Below the pieces are notes generated by a model. That model was not told the DNA's origin, did no database searches, and saw only the letters and a program-made list of their open reading frames with translations. A DNA stretch of 32,000 bases, from positions 540,001 through 572,000 of the forward strand of contig CP012986.1 of assembly GCA_001761425.1 (NCBI GenBank), read 5' to 3'. The DNA comes from Candidatus Saccharimonadota bacterium (GTDB lineage Archaea; Nanohalarchaeota; Nanosalinia; Nanosalinales; Nanosalinaceae). Positions 1 through 32,000 of the stretch are shown here, piece by piece. Every line of letters starts with the position of its first letter. Positions within the stretch are counted from its first letter, which is position 1. Made by a program: the position numbers and the translations under genes.

Positions 1-1044
1 AAGGGCCTCTTCCTCAAAAATCTCTTTTTCATGGCCTTTTGGACATTGGTAAGTAGCTTCAAACATGTCAACGTTTTCAGAGATCAAAAGCGTGTCAACA
101 GCTCCCATCTTCAAGGCCTTGTATACTGGTTCGACTCCGTATTCGCTTTTGCCGTTTTCCTCCTTCAGGTTTGTGAAGAATTCGTTGACAAGATTTTTTT
201 CATGGACTACCTGAGAGTCCTCGATAGCGTCTTCAGCTTTTGAAACAAGTTCCTCCAAGGCCTCTTCACCTGAGTAGTTCAGTGATTCTATGTCTACGAT
301 CTCGTCTTCCAGTTCCTGGTGGATGTAGCCATCGTCGACAAGTTTGTCTTTTACGAATCCTGGGCCTCCGATAATGATTCCCAGAAGCTCTCCGTCTCTT
401 GCTTTGTCCATGAAAGCGCTTTTTGCTTTCTCAGCGATTTCCTGGAGGAAAGTTTTCAGCATCTGTTTTCTTAAACGTGCGAATCGCTGAGCTGACTGTC
501 CTCCAGCCCTTGTCTTACCGGGAACGTTTGATTCAAGCGTAAACGCGGTCTTGACGCTGTTCCCCCGAAGATAGCCGATCGCAGCACTGTTTTTGTCTGT
601 CACGATCAATCCGTAGACTCTGTCGTCTACGACCATCTGCCTGAGAGGGTCCAGAACAAATTCTTTGTCACATCTGTAGTGACGGGATTCGATAGTCTGG
701 GGAGGCACTACTTCCCATATCTTGATATCAGGCCTTCCCTCGGTATCGGAGACGTTTCCGGCGAAGAAGGCTACACCGTTTTCCGGCGTTTCATGCTCCT
801 CGGAAACTTTCCTGCCTATCTTGCCGAGAGCGTCCTGAACGTTCGTCCTGGTATGTTTGGACTTGATGTTTTCCGCTTCGGACTGTTCGGAAGTAACGAA
901 CTCTGAGATCTTGGACATATCATAACCGGCAGGAATGTACAGGGATACAAGCTCCGTGTTTCTCCCCCGGATATCCTCTAGCTCGTTGATGAGCTTCTTT
1001 AGCTCGTACTTGGACATTTCCTCAGGTTTTTCGTTTTCGCTCAT
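1..1044 (-). CDS. prf1: peptide chain release factor aRF1 (partial; C-terminus lies beyond window start)
   Basis: Own translation of the minus strand from the ATG (complement of 1042-1044) gives MSENEKPEEMSKYELKKLINELEDIRGRNTELVSLYIPAG... It contains the NIKS motif (SEAENIKSKHT) and the GGQ motif (KTRAGGQSAQRFARL). The frame stays open to position 1, so it is absent from the complete-ORF track. Confidence 0.9.
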   Translation of the reverse strand, partial: MSENEKPEEMSKYELKKLINELEDIRGRNTELVSLYIPAGYDMSKISEFVTSEQSEAENIKSKHTRTNVQDALGKIGRKVSEEHETPENGVAFFAGNVSDTEGRPDIKIWEVVPPQTIESRHYRCDKEFVLDPLRQMVVDDRVYGLIVTDKNSAAIGYLRGNSVKTAFTLESNVPGKTRAGGQSAQRFARLRKQMLKTFLQEIAEKAKSAFMDKARDGELLGIIIGGPGFVKDKLVDDGYIHQELEDEIVDIESLNYSGEEALEELVSKAEDAIEDSQVVHEKNLVNEFFTNLKEENGKSEYGVEPVYKALKMGAVDTLLISENVDMFEATYQCPKGHEKEIFEEEAL

Positions 1045-1069
1045 AGAAGAGAAAGGTGAAGAAATTCTT

Positions 1070-1822
1070 TTAATTGTCTCCGGCGAAGGCCTCCTCTATC
1101 TTCTCCTTTGACAGCAGCATGTAATCCTGGTCCGAAGTAAAAAGCTCCAGGCACATTGTACCGTCAAAATTTTCCAGCTTCGAGAAAAAGGCCTGGAAAT
1201 CCACCTGTGCCGAACCGATCGGAAGATGAAGATCTTCGTTCTCACGGGTGTCCTGGGCATGGATATGCGAGATTTTTTCTCCCTCGTTTTCCAGGAAAGT
1301 CTCTGTGATCTCCTGACCTGCCTCGGCAAAACCGTGGCCGGTATCAAAGCACATTGAGGCCTCCACTTTTTCTATGATCTCGGCCAGGTCAAACATTTCC
1401 AGGGTATCGAATTGGCCGACGTTTTCAAATACCATTTCGATATCTTTTTCCTCGCCAAGGGCCTTCAGCTTCTTTATCTGCTGTTCAAGGATAACCTGTT
1501 GGCGTTTTGATTCTTCATCTCTCATGTTGGGATGTATGACAGCTTTTTCCGTCTCAAGCTCTGCGGAGAACTCCAGAAGCCTTTCGAAGTAACTTATCAA
1601 GGCCTTGTTAAGTTCTTCGACTCCTGTAGCTACTGGCTGGCGGAAAGGAAGATGGACTATAAGGTAGAAGTTTTTCTCGTCCAGGATTTTCCTTAGATTC
1701 TTTTGATCGATGTCTTCAGGTCTTATCTCTTTTTCTCCTATCGCCAGCTCCACGAAGTCGAATTCTTCTGGAACCTCCTTGATTTTCTCTGGTGCTGGGC
1801 CTACGCTTACTCCGTAATCCAT
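1070..1822 (-). CDS. xylose isomerase-like TIM-barrel protein (sugar phosphate isomerase/epimerase or AP-endonuclease-2 family)
   Basis: 250 aa ORF. Metal-ligand-like pattern: HLPF..., AVIHPN, FENV, CFDTGH, ISHIHAQD, then LHLPIGSAQVDF, typical of this fold. It starts 3 nt after the valS stop and ends 25 nt before the aRF1 start, which looks like an operon. Confidence 0.7.
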   Translation of the reverse strand: MDYGVSVGPAPEKIKEVPEEFDFVELAIGEKEIRPEDIDQKNLRKILDEKNFYLIVHLPFRQPVATGVEELNKALISYFERLLEFSAELETEKAVIHPNMRDEESKRQQVILEQQIKKLKALGEEKDIEMVFENVGQFDTLEMFDLAEIIEKVEASMCFDTGHGFAEAGQEITETFLENEGEKISHIHAQDTRENEDLHLPIGSAQVDFQAFFSKLENFDGTMCLELFTSDQDYMLLSKEKIEEAFAGDN

Positions 1823-1825
1823 TTT

Positions 1826-4426
1826 TCAGGCCTCCTGGATGATTACCAGCGTGTTCTCTGTCTCGATCATCTTTCCTTCTCCTGTGTAGGTTCTTTCTTC
1901 TTCGACCTCGAACATTTCAGGCTTGAGATGTTCTCCTGCGACATCCAGATGTCCTGCTTCAATTGTGTACTCGTTGTTCTCCAGAGCTTCCTCGATTTCT
2001 CCGACTTTGTCGCCGTACTTTGGACCTGCTCTGGAGTAGTCCAGACTGATCCTGATGATCTTTTTCTCGGTCTCAGGCTCGCTTTCAAGTTCTTCCAGTT
2101 CTTTGACATGCATGACGTCTTTGACTGCGTCTTCGAGGCCTGAAATCTTTCCGTAGACCTGGATTTTTTCCAGCTCTGAGTTTGGAGACATCTGGTTCTG
2201 GGTCTTGTACTTTCTGATTGCTGAGATGACTTCCATCGCGTTTTCTCCTGCTTCGAGGTCGGCCTCTATCCCTCTTTTTCTCGGCCATTCGCTTCTGTGG
2301 ATACTGGAGCTTTCGTACATGTCGTTCCAGATTTCCTCTGTGGTGTGTGAGAGCATCGGAGCCATCATCTTCAGGTAGGCCTTATGTGTTTCTTTCAATG
2401 TGTACTGTGTGCTCCTGGACTTTTCTTCATCCAGCTTCTGCTTGGCAATCTCCAGGTAGTTGTCGCAGAAAGTATTCCAGAAGCTGTGCCTGAGATGGTC
2501 GCGGGCCTTGGAGAACTCGTAGTTCTCCATTTTCTCAGTAACGTGTTCGATGGTATCTTCCAGCTCTGCGAGCATCCATCTATCGACTTCATCAAGATCT
2601 TTTTCTTCTACGTCGAGCTGGTCAAGCGGTGCCAGGTTCTCGACAAGCTTGGATGCGTTCCAGAGTTTTCTCATCAGCTTCTCTCCTTCTACAAGGTCTT
2701 TATCCTTTAATGCCAGGTCGTCGCCGACACTGACCTGTGCAGCCCAGTAACGGGCAGCATCGACAGGATGCTCCTCCAGAACTTCTTTTGGAGTCGTGAC
2801 GTTTCCCCGTGACTTTGACATTTTCTCCCTGTTTTCATCCAGGACGTGGCCGTTGATCATAACCGAGTCGAAAGGAACATTCCCTGTGTGCTCGTAGCAT
2901 TTGACGACCGTGTGGAACAGCCAGAAACTGATGATGTCATGTCCCTGAGGCCTGAGATTCATAGGGTAGAGCTCTTCACGGTCCATCTCAAATCTTTCTT
3001 CCTCTGGGTTATAGTCCCAGCCAGAGTTGATCAGAGGTGTCAAGGAGCTGGTCGCCCATGTATCAAGGACATCTTCCTCAGGCCTGAACTCTGAGCCTTC
3101 ACACTCCGGGCATTTATCGACCGGACAGTCATCCTGAATAGGCTCGACCGGAAGATCCTTCTTATCAGGTAGTATCTCTTCTCCACATTCCTCGCAGTAC
3201 CAGACAGGTATCGGGATTCCTGAGTCTCTCTGACGTGAGATACACCAGTCCCATTCAAGGCCTTCGATCCAGTGCCTGTAACGGGTGAACATTTTCTCCG
3301 GGTACCAGTCCATCTCTCTACCTGCTTCCAGGTATTTTTCCTTGTGATCCAAGACTTCTATGTACCATTGCTCTGTGACCAGGAACTCGATTGGAGTATC
3401 ACATCTCTCATGTGCCTGAACAGTATGCTGGATCTGACGCCTGTCAAGAAGGAAGCCTTTCTCTTCAAGATCATCGACGATTTCCTCGCGTGCTTCCTCT
3501 GTGGAAAGGCCTCCGTAGCCTTCTGCGACATCTGTCATTGTTCCTGATTCGTCGATAGCGATTTTCAGGTCGAGGTCGTGTTTCTGGTACCATTCAATAT
3601 CGTTTTGGTCTCCGAAGGTACAGCACATGACGACTCCTGTACCTGTCTCCATGTCGACTCTTTCATCTTCGATTACAGGGACTTCACGGTCGAACATAGG
3701 GACTTCGGCTTTTTCACCGACAAGATGCCTGTTTGACTCGTCTTCCGGATGGACGAAGATCGCGACACACGCAGGAAGCAGTTCAGGCCTTGTGGTGGAG
3801 ATGACCAGTGAGCCATGTCCTGTTGCCAGTGGGAATTCGATGTCGTTGAAATGGCCCTGTTTCTCCAGGTCTTCGGATTCGACCTGGCTGATCGCTGTTT
3901 CACATTCAGGACACCAGATTGCGGGGGCCTTTTCCCTGTATTCTCTGCCTTGTTCGTAGAGGTCAATGAATGATAATTGGCTGATCCTCTGGACGCGTGG
4001 TTCTATTGTCTTGTAGGTATTCGACCAGTCCATAGAGAAGGCGAACTCTTGCATCGCCCCGGTGAAATCTTTCTCGTACTCCTGGCAGACTTCACGGACT
4101 TTTTCCTGGAACTCTCTTCGTGAAAAATTCTGGTGGCGGATATCAAGCTCCCGCTCCGTCAATCGCTCGCTTGCAATCCCGTTGTCATCGTAGCCAAACG
4201 GGAAGAAAACGTCTTTACCGTTCATGCGCTGGAAACGCGCCATGAAATCCGTCAAAGTATTGCCGTACGTATGTCCAAAGTGCAGAGAACCTGAGACTGT
4301 AGGAGGCGGAGTATCGATAGAGAAAACCTCTCCATCCTCGCCGTTGTACTCGTAAGTACCGTTTTCAATCCACTTTTCTCTCCACTTCTGCTCAACGTCG
4401 TCCGCGTCGTATTCTCCTTCAGGCAT
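1826..4426 (-). CDS. valS: valine--tRNA ligase (ValRS)
   Basis: 866 aa. Class I HIGH region PPPTVSGSLHFGHTYGN, KMSKS motif (REKMSKSRGN), Zn-knuckle-like CPECETAI / CEECGEE, and a length typical of archaeal ValRS. Confidence 0.93.
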   Translation of the reverse strand: MPEGEYDADDVEQKWREKWIENGTYEYNGEDGEVFSIDTPPPTVSGSLHFGHTYGNTLTDFMARFQRMNGKDVFFPFGYDDNGIASERLTERELDIRHQNFSRREFQEKVREVCQEYEKDFTGAMQEFAFSMDWSNTYKTIEPRVQRISQLSFIDLYEQGREYREKAPAIWCPECETAISQVESEDLEKQGHFNDIEFPLATGHGSLVISTTRPELLPACVAIFVHPEDESNRHLVGEKAEVPMFDREVPVIEDERVDMETGTGVVMCCTFGDQNDIEWYQKHDLDLKIAIDESGTMTDVAEGYGGLSTEEAREEIVDDLEEKGFLLDRRQIQHTVQAHERCDTPIEFLVTEQWYIEVLDHKEKYLEAGREMDWYPEKMFTRYRHWIEGLEWDWCISRQRDSGIPIPVWYCEECGEEILPDKKDLPVEPIQDDCPVDKCPECEGSEFRPEEDVLDTWATSSLTPLINSGWDYNPEEERFEMDREELYPMNLRPQGHDIISFWLFHTVVKCYEHTGNVPFDSVMINGHVLDENREKMSKSRGNVTTPKEVLEEHPVDAARYWAAQVSVGDDLALKDKDLVEGEKLMRKLWNASKLVENLAPLDQLDVEEKDLDEVDRWMLAELEDTIEHVTEKMENYEFSKARDHLRHSFWNTFCDNYLEIAKQKLDEEKSRSTQYTLKETHKAYLKMMAPMLSHTTEEIWNDMYESSSIHRSEWPRKRGIEADLEAGENAMEVISAIRKYKTQNQMSPNSELEKIQVYGKISGLEDAVKDVMHVKELEELESEPETEKKIIRISLDYSRAGPKYGDKVGEIEEALENNEYTIEAGHLDVAGEHLKPEMFEVEEERTYTGEGKMIETENTLVIIQEA

Positions 4427-4654
4427 CTTTTACCGTCCTCTAAGCAAGAAACCAAAACGGATTTTTAAATCTCTTAACCGATTTTGAACAACGAAAAAAC
4501 TGGCCGAAATCAATTCTTCAGAACTCATAGTAGAAAAACCTCCAGAGACAGCACAAGGCCTGACAGAATTACCGAAGCTTCCGAGGCCGTACAAAACGGC
4601 CACCCTTCCGAAGAGAGGCCTTGCTCATCTGTAGACATATTTCAGGCCTCAAAA

Positions 4655-4693
4655 TCTTAAAAACTTTTCGCGAAAAAACCCCCTGAGATTTGA
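4655..4693 (-). terminator. T-run terminator candidate downstream of the MBL-fold gene
   Basis: The minus strand just after the stop codon (4696-4698) reads ...CTCAGGGGGTTTTTTCGCGAAAAGTTTTTAAG. It has two oligo-T runs, the usual archaeal termination signal. Confidence 0.4.
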
Positions 4694-4695
4694 TT

Positions 4696-5475
4696 CTAGG
4701 ATGTGAACCTGGAGAGTTTTTTATCTCCTGGGAACTGCATTCCGTCCTCAGCGAAGATCACTTTTTCGTCGATCTCTTCTTTCAGCCATTTTTTCTCTTC
4801 TTCAAGGCCTTCTTCGAGTATTGCGTAGCCGAAATGCGTTATTATAGCAGTTGAGGCCTCGGTGTTCTCCATTATTTCTGGTATGTCTGAGATTGCTGTG
4901 TGGCCTTTGACTGATTTTCCCCTGGGTCTTGTGCAGTAGATGATTACTGTGTCGCAGTCCTCGTAAAAAGGCAGTAGTTCGTCTGAGTACTCTGTGTCGG
5001 TCCAGAAACCGATTTTCTTCTCCTCCGTCTCCAGGGTGAATCCCTGTGTGTTTGGGTCGCCGTGGAACATTTCCTGGCTCCTGATCTCCAGATCCCTGAA
5101 CCCGTAGCTTCCGCCTTCTTCCAGTGTCTCGACGTCTAGGCAGAGATCTTTGTGGTACTCGGAGATAACTTTCTCTATGTCGCCGTGACCTTCCATAGCT
5201 GTCTTGTTCGCGAATACAGCACCGGGCTGGTTGTAGGCCTCCGTCATCATCTCGATCAAGGCCTCTGCATCGTTCGAATGATCTGGATGTGCATGAGAAA
5301 CTATGACTGCTTCAGTATCTTCCGGTTTCTGTTGATTTGTGTAGACGAGTCCTCCAGGACCTGGGTCGATATGTACTTTGGTTTCCTCTGTTTCTACTGT
5401 TATACCTGCTGTACGTCTTTTCTGTTTGCCGGTTACGTATCTTCCTCCGCCGGTTCCCAGGAATCTGAGCTTCAT
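4696..5475 (-). CDS. MBL-fold metallo-hydrolase
   Basis: 259 aa. Canonical HxHxDH motif (VSHAHPDHSND), N-terminal LRFLGTGGG, and later H/D ligands (MFHGD, ITHFG). Confidence 0.8.
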   Translation of the reverse strand: MKLRFLGTGGGRYVTGKQKRRTAGITVETEETKVHIDPGPGGLVYTNQQKPEDTEAVIVSHAHPDHSNDAEALIEMMTEAYNQPGAVFANKTAMEGHGDIEKVISEYHKDLCLDVETLEEGGSYGFRDLEIRSQEMFHGDPNTQGFTLETEEKKIGFWTDTEYSDELLPFYEDCDTVIIYCTRPRGKSVKGHTAISDIPEIMENTEASTAIITHFGYAILEEGLEEEKKWLKEEIDEKVIFAEDGMQFPGDKKLSRFTS

Positions 5476-5517
5476 ACAGGATTTTGAGGTCTGTAAGCTT
5501 TTTTACTTGGAGGCCTT

Positions 5518-6144
5518 TCAGTACGTGATTTTCGGCATCTCGTGGGTATAGCGGTCGTTTTCCACACAATCAAGTATGAAGTCCGCTACATCGTCTCTGG
5601 AAACCCCTTTCATGCCTGGAGACACATCTCCGGTCCTGTATTCTCCGCGTTCCTCGCCTCCGGTCAGCCTCGGAGCCCTGATGATGGTCCAGTCAAGGCC
5701 TGAATCCCTGACCTTTTCTGTGTGATCTTCTGCATCCTTCAGGATTTCTGGATTTACGAGTTTAAGCAGGAGGCCTATTATCTTCCCTGAAAGAGATGGT
5801 TTCTCGCCTTCCTCTCTTACTCCGGCTCCTACAAGCGTTACGAATCTCTCGACCCCGTGTTTATCCATTGCCTCGATTATGTTTTCTCCTCCGACCGTCA
5901 GGAGATCATCCGACGTGTTCCTGTTCTGCCCCAGAACGCTTACGATAGCGTCCGCGTTCTCGACGCATTCAGATACTTTTTCACCAGTATAGACATCGCC
6001 CTCGAATATTTGAAGGCCTTCACCGCTCGCTTCAAGCCTGGATTTTTCTCTGACGAACGCGTTGACCTCGTTTCCGTTTTCCAGAGCCTTTCTTACAAAA
6101 GGTTCTCCGGTTCTTCCCGAGGCTCCGAAGACAGCTATCCTCAT
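5518..6144 (-). CDS. NAD(P)H-binding atypical SDR (NmrA/flavin-reductase-like) protein
   Basis: 208 aa. N-terminal Rossmann motif MRIAVFGASGRTG and the overall length and layout of the NAD(P)-binding PF13460-type family. Confidence 0.75.
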   Translation of the reverse strand: MRIAVFGASGRTGEPFVRKALENGNEVNAFVREKSRLEASGEGLQIFEGDVYTGEKVSECVENADAIVSVLGQNRNTSDDLLTVGGENIIEAMDKHGVERFVTLVGAGVREEGEKPSLSGKIIGLLLKLVNPEILKDAEDHTEKVRDSGLDWTIIRAPRLTGGEERGEYRTGDVSPGMKGVSRDDVADFILDCVENDRYTHEMPKITY

Positions 6145-6226
6145 ACCCGGTTTTAGGCCTTGAAATGATTTATCTCTTTCCCTGTGGAGGACAGGTTTTT
6201 ATCCAGAGGCGGAGAAAAAAGACTTT

Positions 6227-7378
6227 ATGACCCAGGAATGGTTCCAGAACTCGGTAATCTATCAGATAATGATTGACAGGTTCGCAGGAGTTGAGGAACC
6301 AGGAAACTGGCATAACCCTGAGTACATAGGTGGAGACCTCCAGGGAATAAAGGAGAGGCTGGACTACCTTGAAGGCCTTGGAGTGGATGTGATCTGGATC
6401 TCACCTTTCTACGAGGGAGAAGCGTACCACGGCTACCATATAACTGATATGTACTCTGTCGACGCCGAGTTCGGGACGGAGCAAGATTTGAAGGAGTTGA
6501 TAGACGAGGTCCATGAACGTGATATGAAGATTATCGCTGATTTCGTCCCTAACCATGTCTCAGTTGAACACGAATTCTTCAAGGAGGCCTCCAGTTTTCC
6601 GAACAGCGAGTACCGCGACTGGTTCTACTTCAGAGAATGGCCTGACAGCTACCTCTCTTTCCTGGATTTTGATCAGGACCTGGTGAAGCTGAACCTGGAA
6701 AACAGGGATGCCAGGGCCCATGTGATCGATGCTGCCAAGAAATGGCTTGAACTGGGTCTAGACGGCTACAGACTGGATCACGTAGTAGGGCCTTCACACA
6801 GCTTCTGGAATCATTTCGAGGAAGAGATACACAGCGAGTTTCCTGAAGCAGTTGTTGTAGGCGAGGCCTGGTTCAACGAGATCGGCTTCGAGCACCTGGA
6901 GACATTTAAGATGCCTCGTAAGTACCTGAACGCGGTTACTGGAAGCCAGGAACTGGCACAGAGAAATTATATCGGGGTTCTTGACGGCGTTCTTGATTTC
7001 AAGGCCCGTGAGATAGTTCTTTCAGTCTTTGGAAGCGATCTATTACCTGATTCTCTGGCGGAAAGTTTCCTGAAACTGCATTACAGTCACTACCCGGAAA
7101 ATTTCCTGCTTCCTAACTTTCTTGACAACCATGACACTAACAGAGCGCTATACGAGCTTGGAAACGATAAAGAGAAGCTGAAAAAGGCCTTCTCCCTGAT
7201 TCTGGAACAGGATCAGCCTACTGTTATCTACTACGGTACTGAGGTCGGGATGACACAGCATCAGGGAATGAAAGATTTTGAGAAGCATGGTGATTTACAG
7301 GCCCGAAAGCCGATGCAGTGGGAAAACTTTGACTCTGACCTGATGAAGTTCTTCCAGAACCAGATACAGGAGAACTGA
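6227..7378 (+). CDS. GH13 alpha-amylase-family glycoside hydrolase (cytoplasmic, no signal peptide)
   Basis: 383 aa with the GH13 conserved regions: DFVPNHVS (region I), GYRLDHV (II, nucleophile Asp), VVGEAW (III, acid/base Glu) and FLDNHDTNR (IV). It also has QIMIDRF...GGDLQGI..LDYL..LGV..IWISP. A TATA-like GTTTTTATCC lies about 25 nt upstream of the ATG. Confidence 0.88.
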   Translation: MTQEWFQNSVIYQIMIDRFAGVEEPGNWHNPEYIGGDLQGIKERLDYLEGLGVDVIWISPFYEGEAYHGYHITDMYSVDAEFGTEQDLKELIDEVHERDMKIIADFVPNHVSVEHEFFKEASSFPNSEYRDWFYFREWPDSYLSFLDFDQDLVKLNLENRDARAHVIDAAKKWLELGLDGYRLDHVVGPSHSFWNHFEEEIHSEFPEAVVVGEAWFNEIGFEHLETFKMPRKYLNAVTGSQELAQRNYIGVLDGVLDFKAREIVLSVFGSDLLPDSLAESFLKLHYSHYPENFLLPNFLDNHDTNRALYELGNDKEKLKKAFSLILEQDQPTVIYYGTEVGMTQHQGMKDFEKHGDLQARKPMQWENFDSDLMKFFQNQIQEN

Positions 7379-7394
7379 AACCCTTCCCTGTTTC

Positions 7395-7586
7395 GTGACC
7401 TGGATCAAACAACAGTCTCCAAAAGATTTAAATATGTCACTACCGTATGATAACATTATGATAGCAATGACTCAAAACGAGTACAGTTCGATCACAGATG
7501 AAGGCCTTGATGAGCTGAAATCGGAGATTCCACGGGGTAAAGTGGAGTTTAAAAAGATATCAATTAGTACGGGTGATAGAAGATGA
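7395..7586 (+). CDS. small hypothetical protein (start uncertain; ATG at 7434 is an alternative)
   Basis: 63-codon ORF from a GTG 17 nt after the amylase stop. It overlaps the next ORF by ATGA (7583-7586). No recognisable domain. Confidence 0.35.
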   Translation: MTWIKQQSPKDLNMSLPYDNIMIAMTQNEYSSITDEGLDELKSEIPRGKVEFKKISISTGDRR

Positions 7587-7921
7587 CTGAGATGAGTTAT
7601 GAGACCTTGGAGAGTCCTGAGTACCTGAGTGATATTGCGGATGATGAGCAGATGGATGAGTTTGAGGAGGATGTACTTGTTTCGGCAGGTTTCAAGTCCC
7701 AGGGCGGTGAGTGGAAGGAGGCTTACCTTCAGTCCGATCCTGATGAAGAGTTCCTTACTTATGAGGTGGATGACTTTGGTAACTGTTACAGCGGTGAGAC
7801 TGTTGAGGTTCACAGGTCCAAAGTTGTGGACAGTGCCGATGTCGACAAGGCCTTGCAGGAATTTGATCCTGAGTACTCTCCGGCAGTTCAGGGCAACGAA
7901 GAACTTGATGACCTGTTTTAA
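7583..7921 (+). CDS. acidic hypothetical protein
   Basis: 112 aa, strongly D/E-rich like the rest of the proteome. ATGA overlap with the upstream ORF. No recognisable motif. Confidence 0.55.
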   Translation: MTEMSYETLESPEYLSDIADDEQMDEFEEDVLVSAGFKSQGGEWKEAYLQSDPDEEFLTYEVDDFGNCYSGETVEVHRSKVVDSADVDKALQEFDPEYSPAVQGNEELDDLF

Positions 7922-7946
7922 TATTTTATCTCTCTTCTTATTTTCT

Positions 7947-8291
7947 GTGAACTCCGAGGAAATCTCTGTTACAGTGACCAGTGAGGAGTACGGTTTTGAT
8001 GAAGAGGATCTGATCTTCAGCTATACGGAGAAAGATTCCGGGGATCGAAAAGTTGAAAGGTACCAGCTTAAAGACGAATTTGGCATGGTTCTATCCGGGG
8101 AGAAAGTCTGGAGAACAGAGGAGAAAAAGTTCCTCGGCCTCTGGACTTTTACAGAAGAGGTCTATGAGGAAGATGTCCAGAAGAGAGTAACCTATGACAG
8201 CAGTAGACAGTCTGTGATAACGGAAGAGGCCTCATGGAACGAATTTCAAAAACTCCTCCAGGACACTGATGCGTACAAATACATCTTCTGA
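7947..8291 (+). CDS. acidic hypothetical protein (GTG start inferred)
   Basis: This is the 3' part of track ORF 7629..8291. The 5' part overlaps 7583..7921 out of frame. The first in-frame start after 7921 is the GTG at 7947, giving about 114 aa (NSEEISVTVTSEEYGFDEEDLIF...). Confidence 0.5.
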   Translation: MNSEEISVTVTSEEYGFDEEDLIFSYTEKDSGDRKVERYQLKDEFGMVLSGEKVWRTEEKKFLGLWTFTEEVYEEDVQKRVTYDSSRQSVITEEASWNEFQKLLQDTDAYKYIF

Positions 8292-8337
8292 ACTGCTCCA
8301 GTAAGAAATTTGAACCTTGACATCTAATAATTAAACT

Positions 8338-8685
8338 GTGAGAGGAGAACTCCACAAAGTATATCACGGCGAATACTCCACGGCCAGAGGCCTCTTCTTC
8401 GACGGCACGGAGGCCTATATCGTGGAAGTCTATGAGGGCGGGAACACAGACGAACTAGGTGTAAAACTCTACACTGAAGACGAGGAAATGGCAGATATAG
8501 CAGTCAACCAGCCCAGCATACACGGCACAGGAATAAATGAAAGCTTATCTATCCTTGATAGAAAAGCTGAACTACCTGAAACAGATTTAGAGATAGAGGC
8601 CTTCGCCCGGTATATTTTACAGGGAGAAACAGAGAAAGGCCTGGAATACACAGGTCCTAGAGATCTGGATGATATAGAGTACTGA
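8338..8685 (+). CDS. acidic hypothetical protein
   Basis: 115 aa ORF with a GTG start. Proteome-like composition and no recognisable motif. Confidence 0.5.
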   Translation: MRGELHKVYHGEYSTARGLFFDGTEAYIVEVYEGGNTDELGVKLYTEDEEMADIAVNQPSIHGTGINESLSILDRKAELPETDLEIEAFARYILQGETEKGLEYTGPRDLDDIEY

Positions 8686-8717
8686 AAAAGTCTTCCTGAA
8701 TCAACTCCACACACAGC

Positions 8718-8759
8718 ACCAAAACATTTTTATGTTGTGATGGGTAAGTAACAACTATG
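8718..8759 (+). promoter_or_regulatory. conserved 42-nt upstream element, copy 1 (TATA-like box plus GTAAGTAACAA block ending at the ATG)
   Basis: ACCAAAACATTTTTATGTTGTGATGGGTAAGTAACAACTATG matches 9497-9538 at 35 of 42 positions without gaps. The TATA-like TTTTTAT is centred about 27 nt upstream of the ATG, which implies a leaderless transcript. Confidence 0.6.
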
Positions 8760-9449
8760 AGTCCTGAAAACTCTGATTGGGTAGATGAAATTGTTGAGGC
8801 GGAAAGAGGCCTGGAGCCGGATGAGTTGACAGATTCGGGGAGAGACAAGTTTTTGAACCGATATGATGATCTTGAGAGCCTCTGGAGAGATGTTTCTCCG
8901 GAACACTCTGGAAATCACGAGGACTCTTCTTTCAGGATACCTGTTGAAAAAGAAGATCCTCTGAACTGTCTGGGAAGGGCCTTGATGGTCAGTATGTACG
9001 ACGAATTATCGGAGGGAGAATCAGAGTCTCACATATCAATCTACTTTGACGACAAGTGGTCAGAAGATGGTACATCAACCATGAAAAGGCCTCATGTCAC
9101 AGGGACTGTGAATGGAACCGAATATGGTAAGCCTGGGAAGAAAAAGGATACAGATCTTCCGATGAGTTCCCTTGAAGATCTCTACAAGGTAGGCCTTGCG
9201 GTTCAGGTATTCAACGAAGGAACCGAGATCGATGATCTGGATTACGAACAGCTGCATGAATGGGGAGAAGAGATCGAAAACACTCATTCCGAAGATCCAG
9301 GCAATCACGAGTTCGAGGAATCATACTCTGGAGAGTCAGAGAACCTGGACTCAGAATATCTTAGAAGACAAGGCCTTCTCATGCAACAGGACGCGGAAGA
9401 AGCACGCATAGAAGACAGCATCGGCGGAGACGACGTCTACATAGCCTGA
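8757..9449 (+). CDS. acidic hypothetical protein
   Basis: 230 aa ORF preceded by the conserved promoter-like element. No recognisable domain. Confidence 0.6.
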   Translation: MSPENSDWVDEIVEAERGLEPDELTDSGRDKFLNRYDDLESLWRDVSPEHSGNHEDSSFRIPVEKEDPLNCLGRALMVSMYDELSEGESESHISIYFDDKWSEDGTSTMKRPHVTGTVNGTEYGKPGKKKDTDLPMSSLEDLYKVGLAVQVFNEGTEIDDLDYEQLHEWGEEIENTHSEDPGNHEFEESYSGESENLDSEYLRRQGLLMQQDAEEARIEDSIGGDDVYIA

Positions 9450-9496
9450 AATTTTTCAAACAATCTGAGGAAAAGGATTTCTACAGACTTCAGCTT

Positions 9497-9538
9497 ACCA
9501 CAACATTTATAAGTTGCTATGAGTAAGTAACAAATATG
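9497..9538 (+). promoter_or_regulatory. conserved 42-nt upstream element, copy 2
   Basis: ACCACAACATTTATAAGTTGCTATGAGTAAGTAACAAATATG has the same layout as copy 1, with TTTATAA centred about 27 nt upstream of the ATG at 9536. Confidence 0.6.
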
Positions 9539-10045
9539 TCAACTAACAATGGAGCAAGCGGTAATGGAGTAGATGTTATTGGAGAGGTTTCTGAACCTAG
9601 TTATTCGCCTGAAGATTTTGATAGTATGGAAGGTTATCTTTCGAATCAGTTTGATTCTGAGGCCTACAGGGCTGAGGACCTTCTGGATGATTCTGTAGAG
9701 TCAGCGAAAGAAGGTGTTGAGAAAGGAGATACCTTGATGGTAGTTGAAGCAGAAGCAGGTAGACAGGCGTATGTAATTGATGGACCTGTCCAGACTCCGC
9801 AGGTAGGAGATACTGACGAAGTACTGGATTATGGAATCTTTGGAACTGGTGAGGCCTCTGCAACAGCTCAGCAGTATGATTCAGTAGTTGCTGATAGTGT
9901 CAGTGCGATGCACGGGACGAACTTTGCCTCCATGAACGGTGACTTCCAGAGAAGAGATGAGTCAACAGATGTCTCTCTGGAGTTCGGAGACGAAAGAGAT
10001 GAGAGAGTGCAGAGAGCTATCGATAACTTCGAGCCGATCCAGTAA
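9536..10045 (+). CDS. acidic hypothetical protein
   Basis: 169 aa ORF preceded by the conserved promoter-like element. No recognisable domain. Confidence 0.6.
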   Translation: MSTNNGASGNGVDVIGEVSEPSYSPEDFDSMEGYLSNQFDSEAYRAEDLLDDSVESAKEGVEKGDTLMVVEAEAGRQAYVIDGPVQTPQVGDTDEVLDYGIFGTGEASATAQQYDSVVADSVSAMHGTNFASMNGDFQRRDESTDVSLEFGDERDERVQRAIDNFEPIQ

Positions 10046-10066
10046 AAAGGCCTCTCCATCTTTTCT

Positions 10067-12073
10067 TTATTTTATCCTGCTTCCTATCTCTATTTCCTCA
10101 TCTGTCTCAAGGAGTGAAACTGTTTCCCCATCCTCTGTTTCTGCTGCGAGCATCATGCACTCTGATTTTTCTCCTCTCAGCTCCGTTGGCTCAAGGTTTG
10201 CAAGGACTACCACGCTTTTGCCTTCAAGCTCTTCTTTCTCGTAGAAGTTTTTGAGGCCTGCGCAGGTCTGTAGAACTGCTTCTCCTACGTTCACCTTTAC
10301 TTTGTAGAGCTTGTCGGCGTCTGGATGTTCCTCTACTTCTTCGACTTCTCCGGTCCTGATATCCATGTCCTGGAAGTCCTCAAAGCTGACAGTTTCCTCG
10401 TTCAGGTCATGATCTTCTTTATCACCAGAGGCCTCTATCTTCTCGAATAAGATCTCTCTTTTTCCTAGTTCGTGGCCAGGCTCCAGGCCTCCGAGAAGAG
10501 GATCTACAAGAGCATCTACTCCTTCAGAGGTGTGGATGTCTGCGTTCAGCATGTCTTCGATCTTTTCCGTTGTCTCTGGAGTGAATGGGTATAGTGTGGC
10601 TCCAAGTGCACGGATGATCTGAATTGAGACATGGATAGTTTCCTCTCTCCTGTCCTCGTTGTTCCAGGGTTCTTCCTCAGAGAGGTACCGGTCTCCTATC
10701 CTGGCTAGCTCTATAGCATGGCTGAGACCTTCCTTCAGATCATGGTTCTCAAAGGCCTCTACGTAGTTGTCGATTGTTTCCTCCGCCTCTTCCAGTATCT
10801 GTTCATCTGCTTCTGTCAGTTCTCCGACAGGTACCTCGTTTTCGAACCACTGCTCGGCTAGAGACAGAGTACGGTTGATGAAGTTCCCGATTGTATCGTT
10901 GAGGACGTTGTTGATCTCGGCTTCGAAATCGTCCCAGGAGAATTTTGTATCGTGATCTTCTGGGATGTTCCTTGCCAGGTAGAACCTCCAGTAATCGGCA
11001 GGATACTTATCCAGAGCATCGCTCGTGGAGAGGCCTGTACCACGACTCTTCGAGAACTGTGTGTCCTCCGCAAGTAAATACTGCTGGATGAACTCGTAAC
11101 GTGGCATCTCGTATTCTATCTCATCTGTAGAGGCTCCTTTCAACATGCTTGGCCAGATAACTGTGTGGAAAATCGTGTTGTCCTTTCCTATAGAGTAGTA
11201 GAGATCTGAGTCAGTCCAGTAATTCTTCCATTCTTCCTCTTTATCTTTTTGGGCGAAGAATTCTCTTGTGAAGCCTATGTAGCCGATAGGAGCATCGAAC
11301 CAGACGTAAAGAACTTTGTCTTCGTACCTCTCTGTGTCTATTTTCTCAACTTCAAGTTCCTCGTCTTCTATCCTCTCGTTAACTCTATCTGCTGGAATCT
11401 TGAAGCCCCAATCGATATCCCTGGTGATACAGCGTTCCTCAGTTTCGTCTATAGCATTTTCGACCTCTTTAATGATTGAATCCGGAACAGGCTGGCTTTC
11501 AGCCTCCTCCAGCCACTTCTTTAGATCTTCTTTAAATTGCGGAAGATCCAGGTAAAGATGGGTAGTATCCCTGAACTCTATGTCATTGCCACCACAGATC
11601 TGGCATTCTGGTTCGATGATTTCTTCAGGCTCCACAAGTTTACCGCATTCATCGCACTGGTCTCCCCGGGCAAGGCCTCCACAGTGAGGACACTCTCCCT
11701 CAATGTAGCGATCAGGTAAAAACCTCTCGTCGTTGTTGCAATAAGGAAGGTTCTGCTCCTTCTCGTTTACGTAACCGTTTACGTAAAGCTCCTCGAACAT
11801 GTCATGGGTCTGTCTCCTGTTATAATCTGAGTCCGTGTTACCCCAGAAACTGAAATCCATTTCCATCCTGTCCAGAACATCTTTTACTTTCTCATCCTGC
11901 TGCTCAGCAAGTTCCTCGACGGGCATATCCTGCTCCAAGGCCTCTAACTCCAGAGGAGTTCCGTGAACATCGCTCCCACAGATAAAGATATTGTCAACAC
12001 CTTTCAGGTCAAGATACCTGTGATAGATATCAGCAGGCAGAAGGCTTCCTACAATGTTTCCCAAGTGCGGCAC
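10067..12073 (-). CDS. metG: methionine--tRNA ligase (MetRS) with C-terminal Trbp111/EMAPII-like tRNA-binding domain; true start probably upstream of 12073
   Basis: 668 aa. HIGH-region variant (VPHLGN), Zn knuckles CPHCGG...CDECG and CQICGG, KMSKS-equivalent FSKSRG, and a C-terminal DIRTGEV...HPDADKLYKVKV...GEKSECMMLA tRNA-binding domain. The frame stays open to 12133 and encodes the conserved VTVTSALPYIHG strand upstream of the annotated GTG. Confidence 0.92.
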   Translation of the reverse strand: MPHLGNIVGSLLPADIYHRYLDLKGVDNIFICGSDVHGTPLELEALEQDMPVEELAEQQDEKVKDVLDRMEMDFSFWGNTDSDYNRRQTHDMFEELYVNGYVNEKEQNLPYCNNDERFLPDRYIEGECPHCGGLARGDQCDECGKLVEPEEIIEPECQICGGNDIEFRDTTHLYLDLPQFKEDLKKWLEEAESQPVPDSIIKEVENAIDETEERCITRDIDWGFKIPADRVNERIEDEELEVEKIDTERYEDKVLYVWFDAPIGYIGFTREFFAQKDKEEEWKNYWTDSDLYYSIGKDNTIFHTVIWPSMLKGASTDEIEYEMPRYEFIQQYLLAEDTQFSKSRGTGLSTSDALDKYPADYWRFYLARNIPEDHDTKFSWDDFEAEINNVLNDTIGNFINRTLSLAEQWFENEVPVGELTEADEQILEEAEETIDNYVEAFENHDLKEGLSHAIELARIGDRYLSEEEPWNNEDRREETIHVSIQIIRALGATLYPFTPETTEKIEDMLNADIHTSEGVDALVDPLLGGLEPGHELGKREILFEKIEASGDKEDHDLNEETVSFEDFQDMDIRTGEVEEVEEHPDADKLYKVKVNVGEAVLQTCAGLKNFYEKEELEGKSVVVLANLEPTELRGEKSECMMLAAETEDGETVSLLETDEEIEIGSRIK

Positions 12074-12184
12074 TCCGTGAATATACGGCAGTGCAGAAGT
12101 AACAGTAACCCGTCGATCGTCGTTAATTTTAATTCACCTACAAAAGAAAAAGTGCTGGAAATTTTAAACCGTTAACCCGCAGGC

Positions 12185-12955
12185 CTAGAGAACTCTCCGC
12201 CTCAGCTTTGCCAGACTGGATAACGCAAAGTCAGGCCTCTGGATCTCATCCGCATTCTTCAGCTTCTGCTCTGAGATCTCCCCGGTCAAAACCGCAGCTG
12301 TCTTAAGGCCTAACCTGTTACCGGTCTCGATATCCGCAAGTCTGTCACCGATGAAAAGCCCGTTTCCGGGGTAATACGAGAAGTAATCCTTGAAAGCCCT
12401 CCTGAAATAATCGGAAGGCTTACCGGTCAACTCGCCTTCACTGAAAACCTCCAAGGCCCTGTTAGCCGGAAGCTGGTGAGGCCTGTCTCCACTGCTCCTC
12501 CTGAACGTTTTTTCAGTACTGCAGAAATACATGTTTCCGCCGTCTTCAACTATGTTCTGCGCTCTCCTCAACTTGTTGTAGTTAAACTGGCGATCAAGGC
12601 CTACAACAACGTTTTCCGCGCCCTCAGAGAAATCTATATCCTCTTCTTCCAGTTCGTTTATCAGGCCCTCCTCACCTACAACATAGGCCTTGTTGACGTC
12701 TCTTTCCGCAAGTAGCTGTGCTGTTACATACCCGGATGTCAGTATCTCTTCTTCTGAGGCCTCTATGTCTATTCCACGCAGTTTTTCAGCGTATTTTTTC
12801 CTTGTTAGTAAGGTGTTATCTGTGTGGAAACGCACTTTTTTCCCTGATTCTCTGAGGCTCATTATCAGATCCTCTGCCCCGATTACGGTATCGTCCCAGC
12901 GGGTAAGTGTTTTTTCGATGTCAAAGAAGAAGGTACGGATTTCGTCAAACTCCAT
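12185..12955 (-). CDS. HAD-superfamily hydrolase, subfamily IIA (NagD/PGP-like)
   Basis: 256 aa. Motif I-like FFFDIEKTLT, motif II (FHTDNT), Lys motif (GKP), and motif IV LFIGDRLADIETG. Cap size is consistent with HAD-IIA. Confidence 0.75.
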   Translation of the reverse strand: MEFDEIRTFFFDIEKTLTRWDDTVIGAEDLIMSLRESGKKVRFHTDNTLLTRKKYAEKLRGIDIEASEEEILTSGYVTAQLLAERDVNKAYVVGEEGLINELEEEDIDFSEGAENVVVGLDRQFNYNKLRRAQNIVEDGGNMYFCSTEKTFRRSSGDRPHQLPANRALEVFSEGELTGKPSDYFRRAFKDYFSYYPGNGLFIGDRLADIETGNRLGLKTAAVLTGEISEQKLKNADEIQRPDFALSSLAKLRRRVL

Positions 12956-13057
12956 ATGTTATTTTTGCGCTCAAATTTTATTATGGATGGCGGTCCAGAG
13001 ATTCTTTCAACAAATATCTGGTAAATCTTTATTTGTACAGGTCTCGAATTCCATTCT

Positions 13058-15037
13058 ATGATTATAGGGGACTACTATATCAATAACTTCCTCGTTCTGG
13101 CAATAGTCCTTCTCCTGTTCGGAGGCCTTGGCCTCCTGATAGTCCCCGGTGATGCAGGAACTGGTCAGACCGATCAGAACCAGTCGAGCGGTAACTACGA
13201 GCTACTGGTGAGCGGACAGGGCCTTCAGGCCGGTTCTTTCCAGGATGTGACACTGGTAGATGATACAGGTGATCCTGTCTCGGGAATATCAGTGCTGCTC
13301 AACGGCCAGGAGGTAGGCACAACTGGAGATGACGGCTCAGTGACATTTGAAGTTCCGAACCAATCGACTGTTACTGTTTCTGCCTCCAGCTCCCAAGTAG
13401 ACTTTGAAAAAAACTTTCAGGTAGAAAGCTCCGGTAACTCGGGAGAAAACGGAGATGGCTCAGGGAACAATGACAGCGACGGAGACTCTCAAGAGGACGG
13501 AGGCGACGGAGACAATGATAACAGCACTGACGACTCCTCAGACGGAAACAACACAGATAACCCAGACAATTCTATAGAAGCAGATATAAACCGCCTGAGC
13601 CCTGAAAACCAGCAGCTTAACTCTGCATCATTTGAGGCCTCATACGAACTCCAGGCAGAAAACGCTTCCTACAAACTAAGCCTTGCGGAGCAGAAAAAGG
13701 CCTCAGGAAACCTCGACGGAGAAAAAACTGTTAACGAACAGGTATCGATGCCTTTCAACGGTACAGCAGGCCTTGAGATGGAGATAGTACGAGAAGGAGA
13801 AGTTCTCGCCTCGGAAAACCTCATAGTAAATTATACTGCAGAAGGTTCGGATGATGGTTCGAACGACAGTTCAGGTGGGGAGGATCCTGCCGGGGTTACC
13901 GCAGACCTCTCAGTTCCTTCATCGGTGCATGTAGGGGATGCCCTGGAGGCCGATGCATCTGGATCGACTGGAGATATCATAAACTACACATGGAACTTTG
14001 GAGAAGGTACTGAAGAGACCAGGGAGGCCTCGACGATAGAACACACCTACAGCAGTGAAGGAACCTACGAGTTCGTGGTAACTGTAAACGGAGAAAACAG
14101 TACAGAGGACAACGCCTTGGAAACGATAGAGGTCCGGAGCCTCCAGGAACCTCTCATCAACTTCCAGAGTCCTACAAAGGGCTATGTGACAGATCAAAGT
14201 TCTATTGATTACGAATTTGTTGTAGAGAATGCTTCAAGCGACGCAGAATATACTGTATTGATAGATCAGTCAGCTACTGTTTCTGGAAATCTTGAAGAGG
14301 GAAGTAGTACAGTACAGCGAGATGTAGAAGTTCCTGCTACAGTTTTCAATACTTCTGTTCAGGTGAGTCAAGGGGAGGAAACATATACTTCTGAGAGAAG
14401 GAGGGTAGATGCTCGTGACTCTGAACCACAGCCTAAATATTCTCTTGTATCACCTGAAGAGGGACAGTCTCTGGAGACAGTGGATTCTCAGATGGATGTA
14501 GAATTGAAATATGAGATCACCGATAGAAATTGGGCTAGCTCCGCTAATTTGACTCTGGAGAATGAAAGTTCTGTAATCTTCCAGAATCCTGTTAGTGTTG
14601 CATCAGGAAATCATACAGAGAAAGTGTCTGGTTTAACCTCTGGAGAATACTCTTATTCTCTAGAAATAGAGGGAGATGGTAATTCAGATAAGAAGAGTTC
14701 CTCATTTGAAATACGGGAGATAGAACCATATTATAATATTGCTGAATGGAATGAAACCGTACTGGATAACGGATATGAGGTAAGGTTCAACCTTTCATAT
14801 AACGTTAGCGATTCTTCCTTGCTTGAAGCTAATATCTATAACTCCAGTGGAACCGAAGTAAGGTCATATTCCAGATTTGTTGACGACGTTGGAAGTCTGA
14901 ACTTTACAAAAAGCTTCATGGAACCAAAGAACTATTACTGGTACCTCAACATAACTAGCGGAGAAGAAACAGTCTTATCTACAAAACCAAATGAAAGAGA
15001 GTTTGAAACAGTGGAGTCAAACCCTAATGACAATTAG
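13058..15037 (+). CDS. membrane-anchored/secreted acidic cell-surface protein with PKD domain and Ig-like modules
   Basis: 659 aa. Features:
- N-terminal hydrophobic segment FLVLAIVLLLFGGLGLLIV.
- CarboxypepD_reg-like segment (VTLVDDTGDPVSGISVLLNGQEVGTTGDDGSVTFEV).
- D/S/G/N low-complexity linker (nt ~13427-13573).
- PKD signature (INYTWNFGEGTEE...HTYSSEGTYEFVVTV, nt ~13895-14140).
- Many N-x-S/T sequons. Confidence 0.8.
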   Translation: MIIGDYYINNFLVLAIVLLLFGGLGLLIVPGDAGTGQTDQNQSSGNYELLVSGQGLQAGSFQDVTLVDDTGDPVSGISVLLNGQEVGTTGDDGSVTFEVPNQSTVTVSASSSQVDFEKNFQVESSGNSGENGDGSGNNDSDGDSQEDGGDGDNDNSTDDSSDGNNTDNPDNSIEADINRLSPENQQLNSASFEASYELQAENASYKLSLAEQKKASGNLDGEKTVNEQVSMPFNGTAGLEMEIVREGEVLASENLIVNYTAEGSDDGSNDSSGGEDPAGVTADLSVPSSVHVGDALEADASGSTGDIINYTWNFGEGTEETREASTIEHTYSSEGTYEFVVTVNGENSTEDNALETIEVRSLQEPLINFQSPTKGYVTDQSSIDYEFVVENASSDAEYTVLIDQSATVSGNLEEGSSTVQRDVEVPATVFNTSVQVSQGEETYTSERRRVDARDSEPQPKYSLVSPEEGQSLETVDSQMDVELKYEITDRNWASSANLTLENESSVIFQNPVSVASGNHTEKVSGLTSGEYSYSLEIEGDGNSDKKSSSFEIREIEPYYNIAEWNETVLDNGYEVRFNLSYNVSDSSLLEANIYNSSGTEVRSYSRFVDDVGSLNFTKSFMEPKNYYWYLNITSGEETVLSTKPNEREFETVESNPNDN

Positions 15038-15041
15038 ATAC

Positions 15042-15088
15042 AGAAGCTTGGTCGCCAGCAAGCTTCTAAAGAAATGCGAGGGTTTTTT
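15042..15088 (+). terminator. hairpin plus T-run between the two surface-protein genes
   Basis: Perfect 9-bp inverted repeat AGAAGCTTG (15042-15050) / CAAGCTTCT (15059-15067) with an 8-nt loop, followed by TTTTTT at 15083-15088. It could be a terminator or attenuator. The next gene's GTG is at 15091. Confidence 0.35.
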
Positions 15089-15090
15089 CT

Positions 15091-17823
15091 GTGAATATTA
15101 AAAGATTTTTCGGTAGTATCCTAATCTTAAGCCTTTTGATGATTGCTCTAGCTGTAAACGTCTCGGCCCAACAGTATGAGACAAATTCATGTAATGATCC
15201 TGATAGTTGTGACTTTAACCTAGATACTGATCCTGGAGAACTTCTAATAATAGGTCATGCTTCTGCTGATACTGGTAACAACTGTGACTGGACTTTTAAC
15301 GTAAATCTGAATGGCAACAATGTTGTCTCCACAAGAGAAGGTGATTCAGACTGGACTGTATTCGACAATCAGGCCATTGTTACTTTGAGAGATGTAAACT
15401 CTGGAAGTCAGGACATTAATGTGGTTGAAAACCATGAATGTAGCCCGAACTGGAGGAGAACTCAGGTCTCAGCTATCCAGGTTTCTAATTCCTGGGGAAC
15501 AGCCCGCACGTCGAGATGTAATGATCCTGATGGATGTGATTTCAATATAAATACAGGCTCAGGCGAGCTACTTCTTTTAGGTTATTCTTCGGCAGATACA
15601 GGCAATAATGACGACTGGACATTTGGTGTTGACCTCGATGGTACCACTGAGGCCTCGGTAAAAGAGGGAGATTCGGATACCACTGTCTACGATAACCAGT
15701 TCTTTTCTACTTTGGTAGATGTAAATTCAGGCTCCCACGATATCAACACCTGGGAGAATCATGAAAACAACCCCAACTGGAGAGAAACTCAGGTAGTAGC
15801 AATAGAGATTCCTCAAGGAATCCCCTCATCTTCAGTTCAATGTAACGATCCGGACAACTGCGATTTCAACCCGGACAGCGGAGGATCTCCAGTTCTTCTG
15901 AGCGGTCATTCATCAGCCAGTACCGGAAACAACGAGGACTGGACGTTCAACCTCAATGTTGACGGAAATAGTGTTGCTTCTTCGAAGGAAGGAGACTCCG
16001 ATATAAGCGTATTCGATACACAGGGACTCAGTACAATAGTTGGCGGAGGAAACCTCAATATTAATACATGGGAAAGCCACGAAGGCAGTCCTAATTGGAG
16101 GGAGACGCAGGTTTCAGCAGTATCTATCGTCAATCCGGATTCTCCGACAATAACAGATGTAAACTATGACAAAACAGCAGGCGATCCAGCGACAATCCAA
16201 GGTACGATAAATGTAGATATCGACAATGCTGGAGGTAATGCACCGAACAACCAGCTTGAATCTTGTACAGTTACTGCTGAGGGAGTTGACAGCGGAGGCC
16301 AGGTAAATCTGAATACAAACATCAATGGTGATTCCTGTAGCTTTTCCGTAGATAACAACCAGCACGGTAACTGGAACCCAGATGAAGAACTCAGGTTCGA
16401 GATGAGCGTAGAAGACAGCTACGGAGGGACAGATGATTTAACAGGATTTGAACAGTTCCCGGTAAATCCTCCGAATGCACCAGCACTCGCAGCACCGGGA
16501 GACGATGCAGAGTCGGTCAGTACCGGGCAGAGTCTAGAAGTAACAGCTACACATCCTGACGGTCTTGAGATGGATGTTAGGTTCTACGTAGATGATGGAT
16601 CAGGCTTCTCACAGGTAGGACCTACAAGAACAGCATCCGATGGAGAGACAGTCTCAGTCAGCCCAGGATTCAGTGAAGGAACAGAATACGACTGGTATGC
16701 GGAAGCGGAAACACAGGACAGAACCAACGAAAGCGACAGATGGCACTTCACCACTAACCACAGGCCTTCAATCCAAGAAATGGACACTCAACCGAAGACC
16801 TCTGATCACGGTATATCGTTCACGGCAACGGTGAGAGAAGAGGACGGGAGAAGCCAGATAGACAGCTGTGAACTAGAGGCATCAGGCGGCGGAGGTTCAG
16901 AAACGTACACAGCGACAGTAGAAGATGGAGAAACCCAGGAAGAAGCAGTATGCAGTGTAGACGACATCGGTTTCGAAGACAGTTCGTGGTCTCACCTTGA
17001 AAACCTTGACCTCGAGCTGACTGTCACCGACCAGCAAGGTCTCTCAGCTACAGGTAGCAGTGAGGGACAGTTCCCGAACCACAGGCCGGTGATCAAAAGC
17101 CTCGAGGCAAGTGAATACGTTGACAGAGAGGCCTTCGAGGTTAATTCGTTGATAAGGCCTGTAGATGTCGGTTCTGATGAGATGAGAGGCTGTACTGTAG
17201 TCTTGAGTGATGAGGATAATTCCTATACTGCTGGTTCGATGACACAGGTTAATTCGACTCATGTACGGTGTGAAGGCGATGACCTGGGGCCTTCGAAGTT
17301 CCCAGGCCTTGATATGGATGAGGAACTGGAGGTGGAGGTCAGAGCTACTGATATTCACGGTGGCACGGCTTTAGATTCTATCATGTACAATCTGCCTACC
17401 GGTATAGACTATCAGTACTCTGCTATGATCATCGACAGTGGAGGAATCGATTTCCTGCCTTATCAGGTAAGCAACAATGGTAACGGACAGGCAGAGTTCA
17501 GCACAGAACTTCAAAACGTGAACGCATCCTTTACAGCTAACGGAGAAGATTCCAGGAACTTTACACTGGATTCTGGACAAGTTGAACAACAGAGCATAAG
17601 GATCTCTCCAGACGTAGAGTTTACAGGTACAAAAGAACTCAGGATAATCACGGAGAACCTTGAAACAGGAATACAGAAAGAAAGCACTATCCCTATCCAT
17701 GTAAGAGAAGCACCGAAGACGACGGAAAGGCCTGTACCCGGTATAGGAACTTTACAGTTACTTGTACTGTTTGTCACAGCACTGATTCTATTTTCCGGGA
17801 GAAAATCCGGGCCTCAAATCTAA
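15091..17823 (+). CDS. large secreted cell-surface protein: signal peptide, 3 tandem Cys-pair repeats, Ig/FN3-like modules, PGF-CTERM-like C-terminal anchor
   Basis: 910 aa with a GTG start. Features:
- Signal peptide MNIKRFFGSILILSLLMIALAVNVSA-QQ.
- Three ~108-aa repeats starting CNDPDxCDFN.
- Modules of ~108-110 aa, two of them opening with NHRP(S/V)I.
- C-terminus TTERPVPGIGTLQLLVLFVTALILFSGRKSGPQI, which resembles the PGF-CTERM sorting signal. Confidence 0.85.
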   Translation: MNIKRFFGSILILSLLMIALAVNVSAQQYETNSCNDPDSCDFNLDTDPGELLIIGHASADTGNNCDWTFNVNLNGNNVVSTREGDSDWTVFDNQAIVTLRDVNSGSQDINVVENHECSPNWRRTQVSAIQVSNSWGTARTSRCNDPDGCDFNINTGSGELLLLGYSSADTGNNDDWTFGVDLDGTTEASVKEGDSDTTVYDNQFFSTLVDVNSGSHDINTWENHENNPNWRETQVVAIEIPQGIPSSSVQCNDPDNCDFNPDSGGSPVLLSGHSSASTGNNEDWTFNLNVDGNSVASSKEGDSDISVFDTQGLSTIVGGGNLNINTWESHEGSPNWRETQVSAVSIVNPDSPTITDVNYDKTAGDPATIQGTINVDIDNAGGNAPNNQLESCTVTAEGVDSGGQVNLNTNINGDSCSFSVDNNQHGNWNPDEELRFEMSVEDSYGGTDDLTGFEQFPVNPPNAPALAAPGDDAESVSTGQSLEVTATHPDGLEMDVRFYVDDGSGFSQVGPTRTASDGETVSVSPGFSEGTEYDWYAEAETQDRTNESDRWHFTTNHRPSIQEMDTQPKTSDHGISFTATVREEDGRSQIDSCELEASGGGGSETYTATVEDGETQEEAVCSVDDIGFEDSSWSHLENLDLELTVTDQQGLSATGSSEGQFPNHRPVIKSLEASEYVDREAFEVNSLIRPVDVGSDEMRGCTVVLSDEDNSYTAGSMTQVNSTHVRCEGDDLGPSKFPGLDMDEELEVEVRATDIHGGTALDSIMYNLPTGIDYQYSAMIIDSGGIDFLPYQVSNNGNGQAEFSTELQNVNASFTANGEDSRNFTLDSGQVEQQSIRISPDVEFTGTKELRIITENLETGIQKESTIPIHVREAPKTTERPVPGIGTLQLLVLFVTALILFSGRKSGPQI
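15190..16130 (+). repeat. three tandem ~324-327 nt (108-109 aa) intragenic domain repeats
   Basis: Repeat starts are at Cys34 (15190), Cys143 (15517) and Cys251 (15841). Shared blocks are CNDPDxCDFN, G(H/Y)(A/S)SA(D/S)TGNNxDWTF, KEGDSD, V(F/Y)D, (W/V)E(N/S)HExxPNWR(E/R)TQV. The repeats are conserved at protein level but diverged at nucleotide level. Confidence 0.85.
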
Positions 17824-17906
17824 TGAAAGATTGTATGAAAAGTCCGGGTAAAGACTCGGGTCTCGAAAAGCGTCAAAAGTTCTCTGGGCAGAGAAAAAAC
17901 CAGTTT

Positions 17907-18101
17907 TTACTGTCTGTCCCTGTTCTGGACAACTCTTACAATGTAGCCTGCGGTCCTGTTCCTCAGCTTCTTTGACGAGAACTCTTCTGTCTCCTTGAGC
18001 TCTTCCTTGTTCTCATCGAAATCCTCTGAAAATCTTTCTTCATCTGCATCAACTAGGTCCTTTGCCAGGCGTTTAACGTAAGTCTGTCTTACACGTCCCA
18101 T
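17907..18101 (-). CDS. rps17e: 30S ribosomal protein S17e
   Basis: 64 aa: MGRVRQTYVKRLAKDLV...FSEDFDENKE...SKKLRNRTAGYIV. This is the typical archaeal eS17 sequence and length. Confidence 0.9.
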   Translation of the reverse strand: MGRVRQTYVKRLAKDLVDADEERFSEDFDENKEELKETEEFSSKKLRNRTAGYIVRVVQNRDRQ

Positions 18102-18288
18102 ACAAATGAACTCTGGAAGACAAACTTCTTAAACCCTCTACATCACAGGCCTCATGTCCCAACCTCAGTCTCACCGACCACCGAAATACAGAAACTCTCC
18201 CACACAACCAGGCCTCTGTTTTCCTAAGTCTTATCTCTGTTTAGGACAACAGTTACCGCATTAAAGATATAAGCCCCAAATATACCTT

Positions 18289-19026
18289 ATGACTGAACTG
18301 CTGTACATGCCGGACAACGAATACCAGAAAGAGTTCGACGCCCAGGTCTCAAAGACTGGAGGAAGCGATGGAAAGGCCTATATCTGCCTCGAAGAAAGTC
18401 TTTTCTACAAGGAAGGTGGAGGACAGCCAGCCGATCACGGCAGGATTTCCTGGAACGGGAGATCAGCGGATGTTGTTGATGTACAGCAGGAAAACGGAGA
18501 GATACGCCACTATCTGGAAGACTACGAGGAGTTGCCGGAGTCTGGTACAGAGGTTCACGGAGAGATTGACTGGGAACGTAGATACAAACACATGAGGATG
18601 CATACAGCAGTCCACGTTATTTCGTGGGTGGTTTTGAACCGCTATGATGCCTCGGCGGATGGAAACCAGATACATGAAGAGTACAGCAGGATAGATTTCC
18701 GTCCGATCACTTTCTCACAGGATAACCTGGAGAAGATTGAGAACCAGGTAAACGCATTGATCCAGAAAGGCCTTGAAGTCGAGAAAAAGAACATGGACCG
18801 AGAAATGGTCGAGGAACAGATACAGGAAGGCAGGATGAACCTTGATATCATCCCTAACAGCGTAGATCCGCTCAGGGTTATAGAGATCGGAGGCCAGGAC
18901 CTCTGTCCATGTGGAGGAACCCACCTTGACAATATAAAGGAAATAGGCAGGATAGACATCACAGACAGAGAAACCAAAGGCTCAGACAAGGACAGACTTA
19001 TATTCGAACTCGAGGAAGCCGAATAA
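18289..19026 (+). CDS. alaX: alanyl-tRNA editing protein AlaX (AlaX-M type)
   Basis: 245 aa. Zn-binding motifs HTAVHV (HxxxH) and CPCGGTHL (CxxxH), plus an N-terminal beta-barrel segment (FYKEGGGQPADHG). Confidence 0.85.
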   Translation: MTELLYMPDNEYQKEFDAQVSKTGGSDGKAYICLEESLFYKEGGGQPADHGRISWNGRSADVVDVQQENGEIRHYLEDYEELPESGTEVHGEIDWERRYKHMRMHTAVHVISWVVLNRYDASADGNQIHEEYSRIDFRPITFSQDNLEKIENQVNALIQKGLEVEKKNMDREMVEEQIQEGRMNLDIIPNSVDPLRVIEIGGQDLCPCGGTHLDNIKEIGRIDITDRETKGSDKDRLIFELEEAE

Positions 19027-19049
19027 ATCCCTAAAAGAGATTTTGATCT

Positions 19050-19544
19050 ATGAAAGACGCAAATATGTACGCCGAGATAGATGTCGCAATGGACATCATC
19101 AAGTACACAGGACCTAGCGAAGAGTTCAGTGACAGGTTTCTGGTGCTGGAAAAAGGCCTTGAATACCAGAGGAACAGGGAGAGATACAACCCGGAAGAAG
19201 GCGGTGTTCCATGGGAAGTTCCGGGCGGAAAGATCGAACTCGACGCAGAAGAATACACAGAAAGAGAAATAAAGAGGGAGGCGTGGCGTGAACTCGATGA
19301 GGAAACATCTTTACCTGTCGAAAGAACCAATTTTGTAGAAAAAGCTCTTAGAGAGGATGACTACACTGTAAGGCAGGAGGATGTAGATATCACTTTCTAC
19401 CCGGTCTTTTACGAGTTCGAGGGCGATCCAGAAGCAGTTCAGATCAGTCCTGAAGAACACAAGGCCTACGAATGGATCACAGAACAGGAGTTCATGGACA
19501 GGATGACGGAAAACGAGAAGAAAGCTCTCAGAAGATTCATCTGA
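19050..19544 (+). CDS. Nudix hydrolase (Nudix box with insertion)
   Basis: 164 aa. PGGKIELDAEEYTEREIKREAWRELDEETSL matches G..E..REx2EExG(S) with about 6 extra residues before RE. The C-terminal HKAYEWI is shared with the tandem Nudix protein at 21067-21990. Confidence 0.75.
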   Translation: MKDANMYAEIDVAMDIIKYTGPSEEFSDRFLVLEKGLEYQRNRERYNPEEGGVPWEVPGGKIELDAEEYTEREIKREAWRELDEETSLPVERTNFVEKALREDDYTVRQEDVDITFYPVFYEFEGDPEAVQISPEEHKAYEWITEQEFMDRMTENEKKALRRFI

Positions 19545-19547
19545 AGC

Positions 19548-20249
19548 TTAGACTTCATTTACCTGTAGAAAACTATTTGAGTACCAATTATCTACAGTTT
19601 CCGGTGTCGAAGGCCTTTCGCCGTAGGCATCAGTCCATTTCCAGTATTTTTTATGGTCACTGTCGAAATCAGTCCTTCTGTATACTTCTTCAGCAGGAAA
19701 GGCCATTTCACCTATCACTGCAGTATCTATCTCATCGTTGACATCGAGGACAGGCACGTCTTCAGTATCATGTCTTCTCCTCGGGTAATGGACCACGGTG
19801 TAAAGGATCGAGTCTTCATCGGCTTCTGCCAGCTCCTTCATCCTCTCCTCTCTCATGTAGAAACCGCCAGGCCTTGAATAAAGGCGTCCTTGAGAGTCTT
19901 TCTTCCCTCCTTTCGCCAGAACTGTGGCACCTTTCGCCTGAACATAGGCTCCTTCAAACTCTCCTTCCTCCACCACTAGGTCAACTGCACCGTCATCGAT
20001 ATTTTCCATCCAGAAACGATCCTCAAGATAGTTCTCGACAGCATCCCCGATATCATCCGTGAAATCTCCTATATCAGGCCTTCCCCATTCCTCCACGGAT
20101 TCAGGCCTTTCCTCAAGAGTATCCTCAGCTCTTTCAGCTCTGTCATTCATGTGGAAATGCGGGTGCCAGCCGATTCTTTCCCCGCCCAGTGCTTCCTGTA
20201 CAGCCCATATTTCTTCTATGGATGCCTTTTCTCTGGTTCTGGCTTTCAT
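19548..20249 (-). CDS. hypothetical protein, paralogue B of pair; Hjc-like PD-(D/E)xK motif order (E...D-LVV...Q-A-K...FYMREE)
   Basis: 233 aa. Its ATG overlaps the stop of 20246..21007 (ATGA). Blocks shared with the paralogue are GWHP, DxVV, (I/V)Q(V/A)K, GxF(K/Y)(F/M)R, GxM(L/A)(V/F)P and W(Q/T)D(V/A)(F/Y)GE. Confidence 0.7.
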   Translation of the reverse strand: MKARTREKASIEEIWAVQEALGGERIGWHPHFHMNDRAERAEDTLEERPESVEEWGRPDIGDFTDDIGDAVENYLEDRFWMENIDDGAVDLVVEEGEFEGAYVQAKGATVLAKGGKKDSQGRLYSRPGGFYMREERMKELAEADEDSILYTVVHYPRRRHDTEDVPVLDVNDEIDTAVIGEMAFPAEEVYRRTDFDSDHKKYWKWTDAYGERPSTPETVDNWYSNSFLQVNEV

Positions 20250-21007
20250 ATGTAGATATCTAGATCATGTGTCGGAGGTTTTCCGTTAGCCTTCGCTCTC
20301 TGCATCTGTCTGTAAACCGGGCTCTGGTGTTTCATCTCGCCGAAGACGTCCTGCCAGCTAAGCTCGTATACTCCGTTGCTGTACCATCCGCTCTCATCGT
20401 CTTCTGGAGGCCTTTCAAGGCCGGGGACTGCATCTTCAAGTACTGTTTTCGGCACTAGCATCTTGCCGTAAAGTTCGACGTCCAGTTCTTCCACACTTGT
20501 TTCCTCTTCGTCTGTTCTCTCAACGGTGAATGAGGTCAGGCCTTCAGTGCCTTCCTGTGCTGGTCCGTAGACATTGAGATCGAGGAATGATTCGTCCGGG
20601 AGGTTATCGTAGTTGTGCCAGCGGAACTTGAATACTCCCTGTCTGTAACCTTTTTCAGAGGATCTGTCCATACGGTGCATGAGACAGGATTTGACCTGTA
20701 TTGGCCAGCCATAGGCCCGTTCATTGAGGCCTACAACTACATCTGCCTCCCCTTCGGAGTCTTTTCCATCACTGATATTTTTACCGGAGTAATCCTTTGC
20801 TACCATTCTCTCAAAGTTGTTCGCAATCATCTTTGCGTCGCCATCTCTCATCGGATCCCTGTCAATAGACTGTTCGCCGCTCGGAGGCGAAACCTCGGCT
20901 GGATGCCAGCCAGAGATATCAGAACCCATCAAACGGGCAAAATCCGAGGGATTAGAAGGATCTTCCCCATTAAGAAAACTTCTGACCGGTTCACCCCATT
21001 CCCCCAT
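20246..21007 (-). CDS. hypothetical protein, paralogue A of pair; Hjc-like PD-(D/E)xK motif order (FER...ADVVV...IQVKS...FKFRW)
   Basis: 253 aa. TATA-like ATATAAGTTTTT lies about 30 nt upstream on the minus strand. It is the paralogue of 19548..20249 (see the motif list there). Confidence 0.7.
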   Translation of the reverse strand: MGEWGEPVRSFLNGEDPSNPSDFARLMGSDISGWHPAEVSPPSGEQSIDRDPMRDGDAKMIANNFERMVAKDYSGKNISDGKDSEGEADVVVGLNERAYGWPIQVKSCLMHRMDRSSEKGYRQGVFKFRWHNYDNLPDESFLDLNVYGPAQEGTEGLTSFTVERTDEEETSVEELDVELYGKMLVPKTVLEDAVPGLERPPEDDESGWYSNGVYELSWQDVFGEMKHQSPVYRQMQRAKANGKPPTHDLDIYI

Positions 21008-21066
21008 ACAGCTACAATCTATATCAAAAACTTATATCCGAAATCATGTGAAAAACCATTGAACAG

Positions 21067-21990
21067 TCACCTATAATTCAAATCCATCTCAAGGTACTCA
21101 TCCAGAAATGCCATCGGCGAGTAACCGTATCCTGCGTCCCTGTGCCAGTCCAGCTCCAGGTATTCCTCAGGCCTCACCCATTCATACTCGGAGTGTTCTT
21201 CGGAAAGCTCTATCTCACCTTCCCAGTCAACAGGCCTCAGCAAGACGATGAAGACATCTACAGTATTTTCCTCCTCTATCTCCTCCCTGACCACATCGAC
21301 ACCGCCAGAAACCTTAATTCCAAGTTTCTCCGCCAGTTCCCGCTTTAAGGCCTTGAACCTGTCCTCGTCCTTCTTTTTTCCAACTTTTCCATCAGTTTCC
21401 TGGATGCGTCCGCCCGGCAGTTCCCATTTTCCGCTCATGTCGCCGTACTTCTTGAATTTTTCGCCGGAGGAAACTTTTTCGATGACGGATTTCTTTACAG
21501 CAAGGAAATCGCCTTCTTGATTCTGCACTAAGGCCTTGACGACTGAGATCTCCATGCCTGAGCCGTAGTCTCTCCTGTTTTCCAGGTATTTCTCGCTGCT
21601 TCTGGCAGCAGGAAGGATATAGGCTGAGTCTCTGTGCCATTCCAGTTCCGAGAAATCTTCAGGCCTTACCCACTGAAATTCTTCGTGTTCCCCGGATAGC
21701 TCTATTTCTCCAGAGAAATCCGAGCTGTGCAGAACATAGCAGTTGATATGGTTTTCATCCTCTAACTCAATCCGTACAAGGTCTTCAGAACCATGTATTT
21801 CAAGGCCTGTCTCTTCCTTCACTTCCCGTTTCAGGGCCTCGAATCTGTCTTCTCCTTCCTCAATTTTTCCGCCTGGCTGTTCCCATTTTCCAGCTGTGAA
21901 CTCGTAATCCTTTGACTTTTTCAGCATCAGGAACTTTCCGTCCTGGTTTTCTATGAGGCCTTTGGCTACCGGTATTTTTTCTTTGCTCAT
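21067..21990 (-). CDS. tandem (double) Nudix-domain protein
   Basis: 307 aa in two homologous halves. Half 1 has a perfect Nudix box, GGKIEEGEDRFEALKREVKEETGL. Half 2 has an inserted, degenerate box, GGRIQETDGKVGKKKDEDRFKALKRELAEKLGI (EE changed to EK). Both halves end with E(F/Y)(Q/E)WVRPE(D/E)..EL(E/D)WHRD. Confidence 0.85.
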   Translation of the reverse strand: MSKEKIPVAKGLIENQDGKFLMLKKSKDYEFTAGKWEQPGGKIEEGEDRFEALKREVKEETGLEIHGSEDLVRIELEDENHINCYVLHSSDFSGEIELSGEHEEFQWVRPEDFSELEWHRDSAYILPAARSSEKYLENRRDYGSGMEISVVKALVQNQEGDFLAVKKSVIEKVSSGEKFKKYGDMSGKWELPGGRIQETDGKVGKKKDEDRFKALKRELAEKLGIKVSGGVDVVREEIEEENTVDVFIVLLRPVDWEGEIELSEEHSEYEWVRPEEYLELDWHRDAGYGYSPMAFLDEYLEMDLNYR

Positions 21991-22070
21991 GTCTCGGCTT
22001 TTACTGGTTAGGGAATTTGGTTGTTCTCTGTGCTTTTGAAGTCTTGAACCTGGGCTTCTGAGTAAAAAGT

Positions 22071-22997
22071 CTAGATCTGGAAGTCTATCCCTGTTAGTTC
22101 TTCACTTACTGCCCAGAGTTCTTCCGCTTTCTCGGTGCTGTATGAGGCCTCTGAGCTTTCCTGTTTTTCTGGAAGGCCTCTCATGTTCATGAGTCCGCCT
22201 GGGCCTATGTAGTCTCCGCCCTCTACTTCTGGAGAGGTTGAGCCATATAGCATGGGTAGTGCTCCTTTCCTGGCACTCTGTGCCATTAACTTGTTCATAG
22301 CTTTCATAGTGTATTTTTTGAGCTTGTTACCGGTTTTTTCTGCTCCACGTGTCTGGAGGTTTGTAGCAGCATAGCCTGGGTGACAGCCGACTGATCTGAT
22401 ATCGAGGTTTTCTCTCCTGATTTTTCTGTCAAGTTCGTAGGCGAAGAGCAGGTTTGCAAGCTTTGAGTCTGCATAGGCCTGTTGAGCGTGGTAGTTTTCT
22501 TTATGCATCAGGTCTTCGAAGTTAATTTTCCCCTGTTTGTGGAGGCCTGAGCTCTGTGTGACTACTGTGGCTTTATCTGCTTTTTTCAGTGCTGGAAACA
22601 GTTTTGCGGTCAGTGCAAAGTGGCCTAGGTGGTTTACGCCGAACTGTTTTCCGAATCCGTCCTCAGTTTCTTCCTCTGGTATAGCCATTACTCCTGCATT
22701 GTTGCACAGCATGTCAAGCTTCTCGTGGTTGGCCTTGAACTCTTCAGCGAAGCTTTCGATAGAATCAAGGCTTGCAAGATCCAGTTCTCTCAGTTCAATG
22801 GAAGAGCCTCCGATTTCTTCTTCAATTTTTTCTTTAGCTTTTCTTCCGCGTTCTATGCTTCTACAGGCCATCACTACTTCTGCATTGTTTTCTGCAAAGA
22901 TTTTTGAGGCCTCGAAGCCGATGCCGGAGTTCGCTCCTGTTACTATAACTTTTGCTTCTTTCAGATCTGGTATGTCGTCTGCTGTCCAGTCGGTCAT
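22071..22997 (-). CDS. classical short-chain dehydrogenase/reductase (retinol-dehydrogenase/WWOX-like); start taken at internal ATG
   Basis: TGANSGIG cofactor motif, NNAG, and catalytic YADSKLAN (YxxxK). The track ORF extends to 23084, but that extension overlaps the upstream small gene and adds a non-homologous basic tail. Met30 (MTDWTADD, complement of 22995-22997) fits better. Confidence 0.8.
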   Translation of the reverse strand: MTDWTADDIPDLKEAKVIVTGANSGIGFEASKIFAENNAEVVMACRSIERGRKAKEKIEEEIGGSSIELRELDLASLDSIESFAEEFKANHEKLDMLCNNAGVMAIPEEETEDGFGKQFGVNHLGHFALTAKLFPALKKADKATVVTQSSGLHKQGKINFEDLMHKENYHAQQAYADSKLANLLFAYELDRKIRRENLDIRSVGCHPGYAATNLQTRGAEKTGNKLKKYTMKAMNKLMAQSARKGALPMLYGSTSPEVEGGDYIGPGGLMNMRGLPEKQESSEASYSTEKAEELWAVSEELTGIDFQI

Positions 22998-23022
22998 AGA
23001 GAATGATTGCCGGTCCTGTACT

Positions 23023-23286
23023 TTAGGCCTTTTGGTTGGAGCTGTTGCTGTAAACTTTTTCTCCTTCGAGGAAAATTTTTCCATCTTCGTCTAGCATGAG
23101 TGAAAAATCTTCCTGGAAAAGGCCTATGATCTGGCTGTTTTCCCATTCTAGGCCTTCTTTCTTCATCTGTTTTTTCAGGAATTTTCTGGAGTTATCTCTG
23201 TCTGAGATTTTTTCCATGTCGATGTCAGGTTTGATGAAGATTATGTCGTTGTCTCCTCGTTCTGTATCTATTCTTTCTCTATTCAT
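23023..23286 (-). CDS. small hypothetical protein translationally coupled to ABCE1
   Basis: 87 aa from the ATG at complement 23284-23286 (MNRERIDTERGDNDIIFIKPD...). This ATG lies inside ATGAATAG, which overlaps the ABCE1 stop (TAG, 23279-23281). The longer track ORF (to 23382) would overlap the ABCE1 coding sequence. Confidence 0.5.
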   Translation of the reverse strand: MNRERIDTERGDNDIIFIKPDIDMEKISDRDNSRKFLKKQMKKEGLEWENSQIIGLFQEDFSLMLDEDGKIFLEGEKVYSNSSNQKA

Positions 23287-25105
23287 CGTCTTCGTCGCTT
23301 TCTTTTTTGATGGATTTTTGTTCATAGAACTCGTCGTTTTTCCTATGTTCTTTGTCTTTCTGGCTTCCTGGTTTGTTGGCACGAGGCCTTCCTGTCTCCG
23401 GGTCTCGTCTGAAGGTGATATCGACTTCTTCCAGGAATTCGTTCATAGCGTCTCCTATTTTCATTGGTTCAGTTGTTTTCCCTGTTTTTCCTGGTTCGCC
23501 TGTGAAAACCATTCCACGGTCTGCGATGTAGTCAAGCAGTAGAAGATCATGATCGATAACCATCAAGGGTTTCCCGGTTTTCCTCGCGAAACGCTTCAAG
23601 GCCTTTCCCAGTTCCACGCGGGATTCTACGTCCATGTAGGCAGAAGGTTCATCCAGCAGGTAGATGTCTGCGTCTCTTGCCAGGCAGATCGCTATGCCTA
23701 CACGCTGTAACTCTCCTCCTGACAGGTCTTCCAGGTTCTGCTCGTAAAGGTTTTGAAGGCCTAGCGGTTCTGCTATCCTGGCCTTGAACTTCTTTGATTG
23801 AGGGTTGACATGTTTGCCTATGGCGGTTTCTACAAGTTCATCCTTGGCCTCCAGGTACTGGGCCTTGTAGCTGATCGAGATGTCCGGAGCCTCTTCCTTC
23901 TCTGGCTCTAGTGCTCCTGCCAGCATCTTTGCGAAGGTGGTTTTTCCGACGCCGTTCTCGCCGAAGACTGCTAGAATTTCTTCCTCATGGAGAGTTCCTG
24001 CTTCTGTTTCAAGTTCGAACTCTTCTTCTCCAAAGTCTTTCCTCATTTCCGGGAAGTTGAAGGCCTCTGATTTTTTCTCGACCTGGGATCTCTTTGTCCT
24101 GTCGAAGTCTATGCTGTCGTCTCTGATTCTGAGATTATGTGTTTTCAGGTATCCTTCCAGGTACTGGTTTATACCCTCTCTTGTGCTTAAGGCGTTCGAT
24201 ACCATTCCGTAGGCAGCTGGTTCTCCGTGGAAGACATGGATTGCTGATGAGACAAGGTCAAGCGTTGCGAGGTCGTGTTCGACCACGAGAACAGCTTTTT
24301 CTTCGCCTAGTTCCTGAACTGCTCTTCCAACGTTCAAACGCTGCTTGACGTCCAGGAAAGATGAAGGCTCGTCGATAACGTATATCGAAGAATCCTTAAC
24401 AAGTGTAGAGGCGATAGCAACTCTCTGAAGTTCTCCACCGGAAAGCTCGCCAATATCTCTGTCCAGAAGATGGTCTATATCTAGCTTCTCAGCAAACATA
24501 TCAGCTGAGTCTTTCTCGTCAGCTTTTTCCAGTAAATCTCCGACCTCTCCGTCATGGAACTCCGGTATCTTATCCACCTGCTGGGGCTTGTAAGAGGCCT
24601 CTATCTCTTCCTCAGCCAGTTTGTTGAAGTGTTCCTGGAGGCCTGTCCCCCTGTATTCTTCCTTTATTTTTTTCCAGTCTGGAGGATTTTCGAATTCGCC
24701 AAGGTTTGGCTTTATATCTCCGGACAGGATTTTGAGTGCCGTGGATTTTCCGATCCCGTTTCTTCCGAGGATTCCTACTACACGGCCTTTCTGCGGTTCT
24801 GGTAAACCGTAGAGGCGGAAACTGTTTTCCCCGAACTGGTGGATCTGTTCTCCGAACTCTCTGTCGAGCCTGATCAGCTGTATAGCTCCTTCGTGAGGGT
24901 ACTTGTTTATCGCCATTTTGTGGGCCTCCATCACCTTCTCATTGTCGATATGTAGCTCTCCTTCTTCTGTGATGTGGAAGCCGCCTTCTTTTCCTGACCT
25001 GTTCAACGGATCGTAGTTGACAACTGTTTCCCGGGCCAGATCTGGCTCTATCTTTTCCTGATCGATCGCGACGATGAAACGCTTGCTGTTTTTGTCCGTG
25101 TTCAT
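23279..25105 (-). CDS. ABCE1: ABCE1 / RNase L inhibitor-type ribosome-recycling ATPase, with cysteine-free N-terminal domain
   Basis: 608 aa. It has two ABC cassettes: Walker A GRNGIGKST and GENGVGKTT, signature LSGGELQR twice, and Walker B IYVIDEPSS and IYLLDEPSA. The hinge and C-terminal RRDPETGRPRANK are typical of ABCE1. The N-terminal ~75 aa align to the Fe-S domain scaffold but lack all Cys. Confidence 0.9.
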   Translation of the reverse strand: MNTDKNSKRFIVAIDQEKIEPDLARETVVNYDPLNRSGKEGGFHITEEGELHIDNEKVMEAHKMAINKYPHEGAIQLIRLDREFGEQIHQFGENSFRLYGLPEPQKGRVVGILGRNGIGKSTALKILSGDIKPNLGEFENPPDWKKIKEEYRGTGLQEHFNKLAEEEIEASYKPQQVDKIPEFHDGEVGDLLEKADEKDSADMFAEKLDIDHLLDRDIGELSGGELQRVAIASTLVKDSSIYVIDEPSSFLDVKQRLNVGRAVQELGEEKAVLVVEHDLATLDLVSSAIHVFHGEPAAYGMVSNALSTREGINQYLEGYLKTHNLRIRDDSIDFDRTKRSQVEKKSEAFNFPEMRKDFGEEEFELETEAGTLHEEEILAVFGENGVGKTTFAKMLAGALEPEKEEAPDISISYKAQYLEAKDELVETAIGKHVNPQSKKFKARIAEPLGLQNLYEQNLEDLSGGELQRVGIAICLARDADIYLLDEPSAYMDVESRVELGKALKRFARKTGKPLMVIDHDLLLLDYIADRGMVFTGEPGKTGKTTEPMKIGDAMNEFLEEVDITFRRDPETGRPRANKPGSQKDKEHRKNDEFYEQKSIKKESDEDDE

Positions 25106-25212
25106 ACTCTAGGATTCATCCTGAAGAATTTTAATACCGACCGCGTAGAAACCAGGAAAGGCCTTAGAATAGGAGAAGAGAAAAAAATTTTTGAAATGTG
25201 TGAGCGATGTTT

Positions 25213-25716
25213 TTACTCGAAGGAGAGCTCGTACTTGGTTCCTGTGATCTCTTCGATGATTTCTTCGAACTCGTCCTCGCTGAGGTTGATCTTGCCTTCG
25301 TACTCGTCGCTGACAACGACCTTCTTGTACTCTCCCTCGGGGCTGAAGACTGTGTTAATAGACTGGACTTCAGCTGGGCTGAGAAGGCCTTTGATGACAT
25401 CTCTGTCATCTTTGCTTCTCTCGACAACCCTGATAGATTTATCGATCTCTTCAGCGACTTTCTTGACAATCTCGCCGCTTCTGCCTACTACCTTTGCGCC
25501 GTCGCCTTCTGCTGTTACTATAATGACGACGTTCTCGGTGTCGTAGACGTGAAGAATCTCTGAGTCCCGTAATGAGCCGTACTCACTGCTTAGATCCTTC
25601 AAGGTTCTGCTTACTTCGATTTCGAGTTCTGAGATCTCTCCGTTCTCCAGCTTCTCCTCACACTTGCTGCAGAGAACATCGCTCTTTAGACATACATTAC
25701 ATATTGGAGCCTTCAT
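25213..25716 (-). CDS. Zn-ribbon plus KH-domain RNA-binding protein (archaeal NusA-like/KH family)
   Basis: 167 aa. N-terminal CNVC-x7-CSKC zinc ribbon and a KH GxxG motif (VVGRSGEIVKKV). Confidence 0.65.
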   Translation of the reverse strand: MKAPICNVCLKSDVLCSKCEEKLENGEISELEIEVSRTLKDLSSEYGSLRDSEILHVYDTENVVIIVTAEGDGAKVVGRSGEIVKKVAEEIDKSIRVVERSKDDRDVIKGLLSPAEVQSINTVFSPEGEYKKVVVSDEYEGKINLSEDEFEEIIEEITGTKYELSFE

Positions 25717-25794
25717 ACAAGGTAAAGGGTGCGGGAAAAATTAAATACTTGAGGAACACAACACAACAACTTACAAACAAAAAACAGGAAGGCC

Positions 25795-26295
25795 TTAAAA
25801 ACCTGTTTCGAACGATCTGTACAGCATGTAGACTGAATCAAAACCGGCGACAAGGCCTACAGCCACAAGACCGTAGAACAGCAGGTACTGGTTGATCAAG
25901 AGGCCTAGAAACGCTGCGATCAAAAGGCCTACGCGGATTTCCTGTCCTAGTAAACCTTCTTTTTCTCTGACACTTTTACTTACAGTTCCATAAAACGCTA
26001 CTAATCCTATGACGGCTGCGGTGGCTGCAGCTCCTGCAGGATAGCCTATCAAAGCTGCTGAAAGAGCCAGAAGTTCTCCTCCATCTTTCGAGGCCTTTAA
26101 CGCTGTTTTCATGTGTTTTGTTCTTCCTGTCTTCCGGGAAGTTTTTTCCGCGTTCTTTATCAGTACTGCGGCTGTTGCTGTAAGTAAAGCAGCTATAAGG
26201 CCTTTCATACTGTGGTTTAGTATAAGTGCGGTGGATGCTGTGATTATCGAAAGCAGTGCTCCTGAGATTTTCAGGTAGAAATTCTGGTTTTCCAC
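25795..26295 (-). CDS. hypothetical integral membrane protein (about 4 TM segments)
   Basis: 166 aa. Hydrophobic stretches are ISGALLSIITASTALIL, LIAALLTATAAVLI, LLALSAALIGYPAGAAATAAVIGLVAFYG and VGLLIAAFLGLLINQYLLFYGLVAVGLVAGF. Confidence 0.6.
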   Translation of the reverse strand: MENQNFYLKISGALLSIITASTALILNHSMKGLIAALLTATAAVLIKNAEKTSRKTGRTKHMKTALKASKDGGELLALSAALIGYPAGAAATAAVIGLVAFYGTVSKSVREKEGLLGQEIRVGLLIAAFLGLLINQYLLFYGLVAVGLVAGFDSVYMLYRSFETGF

Positions 26296-26371
26296 GTTTT
26301 TGTTATTACGTGGGAAGAGTTAAACAGTTTTCCCTGTTTTTGGAGATTTAATAAAGAGTAAGGCAGTGAGG

Positions 26372-26441
26372 AAGGCGTTTCCCGCGTAAGGGGGGGGGGA
26401 GGGGGAGTTTTCGTGTTAAACGAAATGCGGGATTTTGCCTT
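26372..26441. other. imperfect long hairpin with G10-A-G5 tract in the loop
   Basis: AAGGC (26372-26376) and TCCCGC (26380-26385) pair with GCGGGA (26427-26432) and GCCTT (26437-26441). The loop holds G10AG5 (26390-26405) and a nested TTTCG/CGAAA mini-hairpin. Confidence 0.5.
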
Positions 26442-26471
26442 TCTCCTGCCTGTTGAAATATAGGTTTTAGG

Positions 26472-26520
26472 GGAGGAAAGTCGTGAGTGAGGGGGGAGGG
26501 GGGGTTGTTGACTTTCCTCC
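26472..26520. other. perfect 11-bp hairpin with G6-A-G7 tract in the loop
   Basis: GGAGGAAAGTC (26472-26482) is the exact reverse complement of GACTTTCCTCC (26510-26520). The 27-nt loop contains GGGGGGAGGGGGGG (26491-26504). Confidence 0.6.
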
Positions 26521-26623
26521 TCTAACATCATTTTTAGAGGCCTTTGAGGGCCTCGCTTTCAGTCTCTGGAAGGTCGGAAATCGAAGATTTTCTGGAGCTC
26601 CCAGAACTCTTCGACTTCGGTCG

Positions 26624-27697
26624 TTATTTCATCACTTCGAGGCCTAGGTCGTTGACGTCTCCTGTTACTTCTGTTTCGGATTGTTTCTCGTCTTCCAGGT
26701 CTCCGAGGACGTATGGTGATTCGACTCCTGTTACGATTGAGATTACCTGTAGTTTGCCCTGTAGCTGGTCTTTGATTCTTGCGCCCCAGATTACCTGTGC
26801 CTGTTTGTCGAGTTTTTCCTGGACTCTCTGTCCTACGCTGTTGATTTCGTTGAGTGTGAGGTCTTCGCCTCCTGCGACATGTAACAATGCGCCGTTGGCT
26901 CCGTCGAACTCTACATCAAGCAGTGGGTTGGATAATGCTTCGTGGATTGCTTCTTCTCCCTTGTTGTTGGTGTCGCTTTCTCCGTATCCTACTACTGCTA
27001 CGCCTCCCTCGTTCATGATTGCCTGTACATCTGCGTAGTCCAGGTTGACTAGTGAAGGCTGGCTGATTGTCTCTGTGATTCCCTTGATCATCGTTGTAAT
27101 AAGCTCGTCGGCTACTCCGAAGGCCTGGTCGAGAGGCATGTCACCTGCTATATCTAGTAGCTTGTCGTTTTCGATGACGATCGCGGTATCGACATGTTGT
27201 CTCAGTCTGTAGAGGCCGTCTTCTGCCTTTGACATTCGTGCGCCTTCGATCTCGAAAGGCATTGTCACTGTCCCGATTACTATGCAGTCCTCCTTCTTCG
27301 CGATCTCTGCGAGGACTGGTGCTGCTCCTGTTCCTGTTCCTCCTCCCATACCCGCTGTGAGGAAGACCATGTCTGCGTCTTTGAACAGGTTGCGTAGTTC
27401 AGCACGGTTCTCTTCTGCTGACCGGGCTCCTTTCTCAGGTTTACCTCCAGCTCCAAGGCCTCTTGTCAGGTCTTTTCCTACCAGTATTTTACGGTCGGCG
27501 GAGGACATTTCCAGGTGCTGTTTATCGGTGTTGATCGCTACTGTCTCAGCGCCTTCAACTTCCTTCTTCTGTATCCTGGTGACCTGGTTGTTGCCAGCTC
27601 CTCCTACTCCTACAACTATAATTTTAGCGTCCTTCATTTCGTCAAGATTTTCTGTGGATTTTTCGTCCGTTTGAGCGTTGTCGATTATAGATTCCAT
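26624..27697 (-). CDS. ftsZ: cell division GTPase FtsZ
   Basis: 357 aa. GVGGAGNN, tubulin signature GGGTGTGAAPV, NTD motif (AINTD), and the T7 loop region (LVNLDYADV). Confidence 0.93.
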   Translation of the reverse strand: MESIIDNAQTDEKSTENLDEMKDAKIIVVGVGGAGNNQVTRIQKKEVEGAETVAINTDKQHLEMSSADRKILVGKDLTRGLGAGGKPEKGARSAEENRAELRNLFKDADMVFLTAGMGGGTGTGAAPVLAEIAKKEDCIVIGTVTMPFEIEGARMSKAEDGLYRLRQHVDTAIVIENDKLLDIAGDMPLDQAFGVADELITTMIKGITETISQPSLVNLDYADVQAIMNEGGVAVVGYGESDTNNKGEEAIHEALSNPLLDVEFDGANGALLHVAGGEDLTLNEINSVGQRVQEKLDKQAQVIWGARIKDQLQGKLQVISIVTGVESPYVLGDLEDEKQSETEVTGDVNDLGLEVMK

Positions 27698-27773
27698 TGT
27701 AATATCAGCCTTCAGTCTTCCCGTACCCGAACCTTTTTAAGTCGGTATAGGTAATTCTACCATAGAACTAATT

Positions 27774-27929
27774 GAGTCTTGCCCTAGACTCGAAACATTC
27801 AATATTCGATTTCGAACGCCCAAGTTCGAAGCCCAAACGTATGTCAAATTTCGCAAGCCCTTGAACCTTACTCGTGCCCAAACGAGTGAAGTTCGAACCA
27901 AGTCCTGTTCGCGCCCAAACGAAAGGACC
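27774..27929. repeat. array of four short hairpins displaying GCCC(A/T)-type loops plus two unpaired copies of the same word
   Basis: The four hairpins are:
- 27774-27791: GAGTCT-tgccct-AGACTC.
- 27811-27830: TTCGAAC-gcccaa-GTTCGAA.
- 27870-27887: ACTCG-tgcccaaa-CGAGT.
- 27902-27928: GTCCT-g-TTCG-cgcccaaa-CGAAAGGAC.
Extra copies of the word are GCCCAAAC at 27831-27838 and AGCCCTTG at 27856-27863. Confidence 0.6.
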
Positions 27930-27976
27930 CTAAATCTGAATCAGTATCTTGCTTGTGTTAACATTTACGAGGGTCG

Positions 27977-28041
27977 TTTATAAATCTTCTGACAATTCCG
28001 TGATTGTTCATGAAATCGTTAACTGTTCATGACTGTTCACA
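27977..28041 (+). promoter_or_regulatory. consensus TATA box followed by three phased TGTTCA direct repeats upstream of gatC
   Basis: TTTATAAA lies at 27977-27984. The repeats are TTGTTCATGA (28004-28013), CTGTTCATGA (28023-28032) and CTGTTCACA (28033-28041), with spacing of about 19-20 and 10 nt. The gatC ATG is at 28121. Confidence 0.4.
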
Positions 28042-28120
28042 CGAAAAGTTTTACGGAAAGATAAGGCCTTACAGTTCTCAAACAGGTTAATACAAAAATC
28101 TGGTTGTCGACAAGAATAAC

Positions 28121-28399
28121 ATGGTAGATGCCGATAAAGTCCAGGAAGTCGCGGAGAACGCAAGGATAAATATCAGCGAGGATGAGGCCTCGGACTTTGC
28201 AGAAGATTTCGATGAGGTGCTTGAGATGTTCGAGAAACTGGAGGAAGTAGATACTGAAGACGTTGAACCTGCTTTCCATCCCATCGACATAAGTCCTGAG
28301 ACCAGGGAAGATGAGAAGGAAGAGACCCTGGAAAAAAGCGAGGTCTTCAGGAATACGGAAAATGAGGAAGAAGGATTTTTCAGAGGCCCTTCCGCGTAA
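28121..28399 (+). CDS. gatC: Asp/Glu-tRNA amidotransferase subunit C
   Basis: 92 aa. VDADKVQEVAENARINISEDEASDFAEDFDEVLEMFEKLEEVDTEDVEP has the typical GatC layout and size. Confidence 0.8.
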   Translation: MVDADKVQEVAENARINISEDEASDFAEDFDEVLEMFEKLEEVDTEDVEPAFHPIDISPETREDEKEETLEKSEVFRNTENEEEGFFRGPSA

Positions 28400-28432
28400 A
28401 GTTTAACTTCAAGGCCTTAACTATTCTTTTTC

Positions 28433-28924
28433 ATGAAGATAGGGATAGTATCCGATACTCATGACAACCTTGAACTCGTGGAGAAGGCAATCGATTTCTT
28501 TGAAGATGAAGACTGTGAAAAGGTCATCCACTGCGGAGATGTGGTCTCACCTTTTACAGCAGAGCTTTTCGACGCCGACTTCGAATTCCACTGCGTGAGA
28601 GGGAACAATGACGGAGAATGGAACCTGAAATCCGTGGTGGAGGAGTTCGGAACTTTCTACAATAACGTGGCGGAGCTGGAGATAGATGATCTAGAGATCG
28701 CATTCTACCATGGGACGGGAGAAGAGATCGTAGAAGGCCTTGTGGAGAAAGATTATGATTTCGTTTTCAGAGGCCATACGCACAGGAAGAAAGTATCTGA
28801 AAAATCATCTACTATCGAGTTAAATCCCGGTGGAATCCGTCTTCCAGATCAGGAGGAAGAGTTTCACGTCGCAGTCCTCCATACAGAAAGTAGAGAGTTC
28901 GAGTTCCACAGGATAAAGGCCTGA
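28433..28924 (+). CDS. YfcE/MJ0936-family metallophosphoesterase
   Basis: 163 aa. Motifs in order are SDTHDN, HCGD, GNNDGE and GHTH. Confidence 0.85.
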   Translation: MKIGIVSDTHDNLELVEKAIDFFEDEDCEKVIHCGDVVSPFTAELFDADFEFHCVRGNNDGEWNLKSVVEEFGTFYNNVAELEIDDLEIAFYHGTGEEIVEGLVEKDYDFVFRGHTHRKKVSEKSSTIELNPGGIRLPDQEEEFHVAVLHTESREFEFHRIKA

Positions 28925-29007
28925 GCCATGAGATTTACTTCTGAATAAGGCCTTTCAGCGATGGCTTGAAGAATGAATTTTTAAGATTCTCCTCGGGAAC
29001 TTAGAGT

Positions 29008-30369
29008 ATGACTGTGGAGGAAGTCGTTGAAAAGGACGAAAAGATTGACAGCAAGGAGTTTCTGGAGGAATTGAAACAGGTAGACGAGAAGTACAACCTG
29101 ATGAGAGAGATCAAGAATGGGGAAAAGAGCCATGGAGAACTTGAGAAGATTCCGTTCGTCGTCAAAGACGCGATTGCGACAGAAGGAGTCACAACTTCCG
29201 CAGGCAGTAAAATACTTGAAGATTACAGGCCTGTATTCGATGCCACGGTCGTAAAACGTTTGAAAAAATCTGGAGCACAGTTTTTCGGGAAAACAGAACA
29301 GGACGAGTTCGGCTTCGGAACATTCTCCACAAACAACGCATTCACAACGCCAAAAAATCCTCATGATGAGGAAAGAGTGGTCGGTGGATCTTCTGGAGGC
29401 GCAGGAGCGGTAGTCGCTGCCATGGACAAACCCTTGATCTCGATCGGGGAAAGCACAGGAGGCTCGATCACCAACCCGGCCGCATACAACGGAGTCGTCG
29501 GAATCACACCGACCTACGGAAGAGTCTCACGCTACGGCCTCGTAGACTACGCGAACAGTCTGGACAAGATCGGAGTCCTGGCAGAAAATGTTTACGGCGC
29601 AGCGAAAGGCCTTGAAGTGATCGCAGGGCATGATGAAAACGATCAGACAACAGCAGAGAAAAAAGTACCAGAATACTCAGATCTGGAGAAAAAACAGGAT
29701 CTGAAAGTTGGGGTTCCGAAGCAGTATCTGGAGCTTGAAGGCCTTGAAGAAGGCGTGAAGGAGAACTTCGAGGAATCTCTGGAAAAGCTTGAGGAGACGG
29801 GTGCAGAGGTTGAAAAAGTTGATATGCCTCTTCTCTCCGCAGATTATGCAGTACCTTCTTACTACGTTCTTGCGATGGCTGAGGCCTCTACCAACCTGGC
29901 GAAGATGTCAGGAATAAGGTATGGCCTCGAGATGGATCCTGAGAACTTCGAAGACTTCAATGAGTACTTCTCTGAGGTCAGATCCGAGGGTTTCGGCGAG
30001 GAAGCGAAGAGAAGAATCCTGCTTGGAACATATACTAGAATGGCAGGTTACAGGGACCAGTACTACATCAAAGCAGCTGAGGTTAGACAGAAGATAATCA
30101 ACCAGTACAAAGAGGCCTTTGAAGAATTTGATGTCCTTCTGTCACCTTCTATGCCGAATATTGCGCCGAAGATTGAAGAGGCCGAGAGCATGGATCCTGC
30201 CGAGATTTATGCGATGGATACTTTGACGGTAGGGCCTAACCTTGCTGGTTTACCGATGATCTCCGTTCCTAACGGGAAAAGCGAGGGTATGCCTACAGGC
30301 CTTCATATTGTCGGCGACCATTTTGAAGAAAAAAAGATCCTGGATGTTGCTTACAGTTACAGGCGGTGA
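29008..30369 (+). CDS. gatA: Asp/Glu-tRNA amidotransferase subunit A (amidase signature family)
   Basis: 453 aa. Amidase signature GGSSGGAGAVVA, catalytic Ser in ESTGGSITNPAA, and GITPTYGRVSRYGL. TATA-like AATTTTTAAG lies about 28 nt upstream of the ATG. Confidence 0.88.
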   Translation: MTVEEVVEKDEKIDSKEFLEELKQVDEKYNLMREIKNGEKSHGELEKIPFVVKDAIATEGVTTSAGSKILEDYRPVFDATVVKRLKKSGAQFFGKTEQDEFGFGTFSTNNAFTTPKNPHDEERVVGGSSGGAGAVVAAMDKPLISIGESTGGSITNPAAYNGVVGITPTYGRVSRYGLVDYANSLDKIGVLAENVYGAAKGLEVIAGHDENDQTTAEKKVPEYSDLEKKQDLKVGVPKQYLELEGLEEGVKENFEESLEKLEETGAEVEKVDMPLLSADYAVPSYYVLAMAEASTNLAKMSGIRYGLEMDPENFEDFNEYFSEVRSEGFGEEAKRRILLGTYTRMAGYRDQYYIKAAEVRQKIINQYKEAFEEFDVLLSPSMPNIAPKIEEAESMDPAEIYAMDTLTVGPNLAGLPMISVPNGKSEGMPTGLHIVGDHFEEKKILDVAYSYRR

Positions 30370-30376
30370 TTTATTT

Positions 30377-31591
30377 TTGGCAGAAGGAGAAGAAATAAAA
30401 CAACAGGTTGTAGGGAACGTACCTTTCGGTCAGATCAATTCTATACTTGAAGGCAAGCTTGAGAGAGACGGCGAGAGAAGAAAAGCTGTCGAAGAGGTCG
30501 AGGAAAACAGCAACCGGGTTATCACCGGGGGCGGGAAGCGTTTCCGCGTCGCACTTCCATATATCATGGCACAGGGCCTTGACCTTGATTACAGCGATGA
30601 AGAGCTGATTGAGGCCTTTATCCCGATAGAGATGGCTCACGGCCTTTCCCTGGTCATGGATGACATGATAGATGAGGATAAAAAGAGGAGAGGCATGAAG
30701 ACTCCGCATGAGCGGTTGAAAGATCAGGGCTATACGGATAAGCAGGCGGAATCGCTTGTTACCCTCGACGTAATGCAGATACTTTCAAGGGCGGAGAGAG
30801 CACCTCTTGAACTTGATTTCCTGTCCAGAGACCAGCAGGTGGAGATAACAGAAACTATAGGAGATGGGATAACCAGACTGACCCGTGGACAGGAGCTGGA
30901 CGTGGCAGGAGAAAACTCCATGGACGAAAAATTCCAGGAAAGACTCTCATACAGGGGAGACGAATTCAGCTACGAAATGTTTTACCGTGACGTCGTAGAA
31001 GGCAAGACATCACCGCTCTTCGAGGCAGGGCCGAGAATACTTGAGATAATGTCGGGAAAAGAACTGGAAAATCTTCACGACTACACCAGGAACCTGGCAA
31101 AGGCCTTCCAGATCAGAGACGACATCCTGGATATATCAGGTGGAGAGGAAAAAGTCAGTGTCACGGAAAGGCCTGAAGAAAAGGGTATAGGTAAGGATCG
31201 TTACTCTGATATCAGTGAGGGGACTATGACCCTGCCTATAAACTATGCGTTCCAGCTGATGGATGATGAGGACTGGGGCCAGATGGAGGCCTATGTAAAG
31301 GAGCTTGTGGATTCTGAGAACTATCTTGCTTCTGTAGATGACTTTTTCAAAGTCTACGGCGACAGGAGAGAGTTCCTTGAGTCCGTTATGAAGAAGGATA
31401 GTCCTGAAACATACGAGCTTCAGATCGCAGGTAAAATCATAGAGACTACCGGGGCTCTGGAGAAGGCGAACCAGGAGGCCTTGGATTATGCGGAAAATGC
31501 GGTCGAGAACCTTGAGGAATCCGGCCTTGACGGCGAGTACGGAGAACTTCTTGAGGATATGGCTTACTTCGCAGCTACAAGATCAAAATAA
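30377..31591 (+). CDS. polyprenyl (geranylgeranyl-type) diphosphate synthase family protein, unusually long; start uncertain
   Basis: First Asp-rich motif LVMDDMIDEDKKRRG and second Asp-rich motif FQIRDDILD. The track ORF starts at 30308 inside gatA. The TTG at 30377 is the first non-overlapping start and the ATG at 30344 is an alternative. Confidence 0.75.
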   Translation: MAEGEEIKQQVVGNVPFGQINSILEGKLERDGERRKAVEEVEENSNRVITGGGKRFRVALPYIMAQGLDLDYSDEELIEAFIPIEMAHGLSLVMDDMIDEDKKRRGMKTPHERLKDQGYTDKQAESLVTLDVMQILSRAERAPLELDFLSRDQQVEITETIGDGITRLTRGQELDVAGENSMDEKFQERLSYRGDEFSYEMFYRDVVEGKTSPLFEAGPRILEIMSGKELENLHDYTRNLAKAFQIRDDILDISGGEEKVSVTERPEEKGIGKDRYSDISEGTMTLPINYAFQLMDDEDWGQMEAYVKELVDSENYLASVDDFFKVYGDRREFLESVMKKDSPETYELQIAGKIIETTGALEKANQEALDYAENAVENLEESGLDGEYGELLEDMAYFAATRSK

Positions 31592-31617
31592 AAAGAATGA
31601 CTTAACCAAAAGATACT

Positions 31618-32000
31618 ATGACAAACGTAAAAATAGGCCTTGAGACACACGTACAACTTGATACAGAGACAAAACTTTTCTGCGGATGTCCAAATGAGGA
31701 AACAGAGGAACCGAACACGCATGTATGTGAGACCTGTCTGGGACACCCTGGTTCAAAGCCGAGGCTGAACAGGAAAGTCCTTGAATACGCAGTAAAGACC
31801 TCTCAGGCCTTACAGTGTGATATCAACGAAGATATTTTTTTCTCAAGGAAAACGTACTTTTATCCTGACATGTCCAAGAATTTCCAGATAACACAGTACG
31901 AGGTTCCGGTCGGAGAGGACGGAAGTATCGAGGTCAAGACCGGTGACGAGAAAAGAGAAATCGGTATCAACCGTCTACATATCGAGGAGGATCCGGCGAA
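31618..32000 (+). CDS. gatB: Asp/Glu-tRNA amidotransferase subunit B (partial; continues beyond window end)
   Basis: Own translation from the ATG at 31618 gives MTNVKIGLETHVQLDTETKLFCGCPNEE...HVCETCLGHPGSKPRLNRKVLEYAV...FSRKTYFYPDMSKNFQITQYE, the canonical GatB N-terminus. The frame is open to the window end, so it is not in the ORF track. Confidence 0.88.
   Translation, partial: MTNVKIGLETHVQLDTETKLFCGCPNEETEEPNTHVCETCLGHPGSKPRLNRKVLEYAVKTSQALQCDINEDIFFSRKTYFYPDMSKNFQITQYEVPVGEDGSIEVKTGDEKREIGINRLHIEEDPA

Follow-up and report, generated by a model that had tools for sequence, protein, structure and literature searches.

The six-letter palindrome AGGCCT occurs about once every 240 bases in the DNA of a tiny, salt-loving nanohaloarchaeon (DPANN) and also abounds in its clade relatives; in this genome it is some 15-20 times more frequent than expected by chance. 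The word has reshaped codon choice and even protein sequences, and we tentatively read it as an archaeal counterpart of the still-unexplained highly iterated palindromes (HIPs) of cyanobacteria.

AGGCCT is the commonest hexamer in the window

We analysed a 32-kb stretch of DNA, hereafter the window, which is part of a 1.125-Mb contig. An exact count returned 135 copies of AGGCCT, or 4.22 per kb, identical to the hand count in the initial annotation, whose central observation is therefore confirmed; the GC content is 47.0%, against the 45% estimated there. Dinucleotide-preserving shuffles of the window gave 7.65 copies (sd 2.46, maximum 14), Markov models of order 0 and order 1 predicted 6.8 and 7.7, and models of orders 1-4 estimated with the 135 sites masked predicted 6.3-10.0. 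Unmasked high-order models gave 65.9 and 125.6, but these values are circular, because AGGCC and GGCCT come almost entirely from the motif itself. AGGCCT is the most frequent of all hexamers, whereas the next palindromic hexamer has 21 copies, the 18 one-mismatch neighbours have 3-18 copies each, and the other NGGCCN words have 1-18 copies.

Three outcomes had been named beforehand as fatal to the observation, and none occurred: the count was exact, shuffles of synonymous codons gave only 19.6 copies (sd 3.9) against 120 observed in CDS, and the flanking 16.5 kb of the same contig had the same density, with 204 sites in 48.5 kb in total. The individual sites named in the initial annotation, at 6373, 6585 and 16762, and the stop-codon overlaps at 1828, 12181, 23025 and 25790, were likewise confirmed. 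The sites and the features that illustrate them are as follows.

1..32000: all 135 copies, of which 120 lie wholly inside CDS and 15 are intergenic or overlap gene ends, starting at 114, 258, 730, 1087, 1189, 1357, 1600, 1828, 2136, 2377, 2948, 3080, 3258, 3507, 3785, 4556, 4616, 4644, 4805, 4854, 5235, 5259, 5511, 5696, 5771, 6014, 6155, 6373, 6585, 6864, 7185, 7502, 7848, 8227, 8388, 8411, 8597, 8637, 8807, 9087, 9191, 9371, 9660, 9852, 10048, 10254, 10429, 10485, 10753, 11031, 11673, 11938, 12181, 12233, 12306, 12479, 12597, 12685, 12757, 13123, 13635, 13698, 13768, 14025, 15650, 16762, 17129, 17155, 17304, 17728, 18147, 18210, 18374, 18768, 19154, 19462, 19611, 19869, 20076, 20103, 20408, 20538, 20727, 21169, 21232, 21348, 21531, 21661, 21803, 21956, 22145, 22174, 22475, 22543, 22907, 23025, 23120, 23150, 23384, 23599, 23757, 24061, 24595, 24639, 25159, 25385, 25790, 25853, 25901, 25925, 26091, 26198, 26538, 26640, 27121, 27456, 28064, 28185, 28412, 28735, 28917, 28948, 29227, 29607, 29739, 29882, 30113, 30297, 30612, 31101, 31169, 31287, 31476, 31635 and 31805.
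1826..4426, minus strand: the ValS gene, with 8 sites filling 8 of its 9 AGGCCT-compatible amino-acid contexts; the sites at 3785 (T-R-P-E-L), 3507 and 3258 (x-G-L) sit at amino-acid positions conserved across all nanohaloarchaea.
1828..1833, minus strand: a copy overlapping the ValS stop codon (GAG GCC TGA), with similar overlaps at 12181 (TAG of the HAD gene), 23025 (GCC TAA) and 25790 (TAA-GGCCT); stop codons simply provide the T or A of the word.
4556..4649: three intergenic copies (4556, 4616, 4644) in the 269-bp spacer between the ValS start and the end of the metallo-beta-lactamase-fold gene.
6373..6378, plus strand: a phase-2 copy, GA-A GGC CT-T, encoding Glu-Gly-Leu; 47 of the 64 x-G-L contexts are occupied.
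6585..6590, plus strand: a phase-1 copy in the alpha-amylase gene, G-AG GCC T-CC, encoding Glu-Ala-Ser; 49 of the 66 [Q/K/E]-A-[F/L/S/Y/C/W] contexts are occupied.
13058..17823, plus strand: a site-poor segment holding two large surface-type or unknown genes (a 659-aa PKD/Fn3 protein and a 910-aa protein), with 2.2-2.5 sites per kb, only 11 of 19 compatible contexts occupied, a GC3 of 0.42-0.43 against about 0.53 elsewhere, and the two longest gaps (1625 and 1112 bp); more recent acquisition or faster turnover is inferred.
16762..16767, plus strand: a phase-0 copy, AGG-CCT, encoding Arg-Pro; 21 of the 25 Arg-Pro dipeptides in the window are written this way.

The signal acts on DNA, is conserved and marks one apparent clade

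To determine at which level the enrichment acts, we examined reading frames, shuffled coding sequences and peptide contexts. The three codon phases (0, 1 and 2) hold 21, 52 and 47 sites, and noncoding DNA is at least as dense as coding DNA, with 5.9 against 4.07 sites per kb. Shuffles of codon order gave 9.1 copies against the 120 observed in CDS. Of the 155 amino-acid contexts in the window that could encode AGGCCT, 117 (75%) do so, as do 72% of 815 contexts across the clade, whereas relatives without the motif show 0-17% in all but two sparsely sampled phase classes (R-P in relative L017, 0.43, and one class in relative L006, 0.25; L numbers denote the related genomes compared here). The hexamer itself is the unit, since its flanks vary, and the weak flank preferences (R at -1, T at -3/-4) are of the kind that codon structure would produce.

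Compatible contexts are themselves about twice as frequent as in relatives that lack the motif, numbering 10.6-16.2 per 1000 aa in the clade (15.4 in this genome) against 6.4-11.7, with observed/expected ratios from amino-acid composition of 1.2-1.9 against 0.8-1.2. Conserved enzymes keep a baseline number of contexts with near-full occupancy, while small or unknown genes reach 23-42 contexts per 1000 aa. In a codon alignment of 19 ValS genes, genomes with the motif use AGGCCT at the three conserved ValS positions listed above, while genomes without it use AGACCN or GGACTN for the same residues, and explicit motif-creating amino-acid replacements are also visible.

Next, we compared site positions between genomes. 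Sites are positionally conserved in 64%, 65% and 53% of cases against L003, L005 and L013, respectively, compared with 23%, 17% and 14% for generic hexamers, and third-codon positions inside sites are identical in 70-81% of cases, against 45-54% elsewhere; however, positional conservation cannot separate selection from continuous regeneration when opportunities are 75% saturated. In a ValS tree, all 14 motif-rich lineages (1-4.5 sites per kb) group as one apparent clade, with motif-free L014 as sister, while other nanohaloarchaea and the haloarchaea sit at chance level, a distribution consistent with a single origin. A parallel case, CTCGAG in Natrialbaceae, was also observed.

The sites also repel each other at short range. 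Their pair correlation is 0.09 at under 20 bp and about 0.5 at 20-60 bp, and the variance/mean ratio of site counts is 0.58-0.68, so that spacing is under-dispersed. Synonymous occupancy is 0.24, 0.56 and 0.62 in the bands below 60 bp, against 0.74-0.84 at 60-300 bp (Fisher p = 3e-7), and is lower again, at 0.69 and 0.50, for contexts more than 300-500 bp from any site. One-letter variants are enriched only at the outer positions: GGGCCT/AGGCCC are enriched 3.0x and TGGCCA-type variants 2.3x, while inner variants have ratios of 0.6-1.5, all but ATGCCT/AGGCAT (1.52) below 1.

A putative recognition protein and its alternatives

Our preferred reading, to which we give a probability of roughly 45%, is that AGGCCT is a HIP-like genome word read on duplex DNA, not on RNA or protein. 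In this view, a clade-specific, presumably dimeric, site-specific protein would recognise the word, the most likely candidate being an orphan N4-cytosine methyltransferase of StuI specificity, and a per-site directional fixation bias would drive the word to near-saturation, favouring new alleles that complete it and disfavouring alleles that break its GGCC core. Such a bias could come from recognition-dependent biased repair or gene conversion of heteroduplex DNA, or from selection on a methyl or binding mark, and would act wherever sequence space allows, opposed only by protein constraint and by a recognised site within about 60 bp. Our data show the enrichment and its DNA-level nature, the saturation of synonymous opportunities, the inflation of compatible peptide contexts, the constraint at synonymous positions, the clade distribution and the short-range interference; that a protein reads the site, that this protein is a methyltransferase, that the word is methylated, and that the force is a drive rather than organism-level selection are all inferred.

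Support for a methyltransferase is indirect. A published REBASE survey lists exactly one R-M gene for clade member M3_22 (L004), an orphan Type II methyltransferase predicted to be m4C (PMC10609329), and m4C methylation of AGGCCT exists in Photorhabdus luminescens (PMC6092372). On the other hand, no methyltransferase, restriction enzyme or Vsr gene lies in the 48.5 kb of this genome that was examined, and none was found in roughly 190 kb from clade relatives. Furthermore, the same survey contains no persistent CTCGAG methyltransferase for the Natrialbaceae case, so methylation may not be the common denominator.

The initial annotation had read the hexamer as the selected unit, under a positive function or a biased repair process, and had offered a solitary methyltransferase, very-short-patch-type repair, a nucleoid or segregation protein, and a self-DNA tag as candidates. 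This interpretation is partly supported: the hexamer is the unit, it acts in all phases and in intergenic DNA, and it reflects a positive directional force rather than composition, but the repair candidate is disfavoured, the methyltransferase has only the indirect support above, and the last two remain possible.

Of the alternatives, the strongest, though we consider it unlikely, is that AGGCCT is the binding site of an abundant dimeric chromatin, segregation or chromosome-organising protein, without methylation. Selection would keep roughly one site per 250 bp, and sites within about 60 bp would be redundant because the bound complex occludes that much DNA. The palindromic target, the exclusion zone and under-dispersed spacing, the intergenic density, the conservation between genomes and the lack of a known persistent methyltransferase for CTCGAG are in line with this, and Xu et al. 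reached a similar reading for HIP1 (PMC5861425). However, at an extrapolated ~4,700 sites per genome the benefit of any one site should be tiny, yet sites override amino-acid sequence in a small-genome symbiont, where weak selection is inferred to be ineffective. In addition, no candidate protein was identified, and no footprint extends beyond the hexamer other than the flank preferences described above.

Somewhat less likely still, AGGCCT could be a DNA-uptake or recombination-promoting tag that accumulates by molecular drive, fragments carrying the word being preferentially imported or recombined among clade members. Even spacing, proteome reshaping and fewer extra contexts in conserved proteins are hallmarks of uptake sequences, and the lower occupancy of contexts far from any site is expected for regionally younger DNA. 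HIP1 has also been reported to enhance natural transformation in a methylation-dependent way and to co-vary with T4SS proteins (bioRxiv 2024.09.10.611283; bioRxiv 2026.06.24.733823). Against this, a 6-mer discriminates poorly, self DNA being only about 20x denser in the word than foreign DNA, no sequence-specific uptake system is known in archaea, and the interference is sharp and short-range (under 60 bp), not on the scale of uptake or recombination fragments.

That very-short-patch-type mismatch repair, coupled to cytosine methylation and converting T:G to C:G within AGGCCT-like contexts, alone regenerates the word, as CCWGG is regenerated in E. coli, is improbable. The word has two cytosines per strand, and many gains relative to motif-free relatives are A-to-G or T-to-C transitions, for example AGACCT to AGGCCT in ValS. 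However, the predicted depletion of deamination products is absent, with ratios against relatives of 0.87 for AGGTCT/AGACCT and 0.86 for AGGCTT/AAGCCT, inside the 0.51-1.47 range of reference hexamers. Many gains also need transversions, such as GGA-CTN to GGC-CTN, or several changes including amino-acid replacements; a purely local repair bias does not predict the mutual exclusion of sites; and REBASE lists no Vsr for M3_22, whose methyltransferase is predicted m4C rather than m5C.

Finally, a by-product of codon or amino-acid usage, of oligonucleotide composition, of a dispersed repeat family or of assembly, to which the flank preferences and the unmasked Markov models might seem to point, is refuted by the shuffles, and also contradicted by the occurrence in all phases and in intergenic DNA, the variable flanks, the site-masked models and the same signal in independent assemblies from JGI, Logan, NCBI and ENA.

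Comparison with known systems

The closest known systems are HIP1 (GCGATCGC) and the alternate highly iterated palindromes of cyanobacteria, such as GGCGCC in Calothrix PCC 7103 and GCsGC in Cyanothece PCC 7822 (PMC4390886, PMC5861425). Shared with these are a short GC-rich palindrome that is tens-fold over-represented, presence in all reading frames and between genes, conservation between genomes beyond background, lineage specificity with on/off differences between relatives, spacing more even than random, an unresolved function, and one-letter deviants concentrated at the outer positions, the pattern that Elhai described for HIP1 (PMC4390886). Here, however, the host is a DPANN archaeon, the word is a hexamer of StuI specificity, the density of about 4,200 per Mb exceeds the 300-2,700 per Mb quoted for HIP1 (PMC4390886), and the cognate methyltransferase that defines the HIP-methyltransferase association was not found in the DNA examined.

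The DNA uptake sequences of Pasteurellaceae (USS) and Neisseria (DUS) reportedly share genome-wide over-representation, an effect on encoded peptides, preference for less constrained protein positions, spacing more even than random and an explanation by molecular drive (Maughan/Redfield; Findlay/Redfield), but are non-palindromic 9-12-mers that occur about once per kb and depend on a known uptake receptor, whereas no uptake system or specificity is known for archaea.

Among orphan-methyltransferase marks, such as Dam GATC in E. coli and those of the persistent orphan m4C/m6A methyltransferases of archaea (CTAG in Halobacteria), the density of AGGCCT is like that of Dam sites, and an orphan Type II methyltransferase, predicted m4C, is reported for clade member M3_22. 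GATC, however, is a 4-mer near its chance frequency, CTAG is under-represented in Halobacteria, and the persistent archaeal orphans listed so far recognise 4-5-bp sites (PMC10609329).

Lastly, the Vsr/Dcm system of E. coli, with CCWGG over-representation and CTWGG depletion, illustrates how a methylation-linked repair bias can enrich a palindromic word, but the diagnostic depletion of T-for-C neighbours is absent for AGGCCT, and the enrichment here is far larger and includes amino-acid changes.

Abundance of AGGCCT and its footprint in genes and proteins

The window contains exactly 135 copies of AGGCCT, which confirms the number counted by eye in the initial annotation. Dinucleotide-preserving shuffles of the same sequence give 7.65 copies (sd 2.46, maximum 14), Markov models of orders 0 and 1 give 6.8 and 7.7, and Markov models of orders 1–4 estimated with the sites masked give 6.3–10.0. 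Unmasked order-3 and order-4 expectations (65.9 and 125.6) were rejected as circular, because AGGCC and GGCCT exist almost only inside the motif. AGGCCT is the commonest of all hexamers, whereas the next palindromic hexamer has 21 copies, the 18 one-mismatch neighbours have 3–18 copies and the other fifteen NGGCCN words have 1–18. The enrichment is therefore about 13–20-fold and sharply specific to the six letters.

Look-ups with ValS and GatA place the window at positions 546420–578419 of a 1,125,078-bp contig (Ga0136257_100001) of JGI metagenome 3300010222. Joining these look-ups gives 48.5 kb of the contig, about 4% of the genome, with 204 sites (4.2 per kb), showing that the enrichment is not local to the window. 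An independent Logan assembly from SRR2630167 is 100% identical to the JGI contig and thus provides no polymorphism data. The gene content is archaeal, including eRF1, archaeal AdoMet synthase, FtsZ, GatCAB and an Fn3_arc/PKD surface protein, and the nearest ValS relatives are nanohaloarchaeal MAGs (87–91% identity), so the organism is a nanohaloarchaeon.

To determine the level at which the signal acts, we compared the sites with the coding sequence. Of the 135 sites, 120 lie in CDS (4.07 per kb), with 21, 52 and 47 sites in the three codon phases, and 15 lie in or overlap the 2.5 kb of noncoding DNA (5.9 per kb). Shuffling synonymous codons within each gene gives 19.6 sites in CDS (sd 3.9, maximum 31), a figure that is itself inflated by the effect of the motif on codon usage, and shuffling codon order gives 9.1. 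Of all amino-acid contexts that can encode the word, 75% do so: 21 of 25 for R-P, 49 of 66 for [QKE]-A-[FLSYCW] and 47 of 64 for x-G-L. Across the motif-rich clade described below, 72% of 815 contexts are occupied, while in nanohaloarchaea without the motif occupancy is 0–17% in all but two sparsely sampled phase classes (R-P in locus L017, 0.43, and one class in locus L006, 0.25). Sites that touch stop codons simply use the T or A of the stop. No Rfam or tRNA hits were found in the window, arguing against RNA or tRNA explanations. An extended motif was also rejected: base preferences are seen at −1 (R) and −3/−4 (T) (chi2 24–157) and are of the kind that codon structure would produce, whereas positions beyond ±4 show little or no preference (chi2 1.3–12.6) and no extended word is shared.

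The proteome is reshaped as well. Compatible peptide contexts number 15.4 per 1000 aa in this genome and 10.6–16.2 in clade relatives, compared with 6.4–11.7 in nanohaloarchaea without the motif, with heuristic ORF sets used for the relatives. Relative to amino-acid composition, observed/expected is 1.2–1.9 in the clade against 0.8–1.2 outside it. Two motif-free nanohaloarchaeal loci, L014 and L009, have somewhat elevated numbers of compatible contexts (9.0 and 10.4 per 1000 aa; observed/expected 1.12 and 1.20) with about zero occupancy, which could be a ‘ghost’ of a lost drive or just noise. A ValS codon alignment shows both modes of change. At the universally conserved T-R-P-E-L and E-G-L, clade members write AGGCCT where the others write AGACCN or GGACTN, and elsewhere the motif coincides with replacements such as MENY to MEAY, QYTL to EKAL and LKPE to LRPE. 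Highly conserved enzymes (ValS, MetRS, ABC ATPase, FtsZ) have a baseline number of contexts that is almost fully occupied, whereas small or uncharacterised genes carry 23–42 contexts per 1000 aa. Two segments of the window stand out:

7458–10045: same-strand run of six small ORFs (42, 112, 127, 115, 230 and 169 aa; two overlap by 4 and 14 bases), with no Pfam match in the five that were scanned (all but the 42-aa ORF) and some of the highest densities of compatible contexts, up to 34.5 per 1000 aa.
13058–17823: two adjacent large genes, a 659-aa PKD/Fn3_arc surface-type protein and a 910-aa protein with no Pfam hit, both AGGCCT-poor (2.2–2.5 per kb), with lower context occupancy (11 of 19) and a GC3 of 0.42–0.43 against about 0.53 elsewhere.

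The second segment fits younger, more recently acquired DNA or rapidly evolving cell-surface genes, which is an inference. A horizontally acquired low-GC CRISPR-Cas island, which would be a natural region in which to look for motif amelioration, has been reported in the published Ca. Nanopetramus SG9 genome from Atacama halite (1.1 Mb, 46.4% GC).

Distribution, maintenance and spacing of sites

Next, we examined loci fetched around ValS from genomes and metagenomes. AGGCCT is present at 1.0–4.5 per kb in 14 distinct nanohaloarchaeal lineages: the window and loci L003, L004 (Nanohaloarchaea archaeon M3_22, CP046106.1), L005, L013, L026, L029, L205, L206, L213, L214, L215, L217 and L229. It is at 0–0.5 per kb in all other nanohaloarchaea and in about 120 haloarchaeal loci. 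In a neighbour-joining ValS tree, a single-gene tree without support values, the motif-rich lineages form one clade with motif-free L014 (B1-Br10_U2g19) as its sister. The cause therefore looks heritable and old, with ValS identities to the window falling to about 68% inside the clade. The best relative from the metagenome scan, L205, shares 91% ValS identity but only 77–81% nucleotide identity with the window, which is too distant to polarise gains and losses. Some motif-free nanohaloarchaea strongly avoid GGCC, with 6 copies in 22.6 kb in L008 against about 36 expected, 1 in 9.1 kb in L207 and 2 in 3.8 kb in L249, suggesting a HaeIII-type restriction system in those lineages.

Sites are maintained between genomes. 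Sites of this genome are AGGCCT at the aligned position in 64% (L003), 65% (L005), 53% (L013) and 28% (L004) of cases, compared with 23%, 17%, 14% and 15% for generic hexamers, and in 0 of 75 cases in three motif-free genomes. At conserved amino acids, third-codon positions inside sites are identical in 70–81% of cases, against 45–54% outside. Because opportunities are near saturation, this conservation is compatible with either purifying selection or continuous regeneration.

Relative to motif-free relatives, inner-position one-letter variants are neither depleted nor enriched: their ratios are 0.62–1.52, all but ATGCCT/AGGCAT (1.52) below 1, against a 5–95% range of 0.51–1.47 for reference hexamers. 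This includes the deamination-type words AGGTCT/AGACCT (0.87) and AGGCTT/AAGCCT (0.86), which argues against a Vsr-like T:G to C:G mechanism as the sole cause. In contrast, the outer-position variants GGGCCT/AGGCCC (3.0x) and TGGCCT/AGGCCA (2.3x) are enriched.

Sites also avoid each other at short range. Over 240 kb and 791 sites, the pair correlation is 0.09 at 0–20 bp, about 0.5 at 20–60 bp and roughly 0.8–1 beyond, and counts per 0.5–2-kb bin have a variance/mean ratio of 0.58–0.68. This is not just a lack of opportunities, since a compatible context is occupied in 24%, 56% and 62% of cases when another site lies within 20, 20–40 and 40–60 bp, but in 74–84% of cases at 60–300 bp (Fisher p = 3e-7). 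Occupancy falls again (0.69, 0.50) for contexts more than 300–500 bp from any site, suggesting regional heterogeneity. Whatever favours a site is weakened by a neighbour within about 60 bp, as expected if a protein complex reads the site, but not from a purely local mutational bias.

To ask whether viruses of these hosts carry or avoid the word, we scanned IMG/VR viral contigs for clusters of three AGGCCT. The AGGCCT-rich hits were tandem repeats or chance matches, and the scan is uninformative on this point. The AGGCCT-dense stretches lie at L191 6700–8430, L180 588–2440 and L099 2071–2760 (handles of viral contigs); one is a 73-bp unit containing AGGCCTAGGCCT, one a 63-bp unit and one a 15/30-bp unit, unrelated to the dispersed nanohaloarchaeal pattern.

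A putative reader and a second iterated palindrome

No methyltransferase, restriction enzyme or Vsr was found in Pfam tables covering the 48.5 kb, Pfam scans of ten unannotated ORFs gave only a KH domain, and motif scans of all fetched nanohaloarchaeal loci, including those of the clade, found nothing. The REBASE survey of archaeal R-M systems lists exactly one R-M-related gene for clade member M3_22, a Type II methyltransferase with no partner, predicted m4C (PMC10609329, Tables 1–2), and m4C modification of AGGCCT is documented in Photorhabdus luminescens (PMC6092372). However, a REBASE ‘AGGCCT’ prediction for a Moorella enzyme turned out to be GGGCCC (PMC6700114), so the specificity of such enzymes cannot be taken from prediction alone. 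The one nanohaloarchaeal methylome found (Ca. Nanohalococcus occultus) reports GDGCHC rather than AGGCCT, and no paper in the literature searched mentions AGGCCT together with Nanohaloarchaea.

The observations above require a force that reads duplex DNA, is specific to six letters, is heritable within one clade, acts per site strongly enough to override synonymous drift and some amino-acid constraint, and is damped by a neighbouring site. We settle on a HIP-like system, in which a clade-specific, site-specific protein, most likely the orphan methyltransferase, would recognise the word, and alleles that complete the word would enjoy a fixation bias, either through recognition-dependent biased repair or gene conversion or through selection on the mark. 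While the abundance, DNA-level nature, conservation and spacing of the sites are shown directly by our analysis, the reader protein, its binding, methylation of the word and a population-level bias are all inferred. We favour a drive-like bias over organism-level selection because an extrapolated ~4,700 sites per genome would each contribute negligibly to any collective function, yet they change proteins in a reduced symbiont; this step, too, is inference.

Among the alternatives, a methylation-independent site for a chromatin or segregation protein is possible though less likely, followed by an uptake or recombination tag, which has now also been proposed for HIP1 (bioRxiv 2024.09.10.611283; bioRxiv 2026.06.24.733823). 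Vsr-type repair is disfavoured, and explanations from composition or artefact are excluded. The interpretation in the initial annotation, which had proposed a positive function or a biased repair process acting through one of several candidate mechanisms, is partly supported.

A second lineage-specific iterated palindrome was found in Natrialbaceae-type loci (L020, L022, L023, L027, L028, L031, L035, L039, L042, L047, L053, L055 and L069, compared with loci L019, L021, L037, L058, L064 and L081). CTCGAG has 69–97 copies per 22.6 kb in these loci, 4–5x a site-masked Markov expectation and about 2x a synonymous shuffle. In the four such loci examined (L020, L022, L028, L055), 83–92% of Leu-Glu dipeptides are written CTCGAG, and Leu-Glu is about twice as frequent. 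In other haloarchaea the word is depleted (1–14 copies), with Natrialba intermediate (31–33). On/off variation among Haloarchaeobius congeners was considered and rejected, because the L020 region is closer to Natronorubrum than to the other Haloarchaeobius loci. The REBASE survey lists no persistent CTCGAG methyltransferase for Natrialbales. This second case suggests that the phenomenon is recurrent in halophilic archaea, and is also a caution against assuming methylation as the common cause.

A more far-reaching possibility, which we consider unlikely on present evidence but of high interest if true, is that halophilic archaea harbour a general, so far undescribed process, in which whichever 6-bp palindrome is recognised by a lineage-specific DNA-binding enzyme is driven to saturation by sequence-specific biased gene conversion or repair in their (possibly polyploid) genomes, rewriting synonymous sites and about half as many amino-acid contexts again. 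AGGCCT in one nanohaloarchaeal clade and CTCGAG in Natrialbaceae would then be two independent instances, giving a comparative handle on the 30-year-old HIP1 problem.

Comparison with known systems

Why cyanobacterial genomes are packed with HIP1 has been an open question for about three decades, and independent, phylogenetically distant instances make it testable by comparison. Here, a different word in a different domain of life shows the same syndrome with unusually clean numbers, including 75% saturation of synonymous opportunities, a doubling of compatible peptide contexts and a roughly 60-bp exclusion zone. The ValS tree suggests a single origin with motif-free sister lineages, which makes phylogenetic profiling for the responsible gene straightforward. 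The data also show that a DNA-level force unrelated to protein function measurably shapes the proteome of a reduced DPANN symbiont, which matters for codon-usage models, dN/dS estimates and homology inference in these genomes. In practical terms, AGGCCT density is a sharp binning marker for this clade, and StuI sensitivity would be a one-tube test for methylation.

Of the known systems, a restriction-modification target of StuI type does not fit, since avoidance of the word in the host genome would be expected and the opposite, a 15–20-fold enrichment, is seen. Dispersed repeat families (REP, MITE, tandem arrays) do not fit because copies share no extended flanking sequence, and the depletion of T:G-derived neighbour words that marks Vsr-type very-short-patch repair is absent. 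DNA uptake sequences (USS/DUS) share over-representation, even spacing and a proteome footprint with AGGCCT, but have a 9–12-nt non-palindromic core recognised by a dedicated uptake receptor, with demonstrated biased uptake, whereas the word here is a 6-bp palindrome with no extended conserved flank.

AGGCCT matches highly iterated palindrome (HIP) elements in every sequence-level feature tested: it is a short GC-rich palindrome whose observed/expected reaches the ~15 or more, and whose density reaches the hundreds to thousands of copies per Mb, that characterise these elements; it occurs in coding DNA in all frames and in noncoding DNA, and is not a peptide or RNA motif or a dispersed repeat; its sites are conserved between related genomes beyond background; and its one-letter deviants are biased to the outer positions, repeating Elhai's observation for HIP1 that deviants concentrate at the first and last letters (PMC4390886). 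The host, however, is a nanohaloarchaeon, while the family is currently described from cyanobacteria, and for the cognate orphan methyltransferase present when such palindromes are abundant there is only a hint in the literature, the one putative m4C enzyme predicted for M3_22. We therefore describe AGGCCT as working like a HIP without assigning it to the family.

Follow-up and report, generated by a model that had tools for sequence, protein, structure and literature searches.

Two adjacent minus-strand genes, here called A and B, in a stretch of 32,000 nucleotides of a nanohaloarchaeal genome (contig CP012986.1; hereafter the window) raise the question of which kind of protein they encode, and whether the order of their conserved motifs makes them relatives of the archaeal Holliday-junction resolvase Hjc. 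The initial annotation had regarded the two proteins as a translationally coupled pair of paralogues with a restriction-endonuclease type core and Gln in place of a catalytic Glu, and had further suggested an obligate heterodimer. The features of the locus are listed in Table 1.

Table 1. Features of the A/B locus, with positions counted from the first letter of the window
Feature	Position	Strand	Remarks
Gene A, A-type paralogue	20246..21007	minus	253 aa ORF; N-terminus MGEWGEP...; pI 4.5
Gene B, B-type paralogue	19548..20249	minus	233 aa ORF; source of the confident structure model
ATGA overlap, A stop codon and B start codon	20246..20249	minus	translational coupling
Spacer, tandem-Nudix gene to gene A	21008..21066	minus	59 nt; A/T-rich TATA-like boxes
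Predicted catalytic core of A	20690..20812	minus	codons read: E66 20810-20812, D89 20741-20743, Q104 20696-20698, K106 20690-20692; residues invariant in alignment A6 and aligned with those of B
Predicted catalytic core of B	19932..20036	minus	codons read: E72 20034-20036, D90 19980-19982, Q104 19938-19940, K106 19932-19934; secondary structure from the model

Both open reading frames and their overlapping junction are present as claimed. On the minus strand the junction reads ...TACATATGAAAG..., in which the TGA stop codon of A overlaps the ATG of B. Gene A, assigned to the A type by HMM, has seven homologues (49-98% identity) with a start position in common, and gene B has eleven (50-97% identity). 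Similar junctions occur elsewhere, as an ATGA overlap in L001 and as a spacer of 2-4 nt in L005, L021 and L023, and one of these two arrangements is found in all adjacent A+B loci (5/5). The spacer upstream of A contains the TATA-like boxes GATATAA at 21032-21038 (25-31 nt upstream of the ATG of A) and TTTTTGATATA at 21020-21030, which may represent a putative promoter. Both proteins are strongly acidic (pI 4.5), which is usual in a salt-in halophile and does not in itself indicate that they bind nucleic acids.

A and B share seven blocks, all of which were found in both proteins and in collinear order: SGWHP/IGWHP, NNFERMV/DAVENYL, ADVVV/VDLVV, IQVKS/VQAKG, GVFKFR/GGFYMR, YGKMLVP/IGEMAFP and WQDVFGE/WTDAYGE (A/B in each case). 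Their description as clear paralogues fails at the level of pairwise BLASTP, which detects no similarity between A and B (best E 1.2), but holds for profiles. The alignment of the A-family with the B-family (hhalign) reaches Prob 89% and E 2.2e-6 over 187 columns, with all blocks in register, and the B-family HMM likewise matches A-type homologues with 73.8 bits (P0021, in L008) and 41 bits (L005). The similarity of the two sequence profiles exceeds chance.

The PD-(D/E)xK fold is defined by an alpha-beta-beta-beta-alpha-beta core (PMC3424549), in which core strand 2 canonically begins with the Asp and core strand 3 carries (D/E)-x-K (PMC3424549, 'Active site variation'). The AlphaFold model of B (pLDDT 86.1, pTM 0.86) displays this topology, as far as a predicted structure can: helix 61-78 is followed by the strands 81-86, 89-93 and 102-109, and then by strand 129-133, helix 134-141 and strand 147-157. 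E72 lies within helix 61-78, D90 opens strand 89-93, and Q104 and K106 are located in strand 102-109, which places the E...D...QxK series of the proposed restriction-endonuclease core at the canonical positions. The extra N- and C-terminal regions noted earlier are likewise recovered, as about 60 and about 75 aa around the core (61-157). For A the fold is assigned by alignment with B. The AlphaFold model of A (17 sequences) is unusable (pLDDT 44), and the Foldseek run on it returned noise; because of this poor model we infer the structural placement of its catalytic residues from B.

In a structural comparison of the B model with the PDB (Foldseek), about 47 of the 50 best matches (counted by hand) are restriction-fold nucleases. 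DpnI, SPARDA DREN, HincII, EcoRV, Hje and NhoI are among the matches, none of the solved nucleases being individually significant (best E 0.06, TM 0.2-0.4).

Conservation among homologues follows the predicted active site. In an alignment of 21 A-type, B-type and virus sequences, with five relatives from haloarchaeal viruses beside the two paralogue families, E72, D90 and K106 (B numbering) are the only invariant columns, and the A/B family possesses the conserved acidic/acidic/Lys set that characterizes PD-(D/E)xK proteins. The catalytic positions highlighted in the initial annotation are indeed conserved, including the Gln, which is kept in all nanohaloarchaeal members at the middle position, where SNJ2 gp18 (VEIKS) and HHTV-1 gp72 (LEIKS) have E. 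Judged from these alignments, QxK in A and B is a variant of the motif and not its loss.

No named family had been recognized for the pair, and our searches concur. Neither A nor B matched an entry of Pfam, NCBIfam, PHROGs or PADLOC, and a Pfam scan of all 24 family members gave nothing recurrent. PDB sequences (phmmer, hmmsearch) were matched neither by individual proteins nor by the family profile or a virus-inclusive one. Precomputed weak or faint matches to Pfam PDDEXK_16 (PF25941) on the A-type homologues P0007, P0021 and P0030 were not reproduced by hmmscan, and a literature search for PDDEXK_16 yielded nothing usable. When 1.84 billion representatives were searched exhaustively, 17 belonged to the family, and those that can be placed belong to Nanohaloarchaea, either as named records or as contigs with ABCE1-AlaX-S17e synteny. 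Genome scans gave three loci and metagenome scans four. On this sequence evidence A and B constitute a family that fits no described one and that is, among its placeable members, restricted to Nanohaloarchaeota.

The nearest relatives of A and B are uncharacterised proteins of haloviruses, namely SH1 ORF50, HHIV-2 p38 and HHTV-1 gp72. Foldseek against BFVD assigns prob 1.00 and E 5e-4 to 3e-3 to HHTV-1 gp72, SH1 ORF50 and HHIV-2 p38, and alignment of the A/B family with the virus proteins (hhalign) gives Prob 60% and E 8.6e-5 across the core. SH1 ORF50, PH1 gp44, HHIV-2 putative protein 38, HCIV-1 ORF42 and SNJ2 gp18 are members of phrog_2095; HHTV-1 gp72 was grouped with these proteins without its own PHROG scan. 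The phrog_2095 HMM leaves A and B unmatched (0 PHROG matches at E<=10), compared to 5.5e-40 for SH1 ORF50; the kinship shows up with Foldseek and hhalign alone. The phrog_2095 proteins are remote relatives of A and B, which are not themselves members of this group, and we suggest a remote common origin of the A/B family and the SH1 ORF50 group. The link to the viruses came only from structure; tblastn with A and B found no match in GenBank phages.

The position of the genes is constant: the same syntenic slot (ABCE1 ... AlaX-S17e) is occupied in homologues of just 35-50% identity. The neighbourhood, with its translation-related genes (ABCE1, AlaX, S17e, aminoacyl-tRNA synthetases) in mixed orientations, represents synteny that a reduced genome has conserved. 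The downstream Nudix gene converges on B, with 3 nt between the two stop codons, and in one clade the pair has Nudix genes on either side. Nudix genes are missing from most other locus architectures, including L002/L003, L007, L008, L010, L015 and L016, and the functional link with the Nudix enzymes that had been proposed is weakened by this distribution. The view of the locus as native agrees with its conserved synteny and its AGGCCT density, which is normal (7 sites in 1460 bp, 4.8/kb, versus 4.2/kb in the whole window). A connection between AGGCCT over-representation and A/B was rejected, as A+B occurs without enrichment in L005, whereas the motif is enriched in L016, where B stands alone.

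Locus architectures also bear on the question of the oligomeric state. At the same syntenic position, L007/L022, L015 and L016 carry only B, and L008, L010 and L009 only A; these calls hold at the level of the locus. At this level the two genes do not always co-occur, and the suggestion of an obligate heterodimer is weakened by A-only and B-only loci in other Nanohaloarchaea. In L002/L003 the arrangement is A-X-B, where X is a 362-aa protein without Pfam match and without counterpart in the window; together with the single-paralogue loci this indicates that tight pairing is not universal.

We therefore regard A and B, with a probability of roughly 0.6, as paralogous members of a new PD-(D/E)xK family that is restricted to Nanohaloarchaeota, has remote kin in viruses and would act as a metal-dependent nuclease, probably as a hetero-oligomer. 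In our view they form a lineage-restricted new family within a known superfamily and are probably active nucleases. The genes, their coupling and paralogy, the fold topology of the confident model, the invariant residues, the phyletic restriction and the kinship with the virus proteins are observed, whereas nuclease activity, metal dependence, oligomeric state and DNA as the substrate are predicted; branched DNA, a duplex sequence and RNA are all candidate substrates. Each copy retains a complete predicted active-site set, consisting of Glu on the first core helix, Asp opening core strand 2 and Gln-x-Lys on strand 3, the Gln standing at a position that is Glu or Asp in most of the superfamily. 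The most likely chemistry is divalent-metal-dependent hydrolysis of phosphodiester bonds in nucleic acids, with Glu and Asp as the predicted metal ligands, Lys as the residue that would activate or position the water, and a Gln that may hydrogen-bond to the metal shell or to the scissile phosphate. Because A and B appear to share a transcript, are coupled in translation and both seem able to catalyse, they probably work in this organism as a hetero-oligomer with a pair of active sites, in the manner of dimeric PD-(D/E)xK nucleases. A homodimer encoded by a single gene is the probable ancestral state, since related genomes carry just A or just B at the locus.

That A and B are instead a divergent heterodimeric Hjc-type Holliday-junction resolvase, perhaps replacing canonical Hjc in Nanohaloarchaeota, is unlikely. 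The order of elements and motifs is that of Hjc (1GEF sequence), with helix-1 Glu, strand-2 Asp, strand-3 x-K, a short strand and a helix; Hje (1ob8) is found among the Foldseek matches of B (TM 0.39, target-normalised), the BFVD search also lists a phage resolvase (E 0.17), and the neighbourhood of the genes is of a stable housekeeping type. In profile comparisons, however, A, B, combined and virus-inclusive profiles fail to align with Hjc/Hje (hhalign, Prob 0.1-0.6%, thus below 1%, E 0.1-0.4, against four sequences, 1GEF, 2WCZ, 1OB8 and 4TKD, a thin profile that limits sensitivity), PF01870 does not match A or B, and in the Foldseek results Hje stands below type II restriction enzymes and DREN domains, none of these matches being significant. 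Hjc/Hje proteins are single domains of 120-145 aa with E...(S/P)D...ExK, a description that A and B do not fit, and HHTV-1 encodes both the homologue gp72 and a separate annotated Holliday-junction resolvase, gp65. An Hjc HMM found no match in about 180 kb of nanohaloarchaeal and viral loci, a sample far too small for this to be meaningful, and a literature search for Hjc in Nanohaloarchaeota gave nothing usable. Because the profile comparisons are null, A and B are about twice the size of Hjc, and HHTV-1 has a homologue in addition to a resolvase of its own, the specific kinship with Hjc put forward initially is not supported, and A and B cannot be shown to be Hjc-type resolvases. A further reading would make the family a structure-selective recombination or repair nuclease specific to Nanohaloarchaeota: a non-orthologous substitute for Hjc, taken up from viruses of the haloarchaeal host or shared with them, and duplicated in some lineages to give an asymmetric heterodimer whose two active subunits differ. 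Fold and active site fit this reading and the gene is stable in the core genome; we consider it unlikely.

A defence nuclease, be it of the sequence-specific restriction type or another, with two different subunits like BbvCI or Bpu10I, could be suspected from the best Foldseek matches (DpnI, HincII, EcoRV, NhoI and the SPARDA DREN effector), from the HHTV-1 gp72 gene directly adjoining gp73, a DPPY-motif AdoMet methyltransferase, and from an AAA_15/AAA_21 ATPase gene near A/B in L002. Its probability is low in view of the A/B loci themselves: no methyltransferase of the kind required for type II restriction-modification adjoins A or B in the window and the related nanohaloarchaeal loci examined, PADLOC does not match either protein, AGGCCT density is native, scans of IMG/VR viral contigs found no relatives, and the constant slot between ABCE1 and AlaX-S17e at 35-50% identity is unlike a mobile defence island. 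It is similarly improbable that the fold was recruited for a role other than DNA cleavage, be it as an RNA or tRNA nuclease, as a nuclease that breaks down acquired host DNA for nucleotide salvage together with the Nudix enzymes, or as a non-catalytic binder. The translation-related neighbours, the Nudix genes on both sides of the pair in one clade and the replacement of the canonical Glu by Gln are in line with such roles, and the PD-(D/E)xK superfamily takes in RNases and inactive members (PMC3424549). Against this stand the mixed orientations of a neighbourhood that is conserved synteny, with B convergent to its Nudix gene, and the absence of Nudix genes from most other architectures; no signal peptide was noticed by eye in A or B. 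That E, D and K never vary, whether in the two paralogues or in the virus proteins, argues for catalysis. The tRNA-splicing endonuclease alpha/beta pair was dropped as an analogue, with no Pfam match and no EndA among the best 50 Foldseek matches.

The reading of A and B as a new nuclease family of Nanohaloarchaeota has several implications. Nanohaloarchaeota are obligate ectosymbionts with reduced genomes. Because the gene is phylum-wide and stably placed in such genomes and its predicted nuclease site is intact, A and B are likely basic to nanohaloarchaeal DNA or RNA metabolism. Their fold provides a first functional hint, that of a restriction-fold nuclease, for the SH1 ORF50 group, and the kinship with the virus proteins, which are encoded by orphan genes and are the only relatives detected, points to gene flow between viruses of the hosts and their nano-sized symbiont. 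Genomes with A only, B only and A+B may be regarded as a natural series from a homodimeric nuclease to a two-gene enzyme. The family is nevertheless one more in a very large and well-known superfamily, and a new mechanism is not implied.

Comparison with known systems shows where the family stands. The phrog_2095-type virus proteins share with A and B the helix Glu, x-D-x-R, P(I/V/L)(Q/E)(I/V)K(S/A)C, PG-aromatic, a hydrophobic strand and the W(H/Y)xxG...(W/F)xD(V/I)F block. Identity is only about 17%, however, and the virus proteins, with 127-221 aa, fall short of A and B in length, have no counterpart of the N-terminal WHP/RP region of 60 aa and are encoded by single-copy genes instead of a paralogue pair; two of them have canonical ExK instead of QxK, and HHTV-1 gp72, unlike A and B, has an additional C-terminal winged helix.

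Hjc is a small, dimeric enzyme of archaea or viruses. Hjc/Hje (PF01870; 1GEF, 2WCW, 1OB8, 1HH1) display the same succession as B of helix-Glu, strand, strand-Asp, strand-(E/Q)xK, short strand, helix and strand. They differ in length (120-145 versus 233-253 aa), in having ExK instead of QxK, and in forming a homodimer from one gene in place of two paralogues, and A and B have additional conserved WHP and W-x-D-(V/A)-(F/Y)-G motifs. Enzymes of the EcoRV/HincII/DpnI kind and SPARDA DREN, the best neighbours of B among solved structures, albeit sub-threshold (E 0.06-1, TM 0.2-0.3), share the PD-(D/E)xK core and a similar chain length with A and B, whose locus, in contrast to type II and SPARDA systems, has no partner methyltransferase or Argonaute and lies in housekeeping synteny.

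A Gln at the middle position of PD-(D/E)xK is known from TnsA of Tn7 (E63/D114/Q130/K132) and from HinP1I (D62/Q81/K83). The combination of helix Glu, strand Asp and Q-x-K is an active constellation in these enzymes, as we predict for A and B. Neither protein matched A or B in sequence or structure in any search, and a literature search for the residue numbers gave nothing usable.

Paralogous restriction-fold subunits side by side are likewise known, from BbvCI and Bpu10I (R1/R2), XPF-ERCC1, Mus81-Eme1 and crenarchaeal EndA alpha/beta. Homology of A and B to any of these was not detected, and the likeness is one of organization: adjacent coupled genes encode diverged paralogues of one nuclease fold. 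A and B differ from these two-subunit nucleases in that all catalytic residues are kept in both copies, and in that one copy at the locus suffices in related genomes.

Genes A and B of the window, which derives from the small, gene-dense genome of a salt-in halophilic archaeon, are best read as members of a new family within the PD-(D/E)xK superfamily, restricted to one phylum and with a predicted intact E/D/QxK site. In this genome the family would have duplicated into a coupled pair, probably hetero-oligomeric, forming a putative metal-dependent nuclease. The TGA of A overlaps the ATG of B (ATGA), and both proteins are very acidic (pI 4.5). The seven sequence blocks listed in the initial annotation are all present in both proteins, in identical order. 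BLASTP detects no similarity between A and B, so that their kinship is not obvious at the level of the pair. The homologue sets are small (7 for A, 11 for B; 49-98% identity). An hhalign comparison of the two family alignments gave a probability of 89% (E 2.2e-6) over 187 columns, with all blocks in register. In addition, two A-type proteins are matched by the B-family HMM, P0021 of locus L008 with 73.8 bits and that of L005 with 41 bits. The paralogy noted initially is borne out at profile level and is genuine.

Features of the A/B neighbourhood and of related loci
Locus	Feature	Position	Strand	Remark
Window	Two large tandem secreted/surface proteins	13058-17823	+	659 and 910 aa; internal repeats, membrane-anchored at the C-terminus; first protein with PKD and archaeal Fn3-like domains
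Window	Single Nudix gene	19050-19544	+	Convergent with B, stop codons 3 nt apart
Window	Gene B	19548-20249	-	233 aa
Window	Gene A	20246-21007	-	253 aa
Window	Fused double-Nudix protein	21067-21990	-	Upstream of A
Window	Small ORF	23023-23382	-	Directly downstream of ABCE1; no family match
Window	FtsZ, NusA-like KH protein, ABCE1			Near A/B
Window	Short-chain dehydrogenase			Near A/B
Window	AlaX, ribosomal protein S17e			Near A/B
Window	Large PKD-repeat surface proteins			Near A/B
Window	MetRS, another class I aminoacyl-tRNA synthetase			Near A/B
L002	Acidic protein between A- and B-type genes	6851-7939		362-364 aa
L003	Acidic protein between A- and B-type genes	6858-7952		362-364 aa
L023	B-type gene in two frames	3974-4697		One frameshift, between VDLVV and VQAK blocks
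L019 (HHTV-1, KC292025.1)	gp72, gp73	46924-48311		Last base of gp72 is gp73 start

The AlphaFold model of A (17 sequences) is of low confidence (pLDDT 44), and that of B, built from 29 aligned sequences of the two paralogue families, reached pLDDT 86.1 and pTM 0.86. It comprises a helix (61-78) carrying E72, a strand at 81-86, a second at 89-93 with D90 at its start, a third at 102-109 with Q104 and K106, followed by a loop, then strand 129-133, helix 134-141, strand 147-157, and a C-terminal beta-hairpin with helices at the end. In this model E72/D90/Q104/K106 take the positions that the superfamily survey (PMC3424549) gives for the canonical PD-(D/E)xK active site. Foldseek of the B model against the PDB returned no significant match (best E 0.06). 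About 47 of the best 50 matches are, on our count, restriction-fold nucleases of at least six families (DpnI, SPARDA DREN, HincII, EcoRV, Hje and NhoI), which supports the superfamily well and no particular family. The element order and these neighbours support the proposed restriction-endonuclease-type core, although each match is non-significant. Just three columns never vary in a merged alignment of 21 sequences: those of the Glu on the helix, the Asp on strand 2 and the Lys on strand 3. The strand-3 Gln is nearly invariant and replaced by Glu in the halovirus proteins SNJ2 gp18 (PVEIKS) and HHTV-1 gp72 (PLEIKS); that Gln and Glu exchange at this column is the strongest argument for Gln sitting where the canonical acidic residue would be. 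Active enzymes with Q-x-K include TnsA and HinP1I.

A joint A+B profile found 17 matches at E<=0.001 among 1.84 billion representative proteins. Loci were recovered from species-representative genomes (three) and JGI metagenomes (four), and a scan of IMG/VR for the family returned none. Wherever a homologue carries a source name, it is that of a Nanohaloarchaea MAG, and all placeable loci are nanohaloarchaeal or share the ABCE1-AlaX-S17e synteny. That the pair belongs to no named family agrees with the lack of any match of A and B to Pfam, NCBIfam, PHROG and PADLOC models and to PDB sequences. The only database trace is a weak or faint precomputed match to PF25941 ('PDDEXK_16') on three A-type homologues, which hmmscan did not reproduce.

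Classification of family members in the related loci by the A and B HMMs, with neighbours marked, revealed several arrangements. A and B together adjoin AlaX in the window, L001, L005, L021 and L023; B alone lies between AlaX and either ABCE1 or the dehydrogenase in L007/L022, L015 and L016 (complete genome CP046106.1); A alone adjoins AlaX or S17e in L008, L009 and L010. In L002 and L003/L004 an unrelated 362-aa acidic protein separates A from B in a different neighbourhood. Junctions in A+B loci range from -4 to +4 nt, and coupling is tight and conserved where the genes are adjacent. At locus level the A-only and B-only arrangements argue against the obligate pair initially proposed, which might hold only if the missing copy lay elsewhere in those genomes. 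That a single paralogue can fill the slot fits a homodimeric ancestor followed by lineage-specific duplication. The suggested functional module with the Nudix enzymes is unlikely, since Nudix genes flank A/B only in the window's own clade.

Both flanking Nudix genes match the PADLOC candidate-defence model PDC-S07 (5e-35 for the double, 3e-6 for the single), and the double Nudix corresponds to two separate genes in L005. The acidic protein of L002 and L003 (MAGs GCA_014297435.1 and GCA_041639695.1) has neither a Pfam match nor a counterpart in the window, and could represent either a third component or just an insertion. The interruption of the B-type gene in L023, a metagenome contig, reflects either pseudogenization or an error of assembly. 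The position of the small ORF next to ABCE1 is taken by genes of 84 aa in L001 and 82 aa in L016, and in L008 a sequence resembling its C-terminal part lies ahead of the A-type gene; the ORF seems to encode a small protein of Nanohaloarchaea without assigned function. Counterparts of the surface proteins in related loci show PKD or ALK_LTK_GRD matches and glycine-rich stretches.

The commonest hexamer of the window is the StuI palindrome AGGCCT, with 135 copies in positions 1-32000 against 7.65 +/- 2.5 in dinucleotide-preserving shuffles (4.2/kb, median spacing 189 bp). An R before and a Y after the site are preferred; genic copies fall in every codon phase (22/44/41), and 28 copies are intergenic. 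It is likewise enriched in L001 (3.7/kb) and L016 (2.2/kb), and not in L002, L003, L005, L007, L008, L010 and L015 (<=0.2/kb). The pattern suggests a highly iterated palindrome of the HIP1 kind that is specific to a lineage, and across loci its enrichment shows no correlation with the presence of the A/B pair.

Against BFVD the B model gave three matches (probability 1.00, E 5e-4 to 3e-3, TM about 0.44): HHTV-1 R4T8U9, assigned to gene 72 by protein length, SH1 ORF 50, and the 170-aa HHIV-2 protein H9AZZ4, taken as putative protein 38. The virus genes were read from GenBank records. SH1 ORF50 falls in phrog_2095 ('unknown function'), and the PH1 paper lists it only by similarity. The nanohaloarchaeal profile aligns with a four-virus alignment over the catalytic core (hhalign probability 60%, E 8.6e-5). 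HHTV-1 gp72 has a canonical ExK and a weak C-terminal match to an MCM-type winged helix; the abutting gp73 encodes a small, DPPY-motif AdoMet methyltransferase, and the two look like a small nuclease-methylase pair.

From this adjacency one might suspect that the viral copy has a restriction-like function. A restriction or defence function of A and B themselves is nevertheless improbable, as the nanohaloarchaeal loci examined contain no methyltransferase next to A or B. A role in RNA processes or salvage, or a non-catalytic one, likewise has perhaps one chance in ten. We give equally little credence to a resolvase. A specific kinship with Hjc, as first suggested, is not supported: profiles of A, of B, of both together and with the viruses included, compared by hhalign with an alignment of four solved Hjc/Hje sequences, reach probabilities of 0.1-0.6%; A and B are about twice as long as Hjc; Hje ranks eleventh among the non-significant Foldseek matches; and HHTV-1 encodes gp72 besides a separate annotated Holliday-junction resolvase, gp65. 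The reading of A and B as a new PD-(D/E)xK family remains the best one. Compared with the structural description of Hjc (1GEF sequence checked), the B model has the same order of elements; the pair is Hjc-like only in the generic sense of a common minimal core.

What the first reader, a model, noticed from the sequence alone, without database searches (positions are those of the whole stretch)
24878..25105. ABCE1 homologue whose Fe-S cluster domain has lost all eight cysteines
Canonical archaeal and eukaryotic ABCE1 begins with a ferredoxin-like domain. It binds two [4Fe-4S] clusters through eight invariant Cys, in the pattern Cx4Cx4Cx3CP ... Cx2Cx2Cx3CP. The domain is regarded as essential for ribosome splitting.

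Here the N-terminus is RFIVAIDQEKIEPDLARETVVNYDPLNRSGKEGGFHITEEGELHIDNEKVMEAHKMAINKYPHEGAIQLIRLD. It keeps the scaffold: the IAVID-like strand, both Pro residues that follow the last Cys of each cluster (YDP, KYP), and the AIxxIxL strand. It contains no cysteine at all. The whole 608-aa protein has a single Cys, in NBD2 (GIAICLARD).

An in-frame stop lies two codons upstream of the ATG, so a missed N-terminal extension is excluded. Both ATPase cassettes look intact. A cluster-free ABCE1 would be an unusual solution, possibly linked to oxic hypersaline life or to reduced Fe-S biogenesis in a small genome.
Basis: partly seen in the sequence, partly recalled or inferred. Interest (0 to 1): 0.7.

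Follow-up and report, generated by a model that had tools for sequence, protein, structure and literature searches.

The report
Iron-sulfur-free ABCE1 ribosome recycling factor
This salt-loving nano-archaeon, like its whole phylum, makes the essential ribosome-splitting ATPase ABCE1 with a well-conserved N-terminal domain that has lost all eight cysteines that normally hold its two iron-sulfur clusters, so those clusters, widely treated as indispensable, seem to be dispensable in nature.

Summary
Window 23279-25105 (-) encodes a 608-aa ABCE1/RLI (NCBIfam equivalog, 702.7 bits; 100% identical to a protein of Nanohaloarchaea archaeon SG9). It has one Cys (C474, in NBD2), and none of the eight Fe-S ligand positions is Cys.

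The N-terminal domain is still the homologue of the Fe-S domain. It is collinear with P. abyssi ABCE1, and profile-profile comparison gives 96.4% probability (E 1.3e-9). It is too diverged for Pfam or HMMER to detect on its own.

This is not an error or a decaying copy. The cysteine-free state occurs in 119 of the 120 closest database proteins and in all 38 complete genes from Nanohaloarchaeota species genomes. The residues that replaced the ligands are nearly invariant, the domain is more conserved than the ATPase body, and dN/dS is 0.01-0.03.

Related metagenomic sequences keep only the four ligands of one cluster, which suggests a stepwise loss.

A cultivated relative, Ca. Nanohalococcus occultus, has a transcribed SUF system, other gene products annotated as families that normally bind Fe-S, and a single RLI gene in the same synteny. 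The loss is therefore specific to ABCE1 and does not reflect missing Fe-S biogenesis.

I found no paper describing it. Verdict: a new variant of a known factor, of real interest.

The parts
23279..25105 (-). Complete ABCE1/RLI gene: 608 aa plus stop codon, ATG start
   Evidence: ORF list and translation. NCBIfam NF009945 RLI equivalog 702.7 bits against a cutoff of 469, residues 11-596 on profile positions 4-590. PDB 3bk7 E 2.4e-155. 100% identical to P0001 of Nanohaloarchaea archaeon SG9.
25109..25111 (-). In-frame TAG stop two codons upstream of the ATG; rules out a missed N-terminal extension
   Evidence: Sequence and upstream translation.
25082..25105 (-). Lineage-specific N-terminal extension, residues 1-8 (MNTDKNSK); K5 is nearly invariant in the clade
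   Evidence: Alignments. Low pLDDT in both models.
24866..25081 (-). Cysteine-free homologue of the ABCE1 Fe-S cluster domain, residues 9-80, with predicted beta-alpha-beta-beta-alpha-beta topology
   Evidence: Translation. hhalign against a canonical Fe-S-domain profile: 96.4%, E 1.3e-9, 75 collinear columns. AlphaFold secondary structure: E10-14, H21-31, E43-45, E51-53, H55-68, E75-79. No Pfam family at E<=10. Mean pairwise identity 77.5% against 67.5% for the rest of the protein; dN/dS 0.008-0.03.
25010..25051 (-). First former ligand motif: I19 (ligand 1), A24 (2), V28 (3), D32 (4). Canonical pattern is Cx4Cx3-4Cx3CP.
   Evidence: Alignments. Occupancy in 121 distinct cysteine-free N-termini: I 117/121, A 119/121, V 121/121, D 121/121.
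24992..25009 (-). P33-L-N35-R36-S-G38. This is the counterpart of the S. solfataricus P25/R28/S29 stretch that contacts ribosomal protein uS12 in the post-splitting complex.
   Evidence: Translation. P, N and R are invariant and G is present in 120 of 121 N-termini. Contact residues are taken from PMC7196836. The S. solfataricus sequence was verified against PDB 6tmf_d.
24899..24934 (-). Second former ligand motif: V58-M59 (ligand 5), A61-H62 (6), A65 (7), Y69 (8), followed by P70. Canonical pattern is Cx2Cx2Cx3CP. A one-residue insertion lies upstream of ligand 7.
   Evidence: Alignments. V, H, A and Y are in 121/121, M in 120/121.
24842..24865 (-). Linker from the last strand of the N-terminal domain to NBD1 (residues 81-88, DREFGEQI). 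Counterpart of the cantilever linker.
   Evidence: Alignment to 3bk7 and 6tmf_d. Low pLDDT at 82-84. The cantilever is described in PMC7196836.
24158..24841 (-). NBD1 (about residues 89-316): Walker A G114RNGIGKS, Q-loop KPQ173, signature L221SGGE, Walker B I241YVIDEP, H-loop E276HDL
   Evidence: Motif scan. Pfam ABC_tran. pLDDT 86-93. Domain boundaries are approximate.
24071..24157 (-). Hinge 1 region, about residues 317-345
   Evidence: Alignment to 3bk7. Low pLDDT at 321-327. Boundaries are approximate.
23426..24070 (-). NBD2 (about residues 346-560): Walker A G382ENGVGKT, signature L461SGGE, Walker B I481YLLDEP, H-loop D518HDL. Contains the only Cys, C474 (23684-23686).
   Evidence: Motif scan. 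Translation of 23684-23686. Pfam ABC_tran, second stretch.
23318..23425 (-). Hinge 2 region, about residues 561-596 (RRDPETGRPRANKPGSQKDKEHR...)
   Evidence: Alignment to 3bk7 and to NF009945 up to residue 594-596. R566, D568, R573, R575, N577, K578, S581 and others are invariant in the clade.
23279..23317 (-). Acidic C-terminal tail (residues 597-608) plus stop codon. Absent from most relatives, which are 593-598 aa.
   Evidence: Lengths. pLDDT below 50 at 598-608.

Best explanation
This is most likely the organism's single, functional ABCE1, the ATPase that splits 70S ribosomes after termination or stalling and then stays on the 30S subunit. What differs is the N-terminal domain. In all studied ABCE1 this domain is built around two [4Fe-4S] clusters. 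Here it has become a purely proteinaceous domain of the same size and predicted topology.

Shown:
- Orthology to ABCE1.
- Intact twin-ATPase motifs.
- Homology and collinearity of the N-terminal domain with the Fe-S domain.
- No cysteine at any ligand position.
- Replacement residues that are almost invariant: I, A, V and Y at the four positions of the ABCE1-specific cluster, and D, V/M, A/H and A at those of the ferredoxin-like cluster.
- Stronger purifying selection on this domain than on the ATPase body.
- Conservation of the P-x-N-R-x-G stretch that contacts uS12 in solved post-splitting complexes.
- Presence of the trait throughout Nanohaloarchaeota.

Inferred:
- The fixed hydrophobic and aromatic residues fill the former cluster cavities.
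- The domain still acts as the mechanical wedge: closure of the ATP sites pushes it away, it drives the A-site factor between the subunits, and it then docks at h44/uS12 to block re-association.
- The loss proceeded stepwise. The ferredoxin-like cluster (ligands 4-7) went first, as in related sequences that keep only ligands 1, 2, 3 and 8. The second cluster followed.
- The benefit was removal of an oxygen- and ROS-labile cofactor (or an iron cost) from an essential translation factor, in non-respiring cells that live on aerobic hosts in oxic brines. Loss of Fe-S assembly capacity was not the driver.
For: Identity and orthology:
- NF009945 equivalog, 702.7 bits.
- PDB ABCE1 structures match at E 1e-125 to 1e-155 over the full length.
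- The AlphaFold model matches ABCE1 in 7o80 with TM 0.84 over 596 columns.
- The synteny FtsZ / small membrane protein / KH protein / ABCE1 is shared with L043 and with SVXNc_0632-0634.

ATPase motifs are intact in both NBDs.

The N-terminal domain is homologous but has no ligands:
- Searches give the alignments.
- A canonical S. solfataricus Fe-S domain of 83 aa detects all PDB ABCE1s and hits Fer4_RLI and Fer4 in Pfam. The SG9 domain detects nothing.

The trait is clade-wide and constrained:
- 119 of the 120 best homologues and 38 of 38 complete genes from species-representative genomes have no ligand Cys.
- The replacement residues are fixed in 117-121 of 121 distinct N-termini.
- Domain identity is 77.5% against 67.5% for the rest; dN/dS is 0.008-0.03 against 0.03-0.07.
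- The cysteine-free clade has 99% bootstrap support on the ATPase region alone.

Single-cluster intermediates exist. P0219, P0277 and P0279 keep ligands 1-3 (and 8 where the sequence reaches it). Position 4 is Asp and position 6 is His, as in the cysteine-free forms. P0278 still has ligand 4.

The lineage is not short of Fe-S capacity. SUF genes are present and transcribed, genes annotated as Rad3/XPD, Dph2 and EndoIII are present, and one RLI1 is listed in Ca. Nanohalococcus occultus SVXNc.

Lifestyle: pyruvate dehydrogenase rather than a ferredoxin oxidoreductase, no respiratory chain, and aerobic hosts.

ROS sensitivity: the title and abstract of PMC3442406 name Rli1's Fe-S clusters as a major ROS target in yeast (listed).

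Cysteine is used normally elsewhere in the window (0.75% overall; Cys-rich tRNA synthetases and a 4-Cys motif in the KH protein).
Against: - No biochemical data exist. Absence of cysteine does not strictly prove absence of any cofactor, and D32 and H62 are invariant at or next to former ligand positions.
- The structural model of the N-terminal domain is only moderately confident (pLDDT 57-72 in the full-length model, 71 alone). Foldseek matches of the isolated domain are not significant. The best E is 0.17, although ABCE1/Rli1 and other di-cluster ferredoxin domains are among the top weak hits.
- Some rRNA-contact residues of S. solfataricus are not conserved (K15 to L, E19 to T, R2 to F/Y), so the docking interface must have changed or co-evolved.
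- The complete SG9 genome could not be searched. Single-copy status and presence of SUF are shown only for a related cultivated species.
- The adaptive reason (oxygen/ROS or iron economy) is inference. Whether co-habiting Halobacteria keep all eight Cys was not tested.
Confidence: 0.8

Rival explanations
1. The domain has exchanged its two [4Fe-4S] clusters for another cofactor, for instance a mononuclear metal ion held by the invariant D32 and H62 (with M59, E60 or H52). It is then still a metallo-domain, not a cofactor-free wedge.
For: D32 (ligand 4 position) and H62 (at or next to ligand 6) are invariant in 121/121 N-termini. Both are already present in the single-cluster intermediates. Asp, His and Met are common metal ligands (general knowledge).
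Against: There is no recognisable metal-binding motif and no Pfam hit. The four positions of the other cluster are I, A, V and Y, which cannot ligate a metal. A buried Asp-His pair could equally be a structural hydrogen bond.
Confidence: 0.1
2. The protein keeps the ATPase engine but its N-terminal domain no longer works as the splitting wedge. Ribosome recycling in these reduced symbionts works differently, or the protein has shifted to another ABCE1 role such as anti-association or initiation.
For: Several rRNA-contact residues known from S. solfataricus are changed. The domain has diverged beyond detection by sequence HMMs.
Against: The domain is under stronger purifying selection than the ATPase body. 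Its length, its predicted topology, the uS12-contact stretch P-x-N-R-x-G, the E/K-P-D loop and the last strand are retained. The hinge 2 residues that anchor ABCE1 to the small subunit are invariant. aRF1 is annotated in the relative's genome.
Confidence: 0.07
3. This is a divergent duplicate, and a canonical cysteine-containing ABCE1 elsewhere in the genome does the essential job.
For: The SG9 genome outside the window could not be searched. One MAG labelled 'Nanohaloarchaea archaeon' at NCBI encodes an eight-Cys ABCE1 (P0307).
Against: Searches of the gene and transcript table of the cultivated Ca. Nanohalococcus occultus SVXNc found one line annotated as RLI1 (SVXNc_0634). It lies beside FtsZ and a gene annotated 'Transcription elongation factor', in the position the KH-domain protein holds in the window. 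All 42 loci from species genomes carry the cysteine-free type. P0307 is a non-acidic protein on a contig without this synteny, so it comes from a different, non-halophilic organism. The strong constraint and intact catalytic motifs argue against a relaxed paralogue.
Confidence: 0.02
4. The feature is an artefact: a sequencing or assembly error, a frameshift, or a wrong start codon hiding the true Fe-S domain.
For: None found.
Against: An in-frame stop lies two codons upstream of the ATG. The reading frame is uninterrupted. The same domain is present in more than 150 sequences from independent assemblies, including several complete genomes.
Confidence: 0.01

Closest known systems
Canonical archaeal and eukaryotic ABCE1 (RLI/Rli1/Pixie), e.g. 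P. abyssi 3bk7, S. solfataricus 6tmf, human and yeast ABCE1
   Same: Full-length collinear orthologue with 38-47% identity to solved structures. It has two ABC nucleotide-binding domains with all catalytic motifs, aligns end to end without large gaps (which covers the helix-loop-helix insertion), and has hinge 1 and hinge 2. The N-terminal domain has the same length and predicted beta-alpha-beta-beta-alpha-beta order. Both prolines and the P-x-N-R-x-G uS12-contact stretch are kept.
   Different: None of the eight cysteines that coordinate the two [4Fe-4S] clusters is present. The Pfam models Fer4_RLI and Fer4 do not match at all. There is a one-residue insertion before ligand 7, an eight-residue N-terminal extension, and an acidic (halophilic) surface. 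The 2026 review PMC13255074 still describes eight conserved cysteines, at least seven of them required for viability.
Single-cluster ABCE1 variants found here in metagenomes (P0219, P0277, P0278, P0279; N-terminus of P0107)
   Same: They share derived features with the cysteine-free form: Asp at ligand 4 (except P0278), His at ligand 6, the helix V-(V/M)-T/E-E-A/M-H-K with the same one-residue insertion, and F/YDP(L/I)NRSG-EGF.
   Different: They still have ligands 1, 2, 3 and 8, which are the four ligands of the ABCE1-specific cluster by the assignment in PMC13255074. They still match Pfam Fer4_RLI (43.5 bits). Their sequences are not acidic. Their organisms are unknown.
ABCE1 lacking its Fe-S domain (laboratory truncations, e.g. 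PDB 1yqt, 3ozx, 5yv5)
   Same: An ABCE1 ATPase body without Fe-S clusters.
   Different: Those are engineered deletions used for crystallography and lack the domain altogether. Here the domain is retained, conserved and presumably functional.
ABC-F translation ATPases (EttA, ARE-ABCF, eEF3-like)
   Same: Soluble twin-NBD ABC ATPases that act on ribosomes without Fe-S clusters. They appear as weaker structural and sequence matches.
   Different: They have a different architecture: an inter-domain linker (PtIM) that reaches the E/P site, and no N-terminal ferredoxin-like domain or ABCE1 hinges. Their scores are far below the ABCE1 match (173 against 703 bits).

Membership tests
ABCE1 / RLI (NCBIfam NF009945 equivalog) | Full-length match above the curated cutoff | tested here: met
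   702.7 bits against a cutoff of 469; residues 11-596 on profile positions 4-590 of 592.
ABCE1 / RLI | Two ABC nucleotide-binding domains with Walker A, Q-loop, signature, Walker B/catalytic Glu and H-loop | tested here: met
   GRNGIGKS / KPQ / LSGGE / IYVIDEP / EHDL in NBD1. GENGVGKT / LSGGE / IYLLDEP / DHDL in NBD2. Pfam ABC_tran matches twice.
ABCE1 / RLI | ABCE1-specific overall architecture (N-terminal domain, NBD1 with helix-loop-helix insertion, hinge 1, NBD2, hinge 2) | tested here: met
   End-to-end alignment to 3bk7 without large gaps. The AlphaFold model gives TM 0.84 to ABCE1 in 7o80 over 596 columns and aligns 606 columns to 3bk7.
ABCE1 / RLI | Eight conserved cysteines (Cx4Cx3-4Cx3CP ... 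Cx2Cx2Cx3CP) coordinating two [4Fe-4S] clusters | tested here: not met
   All eight positions are non-Cys (I, A, V, D, V/M, A/H, A, Y). The whole protein has one Cys, at residue 474. All eight are invariant in 40 canonical representatives.
ABCE1 / RLI | Pfam Fer4_RLI (PF04068) and Fer4 (PF00037) domains at the N-terminus | tested here: not met
   No Pfam family at E<=10 for residues 1-87. The S. solfataricus control gives Fer4_RLI at 52.4 bits plus 14 other Fer4-type models.
ABCE1 / RLI | N-terminal domain homologous to the Fe-S domain (same position, length and fold) | tested here: met
   hhalign 96.4%, E 1.3e-9, 75 collinear columns. Intermediates bridge the two forms. Predicted beta-alpha-beta-beta-alpha-beta topology. 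The fold comparison of the isolated domain is not significant on its own.
ABCE1 / RLI | ATP-dependent ribosome splitting and 30S binding | not testable with these tools
   Needs biochemistry. Supported only indirectly by constraint and by conserved contact residues.
ABCE1 / RLI | Single-copy essential gene in archaea | tested here: inconclusive
   Searches of the Ca. Nanohalococcus occultus SVXNc gene and transcript table found one line annotated as RLI1.
ABC-F ribosome-associated ATPases (considered and rejected) | Match to ABC-F family models above cutoff; inter-NBD PtIM linker | tested here: not met
   ribo_prot_ABC_F scores 173 bits against a cutoff of 380, and EttA 120 bits against 599. 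Structural matches are much weaker than those to ABCE1.

The most novel reading that the evidence does not exclude
An entire archaeal phylum runs ribosome recycling with an ABCE1 that contains no iron-sulfur cluster. The clusters were replaced residue by residue with a fixed protein core, through single-cluster intermediates that still exist in nature. This would show that the clusters in ABCE1 are structural and replaceable, not mechanistically required. It would also uncouple translation from Fe-S biogenesis and oxidative damage in these cells.
Probability: 0.75. Interest if true: 0.8.

Novelty: new variant of a known kind. Interest (0 to 1): 0.7.

Why it matters
ABCE1 is essential in archaea and eukaryotes. 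To my knowledge its two [4Fe-4S] clusters are a standard argument for why cytosolic Fe-S assembly is indispensable in eukaryotes. They are also named as a main target through which reactive oxygen species stop growth (PMC3442406). What the clusters are for has never been settled. The 2026 review PMC13255074 still states that eight conserved cysteines are needed for folding and function.

A natural, strongly conserved, cysteine-free ABCE1, together with naturally occurring single-cluster intermediates, makes the question directly testable:
- Is the domain only a rigid wedge?
- Can the nanohaloarchaeal domain replace the Fe-S domain in S. solfataricus or yeast ABCE1?
- Does that make translation resistant to oxygen, ROS or iron starvation?

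It would also give biochemists an oxygen-stable ABCE1 to work with. [quoted passage not shown]

Tried and rejected
Searches that found nothing:
- Single-sequence phmmer of the N-terminal 87 aa against PDB gave no ABCE1 hit.
- An HMM of 28 cysteine-free N-termini against PDB gave no ABCE1 hit.
- Pfam on the N-terminus found nothing at E<=0.01 or at E<=10.
- Only profile-profile comparison and the intermediates recover the homology.

Structure:
- Foldseek of the isolated-domain model against PDB gave no significant match (best E 0.17). Fe-S ferredoxin domains and Rli1/ABCE1 are among the top weak hits, so I treat this as inconclusive.

The idea that the lineage is free of Fe-S clusters:
- A motif scan of 640 kb of Nanohaloarchaeota DNA found no CxxCxxCxxxC and only two Cx3Cx2C motifs.
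- The idea was rejected after the SVXNc gene table showed transcribed SUF genes and genes annotated as Fe-S-binding families.

P0107 as a basal intermediate:
- This was rejected. Its ATPase part and its neighbouring genes are of the crown-group type, and only its N-terminal ~85 residues are of the single-cluster type. It is a mosaic, produced by recombination or by mis-assembly.

P0307, an eight-Cys ABCE1 labelled 'Nanohaloarchaea', as a canonical paralogue:
- This was rejected. The protein is non-acidic and sits in a different genomic context, so it comes from a different organism.

Literature:
- Searches combining Nanohaloarchaea with ABCE1, Rli1, Fe-S, iron-sulfur or SufB found no description of this trait.
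- The Nat Ecol Evol 2022 survey of Fe-S machineries was not held.
- The PNAS genome papers on Ca. Nanohalobium constans and Ca. Nanohaloarchaeum antarcticus do not mention iron or Fe-S.

Other:
- No tRNA or Rfam feature lies in the window.
- I could not identify a Halobacteria ABCE1 among the 150 family representatives to use as a same-habitat control.
Full report
**What is there.** Window 23279-25105 on the minus strand is an uninterrupted 608-codon ORF.
- It starts at an ATG (25103-25105). An in-frame TAG lies two codons upstream (25109-25111), so no N-terminal extension has been missed.
- The translation has a single cysteine, C474, in GIAICLARD.
- It scores 702.7 bits on NCBIfam NF009945, the RLI/ABCE1 equivalog (cutoff 469), from residue 11 to 596.
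- It aligns end to end with solved ABCE1 structures: P. abyssi 3bk7 at E 2.4e-155, and mammalian and yeast ABCE1 at about 1e-135 to 1e-142.
- Pfam finds the two ABC_tran domains but neither Fer4_RLI nor Fer4.
- Both nucleotide-binding domains have complete Walker A, signature, Walker B and H-loop motifs.
- The protein is 100% identical to a protein of 'Nanohaloarchaea archaeon SG9' on a 1,125,078-bp contig.
- The window's predicted proteins are acidic, as expected for a salt-in halophile.

**The eight ligand positions.** The HMMER alignment to P. abyssi runs through the N-terminal domain with a single gap. A MAFFT alignment adds S. solfataricus; I verified that sequence against PDB 6tmf_d. Together they place the following residues at the ligand positions:

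| Ligand | Residue here |
|---|---|
| 1 | I19 |
| 2 | A24 |
| 3 | V28 |
| 4 | D32 |
| 5 | V58/M59 |
| 6 | A61/H62 |
| 7 | A65 |
| 8 | Y69 |

- A one-residue insertion upstream of ligand 7 makes the register of ligands 5 and 6 uncertain by one position.
- Both prolines after the fourth cysteine of each motif are kept (P33, P70), as are the first and last strands.
- In 40 canonical N-termini from family representatives, all eight Cys and both Pro are invariant.
- The cluster assignment follows PMC13255074: ligands 1, 2, 3 and 8 hold one cluster, and ligands 4 to 7 hold the other.

**Is the domain still the Fe-S domain?** Taken alone it is not recognisable by standard sequence searches.
- phmmer of residues 1-87 against PDB finds no ABCE1.
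- An HMM of 28 cysteine-free N-termini finds none either.
- Pfam returns nothing even at E<=10.
- As a control, the 83-residue S. solfataricus domain finds every ABCE1 in PDB (E 1e-21 to 1e-53) and hits Fer4_RLI and many Fer4 models.

Profile-profile comparison does recover the homology. The cysteine-free profile against the canonical profile gives 96.4% probability, E 1.3e-9, over 75 collinear columns.

The structural evidence is weaker.
- AlphaFold predicts strand-helix-strand-strand-helix-strand (10-14, 21-31, 43-45, 51-53, 55-68, 75-79), both in the full-length model and for the domain alone. This order fits a ferredoxin-like domain.
- Confidence is moderate: pLDDT 57-72 and 71 respectively.
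- The full-length model superposes on ABCE1 with TM 0.84 to 7o80 over 596 columns.
- Foldseek of the isolated domain gives no significant match. Di-cluster ferredoxin domains and Rli1/ABCE1 are among the top weak hits, so I count this as inconclusive.

**Distribution.**
- Of the 120 closest proteins in the 5.8-billion-sequence collection (64-100% identity), 119 have no cysteine in the N-terminal ~88 residues. Every one that carries an organism name is a Nanohaloarchaeon (Nanosalina, Nanohalobium constans, Nanohalococcus occultus and others).
- A scan of one genome per GTDB species, using patterns specific to the cysteine-free domain, returned 42 loci. All carry Nanohaloarchaeota-type sequence; most are titled Nanohaloarchaea, several only 'uncultured archaeon', and one sits in a bin named Colwellia polaris.
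- All 38 loci from which an ABCE1 gene could be extracted lack ligand cysteines. These include Ca. Nanosalina J07AB43, the divergent Ca. Nanosalinarum J07AB56, and three complete or near-complete chromosomes.
- Across 121 distinct N-termini the replacement residues are close to invariant:
  - I19 in 117, A24 in 119, M59 and A61 in 120.
  - V28, D32, V58, H62, A65 and Y69 in all 121.
  - P33, N35, R36 and P70 are also invariant.
- Only one cysteine occurs in the whole set, at a non-ligand position.

**Constraint.**
- The domain (residues 9-80) is more conserved than the rest of the protein: mean pairwise identity is 77.5% against 67.5%.
- In the pairs close enough for unsaturated synonymous distances, dN/dS is 0.008-0.03 for the domain and 0.03-0.07 for the rest.
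- This is a functional domain under strong purifying selection, not a relic.

**Contact residues.** PMC7196836 lists the S. solfataricus Fe-S-domain residues that touch the 30S subunit after splitting.
- Contacts to rRNA: R2, K15, N17, E19 and K59.
- Contacts to uS12: P25, R28 and S29.
- The K12-P13-D14 loop would clash with NBD2 on closure.

Mapped onto this protein:
- The uS12 stretch is kept as invariant P33-x-N35-R36-(A/S)-G38.
- The loop is E20-P21-D22.
- K60 corresponds to K68.
- Changed positions: K15 to L23, N17 to R25, E19 to T27, and R2 to an aromatic residue preceded by K/R.
- The interface is therefore partly conserved and partly remodelled.

**Evolutionary path.** Among the 150 best representatives of the family at 50% identity, the forms without ligand cysteines are these:
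- the Nanohaloarchaeota representative P0121;
- P0122, whose N-terminus resembles that of Ca. Nanosalinarum (L040);
- P0130;
- P0124, which has one Cys, at ligand 7.

They are also the most acidic ABCE1s in that set.

A second class keeps exactly the ligands of the ABCE1-specific cluster.
- P0219 and P0277 keep ligands 1, 2, 3 and 8. The P0279 fragment ends before ligand 8. P0278 also keeps ligand 4.
- All share Asp at ligand 4 (except P0278), His at ligand 6, and the same one-residue insertion as the cysteine-free form.
- P0277 still matches Fer4_RLI but no Fer4 model at E<=0.01.
- This points to loss of the ferredoxin-like cluster first and the second cluster later.

A neighbour-joining tree of the ATPase part alone gives 99% bootstrap support for the cysteine-free Nanohaloarchaeota clade, which includes Nanosalinarum and P0122. 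The deeper nodes are unresolved.

The closest canonical relative, P0123, groups with unnamed and named DPANN archaea (Aenigmatarchaeota, Nanoarchaeota). All of these have eight or more Cys.

**The exception, P0107.** This is the one protein among the 120 that has cysteines (ligands 1, 2, 3, 7 and 8).
- Its gene lies in the same synteny as in the window: GatA, phosphoesterase, GatC, FtsZ, small protein, KH protein, ABCE1.
- Its neighbours and its ATPase part are of the crown-group type.
- Its first ~85 residues are 68% identical to P0219 and only 43-46% identical to crown sequences, with a sharp switch at the domain boundary.
- Because the more divergent Nanosalinarum already has the cysteine-free domain, P0107 is best read as a mosaic. 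The cause is either recombination that re-imported a single-cluster domain or a mis-assembly. I could not tell which.

The supplementary gene and transcript table of PMC10266531 covers the cultivated Ca. Nanohalococcus occultus SVXNc. The ABCE1 proteins found here for that species (P0112, P0117) have cysteine-free N-termini. The table lists:
- two SufB-type genes, a cysteine desulfurase, a NifU-like protein and the SufC ATPase, all transcribed;
- a Rad3-related helicase, Dph2 and endonuclease III, gene products annotated as families that normally bind Fe-S clusters;
- one gene annotated as RLI1 (SVXNc_0634), next to FtsZ and a gene annotated 'Transcription elongation factor'. This gene order matches that of the window, where a KH-domain protein holds that position.

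The same paper describes pyruvate dehydrogenase rather than a ferredoxin-dependent enzyme, no respiratory chain, and an obligate association with aerobic hosts. The title and abstract of PMC3442406 name Rli1's clusters as a major target of reactive oxygen species in yeast (listed). Removing a labile cofactor from an essential translation factor in oxygen-exposed, non-respiring cells is therefore a reasonable driver, and iron economy is another. Both are inference.

Cysteine as such is not avoided. The window's proteins contain 0.75% Cys, with Cys-rich tRNA synthetases and a four-Cys motif in the neighbouring KH protein.

**Known or new?** Only one paper in the held library mentions both Nanohaloarchaea and ABCE1, and it does so in unrelated passages. 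Other searches found nothing on a cysteine-free ABCE1. A 2026 review still states that eight conserved cysteines coordinate the clusters and that at least seven are needed for viability. The relative's gene is annotated as containing an Fe-S domain. The library excludes most subscription journals, so prior mention cannot be ruled out.

**Limits.**
- There is no biochemistry.
- The domain model is of moderate confidence.
- The SG9 genome outside the window was not searched.
- The tree is neighbour-joining with weak deep nodes.
- There is no Halobacteria control.
- The organisms behind the single-cluster sequences are unknown.

**Verdict.** It is an orthologous, constrained ABCE1 that very probably works without iron-sulfur clusters. 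That makes it a new variant of a well-known factor, with clear experimental follow-ups.

Noticed in passing
P0107 / locus L043 5116-6897 (NCBI JBDGSE010000027.1): Mosaic ABCE1 in a crown-group Nanohaloarchaeon. The first ~85 residues are of the single-cluster type (Cys at ligands 1, 2, 3, 7, 8; matches Pfam Fer4_RLI). The upstream KH gene and the rest of ABCE1 are typical crown sequences. Either a domain was re-imported by recombination or the contig is mis-assembled.
   Followed up: partly
P0145 (586 aa, metagenomic): The opposite single-cluster ABCE1 in an unrelated lineage. It keeps ligands 4-7 (the ferredoxin-like cluster) and has lost ligands 1-3 and 8. Partial loss of ABCE1 clusters has therefore happened more than once and in both directions.
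   Followed up: no
P0164, P0171, P0178, P0187, P0191, P0198, P0238, P0261: A divergent ABCE1 subgroup with only 2-8 N-terminal Cys (5-6 in four of the six with a complete N-terminus) and a different first motif (CKPKS..F.YL.K....C...CI). Some members are longer proteins. Possibly a eukaryote-type paralogue; organisms unknown.
   Followed up: no
P0127 (591 aa): An otherwise canonical ABCE1 with seven Cys. Ligand 5 is Thr.
   Followed up: no
P0219 (344 aa): This single-cluster ABCE1 looks like an internal deletion that fuses the first half of NBD1 to the second half of NBD2. It may be a truncated gene or an assembly artefact on a 2.6-kb contig.
   Followed up: no
L016 (JBLGBK010000009.1): A contig with typical Nanohaloarchaeota genes (cysteine-free ABCE1; FtsZ 89% identical to the window's) is deposited in a MAG named Colwellia polaris. 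Probably a binning contaminant.
   Followed up: no
L043 9630-10199; SVXNc_0637: A VIT1/CCC1-family Fe2+/Mn2+ transporter gene lies a few genes downstream of ABCE1 in two Nanohaloarchaeota. No such gene was detected in the SG9 window.
   Followed up: no
window 13058-15037 (+) and 15091-17823 (+): Two adjacent large, very lysine- and arginine-poor proteins. One is 659 aa with a PKD domain and no Cys. The other is 910 aa with 14 Cys and no Pfam match. Probably secreted or surface proteins.
   Followed up: no
window 23279-23317 (-): The SG9 protein and its closest relatives carry an extra acidic C-terminal tail (KSIKKESDEDDE). Most Nanohaloarchaeota ABCE1s (593-598 aa) lack it.
   Followed up: no
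P0307 / locus L044 595-2355 (NCBI WTCB01000013.1): A MAG labelled 'Nanohaloarchaea archaeon' encodes a canonical eight-Cys, non-acidic ABCE1 in a different gene context, next to an anaerobic ribonucleotide-reductase-like fragment. The label probably covers a non-halophilic DPANN lineage.
   Followed up: partly
window 29008-30369 (+) and 30308-31591 (+): The GatA-type amidase ORF and the polyprenyl synthetase ORF (listed with a TTG start) overlap by 62 bases. The true start of the second gene is probably further downstream.
   Followed up: no
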